Part shown: piece by piece, positions 1 to 64,000 of the stretch
How the letters are laid out: the number at the start of each line of letters is the position of its first letter
Position numbering within the stretch: the stretch's first letter is position 1
From: a virus
Lineage: Duplodnaviria; Heunggongvirae; Uroviricota; Caudoviricetes
Reading direction: 5' to 3' (one strand)
DNA length: 64,000 nucleotides
Virus record (IMG/VR): IMGVR_UViG_2703718815_000003
Translations under genes and position numbers: made by a program
Notes under the pieces: model-generated
Databases searched by the model: none
Seen by the model: the letters and a program-made list of their open reading frames with translations, nothing else
What the model was told of the DNA's origin: nothing

Positions 1-2
1 AT

Positions 3-197
3 GAATATTTTGTTAATCGCATCGCTGGGATCGCTGGTTACGCTGGGCGCGCAGTCGAGCTTATAGATGAAACGACGCGCAAAATTGACTTATTGAGCGA
101 CCAGGAGCGAAAAAAAGCAGACGTGAATGACGCTGATATATTTTTAATGTTAAAAGCGTTTGTAGAAATGGGATTTGAAATCAGTTTACATAAATAA
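3..197 (+). CDS. hypothetical protein, 3' fragment (gene begins left of window)
   Basis: Frame open from window edge to TAA 195-197 (...DVNDADIFLMLKAFVEMGFEISLHK*); followed by two hairpin+T-run terminators. Confidence 0.35.
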   Translation, partial: EYFVNRIAGIAGYAGRAVELIDETTRKIDLLSDQERKKADVNDADIFLMLKAFVEMGFEISLHK

Positions 198-201
198 AAT
201 C

Positions 202-228
202 GAGCGCCCACTATGGGCGCTTTTTTCG
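202..228 (+). terminator. rho-independent terminator
   Basis: agcgccca/tgggcgct stem followed by TTTTTT. Confidence 0.55.
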
Positions 229-235
229 TTTCCAA

Positions 236-800
236 TACTCCCACCATAACGCGCCATCATTAGCGCGTTTTTTATTGTCTTTGACTCACACCAACAACAT
301 AAAAATAAGCGCCAAAATAACGCCATAGACGCGCTTTTATATCCTTACCAGTACATACCCATTACTTAGCGCATTAACGCGCTTAAATCGCGTTATATTG
401 CGTTATGGTGTATGGTTAATCATTGGTTTTTATTCTTGCTATGTGATCCGCGTTTAATTGTCGGCGCGGATCGGCATTTTGTTTTGTTCCGTATCCGCTC
501 GCGTATTATGTGCGCGTGATTTTTCACATAATCACACCACTTAATCACATATGTGATTACGCTACGAAAGAAATCTGGATGTCTCAGGCGACGAAAGTCA
601 TCATAATTTTCCCCGCTCACCTGTCCGACAACCGCTGGTTGGATTCCACCAGCTTCCCGATGTTTTTTCTATATAAAGGCGAATGCAGCCGTTTCCCGAA
701 AAAATCCTGGCCGTTTCCCGTCGGCTCATGAATGCGTTCCTCGCCGTTTCTGAAAATTTCCCTGCGGCAGCTGGTGGCTATAGAGAAAGGGCCGTTTCTG
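236..800. repeat. repeat-dense non-coding region (AACGCG/CGCGTT hairpins, TCACA palindrome, CCGTTTCCC direct repeats)
   Basis: Multiple ATAACGCG/CGCGTTAT copies 244-520; palindrome aatcacatatgtgatt about 540-556; three CCGTTTC(C/T) repeats about 682-745; no convincing ORF. Confidence 0.5.
248..277 (+). terminator. second hairpin + T-run
   Basis: aacgcgcc...gcgcgtt stem followed by TTTTTTATT. Confidence 0.45.
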
Positions 801-813
801 GCCCTCTTCTCAG

Positions 814-1296
814 TTACACGCCATCAAGGATGTGGATGCGGTTGCTTGCGTATACATTCAGCATAAAGTTAGCGCAAAACAGTTTCCATGTGTCAACGCC
901 AGCGGTATACGTAATGTTTTTGCATTTAATCGCATTGTTGGCGATCCGCATCCCCTGCGATACTGCTTCATCGTCGGAAAATTTGAACGACGATTGAGTT
1001 TTAATCCAGACAGAAATCTGCGTAGCGAACTCAATCAGCTTGGACTGGCAGAATCGCCCGGAGCGCACCGGAAAGACGAACGTTCCGAACCCAGAATTTA
1101 CCACATACGCTTTCTCAAATACCCGCGAGTAACGACGATTGCCAATGATGTCGCGTGCAATAATGCATTTTTCTTGTGCTGACAGTTCTACCGTCTCATT
1201 GTCGCGCCATGCACCAAGTACTCGTTTTTCAATGTCAGAGAACGTTACAGCGATATTGCCATGTGCGGGTGCGTTTACAGTAGCGATAAAATTCAT
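814..1296 (-). CDS. hypothetical protein (160 aa)
   Basis: Track ORF; ATG with AAGGA RBS; class I motif just upstream. Confidence 0.55.
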   Translation of the reverse strand: MNFIATVNAPAHGNIAVTFSDIEKRVLGAWRDNETVELSAQEKCIIARDIIGNRRYSRVFEKAYVVNSGFGTFVFPVRSGRFCQSKLIEFATQISVWIKTQSSFKFSDDEAVSQGMRIANNAIKCKNITYTAGVDTWKLFCANFMLNVYASNRIHILDGV

Positions 1297-1315
1297 GATT
1301 AATTCCTTATCGTAA

Positions 1316-1345
1316 ATAACAAATTGTTTTCTTGTTGGTGTTAAT
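1316..1345 (-). promoter_or_regulatory. class I palindromic motif (AACAAaTTGTT core + conserved GTTGGTGTTAATTATCG)
   Basis: Member of 13-copy family AAACAAsTTGTTT, always 15-70 nt upstream of a minus-strand start. Confidence 0.5.
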
Positions 1346-1500
1346 TATCGTTGTACGAATAAGGCGTCAAAGTGGAAAGTTGCGGTAGCCGGACGGGAAC
1401 AGGTGGGTTTGTCGGTTGCCTGGAGGTAAGAGGTTGGTGTTTTTAGCCTGCGGGAAACAGGATGGTCATTTAAGGCCACCAGCATTGGTGGCCTTAATCT

Positions 1501-1782
1501 TTAGTGGAGCAGACCGATGTCGATGGTATCCCCTGAATCATCCACACGGATCATCAGCATGGCAAAGGCGTTTAGTGGATAGCTTGCGTGCCATTCAGGG
1601 AAGCGGTCATCTCGCATGAAGTCGGCAATGTCGTAAACGCATCCCTCAAAGTGGAAGAATCGCGTGCTTACCTGCTCGTCATAATCCACATGATCCATTT
1701 CTTGCTGTTCTGTTTCCGGCAAGTCCAGCCATGATTCAAGGAATACATTTTGTGCTTTAGGGGTAATGGTGAAATCAGTCAT
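1501..1782 (-). CDS. hypothetical protein (93 aa)
   Basis: Track ORF 1501..1914 trimmed to ATG preceded by GAGGA; longer version would overlap class I motif. Confidence 0.5.
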   Translation of the reverse strand: MTDFTITPKAQNVFLESWLDLPETEQQEMDHVDYDEQVSTRFFHFEGCVYDIADFMRDDRFPEWHASYPLNAFAMLMIRVDDSGDTIDIGLLH

Positions 1783-1801
1783 GAGCATATCCTCACTGCG
1801 T

Positions 1802-1834
1802 AAACATATTGTTTTCTTGTTGGTGTAATTATCG
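1802..1834 (-). promoter_or_regulatory. class I palindromic motif
   Basis: aaacatattgttttcttgttggtgtaattatcg. Confidence 0.5.
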
Positions 1835-2117
1835 CAGTGTAGATAAGGCATAAAAGAAGTTAATACAGGCTGAATACACAAGAAAGGTTCTGGAAGTTGA
1901 TAGCCAGGTTTCAAACTAACCTTCGGTTATTAAAAGTCATTTAAGACCACCAATGCTGGTGGCCTTAATAATTATCGCCCGATTACGCTAAGGATCTTTT
2001 CCTCAACTGATTTGTTGTTGCGACTAAACTGCCTTGCGTATCTGATGACAGAAGAGGCGTTTCGCTTTCTGACCATCTCGGCTCTCTCCTTCAGGCGTTT
2101 CTTGAAATCGCCCATAT

Positions 2118-2492
2118 TTACCACCAGGCGCAGAAGGTCAGTCTGTTATTGTGAAAGTCGTGGTTCTTAATCAGATCTTCCACAAGCTCTTTCAACTCCC
2201 CCACATCATGCCAGTAACCTTCATCGTACTCCTGACTGCCGAAGAAAAAACCTTCCCGGGTAGGCAAGTACTCTTCGCAATTACTTTCGTTTATGTGCAT
2301 CAAATGAGCCTTCAGAAAACAAATGTCATTCATCGTTAATTCTAAAAGCTCACAATTTTCGACTTCACCTACGTTGCGCTCCATCCACCCAACGAGCGCA
2401 TTGAACTTACGGAAGTAAGCAACCTGCTTTCTGGATGCCTCGTTATTCAGATCGTTTTTAGGCTGTGTCTCGATATAGATATCAAGTCCCAT
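2118..2492 (-). CDS. hypothetical protein (124 aa)
   Basis: Track ORF (GTG start at 2534) trimmed to ATG with AAGGAAA RBS. Confidence 0.5.
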   Translation of the reverse strand: MGLDIYIETQPKNDLNNEASRKQVAYFRKFNALVGWMERNVGEVENCELLELTMNDICFLKAHLMHINESNCEEYLPTREGFFFGSQEYDEGYWHDVGELKELVEDLIKNHDFHNNRLTFCAWW

Positions 2493-2550
2493 GATGGTTT
2501 CCTTATTAAGTTGCTTCAGTGAAATCATTTTCACAAATCAGATAAGGCAG

Positions 2551-2566
2551 AAAACAAATTGTTATC
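2551..2566 (-). promoter_or_regulatory. class I palindromic motif
   Basis: aaaacaaattgttatc. Confidence 0.4.
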
Positions 2567-2577
2567 GGGCATAAGAA

Positions 2578-2606
2578 AATGGCGCGGTTTACGCGCCATT
2601 CAAAGA
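2578..2606 (-). terminator. rho-independent terminator
   Basis: ggcgcg...cgcgcc stem with T-run on minus strand, downstream of 2610..3005. Confidence 0.5.
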
Positions 2607-2609
2607 GGA

Positions 2610-3005
2610 TTAAGCGAATACGCTTTCAGGGATTAAGGTGTCAGCAGGAATGCCAGAGGTAATGCGCAGGCCGTACTGACCAATCCAGGTAGTGTTGGTA
2701 TTCAGGTTGGAGGCGAATACGGTGTTAACCATATTCATCATGGTTTCAAACACCTCTTCATCAACCTGGCGGAAGTAGTTCTCGATTTTCAGCAGCAGCG
2801 GGTCAGTTGCATCGAGAATGGACTGGTATTGAGTCGCGTACTCGCCGCCGGAGGCATCACCTTTACGCACGATCGTACTGGCCTGGACTTCGGCACCAGT
2901 TTCGGTGTTGTGCGTAACAACGGTGATTTTTGCCACATTCTTACCTTCGGCGGTTTCAGAGGCATAGTAAACATCAACTGTCAGTTTTTCGCGTTTAACG
3001 GTCAT
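2610..3005 (-). CDS. hypothetical protein (131 aa)
   Basis: Track ORF trimmed to ATG (MTVKREKL...) preceded by GGAGAG. Confidence 0.5.
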   Translation of the reverse strand: MTVKREKLTVDVYYASETAEGKNVAKITVVTHNTETGAEVQASTIVRKGDASGGEYATQYQSILDATDPLLLKIENYFRQVDEEVFETMMNMVNTVFASNLNTNTTWIGQYGLRITSGIPADTLIPESVFA

Positions 3006-3044
3006 TTCACTCTCCGTAGTGTTTTGGTTATTTTTATATTCTAT

Positions 3045-3064
3045 GATAGTAAGTATGTACTTAC
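3045..3064. promoter_or_regulatory. class II palindromic motif (TAAGTA..TACTTA core)
   Basis: gatagtaagtatgtacttac; family of about 15 AT-rich palindromes upstream of genes. Confidence 0.45.
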
Positions 3065-3131
3065 AATACAAAAAAGCCCCGTAAGGATGGCGGGGCTGTC
3101 GTACTGTCGACTAATTGCCACTTGCACATTA

Positions 3132-3443
3132 TCAGGCTATTGCCATCACTGATGCTCTCTGAATCTCTTGCTGGGCCACGCGGTTAACTTCCATCAAAGC
3201 CAGTTCGAGCTGATGTTCCGGCCACATTCTTTGAAATGCCACCCAGCCTTTTCCACGCTGGCGACGAACATTCATTACATAACGAGTAAAGGTGTTTTTA
3301 TCGAAAGATACCGCTGTTTCACGGAACAGACGAATAGAGGTTCCATTGGCAACGATGTCCAGCAAAGTTAATTGAGCAACCAGCGCAGGCTTCTCTTTTC
3401 TCTTCTGGTCTTTGTCCAGACCAAGAACCAATGATTTTTTCAT
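3132..3443 (-). CDS. hypothetical protein (103 aa)
   Basis: Track ORF trimmed to ATG (MKKSLVLG...) with GGAG RBS. Confidence 0.5.
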   Translation of the reverse strand: MKKSLVLGLDKDQKRKEKPALVAQLTLLDIVANGTSIRLFRETAVSFDKNTFTRYVMNVRRQRGKGWVAFQRMWPEHQLELALMEVNRVAQQEIQRASVMAIA

Positions 3444-3454
3444 TACAACTCCGT

Positions 3455-3470
3455 AAACAACTTGTTTTCT
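3455..3470 (-). promoter_or_regulatory. class I palindromic motif
   Basis: aaacaacttgttttct. Confidence 0.5.
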
Positions 3471-3596
3471 CAATGGCGTAAATAATACCAGTAAGAAAAC
3501 GGCTACAAAGCATATTGATCAGGCGCATGAGCGATATGCAGGTTCTTCCCTGCGGCTATAGAGAAATTAAGCCAGCAATGCTGGCTTTGGTTGGGG

Positions 3597-3926
3597 TTAC
3601 TCGAATACTTCAAGAAACTCCTGAACGTCCCAATGCTGGACGAGGTGAAGATAGACCTTAGAAATCACGTCATTTTCGCTATCGCATGTGAAGTAGTACT
3701 TCTGGCTGCGGTTGTATGTGTCCACACAAAATTCGCTCATATCCATAAAGTCAGCATCTTCACCCATGTCGCAAATCATCAAAGCAGGTGCGTCATCACG
3801 AGTCATCAGCTCAAGCACCCACCGCGAATTGATCAGAGTGGAAGACCAACCTTCTAACTCATAAAACTGATCAAACTCTTTTTGAGTTAATTTCTTGATT
3901 TGGTTGATGTCGATATTTGCAAACAT
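3597..3926 (-). CDS. hypothetical acidic protein (109 aa)
   Basis: Track ORF trimmed to ATG (MFANIDIN...) with AAGGA RBS; D/E-rich. Confidence 0.5.
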   Translation of the reverse strand: MFANIDINQIKKLTQKEFDQFYELEGWSSTLINSRWVLELMTRDDAPALMICDMGEDADFMDMSEFCVDTYNRSQKYYFTCDSENDVISKVYLHLVQHWDVQEFLEVFE

Positions 3927-3938
3927 AAAGCAATCCTT

Positions 3939-3971
3939 AAACAACTTGTTTTCTCGTTGGTGTTATTATCG
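3939..3971 (-). promoter_or_regulatory. class I palindromic motif
   Basis: aaacaacttgttttctcgttggtgttattatcg. Confidence 0.5.
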
Positions 3972-4263
3972 CAATAACGCACAGGCGAAAAAGGATTTTA
4001 TTCCGGTGAATGTTGTTTTGGCAGTGAGTTTTCAGGTTCAGTATCGAGTACACTTTTTACATTATTCTGATTTAGTGGCCGAAGGTGGCTGGTGGCAGAG
4101 TAATCCTCTCCCCAAAAACCTACTGAAATCGATTGTGCCCCGTTGGCTGTCTGGCACAATTACGCTGTAGCTGGGCATTCAGAGGGAATCCAGCGGTAAG
4201 CAAGTCCGCCTACGTGAGCGCCTCTCTTCTTCCCGCACATTACAGGTGGGTAGCCGCAACTCT

Positions 4264-4420
4264 CCCTCTCGCTATACCGGTACGCCGCCGTTCCTGAACC
4301 GGCATCGAGCCTTCTCCCGAAATCCACACAGGCAACTCGACCGTTTCCCTGAAAACCTCCAGCCGTTCCCCGAAGGCAACCCAGCCGTTTCTGTAGCGGG
4401 ATGCAACCTTTTCCCTGTAT
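4264..4420. repeat. cluster of degenerate direct repeats (G)CCGTT(T/C)CC
   Basis: At least 5 copies in about 150 bp; same unit as at 682-745. Confidence 0.5.
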
Positions 4421-4559
4421 GGACCGAAGGCTGACCGTAGGGGTTTTACGGGGGATAAAATCAGGAGTTGAATAAATACGAAAAAGGAGGCGACACCCCT
4501 CCTTCCCTCCCCACTTATACATACCTGGCTTCTTCGCTATACATGTTGTGTTTTATCTG

Positions 4560-5330
4560 TCTCAACCTCTCTATAGGCGTTAATGCTCACTCCTTCCAGA
4601 ATGTTCTATACGGCGACTATTTCTGTTGGTGAATTGGGTGTGTTGTTCTCTCTGTCGGTGTATGTGGTTTCGTTCGTTTTGCGGTGGTTCTTCTATGGGG
4701 TGTTCTCGTCGTTTTGGTGATTGTTCTTCTCCGTGTATGGAGTAATGGCAGGTGGGCGATTCCTTTCGTTGTTGTGTTTGAGTTGTTTGTCTGGAGTGTG
4801 TGAAAGGCTTTTGTAGTTATTCGTGTATTGGGTAATGGCATTTCCCGTGATTGTTATGTTTCGTGTCTTTTGGGATTGAGAGAATCCTTGCGGTTACAGG
4901 CTTCGTTGGGGTTTCAGTGATTCTGGTGTTTCTTCGCTGTTTGGGGAATGGCGTGTCGTGGGTATCGCGCGTATGAATGTTTTCGGATTGCCTGTGAAAG
5001 TTAGGTTGGTTGTCCGGTAGCCTGGGGAGAAGAGGTGGGTTGTTTTTGGAAATGGCATGTGTGTTATTTAGTTGTTTTGTTATGCCTGAAAATAAGTTGT
5101 TTATATGGTTGTGTAACGCAACGGGAGCGATTTTGAGCGTGTGTTTTTGTTGGTAGTGTGTTGGGTCGTCTGTGGTGAAAATTGGACGCTGTGGCGCTGT
5201 CTGCTGCGTAGAGTTGCGGGTATAAGAAGTGATGTGTGAAAACGTCAATTTTTTAGACCAAATCGGGTGAAAGCGTTGACGTTTCGTTGATCTGTTATTT
5301 AGTTGTTTTCTTATTTGTATAAACAACCAT
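4560..5330. other. GT-rich strand-skewed ORF-poor tract
   Basis: Plus strand almost devoid of C with many GG/GGG runs; only low-complexity T/H/K/P-rich minus-strand ORFs. Confidence 0.5.
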
Positions 5331-5436
5331 AACCTATTGATATTTAAGGGTATGATTGCAGGTATGGAAGGGGAGTAGTGGCGATCAACGGATTCTTATA
5401 GAAAAGAATCAAATTGTGACCGCCATTATCAATGTT

Positions 5437-6171
5437 TTACATAGTTTTGTTTAGCAGAGAGAGAATTTCATCACTAATTTCACTCGCCTGTTTGATAGCC
5501 AATGCAGTTACCTCTTCTATGGTTGGTGACTGTTGATGCTCATGTTTGGTTTCAGTTATGACAATGTGTTCTTCACCTGAATTTGCGCATAGTGCCGCAT
5601 TGACGATAAGGTTTGAGTAAGAATTTAGCAGAGCACTGTTGATGAACGCTTTCACGGTATTACTGTCTGCACCAAATACATCTTTTCTGACCGCTTCAGC
5701 CTCACAGCGAACCCCTGCAGCAACATCGTGAAGAACATGTATGGCCTTGGAGCTTGTTTGTTCACAGTACTCAATCATTATTGTCGAATTGTTCTGTTCA
5801 ACAAACGATCTGATGCCTGACGATTCACCCATAGCATCGAAGGCAGCATGACCCGCACTGGTAGAGATATCTTCATAGAGTTCTTCATCGCTATCTTTTT
5901 CTTCAGGTGTCGAGGTGTCTTCATCGTCGTAATAGATATTGCCTTTAATCAGTGTCTTGGACACTTGATATAAACAATAAGAAACGAGATTTAAGCATTG
6001 GATTTTAGCTGTATTGTCCTTTGTCGCCTCGCTCTTCAGTTCTTTCGCTTCTTCAGTAAGGCTGTTGATAAGACTTTGTATTTTTTCCAACGCGTTAGGC
6101 GCACACTCCGCGTTGTCCATAAAGAATTTATAACCAGTCCCAGGGATTTCTAAACTTTTCAACTTTTTCAT
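5437..6171 (-). CDS. hypothetical protein (244 aa), AT-rich
   Basis: Track ORF with ATG start. Confidence 0.5.
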   Translation of the reverse strand: MKKLKSLEIPGTGYKFFMDNAECAPNALEKIQSLINSLTEEAKELKSEATKDNTAKIQCLNLVSYCLYQVSKTLIKGNIYYDDEDTSTPEEKDSDEELYEDISTSAGHAAFDAMGESSGIRSFVEQNNSTIMIEYCEQTSSKAIHVLHDVAAGVRCEAEAVRKDVFGADSNTVKAFINSALLNSYSNLIVNAALCANSGEEHIVITETKHEHQQSPTIEEVTALAIKQASEISDEILSLLNKTM

Positions 6172-6216
6172 TTCTTTGATAATCCTAAAAACAAACTACC
6201 AATGCTTTAATATCTG

Positions 6217-6516
6217 TTACCAGTTCCAGCACTCAAGCCCTTCAACGACCGGCGCACCACAATCAAAATGTACAGAGTCAAAGCCTACATCAAGTACTTT
6301 CTGAATGTTAGCAATCGCGCCTTCGGATATACCATATCGACGCAAGTCGTCTTTCCAGACATCATTCTGTAACCCGGCGTGAACAATACAACCGCCATCA
6401 ATTTGTGAAACCCAATCCAGCTCATTGCTTGCGATCATGAATCGGCGAGCATCTTCCTCTGATGTATGAGATGAACTGATCAATGCCACCTGGTAGGCTT
6501 GGGTAATGTTCAACAT
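6217..6516 (-). CDS. hypothetical protein (99 aa)
   Basis: Track ORF; two class I motifs upstream. Confidence 0.5.
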   Translation of the reverse strand: MLNITQAYQVALISSSHTSEEDARRFMIASNELDWVSQIDGGCIVHAGLQNDVWKDDLRRYGISEGAIANIQKVLDVGFDSVHFDCGAPVVEGLECWNW

Positions 6517-6528
6517 TTCAACTACTCC

Positions 6529-6545
6529 AAAACAAGTTGTTTTCT
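6529..6545 (-). promoter_or_regulatory. class I palindromic motif
   Basis: aaaacaagttgttttct. Confidence 0.5.
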
Positions 6546-6578
6546 TATGTGGCTTATTATCTCAATCAACAAAAGGTA

Positions 6579-6595
6579 GAAAACAAATTGTTTTA
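6579..6595 (-). promoter_or_regulatory. class I palindromic motif
   Basis: gaaaacaaattgtttta preceded by aaaaggtag (same extension as copy near 15015). Confidence 0.45.
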
Positions 6596-6626
6596 GGGCT
6601 TGTGTAAATCAGGAGGGATTGTGTCT

Positions 6627-6657
6627 ATATGAAAATGCCCAGCGTGTTGCCGGGCAT
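6627..6657 (-). terminator. rho-independent terminator downstream of metG
   Basis: atgcccagc...gccgggcat stem followed by T-run on minus strand. Confidence 0.6.
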
Positions 6658-6677
6658 TGTGAAAAATGGTTGTTTAG

Positions 6678-8711
6678 TTACTTAACTTGGTGGCCTGGTT
6701 TAGCACCAGCATCCGGGCTTAACAGGAAGATATCTTTTCCGCCAGGGCCAGCAGCCATCACCATGCCTTCGGAGATACCGAAGCGCATTTTACGCGGTGC
6801 CAGGTTAGCCACCATAATGGTGTGACGACCAATCAGTGCCTGTGGGTCTGGATAAGCAGAACGGATGCCTGAGAAGACATTGCGTTTTTCACCGCCGAGA
6901 TCCAGCGTCAGGCGCAGCAGTTTGTCAGAACCTTCAACAAACTCTGCGTTTTCGATCAGTGCCACGCGCAGGTCAACTTTGGCAAAGTCGTCAAAGGTGA
7001 TGGTTTCCTGAATCGGGTCGTCTGCCAGCGGGCCAGTAACTGGCGCGGCAGCTGCTTTCACTTCTTCTTTGGATGCTTCCACCAGTGCTTCAACCTGCTT
7101 CATATCGATGCGGTTATACAGTGCCTTGAACGGATTCACTTTATGGCCCAGCAGCGGTTGCTGGATACCATCCCAGGTCAGTTCTGTATTCAGGAATGCT
7201 TCTGCACGTTCAGTCAGTTTCGGCAGTACCGGCTTCAGGTACGTCATCAGCACGCGGAACAGGTTAATGCCCATAGAGCAAATCGCCTGCAGATCGGCAT
7301 CGCGTCCTTCCTGCTTCGCCACCACCCACGGAGCCTGTTCATCGACATAGCGGTTAGCCAGGTCAGCCAATGCCATGATTTCACGGATAGCTTTACCAAA
7401 TTCACGGCTTTCCCATGCTTCGCCAATCACTTCAGCGGCATCAGTAAAGGTTTTGTACAGTTGCGGGTCAGCCAGTTCGCTTGCCAGCACGCCGTCAAAA
7501 CGCTTGTTGATAAAGCCTGCATTACGGGAGGCCAGGTTAACCACTTTGTTCACGATATCGGCATTCACGCGCTGAACGAAATCCTCCAGGTTGAGATCGA
7601 TATCATCAATGCGCGAAGAGAGTTTCGCAGTGTAGTAGTAACGCAGGCTGTCAGCGTCAAAATGATTCAGCCAGGTGCTGGCTTTAATAAAGGTGCCGCG
7701 AGACTTGGACATCTTCGCGCCGTTCACCGTCACATAGCCGTGAACAAACAGGTTGGTCGGCTTGCGGAAGTTGCTGCCTTCCAGCATGGCAGGCCAGAAC
7801 AGGCTGTGGAAGTAAACAATATCTTTACCGATGAAGTGGTACAGCTCGGCGGTGGAGTCTTTCTTCCAGTATTCATCGAAGCTGGTGGTATCGCCGCGCT
7901 TGTCGCACAGATTCTTGAAGGAACCCATGTAGCCAATCGGCGCGTCCAGCCAGACGTAGAAATATTTGCCCGGCGCGTTCGGAATTTCAAAACCGAAGTA
8001 GGGCGCATCTCGGGAGATATCCCACTGTTGCAGGCCGGATTCAAACCATTCCTGCATTTTGTTCGCCACCTGCTCCTGCAACGCGCCGCTGCGGGTCCAT
8101 GCCTGCAACATTTCGCTGAAAGAAGGCAGATCAAAGAAGAAGTGTTCGGAATCACGCATTACCGGGGTAGCGCCAGAAACCACCGATTTCGGCTCGATCA
8201 ATTCAGTCGGGCTATATGTTGCGCCGCAGACTTCACAGTTATCGCCGTATTGATCTGGCGCTTTACATTTCGGGCAGGTGCCTTTTACAAAACGATCCGG
8301 CAGGAACATGCCTTTTTCCGGGTCGTACAACTGAGAGATAGTGCGGTTTTTAATAAAACCGTTCTCTTTCAGGCGAGTATAGATAAGCTCAGACAACTGA
8401 CGGTTCTCTTCGCTGTGCGTCGAGTGATAGTTGTCATAGCTGATGTTAAAGCCTGCGAAATCAGTCTGGTGTTCCTGACTCATTTCGCCAATCATCTGCT
8501 CCGGTGTGATACCAAGCTGCTGTGCTTTCAGCATGATCGGCGTACCGTGGGCATCGTCGGCACAGATGAAATTAACCTCGTGGCCGCGCATTCGCTGGTA
8601 ACGAACCCAGACATCAGCCTGGATGTGCTCCAGCATATGGCCGAGGTGGATTGAGCCGTTAGCGTACGGCAGCGCGCACGTCACCAGAATTTTCTTCGCG
8701 ACTTGGGTCAT
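6678..8711 (-). CDS. metG: methionyl-tRNA synthetase
   Basis: Track ORF trimmed to ATG ([26 protein letters not shown]...); KMSKS motif (GAKMSKSRG); C-terminal tRNA-binding domain; enterobacterial-like, about 677 aa. Confidence 0.95.
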
Positions 8712-8868
8712 AGTAGGCATTACTTCTTTGTAGTGAAAAGGGGCTTGATAGTAACAAAATGGCCTTATGTCTGCCATGTGATAACAGCATTTCTCATAAA
8801 TGATTAAATGTCGTAGCTGGAGTACACTACAAGGCGACAATTGCGCAAATTAAAATAAAGGAGACGGG

Positions 8869-9969
8869 ATGAGCGAGTCCAAATCGCCGGATGCCCTGAG
8901 AGCAATGGTAGCCGGTACGCTGGCTAATTTTCAGCACCCAACCCTGAAACACAACCTGACTACGCTTAAAGCGTTACACCATGTTGCGTTGATGGATGAC
9001 ACACTGCATGTCGAACTAATCATGCCTTTCGTGTGGAATAAGCCTTTTGAAGACCTGAAAGAGCAATGTAGTGGTGATCTGCTCCGTATCACTGGCGCAA
9101 AGGCTATTGACTGGAAGCTGTCGTACAACATTGCCACGCTTAAGCGCGTCAAAAACCAACCAGGCATTAATGGCGTTAAGAACATTATCGCCGTCAGCTC
9201 AGGCAAGGGCGGCGTGGGTAAATCCTCCACGGCGGTAAACCTGGCACTGGCGTTGGCTGCTGAAGGTGCGAAAGTTGGTATTTTGGATGCCGATATCTAT
9301 GGTCCATCAATTCCAACCATGCTGGGCGCGGAAAACCAACGTCCAACCTCACCTGACGGTACTCACATGGCACCTATCATGTCTCATGGCCTGGCAACCA
9401 ACTCTATTGGTTATCTGGTCACCGACGACAATGCAATGGTGTGGCGTGGACCGATGGCGAGCAAGGCGTTAATGCAGATGTTGCAGGAAACATTGTGGCC
9501 TGATCTGGACTATCTTGTTCTCGATATGCCGCCGGGCACTGGTGATATTCAGTTGACGCTGGCGCAGAACATTCCTGTAACTGGTGCTGTTGTGGTAACT
9601 ACGCCGCAAGACATCGCGCTGATCGATGCGAAGAAAGGCATTGTGATGTTCGAAAAAGTCGAAGTGCCGGTACTTGGTATCGTCGAAAACATGAGTGTGC
9701 ATATTTGCAGTAACTGCGGTCATCACGAGCCAATTTTTGGCACCGGTGGCGCAGAGAAACTGGCCGAGAAATACAACACGCAGTTGTTAGGCCAAATGCC
9801 ACTTCATATCTCTCTTCGTGAAGATCTGGATAACGGAACACCAACCGTTATTAGTCGTCCAGATAGTGAATTTACGGCTATTTATCGTGACCTCGCAGAT
9901 CGCGTTGCTGCCCAAATGTATTGGCAAGGTGAAGTAATACCTGGCGAAATCGCATTCCGCGCAGTGTGA
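8869..9969 (+). CDS. apbC: Mrp/ApbC family Fe-S cluster carrier ATPase
   Basis: 366 aa; Walker A SGKGGVGKS; CxxC near C-terminus; divergent from metG as in enterobacterial chromosomes. Confidence 0.9.
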   Translation: MSESKSPDALRAMVAGTLANFQHPTLKHNLTTLKALHHVALMDDTLHVELIMPFVWNKPFEDLKEQCSGDLLRITGAKAIDWKLSYNIATLKRVKNQPGINGVKNIIAVSSGKGGVGKSSTAVNLALALAAEGAKVGILDADIYGPSIPTMLGAENQRPTSPDGTHMAPIMSHGLATNSIGYLVTDDNAMVWRGPMASKALMQMLQETLWPDLDYLVLDMPPGTGDIQLTLAQNIPVTGAVVVTTPQDIALIDAKKGIVMFEKVEVPVLGIVENMSVHICSNCGHHEPIFGTGGAEKLAEKYNTQLLGQMPLHISLREDLDNGTPTVISRPDSEFTAIYRDLADRVAAQMYWQGEVIPGEIAFRAV

Positions 9970-9970
9970 T

Positions 9971-9996
9971 AAAAAGGCGGTGCATTGCACCGCCTA
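9971..9996. terminator. hairpin terminator between convergent genes
   Basis: ggcggtgca tt gcaccgcc stem flanked by A-run. Confidence 0.5.
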
Positions 9997-18968: not shown

Positions 18969-19538
18969 TCAATTAGAGCTTTGAAAGACTTTGTGTGGTT
19001 GTGTTGCGAGGTTATGTCGATGGCTTAACTCACGCATCATGTCTTCAAGCCGACTCTTTGTGTCGTCGAGTTGGTCGGCCATTGCTCCCAAAAGCTGACG
19101 AACGGCCATCGGATCATCGCTGTTTAGTGATGGCATTTTATAACCCGCCTGAGAAGACATAAGATTGAACGCAGACATCAACATCGTTAGAGAGGATTTA
19201 AGCCCAGCAATTTCACGATCTTTGCTGGCAATAATCGCCTCACTCTTGTTAGTGTCATCAGTTCGTTGAGTCTCGCTCACCATATCCAAAGTCGCCTGCA
19301 ACTTATCAGCGCGCTCTTTTTCAGCAAGATAATGAACACCGAAATGATGTGCTAAAGCTACAACCTGAGTTGGCTCTTCAAAGGTGGACTCAAAATTAAG
19401 TGCTGTAACCACTCTCTCAAATATGGAAACGTCTTCTATTCCTCGAAGAATGGCTAACATTTTGACCAGTTCATTAGCATCCATTTCTTCGAATAAGGCG
19501 TTTTGTTCATCAGCTATCGCTTTGCATTTCTTGCACAT
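18969..19538 (-). CDS. hypothetical protein (189 aa)
   Basis: Track ORF; class I motif upstream. Confidence 0.5.
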   Translation of the reverse strand: MCKKCKAIADEQNALFEEMDANELVKMLAILRGIEDVSIFERVVTALNFESTFEEPTQVVALAHHFGVHYLAEKERADKLQATLDMVSETQRTDDTNKSEAIIASKDREIAGLKSSLTMLMSAFNLMSSQAGYKMPSLNSDDPMAVRQLLGAMADQLDDTKSRLEDMMRELSHRHNLATQPHKVFQSSN

Positions 19539-19557
19539 GTGTTTTTCCTAATGCTTA

Positions 19558-19573
19558 AACAAGTTGTTTTCTT
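19558..19573 (-). promoter_or_regulatory. class I palindromic motif
   Basis: aaacaagttgttttct. Confidence 0.5.
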
Positions 19574-19654
19574 ATTGGCTTTATTGTGATGTGGCATAAA
19601 AGGGGAGCAAGCTAAACGTAAAGGTGCAAACTCTCTATTTCGGTCAACGAAACA

Positions 19655-19676
19655 CAAGGGCCATTTGGCCCTTGTC
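19655..19676 (-). terminator. hairpin terminator
   Basis: caagggcca tt tggcccttg followed by T-rich run on minus strand. Confidence 0.45.
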
Positions 19677-19677
19677 A

Positions 19678-19836
19678 TTAACACGTTGCTTTACGGACTA
19701 GCGGATAAGCGAAGTAGATCGCCAGACCAATGAGGACGCCATCAGAAATGACAGACATCATCTTTCCCGTAAAATCCACCAACACCGCCATCACCAGAAG
19801 AGCAATGACGATCACAAGCCGGAATCTCTCAAGCAT
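19678..19836 (-). CDS. small membrane protein (52 aa)
   Basis: MLERFRLVIVIALLVMAVLVDF...; start overlaps stop of upstream gene (TAATG); not in 60-aa track. Confidence 0.45.
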   Translation of the reverse strand: MLERFRLVIVIALLVMAVLVDFTGKMMSVISDGVLIGLAIYFAYPLVRKATC

Positions 19837-20261
19837 TAGAGATAAGCATCCAGTGACAACTGAAGCGCCTGGGCGATCTTTTTCAGTGCCTGCTCTTCTT
19901 GTTCACCAATGCCGTCCTGATCGGCAATATCAAGGCACAGACACAGAACATCGACCGCCTCTGGAGTACCCGCAATATCAGACAGCTCACGAATAGCCTG
20001 TGCATTAGCAGAACGAGGGGACGCTTCGTAACGAGCACGGATATTGGCGCTCATTTGGGCAATTTCACCAGCAAACGGAGAAAACGCAGGCAGAGCTGCA
20101 ATTGTCTTCTCAAGAATGGCAATTTCTTTTGCGTCACATGTGCCGTCGGCATAGGAGATCATGTACGCGCCCCACACGGTGGCCTCAACCGCATCACGGT
20201 TCTCCATTTTTTTGACTTCGATAACAGCTTTACGAGTTTTCTTTTTGAAGAAACCTAACAT
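19836..20261 (-). CDS. TerB-like domain protein (141 aa), tentative
   Basis: Two repeats of the type ..DG..D..E...L.. (YADGTCDAKEIAILE / IADQDGIGEQEEQAL). Confidence 0.4.
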   Translation of the reverse strand: MLGFFKKKTRKAVIEVKKMENRDAVEATVWGAYMISYADGTCDAKEIAILEKTIAALPAFSPFAGEIAQMSANIRARYEASPRSANAQAIRELSDIAGTPEAVDVLCLCLDIADQDGIGEQEEQALKKIAQALQLSLDAYL

Positions 20262-20284
20262 GTGCTTTCCTTTTATTATTTGTC

Positions 20285-20301
20285 AAAACAAGTTGTTTTC
20301 T
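20285..20301 (-). promoter_or_regulatory. class I palindromic motif
   Basis: aaaacaagttgttttct. Confidence 0.5.
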
Positions 20302-20354
20302 AATTACATAAATTGCTTACGCAGAGATGGTCAATGCATATGCACTAACAGCCG

Positions 20355-20543
20355 TCAGAAATAACCAAGTACCGAACCAACTGGAAAAACAAAAATCCCA
20401 ACTACACGAGCCAAGGTCATGCCAGCCTGAAACTGGAGATCGCCAGAGCAAACAAGTTTTATAATGTTCGATACCCAACCGGCGGCCATAAGGGCAAGAA
20501 TTGCCAGCCAAATTTTTCCAAAGTGATTTGAAAACCAGTTCAT
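20355..20543 (-). CDS. small hydrophobic membrane protein (62 aa)
   Basis: Track ORF; ATGA overlap with 20540..20791. Confidence 0.4.
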   Translation of the reverse strand: MNWFSNHFGKIWLAILALMAAGWVSNIIKLVCSGDLQFQAGMTLARVVGIFVFPVGSVLGYF

Positions 20544-20791
20544 ACAACCGCCTTAGTCACAGCATGATCCTGAGTAACTGGATGAACTTGAGGTATCGCA
20601 TCCACCGCCATCCCATCCAGAGTGACAGGACGCTCCACTGGAGTGGTGGTAATTGTCGTCGACGAAGGTGTGGTGATGGATGAATCCGGCATCAAAAGGC
20701 TCTGACCGGCTGGAACGGCTACCGTCGCCAGTGAAACTATAATGAGAACGTAGGCCATTGGTTTCAGCCTCTTTCTTTGAAAATTTTCCAT
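20540..20791 (-). CDS. small protein with N-terminal signal/TM segment and T/S-rich region (83 aa)
   Basis: Track ORF; AAGGA RBS. Confidence 0.4.
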   Translation of the reverse strand: MENFQRKRLKPMAYVLIIVSLATVAVPAGQSLLMPDSSITTPSSTTITTTPVERPVTLDGMAVDAIPQVHPVTQDHAVTKAVV

Positions 20792-21047
20792 TCGAACTGT
20801 CCTTGTTGTTTTTCTCCTTCACTAAAGGCCGTGCATTTTTCGCTTCGCGTGAAGAGCCAGAGGCAACAATCGCCCCCACGTTCGCAACAACTGACGCTTG
20901 ATTATCTAAACGTTCATTCAGCAACCGAACGGTAGTCTCTAGTTCTTCAAGGCGTGACATAACACGACCGCTAAATAATTCGGCCAAAATTTGACGTAAA
21001 GAACGAGGGCGTTTAGTTACAGAAGTGAAATAGGTTTGACGTGCCAT
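20553..21047 (-). CDS. hypothetical protein (164 aa); 3' half overlaps 20540..20791 out of frame
   Basis: Good GGAG RBS and helical N-terminal 85 aa; C-terminal half is low complexity. Confidence 0.35.
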   Translation of the reverse strand: MARQTYFTSVTKRPRSLRQILAELFSGRVMSRLEELETTVRLLNERLDNQASVVANVGAIVASGSSREAKNARPLVKEKNNKDSSNGKFSKKEAETNGLRSHYSFTGDGSRSSRSEPFDAGFIHHHTFVDDNYHHSSGASCHSGWDGGGCDTSSSSSYSGSCCD

Positions 21048-21073
21048 GTGGACTCCATCCAGTGTCAGAAAGA

Positions 21074-21102
21074 GTTGCGGCTGGCGATTGCCAGCCGCCT
21101 TT
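21074..21102 (-). terminator. rho-independent terminator after RNase H
   Basis: gcggctggc gatt gccagccgc stem, T-rich flank. Confidence 0.6.
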
Positions 21103-21176
21103 CTCGTTCCATCCTGGAACTGTGTCTTACCGACACATTGTCATCCTGACGCCGATAAGATACATGATTTAAAATG

Positions 21177-21199
21177 ATAGGTAAACACTTACTTACTAT
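21177..21199. promoter_or_regulatory. class II palindromic motif
   Basis: gataggtaaacacttacttactat. Confidence 0.4.
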
Positions 21200-21786
21200 T
21201 TATTATAAACAAAACCAATATCTTTCTTGTGAGGCATATCTGCTGCTGAAAAAGCTGCGATCTTCGCGAGTCGATCACATATTTCATTTTCACGATGCCC
21301 GGCGTGACCTTTAACCCACTTCCAGCGAACATTATGTCGACTTGCGGCCTCATCCAGACGCTTCCACAGATCAACATTCTTTACCGGTTTTTTGTCAGAA
21401 GTCATCCATCCATTGCGTTTCCACCATTTCATCCACTGTGTCATGCCGTTTTTCAGATACTGGCTATCAGAGTGCAAAATAACGTTGCATGGATATTTCA
21501 AACGCTCCAGCCCGATAAGTGCCCCCATCATCTCCATGCGGTTATTGGTGGTGCTATGAAAACCATCTGAGAACTCGCGTTCCTCACCACGATACTGGAG
21601 AACTATACCGTAACCGCCCGGGCCACCCGGATTTTTAAGGCAAGAGCCATCACTGAAGATTTTCACGGTTTTAAGCTGGGGATTGAACTCTACGACAGGC
21701 GTTGTGGAATTGGTGCGGGGAGAATTTTTGTTTTTGGCTTTTTTGCGAGTTTTTTCTTGCGATCGGGCTGGTGTCTTCGTCGTCAT
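21196..21786 (-). CDS. rnhA: ribonuclease HI
   Basis: Trimmed to ATG with AGGAG RBS; [18 protein letters not shown]...TNNRMEMM...HSDSQY...VKGHAGH; N-terminal basic extension about 40 aa. Confidence 0.9.
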
Positions 21787-21879
21787 ATAAACTCCTGAAT
21801 CAAGCGCCGCGCCGATTTTTTTTCCTCGCGCGTGCGCACACGCGTGCGTGTTAATAATTATTAAAATAAACAAATTACT

Positions 21880-22370
21880 TCCCAGAACAGGTTTTTATAA
21901 ACCTGAACTGAACGAACGAAGTGAGTGAAGTTCACCTCGAACGAAGTGAGAGGTTGTCTTTTCAGGTAATACTCTCCCAGGGAGGTGAGTATAAAAATCC
22001 CTCACCAACCTGGTCGTTTCATAACCTGAAAAGTTATGGTCTAAGTCTACTGCCAGCTTAGACTTGGGAAGTTATGGATGACAGCACCCCAGAACCGAGA
22101 TCTTCCCACACTTTATGAAGGGGAGTACTGGATTCAACCTCTCGAAACACCCCAGACTCGACAATCATAAAGTGACCCTTGTCTCCGCTCACTTTGGTTC
22201 CCCCTTCCCCGACACCTAAACGGCACCAGTTCTACGCTGGTAGTGAGCTTTTTTAAACCTGACGCCAGTGACGCTTACCCCCACCCATCAGGTCGAGTCT
22301 CCAGTCTACGACTGGAAACTATCAGATCTTAGCACTTACAATTCACTTTATGAATAGTTTGTACTTATCT
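21880..22370. other. ORF-free structured intergenic region (about 490 bp)
   Basis: No ORF of 60 aa or more; direct repeats CGAACGAAGTGAG x2, AAGTTATGG x2; several stable hairpins. Confidence 0.4.
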
Positions 22371-22373
22371 ATC
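22361..22373. promoter_or_regulatory. class II motif (partial)
   Basis: gtacttatctatc. Confidence 0.3.
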
Positions 22374-22602
22374 ATTGTGATTGATTATTTTCTCTACCAT
22401 GTAGTTGAACATTCAAGGCAAACACCTCATTGATCAACTCACCTAAAAGCTGTTCAACAAGTTCGCGATGCTCGCCAAGATGCAAGCACTTAATTGCCCA
22501 TTCGTACAAGTTGAAAGCCTGCTCACGATCTTTCATCATTTCACGAGCCTGGGCCAGAAAATCGCTCTCTACGAGCGCAACGACATTAGTCGGGTATGAC
22601 AT
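22372..22602 (-). CDS. hypothetical protein (76 aa)
   Basis: Track ORF trimmed to ATG (MSYPTNVV...) with AAGGAAACC RBS. Confidence 0.45.
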   Translation of the reverse strand: MSYPTNVVALVESDFLAQAREMMKDREQAFNLYEWAIKCLHLGEHRELVEQLLGELINEVFALNVQLHGRENNQSQ

Positions 22603-22705
22603 GTTGGTTTCCTTAAAGTGGTTCATAAAATCGATTTTAAAGCGTCTGGGAAGGGGTTCTAGTGGATTCTGTAGTGATGTTCAGGTCTGGAGTCTCTGAT
22701 ACAAA

Positions 22706-22768
22706 ACAGCCTGCTTCCGTATATTAATAATTAATATGTAGTTATTTATATATACAGAAGCAGGCTAA
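22706..22768 (-). terminator. long-loop hairpin (10-bp GC stem enclosing AT palindrome) + U-run
   Basis: agcctgcttc...gaagcaggct; loop contains atattaat a attaatat. Confidence 0.4.
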
Positions 22769-22787
22769 TTACAGACGCCAGAACAAA

Positions 22788-23381
22788 CTAAGCAGCCTTC
22801 TTTGATGGTCTTTTTTTCCTGATCACATTCGCAGGATCATACCCTCCCAGACTTTTCATGACGTCCAAAGGGATCTTGCTTATAGAGTGCCCAGCGTCCT
22901 GACAGAATCCTCGAAAAACAACGAGCATACTGCCACCTGGGTTGATGTTTACTTCTACCTGACCCAGATTGACGTCAGGCTCGACAAACGCTACGCGGCC
23001 ACCAGACAGAATAATCGTCTCATTCGCACACTCTGTTGCACGCTCATACCACTTTGTATCTAGGGATTGAGGAATTAGCATCACTGTTGTAACTCCGCGA
23101 GCCTGCTCACGTATAGCCGCATCAATCCAGGGGGAGATTTTGGAGTAGGGTGGATTGAGGAAGGCAATTGTACCTGGCTGTCCCCATTCAGATTTCAAAG
23201 CATCACGCTCAACGCCTATGAAATTAGGCAGCTTTGCATTGTCCTTGTTGCAGGCAACGTCAACATCAAATGTCACTCCAAGATAACGTTGAATGGCAGA
23301 AAACAGCCAGTCAGGTGTTCTCCAGAGGTCACGAAGAGAGTTGTCGCGCTTTCGCTGTTTGATTTTTTCGGCTGCAATCAT
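22788..23381 (-). CDS. phage-type DNA N6-adenine methyltransferase (Dam-like)
   Basis: 197 aa; WRTPDWLF...FLNPPYS (NPPY motif). Confidence 0.75.
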   Translation of the reverse strand: MIAAEKIKQRKRDNSLRDLWRTPDWLFSAIQRYLGVTFDVDVACNKDNAKLPNFIGVERDALKSEWGQPGTIAFLNPPYSKISPWIDAAIREQARGVTTVMLIPQSLDTKWYERATECANETIILSGGRVAFVEPDVNLGQVEVNINPGGSMLVVFRGFCQDAGHSISKIPLDVMKSLGGYDPANVIRKKRPSKKAA

Positions 23382-23391
23382 CTTCTTTCTC

Positions 23392-23412
23392 GATAGGTAA
23401 GTAAATACCTAT
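23392..23412. promoter_or_regulatory. class II palindromic motif
   Basis: gataggtaagtaaatacctat. Confidence 0.45.
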
Positions 23413-23564
23413 TTTTGCATTTGATTTTATGTCTGGCAATCAAATAAAACGCGCCAGAAATGCAAACGAGAAGCTCTCTGGCGCGTTTTTGTGGTGCTGG
23501 GTATGTGATTGGCTTACCCAGCACTATAAAGCTCTCTATGGGCTTTATTTTCAGTAGGGGAACG

Positions 23565-24374
23565 TCATCCAATAGTGTACTCCGCGACAAACTTCTTAAC
23601 GATCGGTGATTCTTCGTTCAATGTTAGATTTCCACCGTCTCTAACGGCAATTCCTGTCGCTGGAAATACAGCCATCATTTGCCCAGCCTGAGTTGACGCA
23701 GTGTTAAGCGGATACGGTTTTTCTGGATTGCTCATTAAAGCAATCTTAATACTATTACTTGTAGCCTTCTTTTCTGTGAGAAGGTGTCTCATGGAAATTA
23801 CCGTGTAAACACTAATATCTGGACCTCCGCTAAACCAATTAAGAAGGTTTAATATCTTATCCTTTGCTTTGACAGGCGCGTTATCGTAAGCGTCTAAAAA
23901 AATATCTTTCTCTAAACCCGCTTTATTGAAAAACGCATCATCTTTATCACTTAGAGCAAAACGAGGACCTCTTGCAGTACGCGCTTTTTTATTTGTGTTG
24001 CTATCATTTGACTGTTGAACTTTTAATTCATCATTAATCTCAACACACCCTTCAACCTCGATGATCCCCAACTGTTCTGGTTCGTTTTCGGCAGCTTCAC
24101 CACTTTCAGCGTTAATTACGTTTATAGGCTCATGCGCTAACTCCAACTCATTTAAAGCTGAGCTGAAATCACCTGCTTTTTCTTCATTGAACAGTTCTTC
24201 GGCAACATCATCAGAACTCATGGCTACGCCAGCATCTAGGCCGAGCAGCAGATCGTCAATATCATCAGTATTTTCAACCTGTGCAGCTTTTTTTACTGGT
24301 TCATCAAGTGATTGCAACATGGCTGCCAGCTCGTCCAGATCATCATTTGTCATTACATTTTCAACCGAACTCAT
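23565..24374 (-). CDS. hypothetical protein with strongly acidic N-terminal half (269 aa)
   Basis: Track ORF; D/E-rich first about 120 aa. Confidence 0.5.
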   Translation of the reverse strand: MSSVENVMTNDDLDELAAMLQSLDEPVKKAAQVENTDDIDDLLLGLDAGVAMSSDDVAEELFNEEKAGDFSSALNELELAHEPINVINAESGEAAENEPEQLGIIEVEGCVEINDELKVQQSNDSNTNKKARTARGPRFALSDKDDAFFNKAGLEKDIFLDAYDNAPVKAKDKILNLLNWFSGGPDISVYTVISMRHLLTEKKATSNSIKIALMSNPEKPYPLNTASTQAGQMMAVFPATGIAVRDGGNLTLNEESPIVKKFVAEYTIG

Positions 24375-24486
24375 GTAAGTCTCCTTCTGTTTGGTTACAT
24401 TTGCGTTTCGATGGCTACATTTTGACTAAACCTATCAGGCGGAAAAGTATTAAATACAGGCAGGAAATGATTGAAAGGCGACTGTT

Positions 24487-24525
24487 CTTTAAAAGAAAGC
24501 CTACTTTAAACTTTTTAAAGTAGGC
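24487..24525. terminator. perfect 14-bp palindrome hairpin (bidirectional terminator)
   Basis: aagcctactttaaa c tttaaagtaggctt. Confidence 0.55.
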
Positions 24526-24532
24526 TTTTGTT

Positions 24533-25090
24533 TTACACAATTTCAGAGGGTAATTTAAAAAATCCGTACTTATTACGTGCCTTAAAGAAGCATTGCATCA
24601 TTAAGTTTGTGTCATATAAGGCACTATGTGCTTTGGCATGATCGTATATAAAGCCAAGAGAGAAGGCCAACTCTTCAAGGCGGGGACGTTTACCGTCTTC
24701 TGTGGCCCACAATCCCGATAACATAGTATCTATAACAGGAACTTCTGGCAGTCTTACTCCATACCCTGAAAACTCGTGTCGAATAAATGGTATATCAAAT
24801 GCTTCGCCGTTATGAGCAACCCACACACTACATGCCCCCATATAAGCGCCAATTTCGCTGGCATGATTTGACAACAAAGGTTCAGCTGCGAGCTGTTCCA
24901 ATGAAATGCCATGAACGGCTTGAGCTTTCGGATCTATGTTTCTGCGAGGGTTAAAACGCATCTCCAGACTATCAATATGTCTCTGTGTCTCCAGTTCATA
25001 GCGGGTAATTGCGATTTCAATAATTTTATGACCAGCAAGGAAATCCAGTCCCGTAGACTCGATATCGATGCCTGCAACAATCGTTGTCAT
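24533..25090 (-). CDS. DnaQ-like 3'-5' exonuclease (DEDDh family)
   Basis: 185 aa; GIDIESTGL ... VAHNGEAFDIPF ... HSALYD. Confidence 0.8.
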   Translation of the reverse strand: MTTIVAGIDIESTGLDFLAGHKIIEIAITRYELETQRHIDSLEMRFNPRRNIDPKAQAVHGISLEQLAAEPLLSNHASEIGAYMGACSVWVAHNGEAFDIPFIRHEFSGYGVRLPEVPVIDTMLSGLWATEDGKRPRLEELAFSLGFIYDHAKAHSALYDTNLMMQCFFKARNKYGFFKLPSEIV

Positions 25091-25099
25091 CAGAACTCC

Positions 25100-25519
25100 T
25101 TACAACTTCTTAGCGCCCTTAAGTAGTGCGCTACGTACAAATTGAGCCGCTTTTTTCAAAGTTTCTTCACTGGTTTCACAGACAATCGGATCTTTCCACT
25201 TACCTGACACAGTGTTGAGAATATTGATTTGGTTGCTATCCAGACAAACAGAGATATAAAGCACCGTGCCACCAGCCAGCATCAAATGCATAGGAAACAG
25301 AGGCTTTTTACTGCCTTCACTGAACTGAGACATGGCGATGTTAATGGCTTCACCCACTTGTGTACCAACAAGCCCCTGCGCAGTTTCGAATATGGCACGA
25401 ATAGCCAGACGAGCCTCTCGATCGCTCATAAGCGACCGGGAATGTTCGTCCGCTACACGAATCAAAGCCTCTGTTGTTTTCCGATCCAGTTCATCTTCAA
25501 GCAACATTTCACTAAACAT
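25100..25519 (-). CDS. hypothetical protein (139 aa)
   Basis: Track ORF. Confidence 0.5.
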   Translation of the reverse strand: MFSEMLLEDELDRKTTEALIRVADEHSRSLMSDREARLAIRAIFETAQGLVGTQVGEAINIAMSQFSEGSKKPLFPMHLMLAGGTVLYISVCLDSNQINILNTVSGKWKDPIVCETSEETLKKAAQFVRSALLKGAKKL

Positions 25520-25580
25520 TTTTTATCCTTAACCCATTTTGAGAGTTTTATTGTCGCAATGTCGAAGAGGCGAACAATTT

Positions 25581-26225
25581 CTAATGAACGGTCACTCGGC
25601 CACAGAACCGGTTTTCTATCTTTTCTACAGCGTTATCTAGCATTCTCATCACTGATCTGGCTCTTGCTTCAACCGTGCGATATCGGTTGGAAACGACGAA
25701 GGTTTGCAGATCTCCCCTTTGCGGATGCAGGTGAATTTTTGTCAGTTCCCCGCACATCAACGCATCAATACGAGCGACATACAGACGGTCTAATGATGCT
25801 CGTTGTGATCGCAAGTAATCTCGCTCTGAGAGAGCGACTCCCGGGCGTAAGCCAGCAATGGCGTTAAAGTTTGAAATAGCAGTTTTGTGGCAAAACTTTT
25901 CGATATCGAGGGCTAACTCAATACACCGATCTTCATTTGTATGGCCGACCAAATCCAACGTGTAGGCCATAACATCAGCAGGTGTGCGATCGATAACAAA
26001 GCCTTCAACACCACGCGTAAGTAGCTCTATATGCTTTGCTATTTCCATTTGAATCTGAAGCCGCTCATATAGAGGCATAGAATCACCTACTCGAACACCG
26101 AGGCGGCTCATCAAACTTCCGACACCAGCATCCACGTAAGGGATTCCGTAATGTTTGTCGATATATTTAGCCAGGGTTGTTTTCCCACTGCCCTGAGCAC
26201 CAGTGATCCCAATCCGGTAATCCAT
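25581..26225 (-). CDS. P-loop nucleotide kinase (dNMP kinase-like), tentative
   Basis: 214 aa; N-terminal IGITGAQGSGKTTLAKYI Walker A; within nucleotide-metabolism cluster. Confidence 0.55.
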   Translation of the reverse strand: MDYRIGITGAQGSGKTTLAKYIDKHYGIPYVDAGVGSLMSRLGVRVGDSMPLYERLQIQMEIAKHIELLTRGVEGFVIDRTPADVMAYTLDLVGHTNEDRCIELALDIEKFCHKTAISNFNAIAGLRPGVALSERDYLRSQRASLDRLYVARIDALMCGELTKIHLHPQRGDLQTFVVSNRYRTVEARARSVMRMLDNAVEKIENRFCGRVTVH

Positions 26226-26701
26226 TACGACCTTCTGTATACGATCTGCGAAAAGCCAGGCTCTTCCTCGCTGGCTCGTTGGGTATAAGCTGTTTCAACA
26301 GGCACAAAGCCTAAATTACGCATCATGCTTGCCGGGAAGAATGCATCGGCGTTTGGCACATCAACGCCGATGTGGGAGAGCCAAATCTCTTCAACATGCG
26401 GCATGAATAGCGAGTAAATTTGTTCCCCGCCAATCACCCACACAGGCTCTGGTAATCGCAACACATCATCCACACCAGCAGGGTAGAATCCATTTGGTAC
26501 AAAGCCATGAGAGCGCGTCAAAACGAGGTTATGACGCTCTGGAAGAGGGCGTTTGAGACTTTCCATCGTTTTACGCCCCATAACGACAGTGGCGTTTTTG
26601 GTGAGTCTCTTAAATAGCTTCAGATCGGTAGAACAACGCCAGGGGAGTTCATTCGCTATGCCGATCTCATAGTTACGGCCAACAGCAGCGATCATCTTCA
26701 T
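26225..26701 (-). CDS. folA: dihydrofolate reductase
   Basis: 158 aa; MIAAVGRNYEIG...LPW...VMGRKT...WVIGG pattern. Confidence 0.85.
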   Translation of the reverse strand: MKMIAAVGRNYEIGIANELPWRCSTDLKLFKRLTKNATVVMGRKTMESLKRPLPERHNLVLTRSHGFVPNGFYPAGVDDVLRLPEPVWVIGGEQIYSLFMPHVEEIWLSHIGVDVPNADAFFPASMMRNLGFVPVETAYTQRASEEEPGFSQIVYRRS

Positions 26702-27111
26702 TTGCTCACCTCATAGATGACCGGTCGATGGTGAGAGTCGGCTAAAGCGGCACGGAGTCGAGGATCGTGCACCAGCGCAGCGATAAGCAGATCGCCTTTA
26801 TGCTCCGCTAATGTGCGCTTAATATGCTTCTCATAACTGGTGCCATTCGGTACGAGATGAAGCCAGTCATAATCAACGCCAAAATCTTTCAGCCATCGTT
26901 TAGTTGGCGCTTCAAGAGTTTCAGAGCGGCTACTGATAAGCACCACTTCAGCCCCTGAGCGAGCAAAACCACGCAACATACGGCTGGTGGGGAAAATGAG
27001 TTCATCACCGGCAATGAGCTGGCCTGCATCCGCGTCAGATACTGATTTACGATGGCTGGCATTTGCCAGCACACCTTCAATTTCGCATAAGACATACATA
27101 CCTCTTGCCAT
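26698..27111 (-). CDS. hypothetical protein (about 137 aa)
   Basis: Track ORF 26698..27159 trimmed to first ATG not overlapping TS. Confidence 0.4.
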   Translation of the reverse strand: MARGMYVLCEIEGVLANASHRKSVSDADAGQLIAGDELIFPTSRMLRGFARSGAEVVLISSRSETLEAPTKRWLKDFGVDYDWLHLVPNGTSYEKHIKRTLAEHKGDLLIAALVHDPRLRAALADSHHRPVIYEVSK

Positions 27112-27112
27112 A

Positions 27113-28243
27113 TCACACCGCCACTGGAACCTTGATCCACGATAGAGGGTCATAGCCAAGAATTAAAACCTCGTCCCATTTGAAATCATCCAACTCTGAC
27201 CATTCATGAGGGAAAATAACGACCGGATCTGAATGCTCTGGAGCCTGTCGTTTCATTAGCTCACACACACCTTCCATGTGGTTGTTGTACAAATGCACGT
27301 CAAAGCCAAAATGCACAAATGCACCGGCCATGTGACCCGTAATCTTCGCGAGAAAATGAGTGAGAATGCCATAGCCAGCAATATTGAATGGCATACCAAC
27401 AAAAGTGTCTACGCTACGCTGTACGAGGCAGGAGTTGAGGATGCGTTTGGGGATTCCAAGTTCATCCAGTTCAGCTTCAGTAACACTGCCGTCCATCTCC
27501 AGATCGTATAGCATCTTGGTGTAGATAGACTCGTAACCGAGGCGACTGTGTTGAAGACCAATGTCAGTTGCCATCGTTAAACGGGTTTCAAAATCCAGCT
27601 CACGACTCCACAAAGAGAAGACAAAGTGGCAAGGTGGCAGTTTCATATCCTCAAGCTCGCCTACGTTCCATGCGTTAAGCATGATGCGACGATCGGTAGG
27701 GTTCGTGCGCAGTGTATCGACAATACGCTGTAGCTGATCGATTTCACGGGACAGCACTACGCGATCTTCACTGATACCCAGGTATCCCTCGACTTTGTAC
27801 CCGCGTTCACGGAAAGTAGCGATCTTGCTCAGATATTCACTATGGCTCACGATGCGGGTATCTTCCCATCGACGCCACTGCTTACCGTAAACCGGCCCCA
27901 AATCGCCATTCTCATCGGCCCATGCATCCCAAATCTTAACGCCGTTATCCTTGAGAAATTGGATGTTGCCCGTGCCTTTCAGATACCACTCAAGTTCGAC
28001 AAGCAGTGGCTTAAGATTTACCGCCTTTCCAGAAATAAGCGGCACAGTCCCACCAGTAAGCATGTAGTAAGAGGGAACGTAGCAGGTGCTTAAAGTACCA
28101 GTGCCTGTGCGATCATCAGCCTGCACGCCGCTTTTAAGCACCGTCTCAATAACTTTTGCATACGATGCGTTTGTTACCTGACCGTTCGTATGCTCACGAT
28201 TCAAAAGGAGTGACACAAAAACCTCACAAAGATAAGTAACCAC
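27113..28243 (-). CDS. thyA: thymidylate synthase (ThyA family) with two large internal insertions; start uncertain
   Basis: DRTGTGT, WADENGDLGPVYGKQWR, LPPCH, QRSVDTFVGMPFNIAGY (Asn retained), HLYNNH; about 30- and 50-aa inserts vs E. coli ThyA; track start is GTG, alternative GTG about 27 nt downstream. Confidence 0.85.
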   Translation of the reverse strand: MVTYLCEVFVSLLLNREHTNGQVTNASYAKVIETVLKSGVQADDRTGTGTLSTCYVPSYYMLTGGTVPLISGKAVNLKPLLVELEWYLKGTGNIQFLKDNGVKIWDAWADENGDLGPVYGKQWRRWEDTRIVSHSEYLSKIATFRERGYKVEGYLGISEDRVVLSREIDQLQRIVDTLRTNPTDRRIMLNAWNVGELEDMKLPPCHFVFSLWSRELDFETRLTMATDIGLQHSRLGYESIYTKMLYDLEMDGSVTEAELDELGIPKRILNSCLVQRSVDTFVGMPFNIAGYGILTHFLAKITGHMAGAFVHFGFDVHLYNNHMEGVCELMKRQAPEHSDPVVIFPHEWSELDDFKWDEVLILGYDPLSWIKVPVAV

Positions 28244-28248
28244 TTATT
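28230..28248. promoter_or_regulatory. class II palindromic motif
   Basis: gataagtaaccacttatta (near-identical copy near 53456). Confidence 0.45.
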
Positions 28249-28386
28249 AATTACGTGAGTTTACATTTATTGAGAGAACAAGACCAGACAGATAAAAAAA
28301 TGGTGGCCATAGGCCACCAAAACGAATAGTCATTCCAGAGTTTTATTACGCATGTTAAATATACACAGATAGATAACTACCTACAA

Positions 28387-29256
28387 TTATTTTTTGATCA
28401 TTCCGTACATTGCTGAGGCTTTAGCTTGCTCAACAAAGGAGGATAAATCGACATCACTATAGGTTGGAGACTTCAGAATCTTTCCATCGGAAATTCGAAA
28501 ACCGATCATCTTATCGGTGCCATCAGCATGGCGGAATCCCAGATCTGAAGAGTCGTATTTGCAGTTGGCCACAGCCTGGCGACGTTCCTCAACATCAGCA
28601 GGCCATAATTTTGTCATGTTAGACCGATGAATTTCGCCAACCAGCTCGACGACATTGATACCGAGGAAATCAGCCAGTCGATAAGTCATCATGCACGCCA
28701 CATAGATTTTGTTCATTACACGGCGCAGTTCCTGAATCAGCTCAGAATCCTTAACAGTCTTCTTCTCAAGTTTATCTGCCAGCTCTTCGAGCATACATGA
28801 CGCCTCACGAGCTTCCTGAAATGGCATTGCCATATCATCGAAAACAGTGTTACCGGGCACAAAAATTGTCTGCATAAAGCGATCAATGCTCTGTTCCTGC
28901 GTGTAATAGGTCATGCCGGTAGAAATACCACCTTTGATGGAGACCATCGTACCAACACCAACGTATAAAAAGTCGGCCATTGCATCCAGCAGTTGCTCAA
29001 TATCCCCATTCATTGCGGCTGGAATACCTTCCACTACAGCTTCTTCATGAATCAGGCTTGCACGGAGACGAAGCAGCTCTGGTGTCGGCATAACGCGTCT
29101 CGGATGCTGGAAGAGTTCATGAAACTGATCGACCATCTTGTAAATACTTTCAGTGGCTACACCATGGCCTTCATGCAACTCATATGGTTCTGGCTTAAAT
29201 CCAATGAGTCGATCGGTGGCAAGTTTCAGGTGGTCAGTCAGTTTGGTAAAGTTCAT
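28387..29256 (-). CDS. putative all-alpha NTP pyrophosphohydrolase-like protein (MazG/dUTPase-like), tentative
   Basis: Track ORF trimmed to ATG (MNFTKLTD...) with AAGGAAC RBS; 289 aa. Confidence 0.35.
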   Translation of the reverse strand: MNFTKLTDHLKLATDRLIGFKPEPYELHEGHGVATESIYKMVDQFHELFQHPRRVMPTPELLRLRASLIHEEAVVEGIPAAMNGDIEQLLDAMADFLYVGVGTMVSIKGGISTGMTYYTQEQSIDRFMQTIFVPGNTVFDDMAMPFQEAREASCMLEELADKLEKKTVKDSELIQELRRVMNKIYVACMMTYRLADFLGINVVELVGEIHRSNMTKLWPADVEERRQAVANCKYDSSDLGFRHADGTDKMIGFRISDGKILKSPTYSDVDLSSFVEQAKASAMYGMIKK

Positions 29257-29333
29257 GCTAGTTTTGTTCCTTCTTAATTCTTGTGATCCATTGTGGCCCA
29301 GCGTTGCCAGGCCACATAATGCTTTGTATCGGT

Positions 29334-30476
29334 TTACAGGTCTGCAAACTGGCTTAGAGAAGCCTTGTCCACGGTAGAATCGATCTGACCTACCAGATAT
29401 GTGCTTTGCTCTGCCTCTTGTGGTGCAATTTGCAGTGTGTCGGTTAACAACCACTTGTTCATCCAGACCAGCGGATCTGTGGTAACTTCTGGAAATAAAG
29501 CCTTCAGGCCAAGACGATTCATAGCCAGATTGGTGCGGTATTTTACATAGGTCTTCAGAATATCCGCGTTTAAACCAATCATCGAACCGTCTTTGAAGAG
29601 ATAGTCTGCCCAGTTCATTTCTTGTTCGGCGACTGATTTCATGGTGTCGTAAATGACGTTTTCTTCATCAGCAGCAATCTCTTTCCACAATAAACCTTCG
29701 CGACCGGTACGCATGAAGCGGATCATGCGTTCAGTTCCTTCGCAATGCAGAGCTTCATCACGGGCAATAAAGCGCATAATTTTGGTGTTACCCTCAAGCA
29801 ACTTCCGTTCGCCAAAGGCAAACGTACATGCAAAACTTACATAGAAACGGATCGCCTCAAGCGCATTAATGGACACCAACGTGCGGAAAAGCTGACGGTG
29901 CAAAGGGTATGGCTCCCAGCCATATTCATTTACGTACAGACGTTCAAACTCTTTCTCACCTAACGACTGGCGCTCGCAGGTCATCCCATAAAGCCTGTCA
30001 TATTCAGCAGAGATACTGATCGCTCGGTTGATGATTTCTTCATCCGTAACAATACCGTCAAAAACAATGCTCGGATCGTCCACCATGCCACGAATAATGT
30101 GGGTGTAGCTGCGGCTATGGATAGTCTCAGAGAAAGACCATGTTTCAACCCACGTTTCCAGTTCAGGAATAGAGATAAGCGGCAGCAGCGTTGCATTTGG
30201 GCTACGTCCCTGAACTGAATCGAGTAACGTTTGATAACGGAGATTGCTCAGAAAAATGTGACGTTCGTGGTCCCGCAGCTTCGTGTTGAAGTCGATACGA
30301 TCGCTCGAAATATCAACTTCTTCCGGCCGCCAGAAGAAAGACAATTGACGTTCAATCAACTTTTCAAAATCACGGTATTTTTGCTGATCGTAACGTGCCA
30401 CGTTGACAGATTGTCCGAGGAACATAGGCTCTTTGGTTGCATCATTAGCACCCAAACGGAACGTTGAATATGACAT
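29334..30476 (-). CDS. nrdB: ribonucleotide reductase class Ia beta subunit
   Basis: 380 aa; collinear with E. coli NrdB ([20 protein letters not shown]..., C-terminal YLVGQIDS). Confidence 0.95.
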
Positions 30477-30507
30477 GTGTTTTTCCTTTTTCTTTTTTGG
30501 TGCGTTT

Positions 30508-30523
30508 AAACAAGTTGTTATCT
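30508..30523 (-). promoter_or_regulatory. class I palindromic motif
   Basis: aaacaagttgttatct between nrdA terminator and nrdB start. Confidence 0.5.
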
Positions 30524-30556
30524 TATGTGTTTAAACAAGGCTTACAAATCAAAGAG

Positions 30557-30582
30557 AAGGTGGGGATATCCCCCACCATATG
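30557..30582 (-). terminator. rho-independent terminator after nrdA
   Basis: ggtgggga ta tcccccacc followed by T-rich run. Confidence 0.55.
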
Positions 30583-32898
30583 TCAGATTTTGCAGGCTCC
30601 GTCGCACTCATCTTCTGGCTCGACGGCTACAGCTTGCGTCAGTGGATTATGCGGTTCGTCGTCATCACGCTTTCCTGCCCCATCTCTGGTGTTGTGGTAG
30701 TAAAGCGTTTTAACTCCCATCTTGTAGGCGAGAAGCAAATCTGACAGTAGCGTCATCATTGGGACTTTATCGCCTTCAAAGCGAGAAGGGTCATAGTTGG
30801 TATTGGCTGAAATAGCCTGGTCAAAGAACTTCTGGATGATCGCCACCTTTGTCAGATAGCCGCGGTTGTCCGGCATATCCCACAGGTATTCATACTGTTC
30901 CTTCAGTTTTTCAAACTCAGGCACGACCATCTTAACGATGCCGTCCTTAGAAGATTTCACCGACACCAGGCCACGAGGCGGTTCGATGCCGTTGGTGGAA
31001 TTAGTGATCTGGCTGGAAGTCTCGCATGGCATTTGTGCCGTCAGTGTGGAGTTGCGAAGGCCGTATTTTGCAATACGTTCACGCAGTTCTTCCCACGGCA
31101 TCTTTAACTCAAAGTTGGTTTCGCCACTTTCGTCTAATGAAGAACGGTAATGGTCGATCGGCAACTGACCAATTGCGTACTTGGTCTGCTCAAACCAGTC
31201 ACACTCACCTTTTGCTTCAGCAAGTCGGCAGCTGGCATCAAGAAGGTAATACTGGATAGCTTCGAACGTTTCATGCACCAGTTTATTGCCAGCGGTATCA
31301 GAATAACGAACGCCATTCTTTGCCAGGTAATAAGCAAAGTTGGTTACACCAATTCCCAAGCTACGACGAGCTTTGGCAGGCACTTCGGCTGCCTCCATCG
31401 GATAGTCTTGATAATCCAGTAACGAATCCAGTGCAGCAACGGCATAGAACGCCACCTCTTTAAGAGACTCCAGTGAACGGATGGCTCCGAGGTTAAAAGC
31501 GGATAAAGTGCATAGCGCGATCTCACCGTTCGGGTCGTCGGTAAATGCCAGTGGACGAGTGGGTAGAGTGATCTCCATGCACAGGTTTGACTGGCGAACA
31601 GGTGCAAGAGCAGGAATGAAAGCGCCATGCTCGTTAATATGATCTACGTTCGCAATATAAATTCGGCCCGTGGACGCTCGTTCCTGCATCAGAGATGAGA
31701 ACAGCTCAATGGCAGGTACTGACTTCTTGCGAATTGAATCATCGGCTTCGTATTTATGGTACAGCTTTTCAAACAGCTCCTGGTCTGTGAAGAAGGCTTC
31801 GTACATATCAGGCACATCATGCGGGCTGAACAGAGTGATGTTCTCGCTTCTGACGAGTCGACGGTACATTAGACGGTTACTCATGACGCCGTAATCAAGA
31901 TGGCGAACGCGGTTTTCATCAATACCACGGTTATTTTTCACCACCAGCAGACTTTCAACTTCAAGATGCCAGATCGGGTAAAACGCTGTTGCTGCGCCAC
32001 CACGAACACCACCTTGCGAACAAGATTTAACAGCCGTCTGGAAATGCTTCAGGAATGGAATAACTCCGGTATGGGTGGCTTCACCATTGCGGATCTCGCT
32101 GCCCAGCGCACGGATACGGCCAAAACCAATACCAATTCCAGCACGACGTGAAACGTAGTCGATAATTGCGGCTGAAGCTGCACTAATCCCTTTCAGACTA
32201 TCGCCAGACTCAATCAGCACACAACTGGAGAACTGACGGGTTGGAGTACGGACGCCGGCCATGATTGGTGTGGGCAGAGACAGTTTGAACGTACTTGTAA
32301 CGTCATAGAAACCTTTGACCATCTCCATACGTGTTTTGCCAGCGCAGTCGTCTTCCCAATTCTGGAACAGACACATGCCTACCAGCATATAGATATGTTG
32401 CGGCCCCTCATGAATCTCACCAGTAACACGGTTTTGAACGAGGTATTTGCTTTGCAACTGCACCGTAGCTGCATAGCCAAAAAGATCGTCACGTTTCGGC
32501 TTAATGTAATTGCCGAGTTCTTCGATCTCTTCAAACGAATAATGTGTCAGCAAATCCTTGTCATAAACGCCCTTGTTAACGTTCTTGACAATGTGTTGGT
32601 AGAAGTTCGGATAGTCGTAACGACCGAAGGCATCTTTGCGGATTTTAAAAATGTTCAGGCGGGCAGCCACCTGTGAGTAATTTGGTGCTTCTGGTGAGAT
32701 CAAATCAGCGGCAGATTTAACCAAAGCCTCATGCAACTGGCTGGTGGTAATCCCATCAAAAATGCTGGCCGCAGCTCCCATTGCTACAGCGGATGCGCTT
32801 ACACCACGAATGCCTTCTACGCCATACATTACGACGCGGTTGTATTTTTCTTCGGATAACGGCTCTGTTTGGCCGTTACGTTTTACGATGCTTATCAT
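30583..32898 (-). CDS. nrdA: ribonucleotide reductase class Ia alpha subunit
   Basis: 771 aa; collinear with E. coli NrdA (VQNRVTGEI, SCVLIE, C-terminal CxxxxC...ACKI). Confidence 0.95.
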   Translation of the reverse strand: MISIVKRNGQTEPLSEEKYNRVVMYGVEGIRGVSASAVAMGAAASIFDGITTSQLHEALVKSAADLISPEAPNYSQVAARLNIFKIRKDAFGRYDYPNFYQHIVKNVNKGVYDKDLLTHYSFEEIEELGNYIKPKRDDLFGYAATVQLQSKYLVQNRVTGEIHEGPQHIYMLVGMCLFQNWEDDCAGKTRMEMVKGFYDVTSTFKLSLPTPIMAGVRTPTRQFSSCVLIESGDSLKGISAASAAIIDYVSRRAGIGIGFGRIRALGSEIRNGEATHTGVIPFLKHFQTAVKSCSQGGVRGGAATAFYPIWHLEVESLLVVKNNRGIDENRVRHLDYGVMSNRLMYRRLVRSENITLFSPHDVPDMYEAFFTDQELFEKLYHKYEADDSIRKKSVPAIELFSSLMQERASTGRIYIANVDHINEHGAFIPALAPVRQSNLCMEITLPTRPLAFTDDPNGEIALCTLSAFNLGAIRSLESLKEVAFYAVAALDSLLDYQDYPMEAAEVPAKARRSLGIGVTNFAYYLAKNGVRYSDTAGNKLVHETFEAIQYYLLDASCRLAEAKGECDWFEQTKYAIGQLPIDHYRSSLDESGETNFELKMPWEELRERIAKYGLRNSTLTAQMPCETSSQITNSTNGIEPPRGLVSVKSSKDGIVKMVVPEFEKLKEQYEYLWDMPDNRGYLTKVAIIQKFFDQAISANTNYDPSRFEGDKVPMMTLLSDLLLAYKMGVKTLYYHNTRDGAGKRDDDEPHNPLTQAVAVEPEDECDGACKI

Positions 32899-32913
32899 GT
32901 ATCACCAAATAAA

Positions 32914-32939
32914 GAGGGCCACTAAATATAGTGGCCCAT
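32914..32939 (-). terminator. hairpin + T-run about 20 nt upstream of nrdA ATG
   Basis: gggccacta tattt agtggccc then TCTTTATTT. Confidence 0.45.
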
Positions 32940-32946
32940 GTTAATA

Positions 32947-32964
32947 GATAAGCACTTACCTATC
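32947..32964. promoter_or_regulatory. class II palindromic motif
   Basis: gataagcacttacctatc. Confidence 0.45.
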
Positions 32965-32971
32965 AATGAAA

Positions 32972-33541
32972 TCAAATGAGAGACTTAAGAACATCGCGCA
33001 CCTGGCGGAACTGATCTGTTTGCATACCGGTATGGATGGCAGCCACCGCATCAGCCAAATGTTCGTTTTTGTTCACGAGAACATCCTGTCCAGATTGCTT
33101 ACGACGCAGCCACGGTGCTTTAGGGTGTTTTTTCGTAGCCCACTGGATAATCTCTTCTTTCGATGTAGTAAGTTTATTGCCGACAAAATGCTTGATTTCG
33201 TTTGGAGTAACCTGGATCAATGGCTTATCCACACACGCAAGTACACCGATACAAATACCGTAAGACGTCTGCGAACGAGAGTTTTGGCTCCCAACCGGTA
33301 GCTCACAAAAAACCATATTTGCCTTATCAATGATTGGCTTCGCAACACGCCATATTTCACTGGCGCGGCGCAGATCGTCACTGTTCACACGAACGGTCTT
33401 TTTGTTACTCCCCGCTTTAGTCTCAACAAGAGTAAGGCCGTGAATCTCAAGTTCGTCCGTCTCAAGGTCTAAAGTGCCCACAGCAAGCCCAAAGTTGCTC
33501 ATTGAGGGATCAACACCAACTACGCTGATTTTTTTACTCAT
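32972..33541 (-). CDS. RuvC-like Holliday junction resolvase, tentative
   Basis: 189 aa; N-terminal VVGVDPSMSNFGLAV; C-terminal HLADAVAAIHTG. Confidence 0.55.
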   Translation of the reverse strand: MSKKISVVGVDPSMSNFGLAVGTLDLETDELEIHGLTLVETKAGSNKKTVRVNSDDLRRASEIWRVAKPIIDKANMVFCELPVGSQNSRSQTSYGICIGVLACVDKPLIQVTPNEIKHFVGNKLTTSKEEIIQWATKKHPKAPWLRRKQSGQDVLVNKNEHLADAVAAIHTGMQTDQFRQVRDVLKSLI

Positions 33542-33550
33542 ATAGTCTCC

Positions 33551-34294
33551 TTACCATGTTCCCCATATAGGGTTTTCCAATAATCTCGCCTCCAACGAAT
33601 TGGCTACTATTGCCGTTTGCAACGTTGGTTGGGGATAGTTTGCAAAGTCTGAATACTCATTTTCCTGCGTGACACGTTTATCTGCGGCATGTTTAACACC
33701 ACTTGCTATGAAATGACGCATGATGCCCAATAGCCTCCGACTGTCTGCACTATCGTTTGCTAAAACATGAGGGAGCTGAAGTTCGATTTCTACCATTTCT
33801 CCATACTTACCAACAAACTGTAGTTTGTCCGCACTGTACTTTTTATCCCTCCTTTGGATAAGGAAACCAGTAAAAGCATCACCTGGCGATGCCAAACTAT
33901 CCACCCGCTTATTGGCAAGTCGAATAAGGTTCGTGAAAGCCATACAGTGATGCGCACCCATTCCCCCAAAGACCCCTTCGCTATTAATGTTAAGATCTTC
34001 AGTTTCATGGGATGCAATAAACCCAGGCCCGACGTTGGGAAGATATCCCCCCTCAACAAAAGGATTAATCAGGATCGGCGCAATACATCCAGGTGGTAGT
34101 GATTTCAAACTTTGCATCAATGGCGTCTCGGATATTAGACCAAGCAACGCGGCGAATTGTACTCCGTCAATATTGTTGCTGCCCCACAGAATACGTGGAG
34201 CCGCACCATTGGAAGTATGCCCATTGATCAGTTTTATCGACTGCATCACTGCAAATACCTGCAAAAACTGCGAGCGGCTTAATTTAAACGACAT
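33551..34294 (-). CDS. hypothetical protein (247 aa)
   Basis: Track ORF. Confidence 0.5.
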   Translation of the reverse strand: MSFKLSRSQFLQVFAVMQSIKLINGHTSNGAAPRILWGSNNIDGVQFAALLGLISETPLMQSLKSLPPGCIAPILINPFVEGGYLPNVGPGFIASHETEDLNINSEGVFGGMGAHHCMAFTNLIRLANKRVDSLASPGDAFTGFLIQRRDKKYSADKLQFVGKYGEMVEIELQLPHVLANDSADSRRLLGIMRHFIASGVKHAADKRVTQENEYSDFANYPQPTLQTAIVANSLEARLLENPIWGTW

Positions 34295-36200
34295 AGCTGC
34301 GCCCCTCTTTAACTTCCAGCGTAATAGTTTCCCGGAACCATGACTTCATCTCTTTATGGGAGATAATCAGCACAGTACCTCGCTCGCGAGCTTTGGACTC
34401 CAGAATACCCATGAGGCGTTCAAGACCGGCTGTATCGAGTGCATCGTCAATTTCGTCGCCGATAAACAAATCGATGTTTTTACTCGCCCGGTTACTAACC
34501 AGATCCTGCAATGCCAAAGAACACGCAATGCGAACCTTCCGCTTCTCACCACCAGAGAGGGTCTGGAACGACTTACTTGAACCTTTCTTCTGCACACTAA
34601 TGTTGAATTTGTCGCGATACTCACCTTTTTTAGTGACATCCATCGTCGACCACTCAGCAGTAATATTCCCGTCAGACAACGTATTGAGATACTCGGCAGT
34701 GCGTGTATTCAGGAAAGGCGTAACAGACGTCAAAATATGAGAACGCACCCCGGCAGGAGAGTAGACCTGACGAGCTTTTTCCAATAGCAACGTTTGTTCC
34801 TGAATAGCCTTCAACTCATCTTTTAAGGACTTGAAGGTAGACTTACTGGATACCAAGTTATCTTCGTGTCTGGCGATAAGAGCAATAAACGGATTAATCT
34901 CTTTTGATATACGATCGACCTCAGTACGAGCACGAGTCACAAGAGACTCAATAGCAACAACCTCCTTCTCACGATGACGCAAAGATGAGAGTTGTTTCGT
35001 AAGCTCTTCAATCCGGGCAATGATAGCCGTTACATCAGGTGTCGTTTTAACAAGGGCAGACTCAATGCTTAACGCTTTCTCAAGATTCGTTTTGTGTTTA
35101 GCCATTGCCTCTGCAAGTGTCTTCGCCTGACCAATTTCCTGACGTGCTTGTTCAATGAAATTCTCCTTCACCGTTGATAGATCTTCTTCGCAGTAGGCTT
35201 TGCCACAAGTAGGGCATGGTGATCCTACTTTAGTACCAACCTCTTCTGCTTTGGTCTTAAAATTGCGCGCGCGGCTCATTGCATCAGCCTGACTATTTTC
35301 TGTAGCTTTGATGCTTGCCCGAATATCAGTTATCGCACCACGAACTTTGAGCAACTTGGCGTCATGTTCTTCTTTTGAGGCTAACTTTTTGCGCTCACTT
35401 TCGATTGCCTTCTCGGTATCACGTATCTGTTCGGGAAGAGTGCGGATCTCAAGTTCAACTTCCGTTAACTCAACTTCGGCACTGGCCAGCCCAGCCAGGG
35501 CATCGTCATAACGTTTAGAACGCTCTTGCTCCCATGATTCAGAGGAGGCTTTCGCTGACTCAATTTCTGACTGTGTTGCCTCAATGGTCGAGATTGTCGA
35601 CTCCAATTTGGTTTTAACCACATCCATACGTGCGGCAGCTGCATTAGCTCGCTCACGAGCAATAGCGTAGGCGCGTGTCAGTCTGTCAACGCCAGCGGCT
35701 TCTTCTACGATGGTTTTGAGGTTTTTGTCGGACATTCCAGGTAAATCTGGCATAGCTTCTTGGCTCGCATAGATGGAAGCCATGAAAACCTCTTTAGATG
35801 CACCGATCAGACGCTCGACGAACTCCTGCGTCAGCGCATCTTTGCCTTTCGTCATATCGCCATCTTCACCACGAACGATAAGACGATTTTTGAACTCTTT
35901 GTGTTTACGGTGACGAATGATTGCGTATCTCTTGCCTTCATCCTCGATGGTTACTGCAACACGACAGTTCTTTTCATGGTCGGTAGACAACACATCGTCA
36001 CCCTTCACACCATGAGCTGTTTCGCCATAAAGACACCACATCAGGCTATTCATTAGAGTTGACTTTCCAGAGCCATTACTTGATGCGGAACTATCATCAC
36101 TATTAACACCCTGAATAAGCACTAAACCACGCTGATCTAACTCGACCTCCGCGCTGGCGATAGCCATAAAATTCTCAACCTGGAGCTTTAAAAACTTCAT
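34284..36200 (-). CDS. SbcC/Rad50-like ATPase
   Basis: 638 aa; Walker A GSGKST; zinc hook CPTCG; long coiled coil; ABC signature LSGGEKRKV; Walker B GDEIDDALD. Confidence 0.8.
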   Translation of the reverse strand: MKFLKLQVENFMAIASAEVELDQRGLVLIQGVNSDDSSASSNGSGKSTLMNSLMWCLYGETAHGVKGDDVLSTDHEKNCRVAVTIEDEGKRYAIIRHRKHKEFKNRLIVRGEDGDMTKGKDALTQEFVERLIGASKEVFMASIYASQEAMPDLPGMSDKNLKTIVEEAAGVDRLTRAYAIARERANAAAARMDVVKTKLESTISTIEATQSEIESAKASSESWEQERSKRYDDALAGLASAEVELTEVELEIRTLPEQIRDTEKAIESERKKLASKEEHDAKLLKVRGAITDIRASIKATENSQADAMSRARNFKTKAEEVGTKVGSPCPTCGKAYCEEDLSTVKENFIEQARQEIGQAKTLAEAMAKHKTNLEKALSIESALVKTTPDVTAIIARIEELTKQLSSLRHREKEVVAIESLVTRARTEVDRISKEINPFIALIARHEDNLVSSKSTFKSLKDELKAIQEQTLLLEKARQVYSPAGVRSHILTSVTPFLNTRTAEYLNTLSDGNITAEWSTMDVTKKGEYRDKFNISVQKKGSSKSFQTLSGGEKRKVRIACSLALQDLVSNRASKNIDLFIGDEIDDALDTAGLERLMGILESKARERGTVLIISHKEMKSWFRETITLEVKEGRSYVV

Positions 36201-36429
36201 ATAACACCTCTGATACCGTGTGTTAGCTTTTGGCCTTCTTTCAATCTGAACTCCGTATGCGCCGGGAAGGATCTGCGCCTCAATACGCCTTTTCTTGTTA
36301 ACCTTCCAAGATAAAACGCTACGGGATTTCCTTGTGGCGGGTAGGGCTTGTGAAACATCACCGTCTGGCCTCGTTCAAGTCTTTTCATCGTGATGGCAAA
36401 GTCTCGAAAGCTCCCATAACGACTTTGCT

Positions 36430-37515
36430 TCACACAGCCTCCGAACTCTCCGCTTCGGTGAGGATTTCCTGACACAAAATATCCAATTTGCTCAGATCAA
36501 ATCCGCCGTCAGTATCGTGGACAATCTTGCAATAAGCAGATACCGACTCTCCCAGGCTATCGATTTTGCTGGTTTCAGTTGTGCTGGCTGTCCCTTCCAT
36601 CATTGATGACTTACGGATGAAGTTGCACACGACACCTTTTGCACCCATTGTTTTGAGGATGTTCTGGTACTTAATGCCTTCTTCATCGTTCTCAATTACG
36701 GCGCGGAAACGCACGTAGTTGCCGCGAATTTGGTCATCAGCAACATCATCTTCCAGGTTAATGAATTTAGGCGCACTGGTTTCGTAGTGACTGAAACTGC
36801 CGTCCGGGTTTACGATCATGTAGCCAGCCAGAGATCCAACATCTCCCCAATTTTGATGAGTCAGTGCACCGACACTGATAACTCCAGGAATGACCTCTTT
36901 GTGGTTGTGGTAATGCCCACTAAGCACGAGACGAAAGCCGATATCCTTTAACTCCTGCGCATCGATACCGACGTCAGGCATTGTTGGAATGGCTTTGTTA
37001 ATGGATGTATGGATAACAACGTCATGATTATCACCTTCTACGCTCTTACGTAATGCTTTCAGATCGCTGATAAGCTCCGCATGATTGTTACGCCAGCTAA
37101 TCAGGTGGACAGTCACATCACCAATTTTTATTGAGTGTGGGCGCTTGCCACATACGATTACCACGCCGATAGAACTCAGCGATGCTGCTGCGTTGGCGCT
37201 ATATACTGAATCGTTGGTTTCAAGATCGTGATTACCGGCCAGCATTACTACTGTCAGATCAAGCTCGTTGATAATCCACTTGTACGTTTCAGTTACGTAA
37301 TGCAAAACAGAAGGGGACACAGTTCCTCGGACGTGAAATGTATCACCGGCAACCAACATGTACTTACAACCGGCCTTCTTCATGGCGATGGCTGCTTCTT
37401 TCGTTGCTTCCAACTGTATTTCAAGTCTGGAGTTAAGCCCCTCAGCGTTCGTCGTGGAGAACGCATCCCATTTGTGGTAGTGGCAGTCAGAAATGACGCC
37501 GTATGGCAAAGTCAT
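36430..37515 (-). CDS. SbcD/Mre11-like nuclease
   Basis: 361 aa; calcineurin-like motifs (SDCHYH, VAGDTFH, AGNHD). Confidence 0.8.
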   Translation of the reverse strand: MTLPYGVISDCHYHKWDAFSTTNAEGLNSRLEIQLEATKEAAIAMKKAGCKYMLVAGDTFHVRGTVSPSVLHYVTETYKWIINELDLTVVMLAGNHDLETNDSVYSANAAASLSSIGVVIVCGKRPHSIKIGDVTVHLISWRNNHAELISDLKALRKSVEGDNHDVVIHTSINKAIPTMPDVGIDAQELKDIGFRLVLSGHYHNHKEVIPGVISVGALTHQNWGDVGSLAGYMIVNPDGSFSHYETSAPKFINLEDDVADDQIRGNYVRFRAVIENDEEGIKYQNILKTMGAKGVVCNFIRKSSMMEGTASTTETSKIDSLGESVSAYCKIVHDTDGGFDLSKLDILCQEILTEAESSEAV

Positions 37516-37627
37516 GTATTTTTCCTTTGTGGTTATTTTGATACAAATTCTAAGAGCAATGAGGAGGTAAACAACTATGCATAACGGTATGTTAGGAATG
37601 AAACGAGCGCCTTAATATACAAAATTT

Positions 37628-37647
37628 ATAAGTAAGTATATACCTAT
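37628..37647. promoter_or_regulatory. class II palindromic motif
   Basis: ataagtaagtatatacctat. Confidence 0.45.
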
Positions 37648-37769
37648 TTATCGTGGCGCAACTTTGCTTGTCTGTATGACTAAAAATAAGACAGGATCAC
37701 TGTAGAACGCTATGAGAGCTATTTTGAGGGGACGTAGATTCTATCTACGCCAATATACGATCTGGAGGG

Positions 37770-38414
37770 TTACAGCGCGTCAGTGGGCTTTTTACGCGCT
37801 GCGTTTATGCTTATGACGCCAGCTTTTGGACGTGGGTCAACAAGGTTAAGCTCTTCTTCGCTGTGGTATTCGAGGTCGAACTCACGTTTTACATGTCTGA
37901 TGTAGATTGCGGTGAGCAGGCTATCTTTGGTCAGAAAGTGTCCGTAGGATTTGCGGATCACTTCTTCTACTTTCTCGATTTTCTCACCACCCATACAGAG
38001 ATGATTAAACCGGCTGTGTTTCCGCAACATTTCGTCTACTGGGCCTGAGTAAACCTTGTCTACTTTCCCAAAACGGATGATTTTCCCTGTGTCTGCGGAT
38101 ACGAGGCAAATCAGCTTGTCTGGTGATAAACGATCTCGCCACGTCACACCTGAACGGAGTGTGTTGAAGTAGGGAGCATCCAATCCGATGATCGGTTTAC
38201 GAAATGCGAGTAATGGAACGTACCTGATGCAACTGTTTAAATGAAAATTCACACCAGCCTTATCAAGTTTAATTCTGGTTTCGTAGATCGGGCACTTCGC
38301 CGCTATACCGCAGATGTCACAAAGCAACTTCTGCTTATTCAGGTTGGAATTTGATTCGATAGTGTAGGAGCCGTCTTCAAGACGACGAACCCAGCGCGTG
38401 CGTTTTAGATCCAT
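37770..38414 (-). CDS. hypothetical protein (214 aa)
   Basis: Track ORF. Confidence 0.5.
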   Translation of the reverse strand: MDLKRTRWVRRLEDGSYTIESNSNLNKQKLLCDICGIAAKCPIYETRIKLDKAGVNFHLNSCIRYVPLLAFRKPIIGLDAPYFNTLRSGVTWRDRLSPDKLICLVSADTGKIIRFGKVDKVYSGPVDEMLRKHSRFNHLCMGGEKIEKVEEVIRKSYGHFLTKDSLLTAIYIRHVKREFDLEYHSEEELNLVDPRPKAGVISINAARKKPTDAL

Positions 38415-38494
38415 ATGTCATTTTTCTGTGATTGTTAGCCGAGGCAACGATAACCCACCAGGTGCGCCGAAGGTAGTAAATGCCTGTTTTAATT

Positions 38495-38580
38495 ATTCAC
38501 ATATCCACAGGATAGATCCTAATAAAGAGATCCATAGATAGATCCTTGTATAGATCAAATAAGATCCCCGATCGCTGTAA
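38495..38580. promoter_or_regulatory. origin-like region: DnaA-box-like site + GATC cluster
   Basis: atatccaca (8/9 to TTATCCACA) followed by 6 GATC sites in about 70 bp. Confidence 0.55.
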
Positions 38581-38610
38581 GCCGCGCCACGACTGGTCTG
38601 AAGCCATGTT

Positions 38611-38720
38611 CATGTATGCTGTCAGCGGTAATTGATAGTCTGTCAGCGGTTCACCGTATGCTGCCAACTGTTTTTGGTATTCTGTCAGCGGCAAATCAAG
38701 TATGCTGTCAGCGGTTGAAT
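38611..38720. repeat. iteron array upstream of repA (about 5 copies TATGCTGTCAGCGGT)
   Basis: Direct repeats, same orientation, ending about 15 nt before repA ATG. Confidence 0.75.
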
Positions 38721-38735
38721 GACAAAGGTGTCCAC

Positions 38736-39830
38736 ATGTCCACAAAAAATAAAAAAGGTAAAAATAACAAAGAAGTAGAAGATAATCTCGACAACTTTGA
38801 AGAAGGTTCCCTTGAATTGTACACAGGGGAACTTGTCCCTAATAGCAACAATACAGTCCAACCAATTGCGTTGATGCGGCTGGGATTGTTCGTGCCCACG
38901 CTCAAGGGGACAAAATACAGCAAGCGTAACAAGCCAAATGAGATCGATGCTTCAAAGGAGCTTGTTCAGCTCGAAGTAGCCCGTTCTGAAGGCTATTCCG
39001 ATATCAAGATAACCGGTCCTCGTCTCGACATGGATCATGATTTCAAAACGTGGGTGGGCGTTGTGCGTTCGCTGGCAGAATACGGCGAACCTAACGGTCG
39101 TGTCGAGTTAAGCATCACGAAATTTGCGAAGTTTTGTGGCTATCCATCGTCACAGATCCGCAAAACACTCCGCGACCGGCTTACAAACAGTCTTTTGAAG
39201 ATCATGCGTACAACTCTGTCTTTCCAGAGAACGTATGAAGAAAAGAACGTCGACGGCTCTAACAAGATCTCGCTTCTGATGGTGCACCTCATCAATAGCG
39301 TGGACTACAACGAGCAGAAAGATACGGTGGTGTTCTATGCAGAACCGAAGCTGGCCGAACTATATCGCTTTGACCATAAGGTTCTTTTGCAGTTAAAGGT
39401 TATCAATAAGCTACCACGCAAAGAAACAGCACAGGCTCTGTACACCTTCATCGAAAGTCTTCCAACCAAGCCTGCGCCGGTATCGCTTGCTCGATTGCGT
39501 GCGCGACTCAATTTGAGTAGCAGGAATGTCAGCTCGCAGAATCAGACTATACGCAACGGCTTAAAAGCTCTCCAAGATTTGGGTTATCTCGAATACAGCG
39601 AGATTAAGCGAGGGCGGTCGATCTATATCCAGATTCACAGCCGCAATCCAAAACTCAAAGTCGCACCGCCAAAACCTGAAGACATCGAACCCAAAAAACT
39701 AGATGAGAAAGCTGGGGAAATTGATGCCAAACAGAACATTATCAACAAGATAACCGAACTTTCGCAGAATTTGACGCCTGAAAATATCAAGATGATTGAG
39801 ATCCTTTCCAATAGTCTCAAACTGCTTTGA
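38736..39830 (+). CDS. repA: RepA-type iteron-binding replication initiator
   Basis: Track ORF trimmed to ATG (MSTKNKKGK...) with AAAGGTG RBS; 364 aa; flanked by iterons; motif NSNNTVQPIALMRLGLFVP. Confidence 0.7.
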   Translation: MSTKNKKGKNNKEVEDNLDNFEEGSLELYTGELVPNSNNTVQPIALMRLGLFVPTLKGTKYSKRNKPNEIDASKELVQLEVARSEGYSDIKITGPRLDMDHDFKTWVGVVRSLAEYGEPNGRVELSITKFAKFCGYPSSQIRKTLRDRLTNSLLKIMRTTLSFQRTYEEKNVDGSNKISLLMVHLINSVDYNEQKDTVVFYAEPKLAELYRFDHKVLLQLKVINKLPRKETAQALYTFIESLPTKPAPVSLARLRARLNLSSRNVSSQNQTIRNGLKALQDLGYLEYSEIKRGRSIYIQIHSRNPKLKVAPPKPEDIEPKKLDEKAGEIDAKQNIINKITELSQNLTPENIKMIEILSNSLKLL

Positions 39831-40365
39831 TATGCTGTCAGCGGTGAAATGTATGCTATCAGCGGCTATTTTTCTGAAAAGTATGCTGTAAACGGTTAAA
39901 TATATGCTACCAGCGGTATAGTGAGATGAACGTATGCTGTGGGCGGTAAATCATCTATCACCACTCAATGCTCTGTCATACCTCCCCAGTGGTTACTAAC
40001 CTCGAAGAGTGCATTCCATATAGGTTTGCGCTCACTAACATTCTATTGCTATTGCGCTGATTGCTTGTAGTGAAAGGCATTTATTGCCTGCTGCTCCCTG
40101 ATAGAACGTATGCTGTCAGCGGTGTTTTATTGAGGAATTTTTGTTTGGATATGCTATCAGCGGTAATTAATGGTATATGTCAGACCTTCGTATGCTGCCA
40201 GCGGTAATTTTGTTCTGGTTATACCCATACCGGTACACATTATTCATGCAATGTCTTAAGTATGCTGTCAGCGGTAAAAAATCGAGTAAAGTATGCTGTG
40301 AGCGGTGAGATAGACTCTCGATATGCTATCAGCGGTAGTTGATTGTGTATGCTGTCAGCGGTGAC
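39831..40365. repeat. iteron array downstream of repA (about 12 copies TATGCT(G/A)(T/C)(C/G)AGCGGT)
   Basis: Same 15-bp core as upstream array, irregular 15-35 bp spacing, same orientation. Confidence 0.75.
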
Positions 40366-40409
40366 GACTATGAAATATGACTGCGGAACGTGCCGCAGTC
40401 AGTTTGCAT

Positions 40410-40622
40410 TTAGTGTATTTTCTTTAACAGACCCCAAAGTGTTCCGGCTTTTGTAGTCAGTTTTCCTGTTTCTGGATCGTACATACGCCATTCACGCCGC
40501 TGGTGGACGATATACCCATCTTCACGTTCCAGACGCTCAAGAATGCCAGGCTGCTTGAAACCCTTAGCACGCCAGTAGCCGCTTGTTTTCTCGATTTCCA
40601 GACCTGCCAGTGTTAATGCCAT
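40410..40622 (-). CDS. hypothetical protein (70 aa)
   Basis: Track ORF; ATGA coupling. Confidence 0.4.
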   Translation of the reverse strand: MALTLAGLEIEKTSGYWRAKGFKQPGILERLEREDGYIVHQRREWRMYDPETGKLTTKAGTLWGLLKKIH

Positions 40623-40957
40623 TATCCAACCTCCTTGCAGTCATCGAAAAGGTAGCTTTGCTGAGAAGCGTGAACACCATAGAAGCCCTTGTATTTGTTG
40701 TATACGAAGTGGTCTTCTCCGACGCCGGTTAATTTGCCATTACGATTTGTGAGATATGGGGATGACAACACTCGATCGTCACGCACAACATAGAACTGGT
40801 CGCCGCTGTCTACGACCATCGCTCCATATGGTGCTTTTATGACGTCGGTAAGAGCGCCATTCTTAACGTCGGCTACAGACATTTCACACTGATAAACAGT
40901 GGTGTCGGCCACAACGATCGAAGAAAGGAACAACAGCGCGAATGGGATGGTCTTCAT
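40622..40957 (-). CDS. secreted protein with signal peptide (111 aa)
   Basis: N-terminal MKTIPFALLFLSSIVVA. Confidence 0.5.
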   Translation of the reverse strand: MKTIPFALLFLSSIVVADTTVYQCEMSVADVKNGALTDVIKAPYGAMVVDSGDQFYVVRDDRVLSSPYLTNRNGKLTGVGEDHFVYNKYKGFYGVHASQQSYLFDDCKEVG

Positions 40958-41133
40958 GCTGCCACCTCTTTGATTACATCAAATGCTGAATTAAATACGA
41001 GCACGATAGCCAAAGCGTTTATGACTACGTCGTGCACCGGGGAAAAGACTTTACGAATGACACCAGTGAAAATGCAGTCGATGACAAAAGCTATTGAAAC
41101 GATGAGTAACAAGTATTCAATAAAAATCTTCAT
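40954..41133 (-). CDS. small membrane protein (59 aa)
   Basis: MKIFIEYLLLIVSIAFVIDCIF...; stop overlaps next start (ATGA); not in 60-aa track. Confidence 0.4.
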   Translation of the reverse strand: MKIFIEYLLLIVSIAFVIDCIFTGVIRKVFSPVHDVVINALAIVLVFNSAFDVIKEVAA

Positions 41134-41172
41134 GATAGGTAGATACTAACTTATATAAATTTTACTGTAAAC

Positions 41173-41448
41173 TCACTCAAAAGTGCTGATGCTTAAAATA
41201 CGCTCAAGATGTTCGGCATCTTCATCACTGATTTGTTGAGTCTCTTCTACGTACCAACAGTTGCCGTTATGCCAACAAACACCATCATCATCAACCATCA
41301 CTGAATCAGCGTCATGACCTGTATATTCAACGAGAATACGCTGGATCAGCGCGTCAGTTTCTTCGTCGTTAAGGCCATCGGCTTTGACCATAAAAAGCGG
41401 AAACACGTCATAGACAGTGCTGGTAACGATTCGAACTAAAACTCTCAT
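41173..41448 (-). CDS. hypothetical acidic protein (91 aa)
   Basis: Track ORF. Confidence 0.45.
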   Translation of the reverse strand: MRVLVRIVTSTVYDVFPLFMVKADGLNDEETDALIQRILVEYTGHDADSVMVDDDGVCWHNGNCWYVEETQQISDEDAEHLERILSISTFE

Positions 41449-41503
41449 GTGTTTTTCCTTTTGTGGTTAGTGTTTACTTATTTTGTTAGTTATGAATAGG
41501 CGA

Positions 41504-41929
41504 TCAATCTTCTTGTTTAGGGAAAAACTGTTCAATAACTCTGTCAACGGCTGTGTCTATATGGAGTAGATGCCACACAACCATATCTTTGCTTCCCATG
41601 CCTTGTGTGAATATCACGTCATACTTACGCCATGCGCAGTGGAACCAATATGCTGAGTCATCAATTGGTAAATCCTCTCCCGCCTCTTTGAAGTATTTCA
41701 GCAGCATTGCCTGCTCTGCCGTTGGCGTTGGACCTATTTCCTGAGCGTACATACGGATGAATCGCTGCCAGTCTGTCTCCTCGGGGGTTGGATCTGGTGG
41801 GGTCATTTCTGCGATAGCGTTTCGTAGTTGATGCGCCCAATCAGGTTCAGGAAAGCCTTTTGCTGCTTCATCATCAATAACATCCAGAGCCACGTTTGCG
41901 GCATCGTAGAGTTTCTTAATAGCTGTCAT
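41504..41929 (-). CDS. hypothetical protein (141 aa)
   Basis: Track ORF; class I motif upstream. Confidence 0.5.
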   Translation of the reverse strand: MTAIKKLYDAANVALDVIDDEAAKGFPEPDWAHQLRNAIAEMTPPDPTPEETDWQRFIRMYAQEIGPTPTAEQAMLLKYFKEAGEDLPIDDSAYWFHCAWRKYDVIFTQGMGSKDMVVWHLLHIDTAVDRVIEQFFPKQED

Positions 41930-41945
41930 GTTTTCTTATCCTTTT

Positions 41946-41961
41946 AAACAAATTATTTTCT
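41946..41961 (-). promoter_or_regulatory. class I palindromic motif
   Basis: aaacaaattattttct. Confidence 0.45.
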
Positions 41962-41974
41962 TAATAAGATAATT

Positions 41975-42008
41975 GCGATAAAAAAGGCGTCCAACTGGAC
42001 GCCTGAAC
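41975..42008 (-). terminator. rho-independent terminator (GGCGTCC/GGACGCC family)
   Basis: aaaaaaggcgtccaactggacgcct. Confidence 0.6.
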
Positions 42009-42020
42009 TTTTTAGGGGAG

Positions 42021-42851
42021 TTATTTCACTGTAATGAAAGGAGTGTTAGCCCCTTGAGTCATGTACTGCGGTAACTGGCCATTCCATTTATTGATGGCTT
42101 CCAGTTCCATAACGTTCGGGTTTTGACGCAGAGCTTCACCGCGCAGACGAATGGCGTCTGCTTCTGCTTGCGCACGAGCACGGATAGCATCAGCTTCACC
42201 ATTAGCCTGTTCACGTAGCATATTCGCCTCAGCTTTACGTTGTTCAACTTCCTGCTGACGTTGCAGAGTACGCTGGTTAGCCGTTACTTTGGCGTTAATA
42301 GATTCAATGACGGTTTTTGGGTAATCAGGCTTTCCAACCCATGACAGGCTCAGTACCTCAATACCAACCGGAGACATCTCTTTCTGAATATCTTTCAGTG
42401 CGTTGTCCAGCAATTGTGCCTTACCACCGTCGATAAATGAGTCAGTGGTCATACGGCTGGCCAAACGGTTTAGAGAGTCGGCAATTTTCTGACGCAGATC
42501 TGATTCGGTGATATCGTCTACGCCTTTGCGATAGGTCTGGAACACCGTCGTTACCTTGTCACGATTAACCAGATACGCAACGCCAATTTTGTGACCAATA
42601 GCAGTACCGTCACTCATCTGGAATGTGAACGGCTCGTCGTAGGTCTTCATTTGTTTGAAGGTCGGGAATACGTAAAGTTCGGTGTTAAGACCTGTCCATT
42701 GGCGACCAACGCCAACTACTTCACCAATCCCTTTGTCTTCACCTAATTTGTTTACTTTGATGCCAACGTATCCAGGCTCCACGCGATCACAGCCAGTAAG
42801 ACCCATTGTGCAAACAGCGGCCACGATCACTGCCAGTAAACCTTTCTTCAT
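42021..42851 (-). CDS. SPFH/band-7 domain lipoprotein
   Basis: 276 aa; signal peptide + lipobox LTGC; SPFH-like core then Ala/Glu/Arg-rich coiled coil. Confidence 0.6.
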   Translation of the reverse strand: MKKGLLAVIVAAVCTMGLTGCDRVEPGYVGIKVNKLGEDKGIGEVVGVGRQWTGLNTELYVFPTFKQMKTYDEPFTFQMSDGTAIGHKIGVAYLVNRDKVTTVFQTYRKGVDDITESDLRQKIADSLNRLASRMTTDSFIDGGKAQLLDNALKDIQKEMSPVGIEVLSLSWVGKPDYPKTVIESINAKVTANQRTLQRQQEVEQRKAEANMLREQANGEADAIRARAQAEADAIRLRGEALRQNPNVMELEAINKWNGQLPQYMTQGANTPFITVK

Positions 42852-42854
42852 TAC

Positions 42855-43055
42855 TTACTTCTCCTTCGAATTGATGAGTGACTTTAGAAACTTACGACCT
42901 GCAATAAACCCGATCACAGGAGCGCCAAAAGCAACGATGATTCCAAGCATTACGGCAATGTCGCTTTTAGTAGAGATCAGCGACGGAACCAGCAAACAGT
43001 AGATGAAAACTACAGATAGACCTGTAACTACTGCCATAAGATAGAGTTTGATCAT
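42855..43055 (-). CDS. small two-TM membrane protein (66 aa)
   Basis: Track ORF; immediately upstream of SPFH gene. Confidence 0.45.
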   Translation of the reverse strand: MIKLYLMAVVTGLSVVFIYCLLVPSLISTKSDIAVMLGIIVAFGAPVIGFIAGRKFLKSLINSKEK

Positions 43056-43086
43056 GTGTTTTCCTATGTGGTTATTGTGTGCTAAT

Positions 43087-43103
43087 GATAAGTAAGTGCT
43101 TAT
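43087..43103. promoter_or_regulatory. class II palindromic motif
   Basis: gataagtaagtgcttat. Confidence 0.45.
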
Positions 43104-43114
43104 ACATTTTCAAT

Positions 43115-43146
43115 ATACAAAAAAGGCGTCCGTTTGGACGCCTGAT
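43115..43146 (-). terminator. rho-independent terminator after recA (GGCGTCC/GGACGCC family)
   Basis: aaaaaaggcgtccgtttggacgcct. Confidence 0.6.
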
Positions 43147-43148
43147 AA

Positions 43149-45488
43149 TTAATCTTCTAGTTCTTCTGTTGGTGATGTCTTCTCTCGTCGGTCATCTATC
43201 GTCTGTAAAGCCGCAATGATTTCAGCTAGTGGCTTCTCCCGATACATCTCGACGATCTGTGATTTGGTGTATTTCTTGTCACCAATTTCAACTCGCCCGC
43301 TGGCGTTCTTTGGCAGGTATCCTTCTTCCAGCATGTACTCGACGAGCGACTCGATAACGTCGAGGCCACGAGTAGGATCGAAGTAGAATTTCCAGGTGCA
43401 TTTGCCATACGGTGGTGCAACTTTGTTTTTGATGCACTCTGCGCCTACGTCCTGACCGATCTTCTCTTTCCCATCCTTCATCACCGATGCACCGAGACGG
43501 ATGCGCACAGAAGCGTAAAACTTCGGTGAATCGCCGCCTGGCGACGTAGTAGGGTCGCCAAACATTACACCGATTTTTGTGCGAACCTGATTCAAGAAGA
43601 TGATGCAGGCGTTGTATTTGCGTGCCCACAAAGCCAGAGTAGGGAAGTTCGCACTCGTCGCACGAGCCAGTGCCGTATTGTCGTTCATGTTCAGCTGATC
43701 TTTGTCTTTGGCAGTGCCTTCAGCCATCTTTTCGAACTTCTCGGCTTTGGAGTTCGGAACCATAGACGCAAGTGAGTCAGCCACGATACAGATAGGTGCT
43801 GATTCAGGAATAAGCTCTTCATCACGTACCAATTTAAGAATTGTGCCGATCAACTCTACAGAGTCTTCGAAGGTATCAGGCTGCTTGTATACCCACTGAC
43901 CGTCATCCTCATCTGCGTTCAGACCATTGGCGACAGCCAGGCCAACGTCAAAACTGTTTTCATGATCGAGGAATACCGCCAGACCATCTTGTTTTTGAGC
44001 GGAGATCATCGCTGCTGTTGCAAGGAATGTGTTGTGGCTGATAATCCCGTTAGACCAGAAAGAGTGTGTTTCCGGCATCGCTACGTCGAACGTTGGTGCT
44101 TCACCTTCCTCAATAGCCACGACTTCGTCGTAGAACAAGTTAGAGCCAATTACCGCTGCCAGTTGTGCAAACAGATGCTCGTTAAAACGATTCTTTCTGC
44201 CAATGAAGGAGACATAGATTTCTCGCAGTTTGTCTATTCCGACACGATCGCCGCGGCCAATAACGTGGTCTACCAGAGCGTAGTCTTCACGGGTGGTCTT
44301 GGTGAGCGACTCGTAGAGTGATTTCACTAAGCCGCTGATGTGCGGAACATAGCCTGAGTAAGTGCGGTCAAAACCAATGTCCCGTTTGGTTGCCACTGAT
44401 AAACGTGCCGGAGATTCGAAACCAATCGTTGACAGAAAAAGGTCGTAATTAGAGCCACTGAATGACAGCCGGTAATATGTATTTTCATAACCCGCGACGT
44501 GTTTTTCAGAGATAGTTGACGTAATCCCCAGATTCAGGAGCATGAGGCGAATTTGCTGTAGCAGCAGCCCACTCGCGCTCACAACCTCAATGCAGCGACC
44601 ATCATTGACGTGGCATTCCAGCTCAAAGTAGCCGCGAAGGAATGCAATTTGAGCCTCGCTATTGGCGCGACGCACACTCAACGGAACCTGCTTGCCAGCA
44701 GCTTTCTCATACTCCAGACCATATTCTTTAAAAAGCAGCGAACGCACCTCTTTGCTAAACAGCACATGGTCTTCCGAGCCGTTATGTTTTCTCGTAACTG
44801 GCATCTTGTCTGATACCAGCGAAATGAGGCGGTAGTACTCATCCTTGATGAAAGGATCTGTGTTAGAAAAATTCACTGAATTTTCAGAGGCCACGTATCC
44901 GTCAGCAATTAAATAGCCCATCAGTTTTGCGATATTGGCATCCAGGTGCTGATCGCCGAATTGATGTGTGCCAACCATTGAAGGAATCGTGTCGCCTACA
45001 CTGATTTTTTCAGCATGTCGCCAGACGACATTACCTAAGTCGTCAACCACACGGATTGGGTGACGGAACGTAGCCTCGATATAACCGCCTGATGCCAGCT
45101 TAATACGCTTGAATTTGCGACGGTTGTTCCATGTCAGGTGTGAGGTCTTCTCTATCACGCCATTTTCATTGATGAGTCCAACGTTATGCTCTACATCGCG
45201 AGTAGTGCATGTCGCTTTGTACCCTTCAATCTCAAACAACTCTTTCACTGTTACCATTCCACGCTCCGTCAGCAGCATGGTGTCTGCGGTAACACATTTC
45301 CCTGCACTTGGAGGACCGAATACTTCGACGATACGACCACATGGGAAGCCGCCATCGTAACGACCGGAAATAGCTTTGTTTAACGGTGGAAAGCCTGTAT
45401 CAATCCAATGAGTTACTTTCTGAATTTCGTCGTTGCTACCGATTTTCTTTTTCAGAGCAAGTGCCAGTGCGGATTTTCCTTTTGCCAT
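43149..45488 (-). CDS. recA: RecA-family recombinase interrupted by an intein (precursor 779 aa)
   Basis: N-extein ...GRIVEVFGPPSAGK then Cys; C-extein collinear with RecA (FLNQVRTKIGVMFGDPTTSPGGDSPKFYASVRI); exteins total about 357 aa. Confidence 0.85.
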   Translation of the reverse strand: MAKGKSALALALKKKIGSNDEIQKVTHWIDTGFPPLNKAISGRYDGGFPCGRIVEVFGPPSAGKCVTADTMLLTERGMVTVKELFEIEGYKATCTTRDVEHNVGLINENGVIEKTSHLTWNNRRKFKRIKLASGGYIEATFRHPIRVVDDLGNVVWRHAEKISVGDTIPSMVGTHQFGDQHLDANIAKLMGYLIADGYVASENSVNFSNTDPFIKDEYYRLISLVSDKMPVTRKHNGSEDHVLFSKEVRSLLFKEYGLEYEKAAGKQVPLSVRRANSEAQIAFLRGYFELECHVNDGRCIEVVSASGLLLQQIRLMLLNLGITSTISEKHVAGYENTYYRLSFSGSNYDLFLSTIGFESPARLSVATKRDIGFDRTYSGYVPHISGLVKSLYESLTKTTREDYALVDHVIGRGDRVGIDKLREIYVSFIGRKNRFNEHLFAQLAAVIGSNLFYDEVVAIEEGEAPTFDVAMPETHSFWSNGIISHNTFLATAAMISAQKQDGLAVFLDHENSFDVGLAVANGLNADEDDGQWVYKQPDTFEDSVELIGTILKLVRDEELIPESAPICIVADSLASMVPNSKAEKFEKMAEGTAKDKDQLNMNDNTALARATSANFPTLALWARKYNACIIFLNQVRTKIGVMFGDPTTSPGGDSPKFYASVRIRLGASVMKDGKEKIGQDVGAECIKNKVAPPYGKCTWKFYFDPTRGLDVIESLVEYMLEEGYLPKNASGRVEIGDKKYTKSQIVEMYREKPLAEIIAALQTIDDRREKTSPTEELED
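44031..45296 (-). mobile_element. intein with LAGLIDADG homing-endonuclease domain inserted in RecA P-loop
   Basis: About 422 aa between GK and T; starts Cys, ends His-Asn, +1 Thr; LMGYLIADGYV and FLRGYFELE motifs. Confidence 0.8.
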
Positions 45489-45490
45489 GA

Positions 45491-45763
45491 TCAGGCTCCT
45501 TTTGTTTCGTTGATTCGTTTTAAAGCGGCGGATTCATCGAATACAATCGCATCGTGGTTAAGGAGTCTGGATACACGAGCGAGGATTTTTACGACCTGCT
45601 CGCTGACTAATCCAAACTCGCGATCTGTCGCTTTCATTCCGGCAGCGCCTAGAATTGACGGCAGTGCGATGACAGCGTACTCACCGTGATAAAAGACAAT
45701 CTCTTTTGCCAGTTGGGTGGGGGTGGTTGTAGCGCCATTAATAATCGATTTAAGCATTAGCAA
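45491..45763 (-). CDS. hypothetical protein (90 aa)
   Basis: Track ORF; stop abuts recA start. Confidence 0.45.
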   Translation of the reverse strand: MLMLKSIINGATTTPTQLAKEIVFYHGEYAVIALPSILGAAGMKATDREFGLVSEQVVKILARVSRLLNHDAIVFDESAALKRINETKGA

Positions 45764-46701
45764 TACCTTTCGAATGGAAGAACAAACACTTCAAGGTCTT
45801 CAAGGAACGAACGGAAATTCAGCTCGTAGCACAGTTGCTCGAATGCTTTCACGTCACGATTGCCTTTGATTGTTTCGATTTCGGTAGGCGGAAACTTCGT
45901 CTCAATCAGGTTCATTAGCGTGATGTTTCTCTTGAACGCTTCGAGCATTCGACAGCCTGTTTTCTCGTTGAAGGCATTCTTCGCTAGTTTGTTGAAGGCG
46001 GTCTTATGACGTCCTTTGTCAACCACGATTGAGCCGTCGTTGATGCCGCGTACCATCGTTGCGACACTTCCCCATTCATGCAGCAGCTCTTTCGCACCGC
46101 CAGCACCAATGCCACCAACACCGCTAATGTTGTCCGATTTATCGCCTTGTAATGCTTTTGCTTCCAAAAATGCGCGAGGAGTAGCGAATCCTGTCAGCTC
46201 CGCAAATTGCTCAAAATTAACCTGCTTGTTTTTGGCGTCTTCACGCAGGCTTACCCAGCTTACGTTTTCACGAACTAACTGAAGCCAGTCGCTATCGCCT
46301 GTTAACAGATAGATGTGTTCAACGGTTGGCTGCGGTGCCATGCGGGATACCAGCAGCCCGGCCAGATCATCCGCTTCTGCATCTTTTGCAATGAGTTGGG
46401 TAACTCCAAGCGCGGTCATCATTTTGAGGATGTATGGCTTCTGGATAGCAAAGCCTTCCTTCATCTTTTTCATATCAGGATCGTCGTCGCGATTTGCTTT
46501 GTAGTCCGGGTAAAAGTCGCGACGCTTGTCACTAAATCCATCCCAAAGAATCATAGGCCGGGCATGGAGGATGGAGGCATAACGACGGACGTTCTTAACA
46601 AAGCCGAAAGCAGCCTGTACTTCCATTTCGCCGTTGTGCAATTTGTCAGATTGTTGGTGGTAATAGCCCAGGCTATTGCCATCTACGAAGAGATAATTCA
46701 C
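45757..46701 (-). CDS. 5'-3' exonuclease / flap endonuclease
   Basis: Track ORF (to 46752) trimmed to GTG after GGAAGGA RBS because terminator hairpin lies in annotated N-terminus; LFVDGNSLGYY, GDKSDNISGVGGIG. Confidence 0.75.
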   Translation of the reverse strand: MNYLFVDGNSLGYYHQQSDKLHNGEMEVQAAFGFVKNVRRYASILHARPMILWDGFSDKRRDFYPDYKANRDDDPDMKKMKEGFAIQKPYILKMMTALGVTQLIAKDAEADDLAGLLVSRMAPQPTVEHIYLLTGDSDWLQLVRENVSWVSLREDAKNKQVNFEQFAELTGFATPRAFLEAKALQGDKSDNISGVGGIGAGGAKELLHEWGSVATMVRGINDGSIVVDKGRHKTAFNKLAKNAFNEKTGCRMLEAFKRNITLMNLIETKFPPTEIETIKGNRDVKAFEQLCYELNFRSFLEDLEVFVLPFERYC

Positions 46702-46719
46702 CGGTACATTCCTTCCAAA

Positions 46720-46748
46720 AAGTAAGGCGTCCGTAGACGCCTTACTGG
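46720..46748 (-). terminator. rho-independent terminator (GGCGTCC/GGACGCC family)
   Basis: gtaaggcgtc cgta gacgccttac, T-run on minus strand. Confidence 0.6.
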
Positions 46749-46761
46749 TCACGTAATGGGA

Positions 46762-47790
46762 TTACAGAGAGTCCAGCTCTCTCAGTAGGTCATCCAGACC
46801 TTCATCTTCCGTCGCAGATGCGGTTGCTACAGATGTCGCTGCGACTGCTTCAGACTCTTTGACTGATACGGCAACGGCAGCGGAACTTGCCTCTGGTTTA
46901 AATTCAGTTTCAACGGCACGGAGGATTTCTTCATCAACCAGACTGGTTGGTTCAGAAGCCGGTGTGTGCGCGGTTGCTACAGCCGTCGCTCCTTCTGTAT
47001 GACCAGTGACAGAGCCAAATCCAGGTAGTGCCGCAGCCGATGTTTTCGCGGTTGAGGAAATTGCTGGTGCAGATGCTGCGGCAGTTGGTGCAGCGATGCC
47101 AATCAGACGACCCATAGTGCGAACTGTCGACAGAAGACGAGTTTCATCAGCCTGATTTGCGTATGCGATCAGATCATGCTGGGTGTTCCAGAATTTATCT
47201 TCGATATCGCCTTTGTAGACTTTACGCTTAGGCGAGACGTCATATTTGGTATCGCGACCAGAGCCAGTACGTTTAATCAGGAATGCGTAGCCTTCCTCTT
47301 TGCTCAGTGGATTGCCGATATCATCAGCGATGTCTTCGGTGATTGCTTTGCAGATATCATCGAATACAGTAGACGGCAGCTCGATTAATTGGCATTTCTC
47401 AGCATCTGCGAAATCCTCACGAGCTGAAAGAATGCCGTTGACCAGGTAGCGAGGAGTGGCACGCATTTGACCGATGCGTTCTTCCATTGCTTTGTTACCC
47501 TTGTGACGAGCGCGACCTTCCATCACCATTTCGCATAGCTGACAAGCGCGACCGTGAGTATGTTGCTCACAAATATAAGCGTTGGTTGCTTCTTTACCGT
47601 CCTCGTTCTGATACTTAACGTAGTGCATACCGAAAGTCTGGAAGAACTTACCGTTTGGGTCGTCCTTATTCGGGAAGATACGGATATAGTTGACGCCATC
47701 TTTTAAGCGAGTCAGATCAACGTTGTTACCACGTTTGGCGGCAATGTCTTCACGAGTTTTGTTAAGCAAATCAAGTAATGTCTTAGACAT
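46762..47790 (-). CDS. gp32-like single-stranded DNA-binding protein, tentative
   Basis: 342 aa; IRIFPNKDDP...YICEQHTHGRACQLC resembles T4 gp32 Zn-binding core; Ala/Ser-rich linker and acidic tail. Confidence 0.55.
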   Translation of the reverse strand: MSKTLLDLLNKTREDIAAKRGNNVDLTRLKDGVNYIRIFPNKDDPNGKFFQTFGMHYVKYQNEDGKEATNAYICEQHTHGRACQLCEMVMEGRARHKGNKAMEERIGQMRATPRYLVNGILSAREDFADAEKCQLIELPSTVFDDICKAITEDIADDIGNPLSKEEGYAFLIKRTGSGRDTKYDVSPKRKVYKGDIEDKFWNTQHDLIAYANQADETRLLSTVRTMGRLIGIAAPTAAASAPAISSTAKTSAAALPGFGSVTGHTEGATAVATAHTPASEPTSLVDEEILRAVETEFKPEASSAAVAVSVKESEAVAATSVATASATEDEGLDDLLRELDSL

Positions 47791-47881
47791 GTGTTTCTCC
47801 TTGTTGTGATTTGGCCGATGGCGCTATGCGCGTTGGGCTTTCGTTCATTCGTGGCTCTTTCGAGCTGTTCAATGATAGATC

Positions 47882-47902
47882 AGTACTTACTTATTATCTA
47901 TC
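47882..47902. promoter_or_regulatory. class II palindromic motif
   Basis: agtacttacttattatctatc. Confidence 0.4.
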
Positions 47903-47907
47903 AAAAA

Positions 47908-48339
47908 TCAACGGGGAGTAATAAAGCGTTCGGAGCCTAATCGCTCCAATTCAACAATGGCCATCTTCGACGCCTGAACGATCATGTCTCGGCGATGCGA
48001 AAAGGCGGCGACAGCATGTTTGTATATGTCTGCGATGTGCCGTGCTTCATCCAACTTCTGCCGTTTAGACAGATACTGTGGGTTTGTTTTAACCTTAGCG
48101 TCCAGTACAGATTCGTTGAACTTAATGCCGTTCATACTCAAGTTCTTACGCTCTGTGTCGTATAGCTTTGCTTCAACAGCTTCAAGGTTAAGTTTTGCCT
48201 CTGCGACACTTCTTTCTGCATGAGCGAGTTTTGAGCCATATTCCATCAACAGGCGGGGTTGTCTACGCCAGACTTCTTCCAGATTGTCTCGGTCAAACTC
48301 GAGATCAGACATTATTTTCTCGTAAATATCGGTGATCAT
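47908..48339 (-). CDS. hypothetical protein (143 aa); possible UvsY-like recombination mediator
   Basis: Track ORF; helical; weak pattern similarity to T4 UvsY and synteny with SSB/RecA. Confidence 0.3.
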   Translation of the reverse strand: MITDIYEKIMSDLEFDRDNLEEVWRRQPRLLMEYGSKLAHAERSVAEAKLNLEAVEAKLYDTERKNLSMNGIKFNESVLDAKVKTNPQYLSKRQKLDEARHIADIYKHAVAAFSHRRDMIVQASKMAIVELERLGSERFITPR

Positions 48340-48464
48340 GTGCTTTCCTTTTTACTTATCATCTTATATTGATTATATCATTGTGATGATAAGGCAAGGA
48401 GTTCGAGGATAGGGGATATGAGGGGATAAGAGAAAACATGGCCATAGAGGCCATGTTTATTGGA

Positions 48465-51400
48465 TCACGACTTAATAGTTTCTGCTACGTCGGCTAATAT
48501 CGCTTCTAGTCGTTCTCCCTCTTCAGGTCTGAAGTAAAGAATGTTGGGGTTAAACCCGTAAAAGACTGTAACGTCAAGGTCTGGAAGATACTCCTTCCTA
48601 CCGACTAAATCGGATGGCTTGTTTTTGTTGTTAAACAATGCCGTTGCCCGACTGCCACACGTCAGCACATAGGTCGGACGTACCAGATTGATCTCTTCAC
48701 GCATAAAGTCGGTGAACTGGCCGATCTCGTCTTTGGTGTAGTCCTTTTCTTTGTCTTTCACCTTTTTGCAAACGCCTGTGACATAGAGATCGCCCATGCG
48801 CAAATCTCCAGCCGTCAACAGCTTGGCCTTAAAATCGTCGTATCCGTTCTCCATGAAGTAACCGGTTCGAGCATCATTGCCGTTTGCATTGTCCAGAATG
48901 ATCATGATTTTCGGCTTAATACCAATGCTGGGGCGGATTAGTTCATCACCTAAGCCCATTTCAGCCGCCATCCGTGTCATGAGTGCGTTAATTTCAGCCG
49001 ATCGTTTGGGGTTCATCTCAAACGGACGTGAGGCTTTAACTGCGTCTATGACAAGGTTTCCCATCAATTCTGCCTGGTCGCGGAGACGCTCTGGATCAGT
49101 TGCTGGCAGACTGCCAGGCTCGATGGCTGCAAATGCCCCTACTTTTTGCAGCGATTCGCGAACTCGACTATTACAGGCACGTTTCTCGACAGCTTCTTCG
49201 AATTGCGCAAGTGACTCGAATTTGCCGCCAACCTTTTCTCGCGCTCTCATGATGGCCTGGCAGCCATTCTCAGAACACCCCTTCACAGCAGAGAAGGGCG
49301 CATACAGCACCTGGCTGCCATCTTCAAGCGTGCGGATCTCGATTCGGTTTGATGACACGTTAACGTCTGGTGGCAATACGCGAATACCATAGGTCAGCGC
49401 ATCTTTAACCAGCCCCTGGTGTTTATCTTCGCCAAGAATAGTGAGAGCAGCAGCGAAAAACTCTGCGGGGTAATGAGTTTTCAACCACATAGATTGATAA
49501 CTGATTAAGGAGTAAGCAACAGAGTGTGATTTGTTGAACTGGTAGGCACCATTTTTTTCGAATGCGGTCCAGATCTCCTTCGCTTTCATCTCTGATAGCC
49601 CTGGATGTGACGCTGTAACACGTACTGCGTTTATAGGTAGTGTTGCTCCGTGCTCAAGTGCCTCTTCGACAGTTTTCAGAGTTCCGTCTTCGCATTTAAA
49701 ATGTTCCGCACGGTGAATGCGCTGCGTAGTGCCATCTTCCAGTTCAACGTCTATCCAGCCAGCTTGAGCCTGAACGATGAACTTCTCGCCCATGCTCTTC
49801 ATTTTTTCCATGTCCTTTTTGCCGATCGCTTTACGAACACCGTCAGCTTCAGCCATTGTGAAGCCAGCAAGCAATCGAGTCGCGTTCATCGTCTGTTCCT
49901 GATAGAGAATCACGCCATTTGTTTCTGCGGTAAGTTCATCAAGAACGGGGTGTAATGATTCCGGCGTCATAAAGCCTTTGGCGACAGAAACATAATCATC
50001 CAACATGCCTGACTGAATTGGTCCCGGCCGGAAGAGCGCAGTCGTAGCAACAACCGTTTTAAAGCTCATTGGCTCAATTCCACCACCTAAATCTTTAAGC
50101 AGCTTGCGCATTGGGCCTGATTCAAGCTGGAAAACACCTTGAGTGTACCCAGCAGCAAAACCATCCAGCACCTTGCGATCTTCAAGAGAAATGGCATCAA
50201 GATTGATATCTTCACCTGTGTTCTCTTTTATGTAGCGTTTTGCACTATCGAGCAAATCGAGAGTTGCCAGACCGAGTACGTCCAGCTTAATTAGGCCCAT
50301 AGCCTCGCAGTAACGCTTGTCAAATGCGATACAACGCGCGTCACCACGGCGTTCAACCGGTGTACGTTCTGTCAGAGGAACACCTGCTACGATCATCCCT
50401 GCCGCATGTCTACCAAAGCCACGCATAAGGCTTTGTAACTTGCAGGCTGCATTGAATGCATCAGGATATTTTGTTGCGTATTTGTCGAGACTTGCCAGTT
50501 GTTCGCGCAGTTCTTCCAATGGAAGGCTATCATCCTCGACGTTCTTCAGTTCTTTTGATACCGCCATATCTGCGGACTCCACACCATAAATACGAGCGGT
50601 GTCACGTAGTGCAGAGGCTGCGCCCAGATATGTGAAGTTCGGAATACCCGCAACGTAATCTTCGCCGTAGCGTTCATTCAGATACTCGATCACTTCATGG
50701 CGACGTGCCTGGCTGAAGTCCAAATCCGCATCCGGCAAGTCGAGACGCTCAGGGTTGATGAAACGTTCAAACAGAAGACCGTGACGGATTGGGTCGACGT
50801 TGGTTATGCCTATGCACCATGCCACCAAAGAGCCAGCAGAGGAACCACGACCAGGCCCAACGGGAATGCCAGTTTCACGACTATGATTCATCAGATCGCG
50901 CACCATCAGGAAGTAACCACAGAATCCCAGGCGAGTCAGCGTGTCCATTTCGTACTTTAGCCGCTCAACATAAACCCTGTTCTCAGAAGCCGGTGGTGTG
51001 TAGCCAAACTCTTTTGTGGTAAGACGTTTACGCAGCCCAGCAACGGCCAGTTTCATCAGAGTTGCAGGCTCGTCGTCTGCCATCTTTGGCAGTGCTGGTG
51101 GCAATTCATGCCAGCGCCATGTGCAGGCATCGATAATGGTATCCTGCGTTGTTGAGGCCATTGCAGCTGTTACCGGCACATCCATGCGAACGGAGAAGGC
51201 TTTAAGCGCCTCAAGGAGATGGCGGCGACCATTGACGGCGTTATCTCGCTGGTGGGGGATACGCAGACGATGCGGCTGGTCGATTTTGATGTTGTTCGTA
51301 ACCATGTGCGCAATGTCTTTAATGTCTGCATCGTCGATCGATTCGTAATAAGCGGGATAGAACGCCACTGGCTCTATTTTCAATGCGCTGGCGACTTTCA

Positions 51401-51983
51401 TCGCCCGGACGTTAATCTGGTCGTAGAATGGGGTAGGATGCGGATAAACCACACTATAGAAGTTGTCTTTTCCACCCGCTGTAATCAGTGTGCTTATAAT
51501 TTTTGCAAAATCGTTGCGTTGGAACACGCTACCGATGTCGGAAGTAAGCAGGATGATGTTGCCTTTGGCATATGTAGAAACCAACTGTTCGAGCGAGAGA
51601 CGCGGTACAAAGTAGAACTGTTCTCGTGTGTTGGCCGCCGTCATTAGTTCGCAGATGTCGCGATATCCTTGCTCATTTTTAATTAGAGCGGTAAACGAGT
51701 AGTTACGTCCCCGCTCTAATGATTCCATACATCTCATAGATTCTTTAGCAAGTTTAGCCCGGTGCTCGTATGTGGGATCATCAACAATGTTTAGTTTCAC
51801 ACCACAAATAACCGCCATGTCGTCACCAGCGGCACGTTGTAGTGGAATAACACTTGCAATATTCATGCTATCTGCTGAAATTACAGCGGTGTAGCCAGCT
51901 TCTCTGGCAATCTTCACCGCGTTTTCTGCTTTTAGAGCCGACTCCCCAAGTGAGAAGTCAGTTCGAACCATCAGTGCCTTCAT
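48465..51983 (-). CDS. dnaE: DnaE-type DNA polymerase III alpha subunit
   Basis: 1172 aa; N-terminal PHP domain; GFCGYFLMV...GPGRGSSAGSLVAW...LLFERFINPER and ILYQEQ...YQFNKSHS cores; about 60-aa insertion before YQFNKSHS. Confidence 0.9.
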   Translation of the reverse strand: MKALMVRTDFSLGESALKAENAVKIAREAGYTAVISADSMNIASVIPLQRAAGDDMAVICGVKLNIVDDPTYEHRAKLAKESMRCMESLERGRNYSFTALIKNEQGYRDICELMTAANTREQFYFVPRLSLEQLVSTYAKGNIILLTSDIGSVFQRNDFAKIISTLITAGGKDNFYSVVYPHPTPFYDQINVRAMKVASALKIEPVAFYPAYYESIDDADIKDIAHMVTNNIKIDQPHRLRIPHQRDNAVNGRRHLLEALKAFSVRMDVPVTAAMASTTQDTIIDACTWRWHELPPALPKMADDEPATLMKLAVAGLRKRLTTKEFGYTPPASENRVYVERLKYEMDTLTRLGFCGYFLMVRDLMNHSRETGIPVGPGRGSSAGSLVAWCIGITNVDPIRHGLLFERFINPERLDLPDADLDFSQARRHEVIEYLNERYGEDYVAGIPNFTYLGAASALRDTARIYGVESADMAVSKELKNVEDDSLPLEELREQLASLDKYATKYPDAFNAACKLQSLMRGFGRHAAGMIVAGVPLTERTPVERRGDARCIAFDKRYCEAMGLIKLDVLGLATLDLLDSAKRYIKENTGEDINLDAISLEDRKVLDGFAAGYTQGVFQLESGPMRKLLKDLGGGIEPMSFKTVVATTALFRPGPIQSGMLDDYVSVAKGFMTPESLHPVLDELTAETNGVILYQEQTMNATRLLAGFTMAEADGVRKAIGKKDMEKMKSMGEKFIVQAQAGWIDVELEDGTTQRIHRAEHFKCEDGTLKTVEEALEHGATLPINAVRVTASHPGLSEMKAKEIWTAFEKNGAYQFNKSHSVAYSLISYQSMWLKTHYPAEFFAAALTILGEDKHQGLVKDALTYGIRVLPPDVNVSSNRIEIRTLEDGSQVLYAPFSAVKGCSENGCQAIMRAREKVGGKFESLAQFEEAVEKRACNSRVRESLQKVGAFAAIEPGSLPATDPERLRDQAELMGNLVIDAVKASRPFEMNPKRSAEINALMTRMAAEMGLGDELIRPSIGIKPKIMIILDNANGNDARTGYFMENGYDDFKAKLLTAGDLRMGDLYVTGVCKKVKDKEKDYTKDEIGQFTDFMREEINLVRPTYVLTCGSRATALFNNKNKPSDLVGRKEYLPDLDVTVFYGFNPNILYFRPEEGERLEAILADVAETIKS

Positions 51984-52161
51984 GTGTTTTTACCTTTCTG
52001 GTTTTTTTGATTTTGTCATTGGGGAAGCCTACGAACTTCCCATACATCGAAATCGCAACTTCTTTTGCTGATTGGTGACAATCGGGCTTGTCTGGACACC
52101 CCAGACAAGTCTTGCCAGTTTCAGAAGCAGCGATAAGAGAGCCGAAACATCCTTTACGCAC
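51958..52161 (-). CDS. possible small Cys-rich protein (67 aa)
   Basis: Track ORF with non-ATG start; KTCLGCPDKPDC; 3' end overlaps dnaE start. Confidence 0.25.
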   Translation of the reverse strand: MRKGCFGSLIAASETGKTCLGCPDKPDCHQSAKEVAISMYGKFVGFPNDKIKKTRKVKTHEGTDGSN

Positions 52162-52163
52162 GA

Positions 52164-53399
52164 TTAACCAAATATTTTTTGAACAACTTCACGAGCCGCT
52201 TGCGCAGAAGCTGAAGGGAGTTTGTTAATGAAAGAACGCTCAATACCTGTCACAAAGTCGCCTCGCATCATTCCAATCTTGGCCGACAACAAAAGCTCAC
52301 GAGGCCCAATTGGCTGGCTGATAAGGTGTTCTTCATATCCATCGCGAACGATACCGGCAAACTTAACCATCTTTTCAGCGTATTCATCCACGATGCCGGC
52401 ATTTATCAACATGTTGATCTCTGCCTCTTTGCTCATGTATTTCACATTCGAAACGATGCCAAAACGTGAAAAGTTCGCGGCGTTCTGGATGTTTGTACCC
52501 TGGTACAAGCCGGTTTCATCACCAGAACCGTTTGTGTTGCCAGTGCCAATGAAAGCAAACCGTTCATGCGGAGTAATGCGACGCCATTCTGGAGTCGCCT
52601 CTTTGATGACCAACGCTTCACCTTCCAGCACTGGCTGATACACGCCAAGAATCTGTGGAAACGCAAAGTCGTATTCATCCGCGAGGTAAACCCAGCCATG
52701 CTTCATTGCGAGCGCAAGCAAGCCAGGCTCGAAATACGTAGAGCCATCACGCGCCAGAATTTGTCCCGTAACATGAGCCTCTTCCATTGATGCTGTATGT
52801 TGGGCACGGATTAACGGACGATTGAGCAAAGCACATAGTTGTGTAGGCAATGAAGATTTGCCTGTTCCTGCATGACCCCACAAATAGCCAGGTATGCCAA
52901 GTTCAAGCATCATGAAAATGTCTTTGATCAGTTCGAAGTCGCCATATACGTATCCCTTCTTCACTTCTGGAACGAACTCTGGAAACGGCGTATTGACGTT
53001 GACGCTAACCATGAGCGGCGTCCCACGTTTTGTTCCGAGTTCTTTCACCGTTACATTTAGCAGTTCGTGAGCTGCGACCAGATCTGTCTTGTACTCAACT
53101 GTGCCTGTGTAGCCTGGGCTACTGGTCACGCCAGATGATTTGGCCATTTCGCTTTTTTGCTCGGCACGTTTAGCTTGAATTGCATCAAGTGCCTTTTTCG
53201 ATAGCGTTGGCTCATCTGGAAACTGTGTTGTGTACATTTTCAGTACGGTGTCAGGATCGGCATCTTTTACTGACTCAGGAATGCCCTCGCAATTACCATT
53301 GGCTACATGGGACTTAAAATAGTGAAATGATTTTCCGCACCACTTGCAAACAAGGTAATCAGAAGGATTTTTTTCATTTTGCAGTGCAGTAGTAGTCAT
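52164..53399 (-). CDS. AAA+ ATPase, CobS/MoxR-like
   Basis: 411 aa; Walker A GHAGTGKSS; Walker B-like VYLADEYD; N-terminal CKWCGKSFHY Zn-finger-like. Confidence 0.6.
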   Translation of the reverse strand: MTTTALQNEKNPSDYLVCKWCGKSFHYFKSHVANGNCEGIPESVKDADPDTVLKMYTTQFPDEPTLSKKALDAIQAKRAEQKSEMAKSSGVTSSPGYTGTVEYKTDLVAAHELLNVTVKELGTKRGTPLMVSVNVNTPFPEFVPEVKKGYVYGDFELIKDIFMMLELGIPGYLWGHAGTGKSSLPTQLCALLNRPLIRAQHTASMEEAHVTGQILARDGSTYFEPGLLALAMKHGWVYLADEYDFAFPQILGVYQPVLEGEALVIKEATPEWRRITPHERFAFIGTGNTNGSGDETGLYQGTNIQNAANFSRFGIVSNVKYMSKEAEINMLINAGIVDEYAEKMVKFAGIVRDGYEEHLISQPIGPRELLLSAKIGMMRGDFVTGIERSFINKLPSASAQAAREVVQKIFG

Positions 53400-53455
53400 G
53401 CGTTTTTCCTTTGTTTTCTAATGAGCGTTCAACTTCTTATATAAATATATCATTA

Positions 53456-53479
53456 TCTATCGTAAGTGGTTACTTATCG
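53456..53479. promoter_or_regulatory. class II palindromic motif
   Basis: ctatcgtaagtggttacttatcg. Confidence 0.45.
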
Positions 53480-53494
53480 TTAAGGCTGTTTTGT

Positions 53495-55603
53495 TCACTT
53501 TAAAATGATACGAGATAGTTCAGTAACTACAGATGAACCAAGACTATCAACGCTCGTTACCAGGGCATGATTTGAGTAAAATCTCTCCGGTGCATCAGTC
53601 ATGATGCCAATTGCCATCAAATCAATGTCAGTCTGCGTTTCAATTTGCTTCGCAACTGAACGCAAATGAGCGTCAAAACCTCTCCCAACAGCCCACGGCG
53701 CGCCATCACTCAGAACAAGCATGATCTTCCTGTCCTCCAAGCGACCGGAAAATAACGATGCAAGGCTGGCTATGCTTTCACCATCCACGTTATTAAGAAG
53801 TGGGAATGTGTAGCCTACGCACCCCATACGTGAGCGAACTTCGCGAGAATTTGCTTTTTCATTCCAATTTTTGATGATAGGTAGCATTAAAGATTCAAAG
53901 CGAGAGAACTCATATTTGATAGCCTTAAGTTCTCCTGCTGCCATATGACTGCCAAATGTAGTGAAGCCGGTGATAATGTTGGGAACATTTATTCGATCAA
54001 GTGCATCGGCGATGGTATATGCACTTGCAAGAGCTAGTTTTATCGTTTCGCCACTCATTGAACCCGATAAATCAATCACTTGTTGAACACAGGCGTTAAC
54101 GGCTTTAGATTCTTCTTTTTTACGAAACACGCGATCATCATTCATTGTTAATCTGTAGATACTTGAACCATGAATGCGCCCCCGACGCTGGCCAGGTATA
54201 AACTGAACTCTGTTTCTGCTTGCTATTGCACGTTCCAGGTCTTTTGCCAGCGTCGACGAAACACCTGACGAAAGGTGCTTTTCAATATATTTGTCGAAGA
54301 GTTGGTTGCCTTCAGGAACGATGCGATAACGGCTGATTGGATATCCACCTAAATCAATATCGGAGAATGTTTTAATAAGCCGTTTGATATGGGCTTCTGC
54401 CTGATCAATCGAGCCGATGAAGTCGTATGAGCGATTGTATGGCCTGTATTCGCTTTTCGAGCTTTCTGTTAACTCGCTTTTAATCGTTTCGGATAGCGCA
54501 TCTTCTGTCATGCCTCCGACTTCATCTTCCATGCTATCCAACTCCTCTAAAGCCTCTTCCAGACTCATTTTTGACGGAGTTGGAATGTCTGAAGAGCCGT
54601 CTTCTGTCGTTTTTCTTTTTTCGTGGTCAGCGGTTAATGATTCTGACGCCGCGTTATCAGAAGCATCAGAATCTGATACCGCTTTATCATTTTCTGTATC
54701 ATCGAATATTGTTTCTGATGATTCAGGATTATCTGAATCATCACTGTCGTTATTATCATTTTTGTGCTTACTATGTGACTCTGATTTAATAGATTTGTGA
54801 TTATCTAACGATGAGGGTGTCTCATGATCTTCGTTGTCTTCATTGTTTTCTCCAGAGGCATCCGTCTGGTCAGCGTCTGAAGGATCGGAAGTTTTTCCCG
54901 GAGCTGACTCCTTACCTTTGCTTTCACTTTCAGTGTCTTTGAGGATCTTAGCTATGGTCGCAGCCACCTTTACACAATCCTCGGTGCAAGACATGTTACG
55001 CACGGCCACATCGATACCATGTTCTTTTAATAATGAAATTGGTTTCTCAATGACAGGCCAATATTCATCCATGAAATCTACGAACGGTGCTTGGCCATCC
55101 CAGGCTCTTACAACCGGACAGAGAAAGAAGTTTAGAACAAGCGCGCGCTGATCTTTGCCACAATAAGCAATAGCCTCTGAAGCCTTTGGTTTAAAGACTT
55201 TTTCGATTATAAGGCGCTGAGTTGCCATCAGATTACGTCCTGTTCCGTTAAAGACCTGACCCATTTTTCGCTCGATGAACACGTCTTCTAAGGCATTCCA
55301 TAGCGACCAGGAAGGAACGCGTCCTTTTTCTCTCATTTTGTTGGACACACGAATATCGGTAAACAAAATGTGAGCAACCTCATGATCGAGAAATCCGCGC
55401 ACAGCATTCATCAATGCCGGTGTTGCGTTATCCGGGATTGATGGGATGTTTACGAGAATTGGCTCTCCATCATCGTTATAGCGTACATAAGCGTCGTCCC
55501 CTCGTTCTGCAACAGGGATGTTTTTACCTGAAAGGAGAGCGACTACTCGTTTTACACTGTCACGGAAGTCCTGAACCTCTTTGATGGAACGTTTTTTAGA
55601 CAT
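53495..55603 (-). CDS. VWA-domain protein, CobT-like, with long acidic S/D/E-rich linker
   Basis: 702 aa; C-terminal MIDAS DLSGSMSG; about 150-aa acidic low-complexity middle region. Confidence 0.65.
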   Translation of the reverse strand: MSKKRSIKEVQDFRDSVKRVVALLSGKNIPVAERGDDAYVRYNDDGEPILVNIPSIPDNATPALMNAVRGFLDHEVAHILFTDIRVSNKMREKGRVPSWSLWNALEDVFIERKMGQVFNGTGRNLMATQRLIIEKVFKPKASEAIAYCGKDQRALVLNFFLCPVVRAWDGQAPFVDFMDEYWPVIEKPISLLKEHGIDVAVRNMSCTEDCVKVAATIAKILKDTESESKGKESAPGKTSDPSDADQTDASGENNEDNEDHETPSSLDNHKSIKSESHSKHKNDNNDSDDSDNPESSETIFDDTENDKAVSDSDASDNAASESLTADHEKRKTTEDGSSDIPTPSKMSLEEALEELDSMEDEVGGMTEDALSETIKSELTESSKSEYRPYNRSYDFIGSIDQAEAHIKRLIKTFSDIDLGGYPISRYRIVPEGNQLFDKYIEKHLSSGVSSTLAKDLERAIASRNRVQFIPGQRRGRIHGSSIYRLTMNDDRVFRKKEESKAVNACVQQVIDLSGSMSGETIKLALASAYTIADALDRINVPNIITGFTTFGSHMAAGELKAIKYEFSRFESLMLPIIKNWNEKANSREVRSRMGCVGYTFPLLNNVDGESIASLASLFSGRLEDRKIMLVLSDGAPWAVGRGFDAHLRSVAKQIETQTDIDLMAIGIMTDAPERFYSNHALVTSVDSLGSSVVTELSRIILK

Positions 55604-55620
55604 GGCTAATCCTTTGTTAT

Positions 55621-55638
55621 GAAAACAAATTATTTACT
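55621..55638 (-). promoter_or_regulatory. class I palindromic motif
   Basis: gaaaacaaattatttact. Confidence 0.45.
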
Positions 55639-55701
55639 AGTGTGTTTAATGTAGCACTGCGCGAACAGGGAACTAAGCCATTCGCGCAGGGAGAAGAGGG
55701 G

Positions 55702-55914
55702 TTAACAGATTCTGACGGCTAAAGACCCGGAGCCGGTATTGAGAAGCGTGAAGCGTTTGTTGTTAAGTTCGAATATAAATCCAGTTGTGTCATTCACACC
55801 AACCTGAATCTGCTCATTCGGTAGATCGGTGAGGATGTCAGCTACACACTCATCAGCTAATTTCTGTACGTGTCCGATCTCAAGAGCGATTAGGCTGGAA
55901 ATAGTGGTGTTCAT
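55702..55914 (-). CDS. hypothetical protein (70 aa)
   Basis: Track ORF. Confidence 0.4.
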   Translation of the reverse strand: MNTTISSLIALEIGHVQKLADECVADILTDLPNEQIQVGVNDTTGFIFELNNKRFTLLNTGSGSLAVRIC

Positions 55915-56119
55915 TCAATCAATCCATTCTAACTTATACTATGGTAAGGAATACTACTAAAATTTGTATCAATACTGAATACATTCATATCATATGCAAG
56001 TTGATTTTCTTACCTGTTTTGGGCTAATTTTTCTCCGTGCAATGGCCTTTAAACGGTCTTTTAAGTGCCTATCGAAAAAATGATAATAGCTTTACAACCC
56101 TAACCTTTGATGTAATATC

Positions 56120-56133
56120 GGTAAGCACTTACC
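56120..56133. promoter_or_regulatory. class II palindromic motif upstream of HTH gene
   Basis: ggtaagcacttacc about 30 nt upstream of 56165 start. Confidence 0.45.
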
Positions 56134-56164
56134 AGAGAGAATTGAACGCGCAAAGGTTGTAACC

Positions 56165-56551
56165 ATGTCTGATAACAAGATTGAATTTATAGAAAGTCGC
56201 TACGCTGCTTTTATCGCAGGGTTGATTGAATCCTCACCTATGAGCCAGGCCCAGATAGCCAAAACAATTGGGTATAAAAACGCCAACAACCTTTCTTTAA
56301 TTAAAAGCGGCAAAATTCCTTTGCCTATCGATAAGGTTCGTCCGCTGGCGCTGGCACTGGGCATTGAGCCAAGTCGTCTTATGATGATGGTGCTGGAAGA
56401 ACGCCAACCCGAACTCGCAGCATTTTTATACAAAGAAGGCACTGCTCCTCTTAACGAGGACGAAAAACAGGTTCTTGCTGCATATAACGAGCGATTCGGT
56501 AAAGAGAAAGGCGCATCACAAAAGGTTGTTGAGGCCATAAAGTCTCTATGA
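56165..56551 (+). CDS. HTH (XRE-type) DNA-binding regulator
   Basis: 128 aa; MSQAQIAKTIGYKNANNLSLIKSGK helix-turn-helix; one of few plus-strand genes. Confidence 0.6.
   Translation: MSDNKIEFIESRYAAFIAGLIESSPMSQAQIAKTIGYKNANNLSLIKSGKIPLPIDKVRPLALALGIEPSRLMMMVLEERQPELAAFLYKEGTAPLNEDEKQVLAAYNERFGKEKGASQKVVEAIKSL

Positions 56552-64000: not shown

Follow-up and report, generated by a model that had tools for sequence, protein, structure and literature searches.

A 13-base palindrome at two fixed promoter positions as a predicted regulator binding site in SSU5-like phage-plasmids

The DNA analyzed in this study (64,000 nucleotides, hereafter the window) belongs to an SSU5-like phage-plasmid and is ~97.6% identical to Escherichia phage Cyrano. 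SSU5-like phage-plasmids are medically important elements, and a 13-base palindrome, AAACAAnTTGTTT, is the predicted site at which a global regulator binds in them. Fourteen copies with at most one mismatch were found in the window. Thirteen had been reported in an initial annotation, with coordinates that all lay within 2 nt of the true starts given below; the copy at 5090 was absent from that list. The copies and one model promoter element are as follows.

1317..1329: one mismatch (sense AAACAATTTGTTA); downstream type, 14 nt after the -10 hexamer GATAAT (1344-1349), with the ATG of gene 814-1296 (minus strand) following after 20 nt; orthologues at SSU5 94525 and pJN2-26 29082
1802..1814: one mismatch; downstream type, N13 from TGcGATAAT (-10 at 1828-1833); gene 1501-1788 (minus strand)
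2552..2564: one mismatch; upstream type, behind a terminator-like hairpin and 19 nt before TGtGAAAAT (-10 at 2527-2532); gene 2118-2492/2528 (minus strand); the orthologue at pJN2-26 28539 has a second copy at +51
3455..3467: exact; downstream type, N14 from TGgTATTAT (-10 at 3482-3487); ATG of gene 3132-3443 (minus strand) 11 nt beyond
3939..3951: exact; downstream type, N13 from TGcGATAAT (-10 at 3965-3970); gene 3597-3926 (minus strand)
5090..5102: one mismatch; surroundings long, ORF-poor, and A+C-rich, with neither promoter nor gene clearly assignable; SSU5 (90740) and pJN2-26 (25869) have exact copies at the corresponding location
6530..6542: exact; downstream type, centre ~+14, -10 GATAAT at 6556-6561; gene 6217-6516 (minus strand), DUF5983
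6556..6561: minus strand; model -10 hexamer GATAAT, made an extended -10 by TGa in front, with the palindrome on both sides; the hexamers whose coordinates are given in the other lines are its equivalents
6581..6593: exact; upstream type at the promoter of 6530..6542 (centre ~-38), the centres of the two copies being 51 bp apart; the same double arrangement occurs in SSU5 (88319/88370) and KpPF25 p2 (41929/41980)
15017..15029: one mismatch; upstream type, adjoining a terminator-like hairpin and 19 nt before TGtGAAAAT (-10 at 14992-14997); gene 14487-14942 (minus strand)
19557..19569: exact; downstream type, N13 from the -10 CACAAT (19583-19588); gene 18969-19538 (minus strand)
20286..20298: exact, with AGA flank; the ATG of the TerB-family gene 19836-20261 (minus strand) follows after 24 nt
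30508..30520: one mismatch; in the gap from nrdA to nrdB (29334-30476, minus strand), whose ATG follows after 31 nt
41946..41958: one mismatch; behind a terminator-like hairpin; the ATG of the DUF7238 gene 41504-41929 (minus strand) follows after 16 nt
55623..55635: one mismatch; N12 from the -10 TACATT (55648-55653); the ATG of the CobT-like gene 53495-55603 (minus strand) follows after 19 nt

The 14 copies compare with 0.50 expected from dinucleotide shuffles (largest shuffle, 3). Exact copies (AAACAANTTGTTT) occurred six times against 0.01 expected from such shuffles, and copies with at most two mismatches 18 times against 6.0 expected. The palindrome lies far above chance. Eleven of the 14 copies are located in the ORF-free sequence (~9 kb of the window), for which a first-order Markov model predicts 0.08 copies (binomial p ~1.6e-7 for the intergenic location). 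The other copies overlap only over-extended ORF calls or, in the case of 5090, a stretch poor in ORFs. The longer consensus described earlier, GATAAT(W)ACACCAAC(R)AGAAAACAAnTTGTTT, was recovered at 3939 with no mismatch and at 1802 with one, and site 1317 fits it with a 1-nt insertion. No Rfam hit at gathering score fell over a palindrome site, the only hits being three tRNAs (60155-60398), and no description of the AAACAAnTTGTTT motif was found in the searchable literature. A LexA SOS box (consensus CTGT-N8-ACAG) was considered and rejected, as the palindrome differs from it in sequence.

About 14 promoters of this phage-plasmid carry the palindrome, which occupies two rigid positions on extended -10 promoters of the sigma-70 type. 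With inferred start positions (+1), the centre lies at ~+14 for ten sites and at ~-38 for four; one promoter has both. On cassette promoters with a clear extended -10, downstream sites lie 13-14 bp after the hexamer. Upstream-type sites were found exactly 19 bp before a (TGn)GAtAAT hexamer in 15 of 15 cases in four genomes, despite divergence of the spacers. At +/-51, decayed partners (four mismatches or fewer) are far commoner than the 1.3% background. The promoters themselves show TGn together with A2 and T6 of the hexamer, as TGnGATAAT, TGnTATTAT, TGnGAAAAT, or TGnTACATT at 1802, 2552, 3455, 3939, 6530/6581, 15017, and 55623; among the flank positions, the final T of this hexamer is conserved best. 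They were not called by a standard -35/-10 sigma-70 scan because they have no -35 element, a weak -35 being tolerated in extended -10 promoters. For the sites at nrdB (30508), 20286, and 5090, no convincing -10 was found at the expected spacing.

The palindrome had been described as lying always in one orientation upstream of minus-strand starts, which holds only in part. The link to minus-strand genes stands, with 11-31 nt to the ATG for ten sites and 64-74 nt for upstream-type sites with a clear downstream gene, but it takes the form of two fixed promoter positions with opposite extended orientation. The extended motif AGA-AAACAAnTTGTTT runs in the same direction at ten sites and is inverted (AAACAAnTTGTTT-TCT) at 2552, 6581, and 15017; at 5090 the flank is TCA and the inversion is loose. 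The core itself is palindromic.

The palindrome persists without change in relatives from E. coli, Salmonella, Klebsiella, and Yersinia. At orthologous promoters, 20 sites were found in SSU5, 17 in Klebsiella pJN2-26, 21 in a distant Klebsiella plasmid, and four in Y. pestis pMT1. Pairwise identity at orthologous sites was 94% in the arms, 31% at the centre base, and 47-68% in the flanks; the logos agree, with equally conserved arms and a free centre. Two relatives, Drgb1 and Moellerella pW1-b, have no palindrome regulon. There the promoter cassette CCTTTT-N9-ATAAT...AAGAAA is kept and the palindrome is absent; the palindrome is therefore a separable add-on. The initial view of a dyad-symmetric, operator-like element linked to minus-strand gene promoters is supported, and the element is conserved across genera.

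The genes behind the sites in the window comprise accessory small-gene cassettes, nrdB, the CobT-like gene, and the TerB-like gene. This agrees with the regulon proposed before (small genes of unknown function together with nrdB and the CobT-like gene), but the regulon also reaches beyond the window to a DnaB-like helicase gene, parA, and the terS late operon. Expression was assessed from an RNA-seq table of gene-level counts for a lysogen of Cyrano. Of 16 genes directly after a site, 13 were at background (median 9.8) despite good extended -10 elements, while parA, the helicase gene, and CYRAN_111 were 2-5 fold above background.

Because it is fixed on ~14 promoters and unchanged in relatives, the palindrome is almost certainly bound by a global regulator of these phage-plasmids. 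Our preferred reading, to which we give about an even chance, is that AAACAAnTTGTTT is a double-stranded DNA operator of an element-encoded, probably dimeric regulator that silences a dispersed regulon in the plasmid state. The promoters concerned would be sigma-70-type promoters relying on an extended -10 (TGnGAtAAT) with little or no -35. A protein bound at the downstream site (~+8 to +20) would block open-complex formation or promoter escape, and one bound at the upstream site (~-44 to -32, 19 bp before the -10) would mask the -35 position. Both sites, 51 bp apart, are present on the promoters with the tightest architecture. The bound regulator would keep ~18-21 promoters per genome silent during plasmid life, and upon its removal these promoters would fire together. 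We infer repression as the direction of control; the expression of parA, the helicase gene, and CYRAN_111 in spite of their sites is a counterpoint.

Recognition of DNA rather than RNA is suggested by the flanks. Between the two positions the extended motif changes direction, so that its AGA/TCT flank always faces the -10 element; an RNA element could not function in such an arrangement. Mutations in the arms show strand symmetry, with four cases of C4>T and three of G10>A, and no compensation. The hairpin that the palindrome could form in RNA reaches just -0.7 kcal/mol, and folding of the leaders is no more stable than that of shuffled sequences (z-scores +0.7 to +0.8).

The double sites recall lac O1 (+11) with its auxiliary operators and gal OE/OI, in which a site just past the start is joined by a second one across the promoter. 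As in lac and gal, they are roughly in helical phase, and binding to them may be cooperative. Unlike lac and gal, the arrangement is multiplied over the regulon of a mobile element, and the 51-bp separation is very short. On the scale of the whole element, phage P1 is similar. Its C1 repressor is one immunity-type regulator with many operators over a ~100-kb phage-plasmid; the operators overlap or follow promoters, and the targets include the replicative helicase operon and late-gene control. Scattered putative operators, with a helicase gene and a late operon among the targets, are likewise seen here. P1 operators, however, are asymmetric 17-mers bound by a monomer, whereas the palindrome is a 13-bp perfect dyad at two fixed positions.

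Three proteins that track the palindrome are candidates for the cognate factor from their phylogenetic profiles: an FljA-family tandem-Hfq protein, whose gene lies ~1 kb outside the window on its left side, and two small proteins encoded in the window.

40410..40622: minus strand; Cra-like 70-aa protein without Pfam domain
61613..61828: minus strand; 71-aa winged-helix-like protein, homologue of CYRAN_37

The Cra-like protein occurred in all palindrome-bearing lineages that were tested and was not detected in either of the palindrome-less relatives. The winged-helix-like protein looks DNA-binding and tracks the palindrome across lineages; it has no counterpart in phage PhiR41_1, a functional relative in which the sites are retained, and its gene is near background in the Cyrano lysogen. 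The FljA-family protein (Pfam Flag1_repress, 1e-80 in Cyrano) is encoded by the same element in all palindrome-bearing lineages, and is the single conserved repressor-annotated gene clearly expressed in lysogens (log2 ~7-8 vs ~3 for silent genes). A KorB/ParB-type binder was also considered. The KorB operator OB of IncP/RK2 is a 13-bp palindrome (TTTAGCSGCTAAA) that occurs roughly 12 times per replicon and serves a global regulon, one class lying ~39-40 bp upstream of the start. The odd length of 13 bp, the free centre base, and the -38 class of sites are similar, but the sequence differs from OB and the ParB-family proteins do not track the palindrome, so that this candidate found no support. 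The two ParB_N-domain proteins are silent in the lysogen and are kept at 44-71% identity in the palindrome-less relatives.

The FljA-family protein also gives rise to a different reading, which we regard as possible but doubtful: the motif would act in the 5' leader of the mRNA (AGAAAACAAnUUGUUU, just upstream of the ribosome-binding site), where the bound protein would block translation and destabilize the regulon mRNAs in the plasmid state, in the way of Salmonella FljA on fliC mRNA. The modeled structure consists of two tandem Hfq/Sm folds and thus points to RNA rather than DNA binding. Consistent with this, ten of the 14 window sites lie in a predicted leader 11-31 nt before the ATG, the protein accompanies the palindrome in every lineage and is expressed in growing lysogens, and in the two palindrome-less relatives the syntenic FljA-family gene is down to 27% identity, with loss of the family-invariant WPRDY, RDFF, and DWVERI residues. 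A post-transcriptional action of FljA on fliC has been reported (PMC2652032). In the fliC leader of Salmonella, CAAGTTGT, the core of the palindrome, adjoins the Shine-Dalgarno sequence, but the E. coli fliC leader has no such core. As in Salmonella FljA/fliC flagellar phase variation, the element encodes an FljA-family protein and most sites lie in predicted leaders before the Shine-Dalgarno sequence; in contrast to FljA with its one known target, the palindrome has ~20 sites, a DNA-type dyad, and some positions upstream of promoters. These upstream sites (four of 14 in the window, 15 across four genomes), which lie behind terminator-like hairpins with inverted flanks and the exact 19-bp spacing, argue against a leader element. 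Spacing is fixed to the -10 and varies from 1 to ~25 nt to the Shine-Dalgarno sequence. Furthermore, the perfect dyad with its free centre and uncompensated, strand-symmetric mutations looks like a site for a DNA-binding dimer, with negligible hairpin formation and no compensatory changes of a structured RNA, and the FljA-like protein is only 36% identical in a Klebsiella lineage in which the palindrome is unchanged.

A DNA site of the opposite or of dual function seems unlikely. In this case, a protein made after induction would activate the promoters from -38, class II-like as Mor/C of phage Mu, and the copies at +14 would serve later shut-off or fine-tuning. A position of -38 on a promoter without a -35 element is a classic activator position, where the activator would replace the -35, and this is a further counterpoint to a repressing operator. 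Silence of the regulon in the lysogen fits a missing activator equally well; both the winged-helix-like candidate and the MarR-like CYRAN_123 are at background there. However, ten of the 14 sites are at +14 only, which is normally a repressing position, the late terS promoter has only downstream copies, and promoters with a TGn extended -10 usually need no activator.

It is very unlikely that the repeats are mainly inherited copies of a promoter cassette, serving as homology patches for the shuffling of accessory genes, or sites of a host factor. The same cassette does precede unrelated genes in different lineages (DUF5983 in the window, DUF1380 in SSU5, DUF4942 in KpPF25 p2), the sites cluster in the variable small-gene region, and the motif is identical across hosts. 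The promoter cassettes resemble the promoter-early stem-loop (PeSL) cassettes of T4-type phages, in which modules of a promoter and a terminator stem-loop flank small ORFs in the hyperplastic region: here, too, repeated promoter and hairpin modules bracket small accessory genes, and a module precedes different genes in relatives. Unlike PeSLs, they contain an additional palindrome under selection of its own, which acts specifically on the 12 arm bases while centre and flanks drift. The palindrome also marks core genes (terS, parA, the helicase, CobT-like, and nrdB genes) with unrelated flanks, and Drgb1 and Moellerella pW1-b keep the cassette without it. To our knowledge, no enterobacterial factor has AAACAAnTTGTTT specificity.

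The initial annotation had named a helix-turn-helix (HTH) protein as a possible regulator. Two features are concerned.

56165..56551: plus strand; XRE-type HTH protein, next to the integrase
56120..56133: palindrome GGTAAGTGCTTACC adjoining the HTH gene start, with conserved counterparts in pMT1 and pJN2-26

The protein is well expressed in the lysogen (96 vs background 9.8), near-universal in plasmid-state relatives (865 records), and largely conserved in its recognition helix, but its role at the palindrome was not borne out and is hardly credible, as it is absent from SSU5 with its 20 conserved sites (although SSU5 might be a lytic deletion variant), is kept at 39-43% identity in Drgb1 and Moellerella pW1-b, which lack the palindrome regulon, and has a divergent control region with no copy of AAACAAnTTGTTT (best match, three mismatches) and a different palindrome, GGTAAGTnCTTACC, that is conserved in three lineages. 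The HTH protein is probably a CI-like immunity repressor with an operator of its own, for which GGTAAGTGCTTACC is the likely real site.

Identity to the window amounts to ~97.6% for Escherichia phage Cyrano (the pLF82 phage-plasmid) and ~80% for Salmonella phage SSU5. The window aligns with Cyrano from 99752 descending to ~35255, with a few segments replaced, and its minus strand is the sense strand for nearly all genes. Gene names were taken from the Cyrano annotation. No megablast match to Cyrano was obtained for 11533-12026, 13236-14708, 38602-40410, 48318-49788, and 57799-59675. The replication-initiator region (ORF 38616-39830, +) is among these segments. In Cyrano, two of the gaps contain or adjoin the hicAB pair and CYRAN_43, a gene with very high expression. 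The window thus belongs to a separate mosaic relative and not to Cyrano itself. SSU5-supergroup phage-plasmids account for ~800 plasmids in PLSDB alone. E. coli, Klebsiella, Salmonella, Enterobacter, and Yersinia commonly harbour them; pHCM2 and pMT1 belong to the group, and resistance genes are part of its cargo.

The exact palindrome AAACAANTTGTTT, a 13-base dyad with a free centre base, occurs 6 times in the window (0.01 expected). Fourteen copies were found with up to one mismatch (0.50 expected) and 18 with up to two (6.0 expected). All 13 copies listed in the initial annotation were recovered, each within 2 nt of its reported position, and a fourteenth was identified at 5090. The ORF-free DNA (~9 kb) holds 11 copies, against 0.08 expected from a Markov model of the same DNA. 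The longer consensus proposed for several copies matched at 3939 and 1802, while 1317 fits it only with a 1-nt insertion.

Two classes of sites were distinguished relative to a putative -10 element; transcription starts, and with them the site positions given relative to the start, were inferred from sequence. On the sense strand, ten sites follow the order (TGn)GAtAAT-N13/14-AGA-AAACAAnTTGTTT, with a Shine-Dalgarno sequence and ATG 11-31 nt further on. Hexamer and spacing are clear in six of these ten; the other four (20286, 30508, 41946, and 55623) have a -10 element that is shifted, weak, or hard to make out. With the hexamer taken as the -10 element, the palindrome would span ~+8 to +20 at these downstream sites. 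At 2552, 6581, and 15017 (and loosely at 5090), the arrangement is AAACAAnTTGTTT-TCT followed by (TGn)GAtAAT at a spacing of exactly 19 nt in total. These upstream-type sites are centred at ~-38 of the inferred start, often directly behind a terminator-like hairpin. From the two sense-strand forms it follows that the extended motif is inverted between the classes, with AGA/TCT towards the -10 element. Both palindrome copies at 6530/6581 lie on a single promoter, 51 bp apart. The motif-linked promoters combine a TGn extended -10 element with next to no -35 element, which is why they were not called by a standard sigma-70 -35/-10 scan.

The sites are conserved across lineages, as listed below.

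Sites per genome, counted with up to one mismatch
Cyrano (whole genome): 18 sites
Salmonella phage SSU5: 20 sites
Klebsiella pJN2-26: 17 sites
Klebsiella plasmid KpPF25 p2 (distant, pKpn-type): 21 sites, 17 of them exact
Y. pestis pMT1: 4 sites

Additional Cyrano sites precede terS (two), parA (one), and the DnaB-like helicase gene (one). A pattern scan of IMG/VR returned chiefly single chance matches and SSU5-like contigs; its sole gain was the distant Klebsiella lineage, KpPF25 p2 being traced via contigs with hardly any sequence alignable to the window. At 16 orthologous promoters, pairwise identity was highest in the arms (94%), lower in the flanks (47-68%), and lowest at the centre base (31%). 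The 19-bp spacing was held by 15 of 15 upstream-type sites in four genomes despite diverged spacer sequences, and decayed partner copies (up to four mismatches) were common at +/-51, against a background of 1.3%.

Outside the window, the late-operon leader contains, in this order, a TAATTA-like -10 element, a single palindrome or a pair spaced 25 bp apart, a GC-rich hairpin with a run of T residues, and the terS Shine-Dalgarno sequence.

Late-operon leaders
Cyrano: 1-134
SSU5: 1-133
pJN2-26: 38560-38682
KpPF25 p2: 58440-58552
pMT1: 28460-28560

The hairpin and T-run resemble an intrinsic terminator, which suggests that late transcription may additionally require antitermination.

The best discrimination between candidate regulators came from two syntenic, distant phage-plasmids, Pectobacterium Drgb1 and Moellerella pW1-b. 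The promoter cassettes (CCTTTT-N9-ATAAT...AAGAAA) are retained in each of them, and the palindrome regulon is absent from both, including the region before terS. CYRAN_123, both ParB_N proteins, and the helix-turn-helix (HTH) protein at 56165-56551 were demoted because all are kept in these motif-less relatives. The CYRAN_123-like protein, encoded just upstream of terS, was rejected as top candidate on these grounds; it was modelled as a MarR-like winged helix (pLDDT 81) with an invariant recognition helix, identical in Drgb1 and pW1-b, and the family offered no distant members suited to a co-variation test. The ParB_N proteins were also rejected as analogues of KorB. CYRAN_117, ribbon-helix-helix-like and expressed in the lysogen, was rejected because the residues on its DNA-facing strand are variable and the motif is constant; an apparent site within its ORF is not conserved. 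Three candidates are left.

Candidate regulators and number of plasmids carrying them
Cyrano 100780-101301, ~1 kb left of the window: FljA-family "repressor of phase-1 flagellin"; 835 plasmids
Window 40410-40622: Cra-like protein; 819 plasmids
Window 61613-61828: 71-aa winged-helix-like protein; only 637 plasmids

No counterpart of the Cra-like or the 71-aa protein was detectable in Drgb1 or pW1-b. Their FljA-family gene, in the syntenic place, shows 27% identity (Pfam, hhalign) and has lost family-invariant residues. The 71-aa protein is absent from phage PhiR41_1, whose sites are kept. Sequence searches with the candidates against the PDB gave no match. Drgb1 also carries a bona fide hfq gene (48354-48575) immediately upstream of its DnaB-like helicase gene, at the position of a palindrome-controlled promoter in motif-bearing lineages.

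The XRE-type HTH protein, which the initial annotation had put forward as a candidate binder of the palindrome, is not supported in this role: it is missing in SSU5, is kept by the two motif-less relatives, and has a different conserved palindrome, GGTAAGTnCTTACC (56120-56133), in its own control region. Its expression in the lysogen is 96, and it is nearly universal among plasmid-state relatives. We conclude that it probably serves another switch as its CI-like immunity repressor. The palindrome at 56120-56133, GGTAAGTGCTTACC, adjoins the HTH gene start. At 55940-56040, a TTGATA-N17-TAGTAT promoter flanked by GGTAAG/CTTACC half-sites faces a 70-aa gene (55702-55914). The region, located beside the integrase, has the features of a separate CI/Cro-like switch; SSU5 lacks it, and in pMT1 and pJN2-26 it is conserved.

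The evidence favours a symmetric protein that recognises double-stranded DNA, since the dyad is perfect with a free centre base, arm mutations are strand-symmetric and without compensation, flank orientation flips with site position, spacing is fixed to the -10 element and not to the Shine-Dalgarno sequence, hairpin formation is weak, and no Rfam family matches the sites. The main rival is an FljA-like protein acting at the RNA level. FljA was reported as a post-transcriptional repressor of fliC (PMC2652032). The palindrome core CAAGTTGT is present in the Salmonella fliC leader and was not found in that of E. coli. The FljA-like gene is expressed in growing lysogens. Its product is predicted by modelling to consist of two tandem Hfq/Sm domains, a fold that may extend to Salmonella FljA itself; no solved structure matched by sequence. 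We consider it rather unlikely that this tandem-Hfq protein recognises the palindrome. If it did, SSU5-like phage-plasmids, among them S. Typhi pHCM2 and Y. pestis pMT1, would keep ~20 operons (replication, partition, late, and accessory genes) silent through an Sm-fold protein that targets leader RNA and possibly also the identical sequence in DNA. In that case, a phage global regulator would have a domesticated relative in FljA, the Salmonella protein that represses fliC in phase variation, and host flagellin might also respond to carriage of these elements. An RNA hairpin as the element itself was rejected for its negligible stability (-0.7 kcal/mol), and leader folding was no better than that of shuffled sequences.

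In published RNA-seq data of the Cyrano lysogen (PMC9928086, S1 Table; background median 9.8), expression was at background for 13 of the 16 genes that immediately follow a site. Modest expression despite a site was seen for parA (50), the helicase gene (21), and CYRAN_111 (26). Repression of downstream genes by the motif-bound regulator is the simpler reading, because an activator is not normally required at extended -10 promoters; an activator binding at -38 and absent in the lysogen could also account for the silence. Among the most expressed lysogen genes (148) is a stand-alone UmuD-like S24 peptidase gene without adjoining umuC (10007-10396, -), with a two-mismatch palindrome-like site upstream at 10539.

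The sites resemble the dispersed operators of P1 C1 in function and the RK2 KorB OB sites in form and position classes; neither system agrees in sequence or, as far as tested, in protein. We file them as a putative mobile-element regulon of promoter-linked operators, with a minority chance of the more unusual Sm-fold global silencer. None of four exact 13-mers was found in any paper of the searchable literature, and the motif is not described in the Cyrano paper or a 2024 phage-plasmid review. The review gives no regulator for the SSU5 group, so its lysis/lysogeny and plasmid-state control appear uncharacterised. The predicted operator provides a handle on this control, with a predicted regulon of ~20 promoters (partition, helicase, nucleotide metabolism, late operon, variable accessory cassettes), three shortlisted regulators, and natural negative controls in relatives that keep the promoters without the motif. 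It may serve for annotating promoters, predicting cargo genes silenced in the carrier state, and planning induction or curing.

A sense-strand (minus) A+C-rich, G+T-poor stretch of ~700 nt without a convincing ORF lies at 4600-5330. It holds the 5090 palindrome, a direct repeat AAAACAACTAAATAACA (~5318-5300 and ~5080-5062), and repeated TGCCATTWCC words, and might represent either a single-strand DNA element or a non-coding RNA. The 5090 palindrome has counterparts in SSU5 and pJN2-26 that lie in intergenic gaps of likewise great length. A tRNA cluster was also located.

60155-60398 (-): three tandem tRNA genes (Rfam), in agreement with the Asn/Thr/Ser cluster annotated in Cyrano

Follow-up and report, generated by a model that had tools for sequence, protein, structure and literature searches.

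The 64,000-nt stretch of DNA analysed here (the window) contains, at positions 4560–5330, a tract whose plus strand is so rich in G and T that the question arises of what, if not protein, it specifies. A preliminary description had suggested a cis-acting element, but had missed that the source is a phage-plasmid. The source element is an SSU5/Cyrano-type phage-plasmid of E. coli. The tract forms the centre of a non-coding, probably regulatory region of 1.5 kb, NCR2 (3945–5436), that is conserved among enterobacterial phage-plasmids of the SSU5 type and extends from the last small-gene promoter to the point where the first cargo gene, a 244-aa ORF (5437–6171), has its stop codon. To its left lies a conserved cluster of small minus-strand genes, individually promoted, operator-bearing and all read leftward, and to its right a variable cargo slot, here occupied by metG and apbC. 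NCR2 could be aligned in 839 plasmids of PLSDB and in 12 phage records, with counts per genus that track those of TerL-positive SSU5-type plasmids and a similar length in every lineage. The tract is found in 243 of 5,426 complete E. coli genomes, while neither it nor its best block matched the E. coli chromosomes of these 5,426 genomes. The Acinetobacter relatives examined carry no such tract, and species-representative genomes scanned at the protein level with the flanking ORF gave no match. Literature searches covering SSU5, pHCM2 and phage-plasmid non-coding regions or origins turned up no account of the tract.

The skew reported in the preliminary description is real. The plus strand of 4560–5330 is 70% G+T (A 0.162, C 0.134, G 0.306, T 0.398), with a core at 4600–5200 that is more extreme (A 0.138, C 0.120, G 0.333, T 0.409). 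Among windows of 700 nt the highest G+T value is 0.726, about 7 SD above the mean of the whole 64 kb (0.504, sd 0.031), and the 15 top-scoring windows all fall inside the tract. In a complete related plasmid the 500-nt G+T maximum is 0.748 in the tract versus 0.588 elsewhere, and a skew of this size is unique within the whole 110-kb element. To call the strand almost C-free was nevertheless an overstatement: C is depleted, but only halved (12–13% versus 24%), and A, whose loss had been overlooked, is depleted equally, so that the skew is of the keto/amino type and not a loss of C alone. The frequent GG/GGG runs were borne out, GGG being densest in the tract (9–11 per 500 nt versus a mean of 3.4), whereas the propensity for G-quadruplexes was not, the canonical motif (G3+ N1-7 x4) being absent from both strands. 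Pooled spectra showed periodicities of 3 and 12 nt, but these did not hold up in individual sequences and were dropped.

Comparison across relatives agrees with the earlier view that the tract is non-coding. PGAP annotates no CDS in NCR2 in any of 12 related plasmid records, and the older or non-PGAP records (Cyrano, SSU5 and the Cronobacter plasmid pGK1025B_1) call short ORFs that are mutually unrelated. Substitutions show no codon periodicity, pN/pS ranges from 0.65 to 1.1 in the six frames, the lowest value applying to 111 nt only, and the minus-strand ORFs of 74 and 169 aa are chance products of a stop-poor, C/A-rich strand. The plus strand might still encode one or more very small hydrophobic peptides, either from a 45-codon ORF (4583–4720) or from short ORFs starting at the ATGGC of the repeats described below, since G/T-rich codons specify Val, Gly, Cys, Leu, Phe and Trp. 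The frame at 4607–4720 is open in most lineages, with an in-frame 12-nt indel and a common stop, its pN/pS of 0.65 compares with 0.9–1.1 in the other two frames, and base composition over 4550–4730 has a period of 3 at a level seen in real genes; moreover, each repeat carries an ATG followed by GC(A/G). Nevertheless, 0.65 is far from real-gene values, the start codon and Shine-Dalgarno site are not conserved, the ORF is broken in the E. coli-clade relative L064, the ORFs that follow the ATGGC motifs range from 2 to 104 codons, and at most 140 of the 770 nt would be accounted for. We therefore regard a peptide-coding role as very unlikely.

We compared 37 non-redundant homologues from about nine lineages. 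Identity among them falls to 47–75%, while composition (A 0.14–0.18, C 0.12–0.21, G 0.27–0.34, T 0.33–0.41), length, orientation and motif arrays are kept. Between clades the tract is 66% identical, versus 67% for the neighbouring block of protein genes, and it contains two blocks of about 0.9 identity (4700–4760 and 5085–5145). The tract is thus kept, with the same odd composition, across hundreds of SSU5-type phage-plasmids of gut bacteria. These data bear on the possibility that the skew has no function and is a mutational by-product in a decaying spacer, for instance of deamination in a strand that is often single-stranded. Deamination of C to T and of A to G in exposed single-stranded DNA yields a G+T-rich strand, as is established for the mitochondrial heavy strand; the tract has such a strand, and also holds orphan promoter-like modules. 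However, its length and its distribution with TerL-positive plasmids, a conservation equal to that of adjacent coding DNA, the conserved blocks and motif arrays, and a variability within the E. coli clade that does not exceed that of the flanks all speak against decay. Furthermore, as the genes are read leftward, the minus strand would be the exposed non-template strand, and deamination should have made that strand G/T-rich, the reverse of what is observed. We consider an absence of function highly improbable.

NCR2 can be divided into a series of modules. Module A (4264–4425, plus strand) holds six CCGTTYCC-type units at about 4287, 4310, 4341, 4363, 4385 and 4407, in a plus strand that is C-rich (C 0.39, G 0.20). 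The last four are exactly 22 bp apart on one strand, the first two are weaker, and an array with identical phasing is present in SSU5. The cluster of CCGTTTCC repeats noticed previously is therefore a genuine local feature, but the 8-mer is not enriched across the window, with 5 exact copies versus 2.6 expected and 50 versus 42 when up to one mismatch is allowed. A second cluster, which had been placed near 682–745, was confirmed at 682–810 on the plus strand (689, 711, 744 and 792), where it lies at the distal end of the cluster of small genes, and is conserved in a Cronobacter relative. Judging from its sequence, the CCGTTTCC cluster looks like a protein-binding array, and the 22-bp phasing of module A suggests binding at the level of DNA rather than RNA. 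Module B (4440–4525) is a conserved block with the consensus GTTACGGGGGAT..CTTGAATAAATACG..AGCGAyaCCCCTCC..CCCACTTATAC and an identity of 0.68–0.78 to other clades. Within it, a hairpin followed by a U-run (4476–4507, minus strand; -15.2 kcal/mol) resembles an intrinsic terminator of leftward transcription; this element is present in the E. coli clade, weaker in Klebsiella and absent from SSU5.

Module C (4560–5230) is the tract proper, G/T-rich on the plus and C/A-rich on the minus strand, with a composition kept in the 37 representatives. It contains four plus-strand copies of a TAATGGC repeat, namely TGTATGGAGTAATGGCAG (4734–4751, within the best-conserved block of the tract, 4700–4760), TGTATTGGGTAATGGCAT (4824–4841), the degenerate GGGGAATGGCG (4936–4953) and TGTTTTTGGAAATGGCAT (5041–5058). 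Same-orientation repeat arrays occur in every lineage, with 3–6 TAATGGC copies in direct orientation, spaced by 41–144 bp and lacking helical phasing. A GGTAGCCTG-N-AGAGGTGGGT motif (5016–5040, plus strand) is duplicated in other clades and has two further copies at 1385–1442; its resemblance to the RfaH ops element (CGGTAGnnTG) occurs at chance frequency and in the wrong orientation for the genes, and sigma-54 or T4-late-like promoters in the repeats were rejected because spacing or copy number did not fit, partly as judged by eye. An operator-like pair follows at 5062–5103, made up of TGTTATTTAGTTGTTTTGTTAT and a 13-bp palindrome, AAATAAGTTGTTT, which in other clades is the perfect AAACAAnTTGTTT. 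Module D (5205–5330), the most conserved block, contains an inverted repeat, AACGTCAA...TTGACGTT (5242–5283), with a -35-like TTGACG hexamer in each arm, one facing leftward and one rightward, and a second copy of TGTTATTTAGTTGTTTTCTTAT (5293–5314) that is nearly invariant across all lineages. Finally, a right-boundary hairpin, GGCGGUCA...UGAUCGCC (5379–5425, minus strand; -19.1 kcal/mol, z -6.3), lies directly downstream of the cargo genes and contains a G.U pair, for which reason it folds better as minus-sense RNA.

Given that the tract is non-coding, constrained and equipped with same-orientation arrays, a cis-acting role is reasonable, as had been proposed, but a quadruplex, a recombination hotspot and a plasmid-type origin found no support. 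The window contains 15 Chi sites (GCTGGTGG), over-represented as a whole, and none of them lies between 4096 and 7880; the nearest to the tract, at 4088, lacks conservation. RepB is encoded at 38614–39830 together with its iterons, which differ in sequence from the repeats of the tract. These iterons and a DnaA box are 34 kb away, and there is no DnaA box in 3945–5440.

The minus strand, in whose sense all flanking genes are read, is probably the informative one. Across the tract a leftward RNA would consist of about 40% A, 30% C, 13% G and 16% U, and over 4530–5330 it has a C content of 0.30, a G content of 0.135 (C/G 2.23) and 99 YC dimers, with four AUG triplets and no start codon preceded by a Shine-Dalgarno site. 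The top eight 300-nt windows for C over G in leftward RNA, among all those in the 64-kb window, lie in the tract. This RNA is also remarkably free of structure: the consensus folding energy of minus-sense 4530–4830 is 0.0 kcal/mol in 14 diverse sequences, and the single-sequence minimum free energy over 821 nt is -110 kcal/mol, versus -210 for the other strand. A large structured RNA was rejected (MFE z-scores +0.4 and -1.5; consensus energies 0 to -10 kcal/mol per 150 nt), positions 1–7000 gave no match in Rfam at E up to 1 (families including GOLLD, ROOL and CsrB), and ARAGORN likewise yielded no hit.

Rho loads on YC-rich, unstructured and untranslated RNA, for which at least about 70–80 nt of C-rich RNA are needed. 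The leftward RNA would have the sequence features of a rut region, being C-rich and G-poor over its length and predicted to be free of both structure and ribosomes, and the persistence of composition while identity falls to 47–75% is what a composition-dependent function predicts. From its sequence the tract is most likely a transcription buffer and regulator-binding region, and not a gene; that it acts as a Rho-type insulator of transcription, into which regulator sites are set, is our leading explanation, put forward tentatively as possible rather than probable. NCR2 would stand as a barrier between the small operator-bearing genes to its left and the variable cargo slot to its right. Transcripts coming out of the cargo genes would pass the boundary hairpin at 5379–5425, continue as naked C-rich RNA and be terminated by Rho, with the intrinsic terminator at 4476–4507 as a last backup in the E. 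coli clade, and inserted cargo would consequently be unable to drive the small genes downstream. As module A is C-rich on the opposite strand, it could play the same role for transcripts arriving from the left; GC skew changes sign near 4530, in module B, and RNA entering from either side is therefore C-rich. Within the buffer, the operator-like palindrome with its half sites, the 3–6 TAATGGC repeats and the 22-bp-phased CCGTTTCC array most likely bind regulators encoded by the element.

Such an insulator is supported by the convergent architecture, with C-rich RNA from both sides, by a boundary hairpin that favours minus-sense RNA and by the terminator-like hairpin at the left end. The first right-hand gene is on the minus strand in 12 of the 13 relatives for which that flank was fetched, and a left-hand plus-strand gene is present in six relatives; in the SSU5-type lineages such a gene occupies the left side. 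In RNA-seq data from LF82/Cyrano (PMC9928086 S1 Table), which list annotated ORFs and pass over ~4470–4970, CYRAN_102, a cargo gene, is expressed (57 normalised), whereas CYRAN_103, which starts about 110 nt downstream inside the tract, has zero reads in LB. Known Rho-dependent terminators and rut sites (lambda tR1, trp t', Rho-attenuated 5' leaders) share with the tract a C-rich, G-poor, unstructured and untranslated RNA that follows a coding unit, a protective hairpin ahead of the zone in which termination occurs, and the orientation of the flanking genes. The tract differs from them in being about ten times longer and in having conserved blocks and repeat arrays, and a role for Rho is here inferred; we know of no described counterpart of the two-sided convergent arrangement. 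Against an insulator, 700–800 nt go far beyond the ~80 nt that Rho needs, and neither the 22-bp phasing of module A nor the absence of the left-hand terminator from SSU5 fits easily, while a purely compositional role leaves the ~0.9-identity blocks and the same-orientation TAATGGC repeats unexplained.

An alternative, which we consider fairly unlikely, is a lytic replication origin or another nucleoprotein site acting at the level of DNA. The CCGTTTCC iterons, the TAATGGC repeats and the AT-rich conserved blocks would bind an initiator encoded by the element or, alternatively, a leftward untranslated transcript would form an R-loop over module A and prime DNA synthesis, as in ColE1 and T4 oriF. 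Module A shares 22-bp-phased direct repeats and a second cluster elsewhere with iteron arrays and centromeres (P1 oriR/incA, F sopC, lambda ori), and its GTTTC core presumably resembles ParB-type half sites (chromosomal parS GTTTCAC); the TAATGGC repeats share with them direct orientation and variable copy number, in contrast to their wide, irregular spacing and lack of helical phasing. Unlike iterons, however, the repeats of the tract are unrelated to the RepB iterons of the element, with no adjacent initiator gene and no DnaA box in NCR2, and the replication genes are 45 kb distant.

With regard to priming, leftward 200-nt windows starting at 4100–4250, over module A and the flank to its left, favour an RNA:DNA hybrid more than any others in the 64 kb (-0.156 kcal/nt, z -3.7), with a minimum at the equivalent position in 11 of 11 related loci, and the element encodes RNase HI, a UvsW-like helicase, RecA, a DnaB-like helicase and DnaE. 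As in R-loop-primed origins (ColE1 RNA II, T4 oriF/oriG, mitochondrial CSB), an untranslated transcript would enter a segment with an unusually stable hybrid, and RNase H and a UvsW-like helicase are at hand. The likeness is drawn from sequence, and differs in that the G-rich strand of the tract gives a U-rich RNA unfavourable to hybrids: rightward G/U-rich RNA has a ddG of +0.02 to +0.07 kcal/nt, and an R-loop from that strand was rejected on thermodynamic grounds. There is also no convincing conserved sigma-70 promoter feeding the tract, the -10 elements lacking T at -7. Because pMT1 lacks the tract and is still maintained and replicating, the tract is dispensable for plasmid maintenance, which fits a phage-phase function, but the pMT1 deletion spans 31 kb and is uninformative about the tract specifically.

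The same RNA could instead be the product of a regulatory non-coding RNA gene, an explanation that we judge unlikely. A structure-free C/A-rich RNA of 0.6–0.8 kb would start from an operator-controlled promoter at ~5090–5140 and/or 5290–5330, end in the E. coli clade at the 4476–4507 terminator and serve as a decoy for a single-strand RNA-binding factor (Rho, Hfq or the nearby FljA-like protein), the repeated GCCAUUAC... units being binding or pairing sites. Two modules in the tract do resemble the promoter-operator modules of the small genes, yet no gene follows them, and the terminator-like hairpin stands at the left end. A full-length gene for an FljA-type post-transcriptional repressor lies about 6 kb to the left (PMC2652032). 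The likeness to sponge RNAs (CsrB/RsmZ for CsrA, CrcZ for Hfq/Crc) consists of several hundred nucleotides of biased, weakly structured RNA with repeated motifs, 17–25-nt units amid compositionally constrained sequence, and in module A, read leftward, GGA-containing units about every 22 nt; there is no Rfam match, however, the units exceed known protein-binding motifs in length, and the RNA is a prediction from the DNA. The promoter hexamers of the orphan modules are also poor, and CYRAN_103, which overlaps such an RNA over its initial 115 nt, remains close to the floor in macrophages even though neighbouring operator genes are induced there. NCR2 does not resemble the fliC 5' UTR, on which FljA is known to act, and mimicry of it was rejected (alignment scores within those of shuffles; 8–9-nt matches at chance). 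Hfq-type A-rich motifs are not enriched (about 4–5 by eye versus an estimated ~3 expected, 0.4^6 x 700 nt), and no complementarity of at least ~20 nt to the E. coli chromosome was found.

A further and distinctly unlikely reading is that the tract is a gene or zone selected for an unfoldable A+C transcript of 0.6–0.8 kb, which would be a decoy or primer at induction and a firewall in lysogeny. The operator-controlled modules would fire at induction, and the RNA would soak up Rho as an anti-terminator decoy or, alternatively, invade the template and serve as primer for lytic replication across the hybrid-prone CCGTTTCC array. In lysogeny this DNA would act as a Rho-dependent firewall.

Clinical E. 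coli, Klebsiella, Salmonella and Enterobacter commonly harbour SSU5-type phage-plasmids, which carry resistance and defence cargo. The tract is unannotated but easily recognised, can be tested in the ciprofloxacin-inducible LF82/Cyrano system, and offers a clean natural case in which selection acts on the composition of a strand and not on its sequence. If it does insulate, that would account for the ability of these elements to take up widely differing cargo with the phage programme undisturbed.

The plus strand at about 4560-5330 is G/T-rich, as the preliminary description held, and the 15 most extreme 700-nt windows in G+T all lie within this tract (up to 0.73; window mean 0.504, sd 0.031). 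It is not, as that description had it, almost free of C: its composition is A 0.16, C 0.13, G 0.31 and T 0.40, and the amino bases A and C are both depleted about two-fold, so the skew is of the keto/amino type. A canonical G-quadruplex motif, for which a search had been proposed, is absent from the tract. In the complete relative pEC16-526_1 the tract is unique, with a G+T of 0.748 compared with at most 0.588 elsewhere. The minus strand carries almost every gene of the element, both neighbours of the tract among them, and plus-strand GC skew is negative throughout with the tract as the one exception.

Matches to the region 4000-5450 were found in 243 of 5,426 complete E. coli genomes, all on plasmids of about 105-115 kb and none on chromosomes, as well as in 839 PLSDB plasmids (from Klebsiella, Escherichia, Enterobacter, Salmonella, Citrobacter, Cronobacter and Shigella) and in the SSU5-like Escherichia phage Cyrano, CMS-2020a, PhiR41_1, Salmonella phage SSU5 and Klebsiella relatives. 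Judging from these matches, the window belongs to an SSU5-type phage-plasmid of E. coli. In each enterobacterial genus the number of tract-positive plasmids follows the number with the SSU5-type large terminase. Yersinia pestis pMT1 is the exception, having lost the tract in a 31-kb deletion beside an IS1541; the tract is therefore not needed for plasmid maintenance. Plasmid pMT1 (L143; NZ_CP009989.1, 51.8-53 kb) retains the terminase, ParB-like genes and helicase, and the missing ~31 kb took in the cargo slot and nucleotide-metabolism genes as well as the tract and the small genes. No comparable tract was found in Acinetobacter relatives (terminase 59% identical).

The region is only 47-75% identical between lineages, and every representative keeps the composition of the tract (A 0.14-0.18, C 0.12-0.21, G 0.27-0.34, T 0.33-0.41) and a span of 0.75-1.0 kb with G+T of at least 0.62. 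Three or four TAATGGC motifs in plus orientation persist in the most divergent lineage, the Cronobacter sp. JZ38 type, as do the skew and the CCGTTTCC units. Between the window and SSU5 the tract is 66% identical, compared with 67% and 83% for neighbouring protein-gene blocks, and within the E. coli clade it is no more variable than its flanks. This pattern of conservation, about that of coding blocks, argues that the region is under constraint, and we consider it hardly credible that it is a neutral relic.

From the promoter of the small gene that ends at 3926 to the stop codon, at 5437, of a 244-aa ORF, PGAP calls no gene, and it leaves the corresponding 1.5-kb gap empty in the 12 relatives that it annotated; the short ORFs called there in Cyrano, SSU5 and a Cronobacter plasmid, under older or non-PGAP annotation, are unrelated. 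Four modules were defined from alignments of 15, later 37, non-redundant homologues. Module A (4264-4425) is C-rich on the plus strand and carries the CCGTTTCC array. The local repeat cluster reported upstream of the tract is real, with CCGTTYCC units on one strand at 4341, 4363, 4385 and 4407, spaced exactly 22 bp, and weaker ones at ~4287 and ~4310; the second group, reported near 682-745, lies at 689-799, and the 8-mer shows no window-wide enrichment. Because of its strict two-turn phasing, module A looks like a putative DNA-binding array; it resembles iteron and centromere arrays but corresponds neither to the element's own initiator sites nor to a tested ParB site. Module B (4440-4525) is a conserved block at which the GC skew switches sign. 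The G/T-rich tract forms module C (4560-5230). It contains three to six copies of G(G/A)GTAATGGC(A/G) in one orientation, sharing ~25 bp of upstream context, together with the 13-bp palindrome AAACAAnTTGTTT plus half sites and the motif GGTAGCCTG-N-AGAGGTGGGT, present once or twice. In module D (5230-5440), where conservation within the region is highest, an inverted repeat AACGTCAA/TTGACGTT is accompanied by a boundary hairpin and by TGTTATTTAGTTGTTTTsTTAT, which occurs twice.

A second gene-free region, at 230-813, lies at the opposite end of the small-gene cluster. It holds two plus-strand terminators, six or seven TAACGCG/GCGTTA repeats, the palindromes GATCCGCG/CGCGGATC and AATCACA/TGTGATT, and the second CCGTTTCC cluster. 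The motif GGTAGCC-N(8-10)-AGGTGGGT, which may be an activator site, occurs twice at 1385-1442, just upstream of the promoter of a 160-aa gene, and again at 5016-5040; it is duplicated within the tract of other lineages, and its core resembles the RfaH ops element in the wrong orientation.

The view that the tract is non-coding is supported, since substitutions lack codon periodicity and pN/pS is 0.65-1.1 in all frames, which excludes a usual protein-coding reading. ORFs beginning at the ATGGC of each repeat range from 2 to 104 codons. The sole coding hint is a plus-strand frame at 4607-4720 (pN/pS 0.65), open in most lineages, within a 45-codon ORF at 4583-4720 (MLTPSRMFYTATISVGELGVLFSLSVYVVSFVLRWFFYGVFSSFW) with an in-frame 12-nt indel; constraint on this ORF is weak, a conserved start is absent and the frame is broken in one close relative. 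That the tract encodes small hydrophobic peptides appears very unlikely. A structured RNA was also rejected, with MFE z-scores of only +0.4 (plus) and -1.5 (minus); searches of the region found neither a tRNA or tmRNA nor, at E up to 1, any match in Rfam. For 14 diverse sequences, consensus folding energies lay between 0 and -10 kcal/mol per 150 nt; minus-sense folding over 4530-4830 gave exactly 0.0, in keeping with the inability of an RNA composed of A and C to form pairs with itself.

An origin had been proposed for the tract, and as a plasmid origin it can be dismissed: the plasmid replicon (38493-38715 and 38616-39830) lies elsewhere, at 38.5-39.8 kb, and consists of a RepB-family initiator gene whose start overlaps five 21-bp-spaced iterons (GTATGCTGTCAGCGG), with GATAGATCC repeats and a DnaA box upstream. 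A lytic origin or R-loop site is a somewhat doubtful alternative. Module A and its left flank, read as leftward RNA (minus-strand sense, the direction of the flanking genes), are the 200 nt of the window where an RNA:DNA hybrid is most favoured, and in 11 of 11 related loci the hybrid-energy minimum falls at the corresponding place. Genes for RNase HI, RecA and a UvsW-like helicase are also present on the element; against this, the idea is backed by no initiator, promoter or DnaA box. An R-loop from the G-rich strand is not favourable. The suggested recombination hotspot did not hold up either, as the tract is not a Chi cluster. Chi (GCTGGTGG) occurs 15 times in the whole window, in both orientations (for example at 770, 1476, 1955 and 4088), compared with 1.4 expected from shuffles, and two copies lie within near-identical terminator hairpins TTAAGGCCACCAnnnnTGGTGGCCTTAA (1455-1500 and 1925-1970).

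The leftward RNA of the tract has a C/G ratio of 2.23, 99 YC dinucleotides and four AUG, with no start codon preceded by a Shine-Dalgarno site. Module A is C-rich on the strand opposite to the tract, and RNA that runs into the region, whether from the left or from the right, is therefore C-rich and G-poor. A strong hairpin directly follows the cargo genes (-19.1 kcal/mol, z -6.3 as minus-sense RNA), folding better in that sense because of a G.U pair. At its left end the tract is closed, in members of the E. coli clade, by another hairpin, which has a U-run. LF82 lysogens express the cargo gene CYRAN_102, and CYRAN_103, which starts within the tract ~110 nt downstream, has zero reads in LB (PMC9928086 S1 Table; strandedness not established); this table covers annotated ORFs only, and positions 4470-4970 lie outside it.

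To the right of 5440 the cargo differs among relatives (DUF4145, NYN, GIY-YIG, LprI/ydfZ/DUF1380 or restriction-modification), and small minus-strand genes common to relatives lie to the left; SSU5-type lineages have a convergent map, in which the left-hand gene, of 80 codons, is on the plus strand and the right-hand cargo on the minus strand. In the window's clade metG, a complete methionyl-tRNA synthetase gene, and apbC (6678-9969) are cargo and not chromosome; both adjoin the tract and are near-identical to host genes. The AAACAAnTTGTTT palindrome is found at 1317, 1802, 2552, 3455, 3939, 6530, 6581, 19557 and 20286 as well as at 5090 inside the tract. At least nine small minus-strand genes (one TerB-like) carry it between their ribosome-binding site and a GATAAT-like -10, and each of these genes is a separate unit with its own closing hairpin. 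The position of the palindrome ahead of these genes at variable distances from the promoter favours a putative DNA operator, and the genes look like one regulon under a putative common regulator; several rise in macrophages in LF82.

About 6 kb left of the tract, outside the window, a gene annotated as 'transcriptional regulator' (L001 3553-4077), present in pMT1 too, has as its product a repressor of phase-1 flagellin of the FljA type, at full length (PF03614, E 1e-80; also a weak Hfq-like match). FljA acts post-transcriptionally on fliC mRNA (PMC2652032). This nearby gene, together with the orphan promoter-operator modules and terminator that bracket the tract, would suit an operator-controlled decoy RNA, but evidence for expression is weak and the tract has no similarity to the fliC 5' UTR; we regard this explanation as unlikely.

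We tentatively favour a composite reading, in which the region is a two-sided Rho-type transcription buffer with embedded sequence-specific sites. The buffer part, inferred from composition, orientation and one expression table, would keep transcription of the adjoining cargo, whatever is inserted there, from reading through into the operator-controlled small genes. Among known elements the tract would behave most like a rut region, although it is about ten times longer, two-sided and dotted with conserved repeats. A buffer does not explain why the tract spans 700-800 nt, why some blocks stay at ~0.9 identity, or why repeat arrays are present; the repeats must be sequence-specific sites.

No description of the region was found in the literature on SSU5, pHCM2, Cyrano and related elements. 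Since these phage-plasmids encode an FljA-type repressor, and FljA acts on fliC mRNA, they may switch off host flagellin. The tract itself is widespread, unannotated and directly testable, and represents an unusually clean case of selection on strand composition.

What the first reader, a model, noticed from the sequence alone, without database searches (positions are those of the whole stretch)
21880..22370. 490-bp ORF-free structured region between RNase H and a small gene
In a genome where genes typically abut or overlap, this interval has no ORF of 60 aa or more on either strand. It contains direct repeats (CGAACGAAGTGAG x2, AAGTTATGG x2) and several hairpins (AGGTTT/AAACCT, GGTGAG/CTCACC, GTCTAAG/CTTAGAC, CCAGT/ACTGG). 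Candidates are a non-coding RNA, a second (lytic) origin, or a packaging site.
Basis: seen in the sequence. Interest (0 to 1): 0.5.

Follow-up and report, generated by a model that had tools for sequence, protein, structure and literature searches.

The report
New structured RNA gene in phage-plasmids
The "empty" 490 bp between the RNase H gene and a small gene of this SSU5-like E. coli phage-plasmid is very probably the gene for an undescribed, roughly 450-nucleotide folded RNA that is better conserved than any protein gene in the window and is made while the phage sits quietly as a plasmid.

Summary
In detail: 21874-22371 has no ORF of 60 aa or more, and the listed repeats and hairpins are there. 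The window is an SSU5-like phage-plasmid. The core 21885-22298 is the best-conserved 300 bp of the whole 64 kb against phage SSU5 (96% against a median of 77%), with sharp edges. Across 54 distinct versions a 129-pair fold stays 99.7% paired. Eleven pairs change on both sides, and many change by G-U wobble that fits only the minus strand. A sigma-70-type promoter keeps its position, and the inferred start (~22319) falls on the first base of a covarying 5' hairpin. In E. coli LF82 the homologous stretch, mis-annotated as ORF CYRAN_81, gives about 13 times more reads than either neighbouring gene and rises in macrophages. No Rfam family and no paper in the library matches. Best reading: an independently transcribed structured ncRNA of the plasmid-prophage state, with no known partner. 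Its invariant 3' part carries CUCACUUCGUUCG twice. The same 13-mer occurs in unrelated T4-like phage contigs and in more than 100 metagenome contigs, often as a hairpin loop. More distant relatives carry a different structured RNA at the same position. An RNA-primed origin is not excluded. A packaging site has no support.

The parts
21860..22319 (-). Proposed ncRNA gene (about 450-460 nt). The 5' end is inferred from the promoter. The 3' end is not mapped and lies somewhere in the U-rich tract 21850-21874.
   Evidence: Conservation edges, consensus fold and covariation, strand test, and expression of the homologous stretch in LF82.
22349..22354 (-). -35 element TTCATA (TTTAAA, TTTACG or TTTACT in other variants).
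   Evidence: Read from the alignment of divergent variants. Its position stays fixed at a 17-nt spacing while the spacer sequence diverges. The generic promoter scan did not call it, because it matches only 8 of 12 consensus positions.
22326..22331 (-). -10 element TAAGAT, preceded by TG (extended -10). Variants are TACAAT, TAAAAT and TAGAAT, so TAnnAT is kept.
   Evidence: alignment. The inferred +1 at about 22319 is the invariant G that opens the 5' hairpin (column 12).
22361..22367 (-). TAAGTAC motif directly after the stop codon of the small gene. It is part of a palindrome in SSU5 (GGTAAGTACTTACC) and in the type-2 loci (TAAGTAA-N4-TTACTTA). Operator-like.
   Evidence: Inferred only.
22297..22319 (-). 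5'-terminal hairpin.
   Evidence: At least six different stem sequences all keep the helix, including G-U pairs that work only on the minus strand (helix 1). MFE -15.3 kcal/mol, z -3.4.
21885..22298 (-). Ultra-conserved structured body of the RNA.
   Evidence: 90-100% column identity over 54 distinct sequences, against about 70% just outside. Helices 2, 3, 8, 14 and 19 have compensatory changes, and helices 4, 9, 10 and 13 have wobble-compatible changes.
21934..21954 (-). First copy of the 13-mer CUCACUUCGUUCG (21938-21950), flanked by ACCU/AGGU. Proposed hairpin that presents the motif as its loop.
   Evidence: Invariant within the family. The hairpin reading rests on unrelated contigs, where the same 13-mer is flanked by different complementary stems. 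The thermodynamic fold of this window prefers another pairing.
21905..21933 (-). Second copy of the 13-mer (21913-21925), within GAACUUCA...UUCAGUUC.
   Evidence: The 45-nt twin module is 93% identical to that of an AT-rich T4-like contig.
21883..21910 (-). 3' hairpin CAGG-loop-CCUG with covarying stem. The conserved GGAAGUAA follows at 21875-21882.
   Evidence: 47 helix 19 (UA to GC change on both sides).
21850..21874 (-). U-rich / AT-rich tract (GC 23% over 21850-21909) where the transcript probably ends. Under the origin model it would be the candidate unwinding element.
   Evidence: There is no canonical intrinsic terminator.

Best explanation
The interval is a gene for a roughly 450-nt highly structured non-coding RNA, transcribed from the minus strand, the same strand as all neighbouring genes. 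It has its own sigma-70-type promoter, placed immediately after the stop codon of the small upstream gene. The RNA begins with a protective 5' hairpin. Most transcripts end, or are trimmed, in the U-rich tract before the RNase H gene. It is made in the plasmid-prophage (lysogenic) state at about the level of the phage repressor. Proposed mechanism (inferred, not shown): it acts as a folded RNA in trans. Its 5' two-thirds would be a scaffold. Its invariant 3' module would display the same 11-nt loop, C[UCACUUCGUUC]G, twice, as a recognition site for a partner that is conserved far beyond enterobacteria. That partner could be a dimeric or repeated protein, or a complementary nucleic acid. What is shown: extreme conservation, covariation, strand, promoter conservation, and a discrete high read count in LF82. 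What is inferred: the exact ends, trans action, the twin-loop presentation in this RNA, and the partner. My confidence that this is a functional RNA gene is about 0.9. My confidence in the trans-acting twin-loop recognition mechanism is about 0.35-0.4.
For: Conservation. The core is 92-98% identical to SSU5 and Klebsiella pJN2-26, while the flanking genes are 55-84% identical. Window 21901-22200 is the top-ranked of 722 windows against SSU5, at 96.3% against a median of 77%. The element is present at 90% identity or more in 665 of 687 matching PLSDB plasmids from Klebsiella, Escherichia, Enterobacter, Salmonella, Citrobacter and Cronobacter, and in 232 of 5426 complete E. coli genomes, almost always on plasmids.

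Structure. RNAalifold gives 129 pairs, 11 with changes on both sides. 99.7% of cells are paired. The covariation score is 0.101 against 0.063 in shuffles (0 of 500 reach it) and at most 0.028 when partners are slid.

Strand. Variable pairs are 99.0% canonical on the minus strand against 79.9% on the plus strand. 26 variable pairs use G-U on the minus strand, against 3 that would do so on the plus strand.

Promoter. The -35 and -10 elements keep their positions while the spacer diverges, and the inferred +1 falls on the first base of the covarying 5' hairpin.

Expression. Phage Cyrano of E. coli LF82 is 97-98% identical here, and its annotated ORF CYRAN_81 lies inside the core. Its normalised counts are 117, against 9.5 for the small gene, 8.4 for RNase H and 96 for the repressor. 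The log2 value reaches 10.3 in macrophages at 6 h, against about 5 for both neighbours (PMC9928086 Table 1 and S1 Table).

Not coding. The 44-codon frame is kept only where the nucleotides are nearly identical, and 1-2 nt indels break it in the Klebsiella-type and L158-type variants.

Not a known RNA. There is no Rfam hit at E up to 10 and no tRNA or tmRNA.

Twin motif. The 13-mer recurs in T4-like phage contigs and metagenomes. 53 of 197 distinct instances have a flanking stem of at least 4 bp, against 5.5 expected, with 34 different stems.
Against: No transcript ends have been mapped. The LF82 counts are probably not strand-specific, because CYRAN_40 scores high only through tRNA genes on its opposite strand. 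They therefore show abundance but not orientation. The generic promoter scan did not call the promoter, and there is no canonical terminator.

The 3' third of the RNA (helices 12 and 15-18 and the twin motif) never varies, so its fold is untested within the family. The thermodynamic fold prefers a hairpin (CGAGGUGA/UCACUUCG) that competes with the twin-loop presentation.

All 54 sequences are at least 90% alike in the core, so covariation rests on few independent events. No partner or target was found: there is no further copy or complement of the motif in the window or in the first 100 kb of SSU5, and complementary 11-mers are at chance level, 20 found against about 14 expected.

In other lineages the 13-mer lies in either orientation relative to the flanking genes. 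This leaves open that the motif acts at the DNA level.
Confidence: 0.5

Rival explanations
1. Cis-acting leader of the RNase H operon. The RNA would be a long regulatory 5' region, such as a terminator/antiterminator switch, a processive-antitermination element or a riboswitch-like sensor. It would decide whether transcription from its promoter, or from the upstream operon, continues into RNase H and the genes beyond.
For: It is on the same strand as RNase H and directly upstream of it, in both RNA types. Reads drop about 14-fold between the RNA and RNase H, which implies regulated termination. The invariant 3' part has several mutually exclusive pairings of the repeats with AAGUGAG, GGAAGU and GAGGUGA, as expected of a switch.
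Against: In L088 the RNase H gene is replaced by an opposite-strand gene, yet the type-2 RNA is retained. A 450-nt leader more conserved than the gene it controls would be unusual. There is no canonical terminator. There is no match to known antitermination or riboswitch families.
Confidence: 0.2
2. RNA-primed replication origin. The transcript would form a persistent RNA-DNA hybrid near its 3' end. The phage RNase H encoded next door would trim it to a primer, as in ColE1 RNA II or the T4 oriF/oriG R-loop origins.
For: A promoter is followed by a folded RNA with G-runs (GGGUGGGGG, GGGGAAGGGGG). An AT-rich tract of 23% GC lies right after the RNA, and an RNase HI gene is immediately downstream. 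SSU5-like phages carry their own helicase, primase, polymerase and ligase. In T4-like contigs the shared twin motif lies in a long non-coding gap next to UvsW, the helicase that unwinds origin R-loops in T4. In one family two inverted copies flank an AT-rich 140 bp. In T4, origin R-loops are thought to be processed by the viral RNase H (PMC3016281).
Against: The cumulative GC skew shows no turn and gene orientation does not switch at 22 kb. There is no array of more than two repeats, and no antisense RNA I-like promoter or terminator facing the 5' end. The RNA is abundant in uninduced lysogens, whose plasmid replication is credited to repA. T4 R-loop origins need no specific RNA sequence, so they do not explain near-invariance over 415 nt. 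The 13-mer also occurs in apparently chromosomal bacterial contexts.
Confidence: 0.15
3. The high identity reflects recent horizontal spread or gene conversion of a selfish or recombination-prone DNA segment, or a double-stranded DNA protein-binding site such as pac or iterons. It would not reflect an RNA function.
For: The conservation has sharp borders. A different sequence occupies the same slot in relatives, as in cassette exchange. The 13-mer behaves like a dispersed repeat, including tandem arrays, in many metagenome contigs.
Against: Substitutions that did occur preserve base pairs and use G-U on one strand only, which a DNA-level or neutral process does not predict. The segment has no terminal inverted repeats or target duplications. 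The variants are as old as the host-genus split, yet differ by only 5-10%. The region is transcribed well above its neighbours. Terminase and the SSU5 record start are elsewhere.
Confidence: 0.07
4. It encodes a small protein: the 44-aa ORF annotated as CYRAN_81 (window 22058-22192, minus strand, GTG start).
For: It is annotated as a CDS in phage Cyrano and listed as an expressed 'moron'. The frame is open in the E. coli and Salmonella variants.
Against: Indels of 1 and 2 nt interrupt the frame in the Klebsiella-type and L158-type variants. Conservation extends equally over about 280 nt outside the ORF. There is no third-position variation pattern. RefSeq/PGAP annotates nothing there in 232 E. 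coli plasmids.
Confidence: 0.02

Closest known systems
Large structured non-coding RNAs of phages and mobile elements with no assigned function (ROOL, GOLLD, HEARO in Rfam)
   Same: Several hundred nucleotides long, multi-helix fold supported by covariation, carried by phages or mobile elements, much better conserved than neighbouring genes, biochemical role unknown.
   Different: No sequence or structure match to any of them (cmscan at E up to 10). Different hosts and vehicles: enterobacterial SSU5-like phage-plasmids. It has a defined sigma-70-type promoter and is expressed in lysogeny. It carries a twin 13-mer module that those families are not known to have (the last point is from my own knowledge).
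ColE1 RNA II primer and the T4 oriF/oriG R-loop origins
   Same: A promoter-driven folded transcript with G-rich segments, an AT-rich region downstream, and dependence on RNase H in the models. Here an RNase HI gene is the next gene.
   Different: No antisense RNA I-like unit, no Rfam RNAI match, and no skew or orientation switch. Far higher sequence constraint than T4 R-loop origins require. No replication data.
Immunity RNAs of phage-plasmids and satellites (P1/P7 c4 antisense RNA, P4 CI RNA)
   Same: RNA made by a plasmid prophage in lysogeny. Two similar recognition loops, as with c4's a' and b'. Discrete, non-homologous types in related elements.
   Different: c4 is about 77 nt and CI about 79 nt, whereas this RNA is about 450 nt (sizes from my own knowledge). 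No Rfam C4 match. No complementary target sites anywhere in the window or in the first 100 kb of SSU5.
Cis-acting processive antitermination RNAs (HK022 put, EAR)
   Same: A structured RNA inside a long one-directional operon, acting at the RNA level.
   Different: Those are about 70-120 nt and have no promoter of their own (my own knowledge). No family match.

Membership tests
Any Rfam 15 family (including ROOL, GOLLD, HEARO, C4, RNAI, 6S, tmRNA, RNase P, riboswitches, ribozymes) | Covariance-model match at or near the family's gathering score | tested here: not met
   Within 21840-22380 the only matches are two miRNA models at 15-16 bits (E 1.7-2.5). The gathering-threshold scan of the whole window finds only tRNAs.
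tRNA / tmRNA | ARAGORN-detectable cloverleaf or tag-peptide RNA | tested here: not met
   The only tRNAs lie at 59852-60398.
Protein-coding gene | An open reading frame kept across diverged homologues | tested here: not met
   No ORF of 60 aa or more. The 44-aa frame is broken by 1-2 nt indels in two variant groups.
Structured ncRNA gene (generic) | Base pairs kept through compensatory and wobble changes, more than controls | tested here: met
   99.7% of cells paired, 11 pairs with changes on both sides, covariation 0.101 against 0.063 in shuffles (0 of 500) and at most 0.028 with slid partners. Caveat: the 3' third never varies.
Structured ncRNA gene (generic) | A defined transcribed strand | tested here: met
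   Minus 99.0% against plus 79.9% canonical at variable pairs; 26 against 3 wobble-using pairs.
Structured ncRNA gene (generic) | A discrete transcript with mapped 5' and 3' ends | tested here: inconclusive
   Published read counts show a 12-14-fold peak confined to the interval. The ends and the strand were not mapped, and the counts seem unstranded.
ColE1-type RNA II/RNA I origin | An antisense RNA I unit (promoter plus terminator) opposite the 5' ~110 nt of the primer RNA | tested here: not met
   The only plus-strand promoter-like site (22313-22342) points away from the RNA, and there is no plus-strand terminator in the interval. No RNAI match.
ColE1-type / T4 oriF-type origin | Persistent RNA-DNA hybrid processed by RNase H into a primer; initiation of DNA synthesis at the site | not testable with these tools
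   Needs R-loop mapping and replication-intermediate mapping.
T4 oriF-type origin | A promoter followed by an A+T-rich unwinding element | tested here: inconclusive
   An AT-rich tract (23% GC, 21850-21909) follows the RNA, but about 450 nt from the promoter rather than directly after it (PMC3016281).
Replication origin (generic) | A turn of cumulative GC skew or a switch of gene orientation | tested here: not met
   The cumulative skew falls almost steadily from about 10 kb to 64 kb, with no turn near 22 kb. All genes on both sides are on the minus strand.
P1 c4 / P4 CI-type immunity RNA | Loops complementary to target sites in the element's own transcripts | tested here: not met
   No other copy or complement of the 13-mer with at most 2 mismatches near a gene start. 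Complementary 11-mers are at chance level (20 against about 14 expected).
Packaging (pac/cos) site | Position next to the terminase genes or at the genome ends | tested here: not met
   SSU5's record starts at the terminase genes, whereas the element lies at 78.8-79.2 kb of 103 kb.

The most novel reading that the evidence does not exclude
This would be the first member of an undescribed class of large (about 450 nt) structured RNAs carried by the clinically widespread SSU5/pHCM2-type phage-plasmids. A second, non-homologous class would occupy the same slot in the pCAV/pKpn-type relatives. Its business end would be a twin hairpin displaying the loop C[UCACUUCGUUC]G. That module is shared with T4-like phages and with bacterial intergenic regions across phyla, which would make it a previously unrecognised, very widespread nucleic-acid recognition signal whose reader is unknown.
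Probability: 0.45. Interest if true: 0.8.

Novelty: new member of a known kind. Interest (0 to 1): 0.74.

Why it matters
SSU5/pHCM2-like phage-plasmids are common in clinical Enterobacteriaceae. The element occurs in 687 PLSDB plasmids and in 4% of complete E. coli genomes, and these replicons can carry resistance genes. Their most strongly conserved sequence is not a protein gene. It is an unannotated RNA, made during carriage and raised inside macrophages. This gives a concrete, testable handle on how these elements are maintained or how they talk to their hosts.

It also corrects an annotation: CYRAN_81, reported as an expressed "moron" protein, is most likely this RNA.

The twin 13-mer motif links enterobacterial phage-plasmids, uncultured T4-like phages and soil bacteria.

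Tried and rejected
1. The genome-contig scan with the RNase H protein returned only chromosomal rnhA genes at about 60% identity.

2. nhmmer searches of the gaps in distant relatives found nothing, whether run with the single sequence or with the 54-sequence profile. Those gaps hold a different RNA, not a diverged copy.

3. Rfam scans of the window, the type-2 loci, the T4-like contigs and the metagenome loci gave no relevant family.

4. Literature searches found no description of the RNA or of the motif. They covered SSU5, pHCM2 and phage-plasmid combined with sRNA, non-coding RNA and transcript, and the 13-mer itself. One search was too loosely worded and was wasted.

5. A search for antisense targets in the window and in SSU5 gave chance level only.

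6. GC skew shows no origin signature.

7. The upstream 84-aa protein has no Pfam, NCBIfam or PDB relative. Its only hit is a PHROG of unknown function. It therefore gives no clue to whether it partners the RNA.

8. A strand test on the stems flanking the 13-mer in other lineages had too few informative pairs.

9. I considered a type I toxin-antitoxin mRNA (similar size and structure). I rejected it because there is no small hydrophobic ORF and no Rfam match.

10. I considered a CsrA sponge. By my own count of the sequence, GGA motifs are about as frequent as base composition predicts.

11. I considered a MITE. The core has no terminal inverted repeats.

12. I considered a sequencing-adapter artefact, because part of the motif resembles a nanopore adapter (from memory). 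I rejected it because the sequence is present in hundreds of independent finished records, including the 2012 SSU5 record.
Full report
What the window is. The region around the finding is 98-99% identical to Escherichia phages CMS-2020a, PhiR41_1 and Cyrano, and about 84% identical to Salmonella phage SSU5. The window therefore comes from an SSU5/pHCM2-type phage-plasmid of E. coli. All genes near the finding are on the minus strand. In transcription order (decreasing coordinates) they are a Dam-type methylase (22788-23381), an 84-aa protein of unknown function (22372-22626), the gap, RNase HI (21196-21789), and then further small genes.

Check of the observation. No ORF of 60 aa or more lies between 21874 and 22371 on either strand; the longest has 46 codons. 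Either strand folds about four standard deviations better than shuffled sequence. By itself that says little, so I turned to comparison.

The gap is the best-conserved part of the genome. In a three-way alignment the 100-bp windows from 21900 to 22199 are 92-98% identical to SSU5 and to Klebsiella phage pJN2-26. For 22200-22299 the figures are 90% and 75%. The RNase H gene, the small gene and the methylase are 55-88% identical. Across the whole 64 kb, 21901-22200 ranks first of 722 windows against SSU5, at 96.3% against a median of 77%. The runner-up lies inside the DNA polymerase gene. Over 54 distinct versions the conservation has sharp edges near 21885 and 22298, outside which column identity falls to about 70%. 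The element occurs in 687 PLSDB plasmids of Klebsiella, Escherichia, Enterobacter, Salmonella, Citrobacter and Cronobacter, nearly all at 90% identity or more. It occurs in 232 of 5426 complete E. coli genomes, with 232 of the 234 places on plasmids. RefSeq annotates nothing under it.

It is an RNA, and it is read from the minus strand. I aligned the 54 distinct versions: the window, GenBank phages and plasmids, and IMG/VR contigs fetched with a conserved 21-mer. RNAalifold predicts 129 pairs, 11 of which change on both sides while staying paired. On that structure 99.7% of cells are standard pairs. The covariation score is 0.101, against 0.063 for shuffled partners (0 of 500 reach it) and at most 0.028 when partners are slid by 1-3 columns. 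Helices 1, 2, 3, 8, 14 and 19 carry the double changes. Helices 4, 9, 10 and 13 change only through G-U intermediates. The wobble pairs fix the strand. At variable pairs the minus strand is 99.0% canonical and the plus strand 79.9%. 26 variable pairs use G-U on the minus strand, against 3 that would on the plus strand. The alignment fold is also 30 kcal/mol better on the minus strand. There are caveats. All sequences are at least 90% alike in the core, so few independent events stand behind these numbers. The 3' third (helices 12 and 15-18) never varies, which neither supports nor contradicts its predicted pairs.

Promoter and ends (inferred). Directly after the small gene's stop codon the variants diverge freely. 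They nevertheless keep a -35-like hexamer (TTCATA, TTTAAA, TTTACG or TTTACT), a 17-nt spacer of unrelated sequence, and a -10 hexamer TAnnAT that is usually preceded by TG. In the window these are 22349-22354 and 22326-22331. The generic scan did not list this site because it matches only 8 of 12 consensus positions, so the case rests on positional conservation. The expected start, about 22319, is the invariant G that opens the 5' hairpin (22297-22319). The stem of this hairpin has at least six different sequences in different lineages and includes minus-strand-only G-U pairs. At the 3' side, a short covarying hairpin (21883-21910) and the conserved GGAAGUAA are followed by a U-rich tract (21850-21874). 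After that, conservation drops. There is no canonical intrinsic terminator.

Published expression data. [quoted passage not shown] The LF82 study lists it among prophage genes expressed above background in lysogens, at 12-fold (PMC9928086, Table 1). Its S1 Table gives normalised counts of 117 for CYRAN_81. The small gene has 9.5, RNase H 8.4 and the repressor 96. The log2 values are about 6.9 in LB overnight, 9.2 at 1 h and 10.3 in macrophages at 6 h, while both neighbours stay between 2.6 and 5.8. The interval therefore yields an abundant, discrete RNA in the prophage state that is not shared with either neighbour. One caution applies. Another listed "moron", CYRAN_40, overlaps tRNA genes on the opposite strand. 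The counts are therefore probably unstranded and do not confirm orientation.

It is not a protein gene and not a known RNA. The CYRAN_81 frame survives only where the nucleotides are almost identical. Indels of 1 and 2 nt break it in the Klebsiella-type and L158-type variants. Rfam 15 has no match, even at E = 10 on the isolated interval. ARAGORN finds nothing there. Searches of the paper library for SSU5, pHCM2 or phage-plasmid together with sRNA, non-coding RNA or transcript found no description of it.

A second RNA sits in the same slot. Plasmids whose small protein is only 44-50% identical to the window's keep the order methylase, small gene, a gene-free gap of 570-650 bp, then RNase H. 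These are pCAV1099-111 and plasmids of K. pneumoniae and K. quasipneumoniae. In a Moellerella plasmid an extra small gene precedes a gap of about 970 bp, and no RNase H follows. The Klebsiella gaps share no detectable similarity with the window's RNA. Among themselves they are highly conserved, and they fold into 151 pairs, 17 with double changes. They have the same kind of promoter (TTTACT, 17 nt, TATGAT or TATCAT) right after the stop codon. They also have the same TAAGTA...TACTTA palindrome over the -35 region. In one of them the RNase H gene has been replaced, but the RNA is kept. Two unrelated RNAs of similar size at one syntenic position suggest a slot for interchangeable RNA functions. 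They also argue that the RNA does not exist merely to serve RNase H.

The invariant repeat is a widespread motif. It occurs twice, 12 nt apart, in the stretch that is identical in all 54 sequences. A pattern scan of IMG/VR for two copies of its 11-nt core found the SSU5-like contigs and also unrelated ones. In three families of T4-like phage contigs the motif lies in a long non-coding gap. These families are recognisable by UvsW, gp55, gp46 and gp47 homologues. One family has CTCACTTCGTTCG-ATGCCAACTTCA-CTCACTTCGTTCGTTCAG, which is 93% identical over 45 nt to the window's module. In the whole GenBank phage collection, that contig's intergenic region matches nothing except SSU5-like phages. The first copy is flanked by short complementary stems that differ between lineages: ACCU/AGGU here, and CUGGU/ACCAG, GUCCA/UGGAC and AACAA/UUGUU elsewhere. 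A metagenome scan built to exclude the SSU5-like spacer returned 117 stretches. In many of them each copy is the loop of its own hairpin, for example CTGCTC[M]GAGCAG-GTGACC[M]GGTCAC. Of 197 distinct instances, 53 have a flanking stem of at least 4 bp, against 5.5 expected from re-paired flanks, and there are 34 different stems. Folding shows that the first C and the last G of the motif pair, leaving an 11-nt loop with two UUCG tetranucleotides. Some of these contigs look chromosomal: one carries an alphaproteobacterial sRNA and others carry ordinary metabolic genes. The motif's orientation relative to the neighbouring genes is not constant. Other hits are plain tandem arrays and may be unrelated. 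No Rfam family covers the motif, and the 13-mer does not appear in the paper library in this sense. I could not identify what reads it.

How it most likely works. Several things are shown. There is a conserved, folded, minus-strand RNA. There is a promoter-like element fixed in position. The locus is abundant in lysogens and rises in macrophages. It is not coding, and it belongs to no known family. The rest is inferred. I take the RNA to be a separate transcription unit that ends before RNase H and acts in trans. Its large 5' body would serve as a scaffold. Its invariant twin 13-mer module would be a recognition site for a partner conserved well beyond enterobacteria. I put the RNA-gene claim at about 0.9 and this mechanism at about 0.35-0.4. 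No antisense target exists in the window or in the first 100 kb of SSU5. That argues against a P1 c4-like immunity RNA acting on the element's own transcripts, and it favours a protein or a host partner.

Rivals. First, a cis-acting leader or switch for the RNase H operon (0.2). It fits the position, the 14-fold drop in reads and the alternative pairings of the repeats. It fits poorly with the retention of the type-2 RNA where RNase H is gone. Second, an RNA-primed origin of the ColE1 or T4 oriF kind (0.15). It fits the neighbouring RNase H, the G-rich RNA, the AT-rich tract after it and the UvsW neighbourhood of the motif in T4-like contigs. The T4 review states that oriF R-loops are probably processed by the viral RNase H and unwound by UvsW. 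Against it, there is no skew turn and no antisense control unit, the RNA is expressed in uninduced cells, and the sequence constraint is far beyond what T4 R-loops need. Third, a DNA-level element or recent spread (0.07), which the strand-specific wobble pattern contradicts. Fourth, a small protein (0.02).

Comparison with what is known. In kind, the RNA resembles the large structured RNAs of phages and mobile elements whose functions are open (ROOL, GOLLD, HEARO). It matches none of them. In context it recalls RNA II and T4 origin transcripts, and in lifestyle it recalls the immunity RNAs of P1 and P4. In each case at least one defining feature was tested and not met (see the membership table). 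I therefore file it as a new member of the known kind "structured ncRNA gene of a phage". Its most novel aspect is the cross-phylum twin-loop motif.

Verdict. The non-coding RNA reading is right, the origin reading remains a minority possibility, and the packaging-site reading can be dropped.

Noticed in passing
L086:3280-3770 (pCAV1099-111); also L088, L089, L161-L170: A second structured RNA of about 480 nt, unrelated in sequence, sits in the same slot (small gene, RNA, RNase H) of more distant phage-plasmids. It folds into 151 predicted pairs, 17 with compensatory changes, and has no Rfam match. In L088 the RNase H gene is replaced but the RNA is kept.
   Followed up: partly
window 22355-22372 (minus strand); L002 about 4600-4620; A2 columns 8-27: A TAAGTA...TACTTA palindrome lies right after the small gene's stop codon and overlaps the -35 region. 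It is conserved in both RNA types (GGTAAGTACTTACC in SSU5; TAAGTAA-N4-TTACTTA in type 2). It looks like an operator for an unknown regulator.
   Followed up: no
L177:8928-9844, L179:3380-3700, L194:1576-2459, L190:1085-1180: Uncultured T4-like phage contigs carry the same twin 13-mer module in a long non-coding gap near UvsW and gp55. In one family two inverted copies flank about 140 AT-rich bp, forming an 18-bp perfect inverted repeat followed by U-tracts on both strands. This resembles an origin or a bidirectional terminator.
   Followed up: partly
L179 about 3300-3370 (minus strand) and L194 about 2190-2260: A conserved element of about 60 nt, AGAGACAGGT(A/T)ACGG(G)ATCCTGTTTGCCACTG...CATCTCTA, lies next to the motif module and is shared by two T4-like contig families. 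It can form two hairpins closed by AGAGA/UCUCU. It has no Rfam match.
   Followed up: no
L203-L319 (metagenome contigs), e.g. L208:973-1010, L221:1053-1090, L316: The 13-mer CTCACTTCGTTCG occurs as the loop of paired hairpins with lineage-specific stems in more than 100 environmental contigs. Some are apparently bacterial chromosomes; one lies 18 nt after a CPBP-protease gene. Other contigs carry it in tandem arrays with a period of 22-29 nt. What reads the motif is unknown.
   Followed up: partly
window 21801-21849: A cluster of GC-rich palindromes (CACGCGTG, GCGCACGCGC) followed by A8 lies between the end of the RNA and the RNase H start codon. It is conserved at about 87%. It could be a regulatory site for RNase H. 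The weak Rfam hit there, to an HCV stem-loop, is meaningless.
   Followed up: no
L320:145-357 (Cyrano CYRAN_40) and L320:1269-1823 (CYRAN_43): The published "moron" CYRAN_40 overlaps tRNA-Thr and tRNA-Ser on the opposite strand, so its signal is probably tRNA reads and the counts are probably unstranded. CYRAN_43, next to the integrase and repressor genes, is 723 times above background and was not examined here.
   Followed up: partly
window 59852-60398 (minus strand): A cluster of four tRNA genes: Ser-TGA, Thr-TGT, Tyr-GTA and Asn-GTT.
   Followed up: no
window 51151-51450 and 16801-17100: These are the next most conserved 300-bp windows against SSU5, at 95% and 93%. The first lies inside the 1172-aa DNA polymerase gene (48465-51983, minus strand). 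The second was not examined.
   Followed up: partly

Follow-up and report, generated by a model that had tools for sequence, protein, structure and literature searches.

A predicted P1/RepFIB-family plasmid replicon in a phage-plasmid of the SSU5 supergroup

The P1 prophage is maintained as a plasmid, from a replicon (AF234172) that opens with a double DnaA box; GATC heptamers and a GC-rich spacer then lead to five iterons, phased at about 21 bp, and to repA. A second iteron array runs from the repA stop, and the repA promoter is positioned within iterons 3–5. The P1 origin requires DnaA, HU, IHF and DnaK/J/GrpE, and a second array of DnaA boxes has been reported on its repA side (PMC4980987). 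The RepFIB replicons of the IncF plasmids P307, F and pO157 place a DnaA site and origin iterons before rep and control iterons after it, and the roles of the two iteron blocks have been shown experimentally: the upstream iterons are part of the origin, and the downstream block alone displaces a plasmid (PMC11983097). For the IncpKPHS1 replicon of Klebsiella phage-like plasmids, four iterons located 48–218 bp downstream of repA and a RepA without known domain have been published (Wang et al. 2019, PMC6735626).

We analysed the corresponding locus within a 64-kb stretch of DNA (64,000 nucleotides; virus record IMGVR_UViG_2703718815_000003), referred to here as the window. The P1 order of DnaA boxes, GATC heptamers, spacer, iterons, repA and second iteron array, and the layout common to RepFIB, recur between 38.49 and 40.40 kb (Table 1), a region which very probably constitutes the plasmid-mode replicon of a temperate phage-plasmid and would, as in P1, keep the prophage as a low-copy circular plasmid. 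A first-pass annotation had delimited the feature at 38490–40365, which frames it correctly, and had described it as a P1-type oriR/incC-repA-incA replicon. The element-by-element match to P1 supports that reading, but “P1-type” is too narrow a name, because RepA is as close or closer to the RepFIB and SSU5 proteins and because much of the RepFIB/SSU5 family has the same origin geometry. The locus is treated below as a parts list with its homology to P1 oriR-repA-incA and RepFIB, and these homologues are the source of the mechanistic steps that we propose.

Table 1. Features of the replicon region, numbered as in the 64-kb window
Feature	Position	Strand	Description
Two tandem DnaA boxes	38493..38509	+	TTATTCACA 38493–38501 and ATATCCACA 38501–38509; outer edge of origin
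Six GATC (Dam) sites	38512..38575		Five in (A/T)AGATC(C/A) heptamers, sixth CGATCG
GC-rich spacer	38580..38598		AGCCGCGCCACGACTGGTC; between GATC region and iterons
Origin iterons (incC equivalent)	38615..38715	+	Five direct copies, at 38615, 38636, 38657, 38678 and 38701
Inferred repA promoter	38674..38703	+	−35 TTGGTA 38674–38679, 18-bp spacer, −10 AAGTAT 38698–38703
Tandem TGTCCACA repeats	38728..38744	+	GTGTCCACA and ATGTCCACA; overlap repA start codon
repA, 364 aa	38736..39830	+	Rep_3 (RepE-class) superfamily initiator, P1/RepFIB family
Proximal control sub-array (incA equivalent)	39831..39947	+	Five direct copies
Non-iteron two-site element	39984..40041	+	Sites 39 bp apart, within control region
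Distal control sub-array	40109..40362	+	Seven direct copies; spacing 41, 41, 70, 31, 30 and 26 bp
Bidirectional terminator-like hairpin	40378..40401		Inverted repeat with 9-bp stem, called on both strands

The initiator gene and the origin

The repA reading frame is preceded by AAAGGTG at 38724–38730. In the relative pKSB1_9A_3, no more than 3 codons of open frame come before the aligned start, and the start giving 364 residues is therefore right; the RefSeq start, which lies 40 codons further upstream at 38616, inside iteron 1, and gives 404 residues, is probably wrong. With 364 residues, RepA exceeds the 286-residue P1 protein by both an N-terminal and a C-terminal extension, the latter comprising approximately 55 residues with a conserved amphipathic helix at its end and being found in this lineage and in SSU5, not in P1 RepA.

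The first-pass annotation had proposed a profile search of the protein against the RepA/Rep_3 families. Rep_3, or RepE-class, initiators are defined by Pfam PF01051 together with PF21205, and residues 118–239 of RepA matched the N-terminal winged-helix profile, Rep3_N, above the Pfam threshold (37.5 bits, cut-off 22.4), as did all six aligned relatives, P1 RepA among them. Rep3_C (WH2) scored 13.0 bits against a cut-off of 21.1, with P1 RepA (20.5) and SSU5 RepA (21.0) both just below it as well; conservation relative to P1 RepA is highest in this region, at residues 226–300. P1 RepA itself has been assigned to the RepE class in the literature (Sharma et al. 2004, listed in PMC4980987). The protein further matched PHROG 775 (E = 4.6e-133) and showed 43.5% identity to P1/P7 RepA over residues 32–309 (E = 2e-64), 48% to SSU5 RepA and, over approximately 300 residues, 47–50% to the RepFIB RepA proteins of more than 5,000 plasmid records, RepFIB being the closest large protein family. 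An NCBIfam scan of RepA gave no family, and neither RepA by itself nor a six-member profile found anything credible among solved structures, the glyoxalase hits at E ∼0.1 being noise. A single-sequence AlphaFold model of the putative two-winged-helix fold, as in RepE, pi and pPS10 RepA, was discarded (mean pLDDT 38.2).

A consensus scan of the + strand upstream of repA gave no promoter at a threshold of 9/12. The putative promoter listed in Table 1 is a weak consensus match (7/12) lying between iterons 3/4 and 4/5, the same junctions as those of the annotated P1 PrepA, and its TTG and A...T positions are conserved in the aligned relatives.

At the outer edge of the origin, where a single DnaA-box-like site had been suggested, two tandem boxes were found. 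The box at 38493 is an exact match to TTWTNCACA and that at 38501 carries one mismatch; both align with the annotated DnaA-binding site of P1 oriR, and they lie at −122 and −114 from iteron 1 in relatives whose RepA is 80–87% identical. The six GATC sites anticipated just upstream of the iterons were counted at 38515–38573 and make up the densest 70-bp cluster in the window, the maximum elsewhere being 3. Their positions relative to iteron 1 (−100, −86, −74, −62, −52 and −45) are invariant across the relatives, and the heptamers match those of P1 one for one, P1 having five GATCs against six here. Of 74 loci of this lineage, 73 have at least four GATCs in the equivalent interval, as do 43 of 65 other family loci, and most family loci surveyed share the geometry; the cluster is presumed to be the region of unwinding and of SeqA sequestration. 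Beyond it, the spacer motif CCGCGCCACG.CTG is invariant in an alignment of the window, three relatives and P1, and the DnaA/GATC/spacer core as a whole can be aligned with P1 oriR at the nucleotide level.

The repA side of the origin departs from P1, which has clear right-hand DnaA boxes, whereas the leader here is very short and without them. Read from the sequence, GTGTCCACA and ATGTCCACA each agree with TTATCCACA at 7 of 9 positions, and the first of the TGTCCACA repeats aligns with P1 CTATCCACA, which is located between the iterons and repA. These repeats are possible weak right-hand DnaA boxes.

Iteron arrays, sister replicons and distribution

Allowing up to three mismatches, the iteron TATGCTGTCAGCGGT is matched 20 times in the 64-kb window. 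The expectation from 100 shuffles is 1.47 ± 1.29, and the highest-scoring shuffle contained 5 matches (0/100 reached 20). Seventeen of the 20 lie at 38615–40362, all on the + strand, and the estimate of about 5 copies upstream and about 12 downstream of the reading frame proved to be exact. Spacing of the origin iterons is 21, 21, 21 and 23 bp, compared with 21, 21, 21 and 22 bp for the five of P1 incC, and both their number and their spacing are fixed in 77 related loci. The control array, by comparison, varies from 6 to 12 copies across relatives over this invariant origin geometry, a pattern that would follow from geometric constraint on the origin and tunability of the control locus. PhiR41_1, for example, lacks three control copies through an 87-bp deletion between identical iterons, and the E. 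coli and Cronobacter sublineages have the distal sub-array, which the Klebsiella relatives lack. The first downstream iteron begins at +1 from the repA stop in the window and in all relatives examined; in P1 its start is shifted upstream by one base, onto the final base of the stop codon. The hairpin beyond the last copy closes the replicon against a convergent 70-aa gene at 40410–40622, and the genes downstream of the replicon are small, convergent and without assigned function.

All 12 control iterons are direct and form two sub-arrays, whereas P1 has a single array of 9 (3 direct, 6 inverted), those of RepFIB are mostly inverted and those of SSU5 are direct and then inverted. Inverted control copies are typical of the family, although they are not known to be required. 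Arrays with a majority of inverted copies occur in 0 of 76 loci of this lineage, compared with 45 of 57 loci of other lineages, and at least one inverted control iteron is present in 56 of those 57. Since the control iterons here are all direct, unlike those of P1, RepFIB and SSU5, the looping geometry may differ. The iteron sequence also changes with the RepA lineage, being GATGTGTGCTGGAGGGAAA in P1, of the ATAAGCTGTAGTGAG type in RepFIB and (A/T)(A/T)CCACTGTAG(A/T)GAG in SSU5. The iterons of the window are unlike all three, and the replicon should therefore represent a separate incompatibility specificity.

The SSU5/pHCM2/pMT1 replicon is a sister of the present one, occupying the same backbone position with a 214-aa gene upstream and a 70-aa gene downstream, and has additional far-upstream iterons. 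That its RepA (only 48% identical), iteron and array differ on a shared backbone implies a swap of replicon specificity. IncpKPHS1 belongs to the same lineage as the window: its RepA is 85–87% identical, and neither the iteron core nor the origin geometry differs. It is distinguished by the missing distal sub-array. In the Klebsiella relatives analysed here we counted 5 upstream and 8–9 downstream iterons, which corrects the published description of IncpKPHS1 from four iterons and no domain to approximately 13–14 iterons and a recognisable Rep_3 domain. RepFIB differs further in its conjugative-plasmid, rather than phage, backbone.

The window derives from an SSU5-supergroup phage-plasmid. It probably falls in the pSLy3 group, as judged from group markers, namely DUF3927 and tellurite-resistance genes, which are listed for pSLy3 and are both present here. 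The replicon region is 98–100% identical to E. coli plasmids of approximately 110 kb, including p09EL50, and to the phage records PhiR41_1 and CMS-2020a, and tail and capsid genes are found on the same reference record as the replicon. Its RepA is of the pECOH89/p09EL50 type, the RepA of pECOH89 having been reported as identical to that of p09EL50 (PMC3999498), and typing tools name the replicon IncFIB. The replicon type is already known: RefSeq carries an annotation of it, the literature types it as IncFIB, and the phage-plasmid group to which it belongs is a known one. Among 5,426 complete E. coli genomes, 119 (∼2%) carry the replicon, in 185 places that are all plasmid, with no chromosomal copies. 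A Klebsiella plasmid with a repA more than 96% identical in nucleotide sequence to that of pKPHS1, whose lineage has a RepA approximately 85–87% identical to that of the window, could be introduced into E. coli TOP10 by electroporation and became established there (PMC6735626). The phage-plasmid for which a 2026 preprint describes copy-number mutants linked to repA belongs to an unrelated 49-kb family.

A conserved two-site element in the control region

Within the control region lies an element that is not an iteron and has no counterpart in the P1 model. Its first site, AGTGGTTACTAAC at 39988–40000, contains the palindrome GGTTACTAACC, and its second, at 40028–40039, is a degenerate GCGCTCACTAAC. 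Of 75 loci of this lineage, 72 have the element, with the consensus (A)GTGGTYACTAAC, and no further copies were found in the remaining ∼6 kb of each locus. In the Klebsiella relatives it follows the last iteron. It also occurs beside SSU5-type RepA, where it reads GTGGTYAC(A/T)AAC and its sites are likewise 39 bp apart; loci of this kind include some on non-phage Rahnella plasmids. The element remains constant while the iterons change between lineages, and its left half corresponds exactly, in inverted form, to the 5′ half of the sister-lineage (SSU5-type) iteron.

On these observations, the element might be functional and bound by something other than RepA in its iteron mode, a doubtful idea that we put forward only tentatively; candidate binders would be a host protein, an operator-style RepA dimer or a fork barrier. 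Several specific readings were rejected or weakened. As a hairpin or RNA, the element gives −5.4 kcal/mol in RNAalifold, a single pair is compensatory, and the 92–93% sublineage has a broken stem; an Rfam scan of 38300–40700 at E ≤ 1 found no RNA family. The Tus/Ter core GTTGTAACTAA is matched at 9 of 11 positions, but 2–3 mismatches fall at positions that are not known to vary in any E. coli Ter site. A binder encoded by the phage backbone is made less attractive by the Rahnella plasmids, on which the element has umuC and SOS-peptidase neighbours and no phage flanks. Were a binding site nevertheless the explanation, it would give P1/RepFIB-type replicons in the SSU5 supergroup a regulatory input that the P1 model lacks.

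Proposed working of the replicon and alternative readings

By analogy with P1, RepA monomers, released from dimers by host DnaK/DnaJ/GrpE, would bind the five phased origin iterons. Together with host DnaA at the two flanking boxes and HU, RepA would then open the adjacent region of GATC heptamers, on which host DnaB helicase and the replisome would be loaded. The six GATCs would tie firing to Dam methylation, with SeqA sequestering the hemimethylated sites after each round. As the putative repA promoter lies inside iterons 3–5, RepA is expected to repress its own synthesis. The twelve downstream iterons would serve as the copy-control and incompatibility locus, at which bound RepA would pair with origin-bound RepA, either in cis or on a sister plasmid (“handcuffing”), and would titrate the initiator, so that the origin is shut off with rising copy number. 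That the 2-kb fragment replicates autonomously, that RepA binds the iterons, that Dam and SeqA are required and that handcuffing takes place are all predictions from sequence homology.

The phage-type replisome genes reported in the vicinity of the replicon were recovered in our analysis as DnaE, a gp32-type SSB, RecA, FEN and an ATP-dependent ligase. These most likely serve lytic growth and not plasmid maintenance, a division of labour that we assume from P1, which has separate plasmid and lytic replicons. Conversely, a single origin might work in two modes, with the RepA-opened oriR also providing the lytic entry point for the phage helicase and replisome, possibly through the C-terminal extension of RepA. 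That RepA of the present lineage and of SSU5 has this extension and P1 RepA does not would suit such a role, and no separate initiator of the RepL kind was noticed in the annotation. We nevertheless consider a two-mode origin improbable: the proposal is pure inference, the many genes of the element without assigned function could include a lytic initiator, and classic RepFIB RepA of non-phage plasmids can be aligned well beyond residue 310, as far as residue 350, which means that the tail also exists outside phage-plasmids.

A replicon devoted to plasmid maintenance could in principle be an inactive relic, the element being maintained by a different origin served by its own DnaE, DnaB-like and primase genes. 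Much of a replisome is indeed encoded by the element, and the FIB replicon of the F plasmid is itself partly defective (PMC11983097). We regard this as very unlikely, however, given that repA is intact and that origin geometry is strictly conserved in 77 loci spanning 78–100% RepA identity, across which intergenic filler diverges to ∼49% identity. Furthermore, the RepA replicon is the sole replicon typed on the reference plasmid, on which no other plasmid initiator is annotated or typed, and the SSU5-type module is found on ordinary plasmids without phage genes as well. The base-composition profile was uninformative.

Hardly credible, finally, is a partition (centromere-like) or other non-replicative role for the downstream arrays in place of copy control: direct-repeat arrays beside maintenance genes can be centromeres, and this one is long (12 copies), bipartite and variable between relatives, but its repeats have the same sequence as the origin iterons and are for that reason RepA sites, it begins at the repA stop codon exactly like P1 incA, the homologous FIB downstream block is an incompatibility and control determinant (PMC11983097), and parAB, which in P1 follows incA directly with parS, does not adjoin the replicon. 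ParA-like genes, which are candidates for the partition ATPase, lie approximately 30 kb from the replicon on the reference plasmid, and parA/parB of pECOH89 have likewise been reported elsewhere on that plasmid (PMC3999498).

The copy-control replicon favoured here is a long-established model, to which this survey adds incremental detail. Members of the group carry CTX-M beta-lactamase genes (PMC3999498, PMC6735626), and the exact iteron set, which defines incompatibility, is a natural target for plasmid-curing cassettes, as shown for FIB (PMC11983097), where the RepA of the replicon studied experimentally is 47–50% identical to that of the window.

Iteron arrays and the origin core

The window contains 20 matches to TATGCTGTCAGCGGT with three mismatches or fewer, compared with 1.47 ± 1.29 expected, a repeat family that is real and far above chance. 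Seventeen of the 20 fall within 38615-40362, without exception on the + strand. The first-pass annotation had reported about 17 repeats flanking a 364-aa ORF, about five upstream and about 12 downstream, and the count obtained here (5 + 12 = 17) agrees. It had likewise noted a DnaA-box-like site and six GATC sites upstream; two tandem boxes and all six GATCs were located, and elsewhere in the window the maximum per 70 bp is three GATCs.

Positions of the replicon features (window coordinates unless a comparison locus is named)
Feature	Position	Strand	Details
Two tandem DnaA boxes	38493-38509		from sequence
Six GATC sites	38515-38573		from sequence
Origin iterons		+	5 copies, upstream of ORF; spacing 21, 21, 21, 23 bp
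repA ORF	38736-39830		364 aa
Control iterons, proximal group	39831-39947	+	5 copies, downstream of ORF
Non-iteron element	39984-40041		two sites 39 bp apart, (A)GTGGTYACTAAC twice
Element site 1	39988-40000		AGTGGTTACTAAC, includes palindrome GGTTACTAACC
Element site 2	40028-40039		degenerate second copy
Control iterons, distal group	40109-40362	+	7 copies, downstream of ORF
Element in SSU5 (L007)	3646-3700		
Element in comparison locus L008	3290-3345		
Element in comparison locus L010	3156-3204		

The P1 record is annotated, from start to end, with a double DnaA site, five Dam sites, incC (the origin iterons), repA and incA (the control iterons). P1 incC consists of five iterons spaced 21 bp apart, the last three of which contain PrepA, and the final base of the repA stop codon is the first of incA. 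The parts of the window replicon are identical in kind and order, and its DnaA/GATC/GC-spacer core can be aligned with that of P1 base for base and heptamer for heptamer. Together with the RepA homology, this confirms the earlier observation of an oriR/incC-repA-incA architecture and supports its P1-type interpretation.

At the window iteron junctions matching the P1 −35 and −10 stand TTGGTA and AAGTAT, 18 bp apart, with key positions kept in the alignment of relatives; because their match to the consensus is weak, we treat them as a putative repA promoter within the iterons. Tandem TGTCCACA repeats (38728-38744), also kept in relatives, overlap the repA Shine-Dalgarno and start codon and align with the right-hand DnaA-box-like sequence of P1, an alignment from which DnaA might also act on repA translation or transcription.

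The RepA initiator

RefSeq/PGAP annotates repA as 404 aa, beginning within iteron 1 at 38616; the record of phage PhiR41_1 annotates it from the ATG matching 38736 (364 aa). In one relative the frame is open for just 3 codons upstream of the aligned 364-aa start, which shows that this start is the conserved one and supports the ATG at 38736, rather than 38616, as the probable start of repA.

Searched against the RepA/Rep_3 HMM families, as the first-pass annotation had suggested, the ORF passed for Pfam Rep3_N (37.5 bits, threshold 22.4) and scored below threshold for the WH2 model; P1 RepA itself lies only just above the Rep3_N threshold. In phage records (tblastn), the RepA proteins of P1 and P7 showed 43.5% identity to window RepA over residues 32-309 (E = 2e-64) and that of SSU5 48%. 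Homologues occur in more than 5,000 plasmid records, where classic RepFIB RepA is 47-50% identical. The Pfam match and these identities place window RepA in the P1/RepFIB branch of Rep_3 initiators. Solved-structure sequence searches and a single-sequence structure model returned nothing usable on the RepA fold, so we infer it from family membership. Residues 310-364 (window 39665-39830) form a C-terminal extension absent from P1 RepA, made up of a Pro/Glu/Lys-rich linker and then an amphipathic helix that is conserved (LTPENIK.IEIL.N.LKLL); an equivalent tail is present in SSU5 RepA.

Control array and non-iteron element across the lineage

A further 160 loci that had a RepA alignment were retrieved and analysed jointly with the earlier loci, the lineage set being the 77 loci with RepA 78-100% identical to that of the window. 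Throughout these 77, the DnaA boxes are fixed at −122/−114 from iteron 1 and the six GATCs at −100, −86, −74, −62, −52 and −45, the five origin iterons keep spacings of 21, 21, 21 and 23 bp, and the first control iteron lies at +1 relative to the stop codon. The control array has between 6 and 12 copies, interrupted in every locus by a gap of 73-192 bp. This combination of a rigid origin and a tunable control array is predicted by the P1/RepFIB model. Of 65 loci from other lineages, 43 share the GATC geometry, and across the wider family the iteron sequence differs according to RepA lineage. PhiR41_1 carries a natural deletion of 87 bp between two iterons of identical sequence (window equivalent 40261-40348) that leaves 9 control iterons instead of 12; this loss of three distal copies is predicted to raise copy number.

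An all-direct control array is a lineage-specific trait: the array is entirely direct and in none of 76 loci majority-inverted, and inverted control copies occur in 56 of 57 loci of other lineages, 45 of the 57 being mostly inverted. P1 has three direct and six inverted copies, whereas those of the window are all direct. In SSU5-type replicons (L007, SSU5: 1912-1999, 2274-2396), and in Pantoea-type loci such as L051, an extra iteron cluster lies upstream of the origin iterons at a distance of 250-360 bp, a cluster that this lineage and P1 lack. The SSU5-/Pantoea-type iterons (TATCCACTGTAG) embed near-consensus DnaA boxes.

The gap in the control array is more than filler, as it contains a block conserved in all relatives amid intergenic DNA of about 49% identity. 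The non-iteron element, whose fullest form in relatives reads GTTAGTGGTYACTAAC, was found in 72 of 75 lineage loci, with no matches in the other ~6 kb of each locus. It is also present in SSU5 and pMT1, with identical site spacing, and beside SSU5-type repA on Rahnella plasmids without a phage backbone. In Klebsiella the last iteron precedes it; E. coli and Cronobacter have a second iteron sub-array on its far side. The left half of the element exactly inverts the 5' half of the SSU5-type iteron, from which the lineage's own iteron differs.

Ter sites have invariant positions, and the element, despite a resemblance to the Tus Ter core, is mismatched at some of these. A conserved hairpin was ruled out by a folding test, and the element matches no known RNA family in Rfam. 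A second copy of the 11-bp palindrome GGTTACTAACC lies at 34490-34500, within an SbcC-like gene, against a chance expectation of about 0.015-0.03 exact copies per 64 kb; either coincidence or a further site for a putative factor acting at the non-iteron element could account for it.

The phage-plasmid and its replication

The replicon region is 98-100% identical to ~110-kb circular plasmids of E. coli, E. albertii and Shigella, including p09EL50, and the phage-deposited records PhiR41_1 and CMS-2020a are equally close; tail, tape-measure and capsid genes lie on the same molecule. This molecule is an SSU5 supergroup phage-plasmid, and its DUF3927 and tellurite-resistance genes fit the pSLy3 group. 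Typing tools assign SSU5-group replicases to IncFIB. The RepA of pECOH89 has been reported as identical to that of p09EL50 and 48% identical to that of the SSU5-type pLF82 (PMC3999498). The replicon was found in 119 of 5,426 complete E. coli genomes, at 185 places, all on plasmids.

The phage-type replisome said to accompany the replicon was recovered, with genes for DnaE, a gp32-type SSB, an intein-interrupted RecA, flap endonuclease and ATP-dependent ligase; SbcCD, nrdAB, thyA, a DHFR gene and a Dam-like methylase gene also lie near the replicon. The RecA homologue (43149-45488, − strand) has an inserted intein with a LAGLIDADG homing endonuclease and matches Pfam RecA, Intein_splicing and LAGLIDADG_3; in RefSeq the entire gene is named only as a homing endonuclease. 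Beside dnaE (52164-55603, − strand), a CobS-like AAA_5 ATPase is paired with a CobT-like VWA protein, a pairing that recurs in large phages. Housekeeping-type cargo is present at about 6943-10234 (coordinates from reference plasmid annotation), where a full-length methionyl-tRNA synthetase gene (metG) and apbC adjoin an S24 (LexA/CI-type) peptidase gene.

By homology with P1 and FIB replicons, for which these steps are documented (PMC4980987, PMC11983097), RepA monomers on the phased iterons, with DnaA and HU, would open the GATC-heptamer region, and re-initiation would be gated by Dam methylation and SeqA. RepA would repress its own promoter, and the downstream iterons would set copy number by handcuffing the origin and titrating RepA. 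For FIB replicons, plasmid displacement is obtained with the downstream block by itself but not with the upstream block (PMC11983097).

The feature is a replicon of an ordinary type, catalogued before, and belongs to a known phage-plasmid group. We resolve its fine anatomy more fully than the literature within reach of our search, in which the related IncpKPHS1 replicon was described as having four iterons and no recognised domain (PMC6735626). Modest details added here include the control array without inverted copies and the non-iteron element.

Follow-up and report, generated by a model that had tools for sequence, protein, structure and literature searches.

A phage-plasmid cassette pairing an SPFH-domain lipoprotein with a small two-transmembrane partner: a candidate two-component membrane scaffold

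The window, a stretch of 64,000 nucleotides, is an SSU5-like phage-plasmid of Escherichia coli and is 98.5% identical to E. coli phage Cyrano, bearing out an earlier note on this DNA that had described the locus as carried by a mobile element. On the minus strand, two adjacent open reading frames (ORFs) encode a 66-residue protein with two putative transmembrane (TM) segments and a 276-residue lipoprotein with an SPFH (Band-7) domain; both ORFs are present at the coordinates given in the earlier note. Annotations of both genes pre-exist in Cyrano and in databases. From upstream to downstream, the locus contains the following features.

43119..43145, minus strand: upstream copy of a 27-nt terminator element (terminator scan)
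43085..43113, minus strand: sigma-70-type promoter, TTGAAA-17 nt-TATCAT (promoter scan, 10/12 matches)
43055..42855, minus strand: small two-TM ORF, 66 aa (ORF list)
42861..42866, minus strand: Shine-Dalgarno sequence AAGGAG for the SPFH gene, within the last codons of the small ORF (sequence)
42851..42021, minus strand: SPFH/Band-7 lipoprotein ORF, 276 aa (ORF list)
42789..42851, minus strand: lipoprotein signal peptide and lipobox L-T-G-C, residues 1–21 (sequence)
42225..42785, minus strand: SPFH (Band_7) alpha/beta domain, residues 23–209 (Pfam envelope and model)
42123..42317, minus strand: long Ala/Glu/Arg/Gln-rich helix, residues 179–243 (DSSP on the model, composition)
42069..42089, minus strand: C-terminal family-signature motif K-W-N-G-Q-L-P, residues 255–261 (114-sequence alignment)
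41980..42006, minus strand: downstream copy of the 27-nt terminator element, at the downstream edge of the cassette (terminator scan)

The two ORFs share a common frame and are separated by a 3-nt gap (TAA-GTA-ATG), with a spacer of 9 nt between the Shine-Dalgarno sequence and the ATG of the SPFH gene, a spacing that makes translational coupling of the SPFH ORF to the small ORF plausible; overlaps of 4, 8 or 20 nt take the place of the gap in other lineages. The promoter lies 29 nt upstream of the ATG of the small ORF; at least 25 SSU5-type loci share its −35 and −10 hexamers and vary in the spacer between them. Within this spacer, the 12-nt sequence ATAAGCACTTAC has one further occurrence in the window (32945–32962). 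A shared operator was considered for these two sites; the RNR gene beside the second copy is not co-induced, leaving co-regulation unsupported.

The upstream terminator consists of a hairpin, AGGCGTCC-AAAC-GGACGCCT, followed by a T-run, and serves both as the terminator of the RecA-intein gene and as the upstream edge of the cassette, whose neighbours are this gene and a DUF7238 gene. The two terminator elements are direct repeats with 89% identity, and in the 64-kb window the motif occurs at these two sites only. The cassette's own promoter and its place between two copies of one terminator hairpin are new here. Plasmid pDR25-3 lacks the cassette and has a single hairpin between the same two flanks, and in plasmid pSJC33-2 an inserted type I restriction-modification (R-M) system cuts the SPFH gene short. 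A foreign-DNA signature was not found in base composition, with a GC content of 0.459 for the cassette versus 0.458 for the window. The best reading of this arrangement is a dispensable, horizontally mobile phage accessory unit made up of promoter, two genes and terminator.

Published RNA-seq data on Cyrano, in which the pair corresponds to CYRAN_56/57, place both genes at background in the LB lysogen (~0 and 3–15 FPKM; PMC9928086, S1 Table), which rules out a constitutive moron for Cyrano, and the pair is not among the 13 morons of that study. In macrophages at 6 h, by comparison, CYRAN_56/57 reach ~150–200 FPKM, with the flanking recA and CYRAN_58 at ~10–13 FPKM (PMC9928086), so that the pair is transcribed independently of both neighbours.

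The N-terminus of the 276-residue protein is MKKGLLAVIVAAVCTMGLTGC, and Cys21 of the lipobox is followed by Asp at position +2. Asp at +2 is the inner-membrane retention signal for lipoproteins in E. coli, and the residue would thus fit inner-membrane retention here. Among close homologues, the lipobox Cys is at least 90% conserved and is followed by Asp or Glu at +2; some relatives carry a plain TM anchor in place of the lipobox, or C21Y. A Pfam profile search confirmed the SPFH-like domain proposed in the earlier note, with a Band_7 (PF01145) match at E 2.6e-30 and 106.2 bits, against a cutoff of 23.6, spanning profile positions 2–176 of 176; the second match was a weak one to Flotillin, and a peptidase domain is absent. 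Ala, Glu, Arg and Gln make up 62% of residues 186–245, and in the AlphaFold model residues 179–243 form one long helix, in agreement with the earlier description of a lipoprotein with a long Ala/Glu/Arg-rich coiled coil. This helix corresponds to the one whose coiled coils build the wall in SPFH cages. Across an alignment of 114 diverse homologues, A207, A209 and A216 of the helix are near-invariant, W256 of the C-terminal motif is invariant, and G258 and P261 are near-invariant. The protein matches PHROG 200 (lipoprotein) with E 2.6e-107 and its small partner matches PHROG 1130 with E 3.3e-25, both far beyond chance.

The AlphaFold model of the 276-residue protein has a mean pLDDT of 77, with low values in the C-terminal motif of the monomer, as might be expected if this segment folds only in the oligomer. 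A natural homologue in which the partner is fused to the SPFH protein was modelled with a pLDDT of 87 and three TM helices. Foldseek returned HflK/C, erlin, prohibitin and stomatin as top hits of the 276-residue model (E ~1e-13), and both models aligned to these proteins with a probability of 1.00 over 250–310 columns. Full-length cage-forming SPFH proteins were the only matches of either model, comprising HflK/C (7vhq and 7wi3), erlin, prohibitin, stomatin, flotillin, QmcA-YbbJ and vault. Both models contain the alpha/beta SPFH fold, the long helix and the short C-terminal segment, and the signal peptide and lipobox LTGC provide the N-terminal membrane anchor. Because the fusion carries three TM helices, the SPFH domain is predicted to lie outside the cytoplasm. 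We consider this architecture, together with a periplasmic, inner-membrane location, quite probable. Assembly into a ring or cage is suggested by the shared architecture, the near-invariant small residues of the helix and the C-terminal motif.

The 66-residue protein has hydrophobic segments at approximately residues 1–29 and 31–54 (hydropathy) and ends in a basic tail of 13 residues, RKFLKSLINSKEK. It is predicted to be an inner-membrane protein of N-in/C-in topology, with a cytoplasmic basic tail and with its conserved P24-x-L-I-S28 motif, of which P24 and S28 are invariant, in a short periplasmic loop. PHROG 1130, a membrane protein family, was matched by 10/10 diverse partners, and a dN/dS of 0.16–0.25 indicates purifying selection on the small gene. 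The earlier note had likened the pair to a bacterial NfeD/stomatin operon. Its layout of a membrane-protein gene and an SPFH gene, tightly spaced and co-directional, stands, but the identification of the partner with NfeD does not: the protein is too short to hold an NfeD or OB-fold domain, and Pfam searches found no NfeD match at E up to 0.1 for the 66-residue protein, or at E up to 1 for 10 diverse partners, which at the latter threshold also lacked an OB-fold or ClpP-like domain. In the same database, the small protein had no match to exclusion families beyond noise, and the sole holin-family hit, to 1 of the 10 partner members at E 0.038, was at noise level as well. Stand-alone partners do, as judged from profile comparison, align with the N-termini of the natural fusions (hhalign 98.7%, E 2e-16). 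A further new observation is thus the identity of the small partner, which is no NfeD protein but a homologue of the module at the N-terminus of these fusions.

A two-TM ORF with an L-x-P-x-[LM]-[IV]-S motif lies upstream of the SPFH gene in 84 of 86 loci, and fusions joining the two-TM module, TM3/lipobox and SPFH domain account for 18 of 150 cluster representatives, in all of which the P, the S and the lipobox Cys are invariant. The same two-gene arrangement is found in phages N4 (gp19/gp20), P88, phiP27, Mx1 and phi644-2 and in Vibrio, Alcaligenes, Cohaesibacter, Shigella and Dyella genomes, one Dyella copy being in a non-phage chromosomal neighbourhood. Scanning genome contigs with the fusion alignment, by a single peptide pattern, gave 29 loci, a figure that illustrates taxonomic breadth and carries no statistics. 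We consider a physical or functional complex of the SPFH protein with its small partner likely. The partner is absent or unrecognisable beside the SPFH genes of MM7, TL and one crAss-like phage, indicating that the SPFH protein can work without it.

SPFH homologues occur in 373 of 50,697 phage records, and their virulent carriers include N4-likes, Vequintavirinae, LUZ24-likes and phiCbK-likes. Approximately 6% of complete E. coli genomes carry the family, as do Yersinia pestis plasmids and Stx-converting phages. In temperate phages, the homologue lies either in the stretch from repressor to integrase or amid genes for replication and recombination; the pair is usually found among early genes and, across phages, lies among early, middle or 'left-operon' genes, from which position a role in the lytic programme may be inferred.

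Taken as a whole, the locus is best explained, with roughly even odds of this being correct, as an accessory cassette encoding a two-component membrane scaffold that acts early in the lytic cycle. The 276-residue protein would be exported, lipid-modified at Cys21 and held on the periplasmic face of the inner membrane, where it would oligomerise through its SPFH domain, long helix and C-terminal KW(N/D)GxLP segment into a ring or cage of the type known from HflK/C, prohibitin, erlin and stomatin. The 66-residue protein, made at ~1:1 from the same transcript, would form the transmembrane part of the assembly, with its P-x-L-I-S motif at the periplasmic membrane surface beside the lipid anchor, and the pair would condition the inner membrane of the infected cell during the lytic programme. 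Localisation, oligomerisation, partner binding and phenotype we infer alike from sequence and structure prediction. An early-lytic accessory role of the pair is fairly likely, a shade less so than the complex itself. The likeliest roles would be the exclusion of superinfecting phage DNA or the preservation of membrane integrity, although we put these forward only tentatively, as possible rather than probable functions.

Searches of PADLOC-DB 2.0 at E up to 0.1 gave no defence family for either protein, and the lack of a match there as well as to known exclusion families speaks against the scaffold reading. The homologues with no recognisable partner beside them, and the Dyella copy outside a phage neighbourhood, count against it too. 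Exclusion proteins are usually fast-evolving and phage-specific. The SPFH protein is strongly conserved: its SSU5-like and P2-like versions are 77% identical, and its dN/dS of ~0.03 indicates purifying selection, an observation that speaks against an exclusion role. Outer-membrane vesicles are the reported location of a Pasteurella prophage protein that may be related (PMC9872710), which would, in the case of homology, disfavour strict inner-membrane retention. The literature that we searched (SPFH, stomatin, N4 gp19/gp20, phage-plasmid) contained no functional study of a phage SPFH pair, and a 2026 report states that the presence of an SPFH protein in phages 'remains unclear' (PMC13239085).

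A more specific version of the scaffold reading, which we regard as improbable, holds that the pair is the founding virus-encoded SPFH cage, a widespread and horizontally shuffled phage module. The two-TM partner would fence off a patch of host inner membrane, and a closed dome would be built above it in the periplasm, either to trap a conserved host machine such as FtsH or to cap the site of genome entry and so prevent leakage and secondary infection. About equally doubtful is that the periplasmic SPFH assembly mimics HflK/C as a modulator of host proteases, enclosing or sequestering FtsH or another conserved host membrane machine and altering the turnover of phage or host membrane or regulatory proteins, in much the way that HflK/C and lambda CIII affect how stable CII is. 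HflK is the sole PDB sequence hit (E 0.007), the best NCBIfam hits are HflC (E 2e-7) and HflK (E 1e-3), HflK/C–FtsH complexes are among the top structural hits, and the predicted periplasmic orientation is common to HflK/C. Very strong sequence conservation across unrelated phages and host phyla would also fit a conserved host target, and lambdoid prophages carry the pair in the early region between repressor and integrase, on the PL side, where the early operon of lambda also holds cIII. However, the NCBIfam scores are far below the equivalog cutoffs (30.2 vs 134.4 bits for TIGR01932, HflC; 18.7 vs 159.4 bits for TIGR01933, HflK), identity to HflK/C is ~16–18%, the cassette has one SPFH gene and not a K/C pair, and the 276-residue protein is without a TM helix of its own; moreover, prohibitin, erlin and stomatin are equally similar in structure, making the resemblance generic to SPFH cages. 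Tight, co-directional spacing of a small membrane gene and an SPFH gene likewise recalls a canonical NfeD-stomatin operon, and P88, phiP27 and Erwinia phage records label the protein a 'serine protease', but we give either identity next to no credence, since domain searches of the sequences have effectively refuted both: Pfam, at E up to 1, found neither an NfeD/OB-fold nor a ClpP-like domain in the partner, itself only 66 residues long, and the protease label was rejected for a protein whose matches are Band_7 and weak Flotillin only. The label presumably derives from an old name of the HflC group, 'membrane protease subunit, stomatin/prohibitin homologue'.

Expression from the resident phage-plasmid for the benefit of the host, as a lysogenic-conversion moron, is another explanation to which we assign a low probability; the benefits envisaged are superinfection exclusion of the prophage type, envelope stress tolerance in macrophages, and virulence. 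It corresponds to the main idea of the earlier note, which had put forward superinfection exclusion or envelope remodelling as plausible functions. The moron reading would account for an autonomous promoter-terminator unit between repeats, at a variable site that in a relative is occupied by a type I R-M system, and for induction of ~10–40-fold at 6 h in macrophages, where Cyrano virions were not detected and the neighbouring genes were silent. In line with it, an SSU5-like Klebsiella plasmid cuts the plating of three lytic phages 10–100-fold, the responsible gene being unmapped (PMC8969562), and Pasteurella has a prophage-borne HflK/C-like protein, PM0222, that one study describes as a virulence factor (PMC9872710), though it is only possibly a relative of the phage SPFH family. 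Against this, strictly virulent phages, which have no lysogenic state, carry the same pair, P2-like and lambdoid prophages have it within early lytic operons, and several structural Cyrano genes are also up in macrophages, so that the rise of the pair there could come from partial induction in some of the cells. Given the missing PADLOC match, the background level in LB and the presence of the pair in virulent N4, an exclusion moron expressed purely from the prophage is therefore not the best fit. SPFH proteins regulate channels in eukaryotes, and a lysis-timing device, in which a holin- or antiholin-like two-TM protein is corralled by the SPFH assembly to delay or regulate lysis, as in the lysis inhibition of N4, was considered but appears very unlikely. 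The small protein does resemble class II holins and pinholins in its size, its N-in/C-in topology and its charged C-terminus, a generic property, and N4, which carries gp19/gp20, does show lysis inhibition (10.1101/2025.11.12.688109). Yet the holin, endolysin and spanins of Cyrano are CYRAN_22-25, ~30 kb from the pair, the N4 lysis genes gp60-63 are far from gp19/gp20, and holin Pfam matches are at noise level only; in addition, more than 60 rapid-lysis mutants of N4 were mapped to gp61/gp63, vRNAP and the terminal repeats, with no mention of gp19/gp20 in the running text of that study.

SPFH proteins are ancient membrane scaffolds whose cage structures have been solved only recently. With its strong conservation, its dispensability and a size of just two genes and 1.1 kb, the pair offers an unusually tractable system, and the gene-fusion evidence for a two-TM partner other than NfeD provides a concrete model of a split membrane anchor. 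An ability to exclude other phages or to stabilise infected cells would make the pair relevant to phage therapy, phage-plasmid ecology and SPFH function in general; should it turn out to scaffold membranes generically, with a subtle phenotype, its description would amount to routine annotation. If true, the periplasmic dome would be the first defined role of an SPFH scaffold in virus–host conflict, and it would explain carriage by N4, SSU5, Stx phages, phiCbK-like and crAss-like phages.

Of the known systems, gp19/gp20 of N4 are the same two-gene unit: gp20 is 62.6% identical to the 276-residue protein over its full length, and gp19, a two-TM protein that has the same motif as L-L-P-S-M-V-S, overlaps gp20 by 8 nt. 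N4 is strictly virulent and has its pair among middle genes, after the RNAP II genes, whereas the window pair forms an autonomous cassette with its own promoter and terminator repeats on a temperate phage-plasmid; the adjoining N4 gene, gp18, is annotated as exclusion-related. Pasteurella multocida PM0222, an SPFH/HflK/C-like protein of ~25–35 kDa from a lambda-like prophage, is only a putative family member; it has been described as a virulence factor that activates TLR1/2 and as a component of outer-membrane vesicles (PMC9872710). HflK/HflC–FtsH (PDB 7vhq, 7wi3, 9cz2), the best PDB match in sequence and structure, has in common with the window protein the SPFH domain, long helix and C-terminal segment, and is likewise anchored in the inner membrane and periplasm-facing, an orientation that is predicted for the window protein. 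The latter differs in its lipid anchor in place of a TM helix, its much smaller size (255 mature residues) and its separate two-TM partner. NfeD-partnered QmcA faces the cytoplasm, unlike the window SPFH protein with its predicted periplasmic orientation. In the SPFH–NfeD operons (E. coli QmcA-YbbJ, 8z5g; YqiK-YqiJ; Pyrococcus PH1511-PH1510), an SPFH scaffold gene also adjoins the gene of a small membrane protein, with which the scaffold presumably assembles. The partner in those operons has an NfeD OB-fold, which the window partner is without, and QmcA was among the structural hits. T4 Imm and Sp, T5 Llp, P22 SieA and HK97 gp15 are small, early, dispensable inner-membrane proteins or lipoproteins of virulent and temperate phages. 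They are functional analogues only, related neither in sequence nor in fold; they have no SPFH domain, are narrowly distributed and evolve fast, and the window family is the opposite in each of these respects.

The best-supported reading of the cassette is that it encodes a periplasm-facing, inner-membrane-tethered SPFH scaffold, with a two-transmembrane (two-TM) partner providing the transmembrane part. It consists of the following features:

43119-43145, minus strand: terminator copy at the upstream edge, a Rho-independent 27-nt element
43113..43085, minus strand: sigma-70-type promoter TTGAAA-17-TATCAT, directly 5' of the two-TM ORF
43055..42855, minus strand: two-TM ORF, 66 aa (ORF list)
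42852-42857, minus strand: TAA GTA between the two-TM and SPFH ORFs (read from the sequence)
42851..42021, minus strand: SPFH lipoprotein ORF, 276 aa (ORF list)
41980-42006, minus strand: terminator copy at the downstream edge, a Rho-independent 27-nt element

The two ORFs lie in the same frame with TAA-GTA as their sole separator, and the Shine-Dalgarno sequence of the SPFH gene, AAGGAG, is embedded in the final codons of the two-TM ORF. By hydropathy, the 66-aa protein, which matches PHROG 1130 'membrane protein' (E 3.3e-25), contains two hydrophobic stretches and ends in a basic tail; the positive-inside rule predicts that it forms an N-in/C-in hairpin whose periplasmic loop is five residues long. 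At the N-terminus of the 276-aa protein, a lipoprotein signal peptide and the lipobox LTGC (Cys21) are followed by Asp; in E. coli, Asp at position +2 classically marks lipoproteins for retention in the inner membrane. Residues 23–209 match Pfam Band_7/SPFH (E 2.6e-30, 106 bits; cutoff 23.6), the whole protein matches PHROG 200 'lipoprotein' (E 2.6e-107), and Ala, Glu, Arg and Gln make up 62% of residues 186–245. The small two-TM protein, the SPFH lipoprotein and the long Ala/Glu/Arg-rich stretch described in the earlier note are thus all borne out, the last also as one long helix in the structural model described below. With dN/dS of ~0.03 for the SPFH gene and 0.16–0.25 for the two-TM gene, both are under purifying selection.

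Pairing of the two genes extends well beyond the window. Of 86 related loci, 84 carry a two-TM ORF (55–113 aa) with the motif L-x-P-x-[LM]-[IV]-S immediately 5' of the SPFH gene, with a 3-nt gap or a 1–20-nt overlap. The P2-like phage P88 shares this order (SPFH 77% identical, partner just 34%), as do phiP27, coliphage N4 (gp19/gp20), Myxococcus phage Mx1, Burkholderia phage phi644-2 and prophages of Vibrio, Alcaligenes, Cohaesibacter and Shigella; each of ten diverse partners examined matched PHROG 1130. Furthermore, single-polypeptide fusions make up 18 of the best 150 among 2,826 cluster representatives and are laid out as a two-TM module, a basic linker, a third hydrophobic helix with a lipobox Cys, and the SPFH domain. 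The loop Pro, loop Ser and lipobox Cys are invariant in an alignment of 11 fusions, and the stand-alone partner profile matches that of the fusion N-terminus with 98.7% probability (E 2e-16). These Rosetta-stone fusions, along with the coupling-type spacing, argue for a 1:1 functional complex. No partner could be recognised beside the homologues of Erwinia phage MM7, Pseudomonas phage TL and one crAss-like phage, and the partner is therefore not universal. As the window ORFs are in frame with only TAA GTA between them and the fusions keep an internal lipobox Cys, the question arises whether signal peptidase II cleaves the fusions.

Independently of the lipobox argument, the in-out-in-out topology of the fusions would place their SPFH domain outside the cytoplasm. 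In some relatives, the lipobox is replaced by a plain TM anchor, and a common enterobacterial variant carries Tyr in place of Cys21, as in the homologous proteins P0002 (95% identical) and P0005 (94%; on 175 contigs), in the context ...MGIIGYDRVEPG.... The variant cannot be lipidated and would presumably be anchored by an uncleaved signal peptide. Because of these TM-anchored relatives and the Cys21Tyr variant, inner-membrane tethering, not lipidation per se, seems to be what matters. AlphaFold models of the window SPFH protein (mean pLDDT 77, shallow alignment as input) and of a Rhodopseudomonas palustris fusion (mean pLDDT 87, 65-sequence alignment as input) both contain an SPFH alpha/beta domain, one ~60–65-residue helix and a short C-terminal segment, with three additional TM helices in the fusion. 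For both, the top Foldseek matches in the PDB were exclusively full-length SPFH scaffold proteins (E ~1e-13): HflK/C with FtsH, erlin1/2, prohibitin, stomatin, flotillin, QmcA-YbbJ and major vault protein, which form closed rings or cages. Across 114 diverse homologues, conservation outside the SPFH core is highest at small residues of the long helix (A207, A209 and A216) and in the C-terminal motif K-W-(N/D)-G-x-L-P, where W256 is invariant; both are candidate oligomer-interface features.

Several homologues are annotated 'transposase' or 'similar to transposase fusion protein', namely those of phi644-2 (locus L123, 1198-2397; 399 aa, with a PF00665 integrase core match noted in the record), Alcaligenes (P0327) and phage TL (gp12, locus L086). 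These labels look like fusion or propagated misannotation. A 'serine protease' label on homologues was rejected.

The same 27-nt element, AAAAAAGGCGTCC-NNNN-GGACGCCTGA, forms both flanking terminators and has no further copy in the 64-kb window. The terminator pair is kept in 42 SSU5-type loci, and the -35 and -10 hexamers in at least 25. A foreign base composition was looked for in the cassette and not found (GC 0.459 vs 0.458 for the window). The SSU5-like Enterobacter plasmid pDR25-3 (locus L120, 2640-2820) lacks the cassette, and exactly one hairpin joins the same flanks; two terminator copies with the cassette and one without suggest that it may be gained or lost through recombination at the hairpins. 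In the E. coli plasmid pSJC33-2 (locus L121, NZ_CP080257, 327-3384), the two-TM gene is kept, but only the first 62 codons of the SPFH gene remain, an inserted type I restriction-modification (R-M) module, hsdM + hsdS, taking the place of the rest. Judging from these two plasmids, the cassette is dispensable and modular, and its variable site behaves as a hotspot for accessory or defence genes.

Comparison with the related locus L006 gave a dS of 0.06 for the SPFH gene but 0.68 for the adjoining two-TM gene, which indicates that recombination has broken the cassette internally and that the partners are shuffled independently. The 12-nt ATAAGCACTTAC in the promoter spacer (43089-43106, minus strand) recurs once, at 32945-32962 (plus strand), between ruvC-like and ribonucleotide-reductase (RNR) genes (~0.02 chance matches expected); it may represent a common operator or a promoter duplication, and Cyrano RNA-seq shows no co-induction of the RNR gene. 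Directly upstream of the cassette, a RecA/UvsX-like recombinase gene (43149-45488, minus strand) contains an intein that encodes a homing endonuclease of the LAGLIDADG type (Pfam RecA, Intein_splicing, LAGLIDADG_3); its 1077-nt SSU5 orthologue is intein-free, so intein presence is polymorphic among SSU5-like elements. Directly downstream lies a DUF7238/PHROG 1451 gene (41504-41929, minus strand), separated from the cassette in SSU5 and several plasmids by an additional NinX/DUF2591 gene.

By tblastn, homologues occur in 373 of 50,697 phage records. Strictly virulent carriers comprise N4 and N4-likes, Vequintavirinae, LUZ24-like Bruynoghevirus, Ounavirinae, phiCbK-like, crAss-like and Lak phages and Mx1; temperate carriers comprise SSU5-likes, P88, phiP27 and Stx2a-converting phages. 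DNA-level matches were found in 475 plasmids, including Yersinia pestis plasmids, and a family member or a close relative in 314 of 5,426 complete E. coli genomes. Its placement in phage genomes is consistent: the pair sits among middle genes in N4, adjoining gp18 (annotated exclusion-related), in the early operon of P88 between cox and the replication gene, between repressor and integrase in lambdoid prophages, and among recombination and replication genes in SSU5-likes and the Cohaesibacter prophage. A 94-aa partner ORF and SPFH lipoprotein also occur in a non-phage neighbourhood of the Dyella sp. C9 chromosome (locus L128, 7709-8870), beside a BlaI-type repressor, FtsX permeases, hemerythrin and RNR; the family is therefore not exclusively viral and exists also as a cellular gene pair.

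LF82 RNA-seq was re-analysed in the paper naming Cyrano, an E. coli phage-plasmid in which CYRAN_56 and CYRAN_57 are the copies of the two genes (PMC9928086). In overnight LB, CYRAN_56 was at the detection floor and CYRAN_57 at ~3–15 FPKM, background levels that argue against constitutive expression in the lysogen; in bacteria within macrophages at 6 h, both reached ~150–200 FPKM, while the flanking recA-intein gene and CYRAN_58 stayed at ~10–13 FPKM, which supports the predicted autonomous transcription unit. Since some structural Cyrano genes likewise rose in the macrophage sample, the signal may reflect partial induction in a subpopulation. A lysogen-expressed conversion factor would fit the induction in macrophages, but silence in LB and the presence of the pair in virulent phages make this role improbable.

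Tentatively, the cassette may protect or condition the inner membrane of the infected cell, including by excluding superinfecting phage DNA. Early timing, dispensability, occurrence in virulent and temperate phages, a variable site holding an R-M system in a relative, and an untargeted report of reduced lytic-phage plating in the presence of an SSU5-like plasmid (PMC8969562) count in favour of this role; unusually strong conservation and the lack of a defence- or exclusion-family match count against it. Strong conservation would instead suit a protein that, like HflK/C, modulates FtsH or a different conserved host machine, as would weak HflK/HflC sequence matches, but the protein scores below the HflK/HflC equivalog cutoffs and we consider such a function unlikely. 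A part in lysis timing is very improbable, given where the pair lies in the genome and the spectrum of rapid-lysis mutants published for N4.

The window is an SSU5-like phage-plasmid, in agreement with the mobile-element location proposed earlier. The region shares 98.5% identity with Cyrano, which is plasmid pLF82 of E. coli LF82, and 78% with Salmonella phage SSU5, where the counterparts SSU5_061 and SSU5_062 are annotated 'putative SPFH domain / band 7 protein'. Annotation of both genes and of the SPFH domain already exists in public records and PHROGs; the core observation is known, and there is therefore no novelty at the annotation level. The earlier note had likened the pair to the bacterial NfeD/stomatin operon; profile searches upheld the SPFH half of this comparison, but the 66-aa partner has no match to any Pfam family or to NfeD/OB-fold, and we rejected an NfeD-operon identity. 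Neither the conserved linkage and fusion of the SPFH protein to a two-TM partner distinct from NfeD nor the terminator-bounded modularity of the cassette is described in the searchable literature, and a 2026 paper states that the reason for phage carriage of an SPFH lipoprotein is unclear (PMC13239085). The cassette is no surprise in kind, but a phage module that is common, compact and amenable to experiment.
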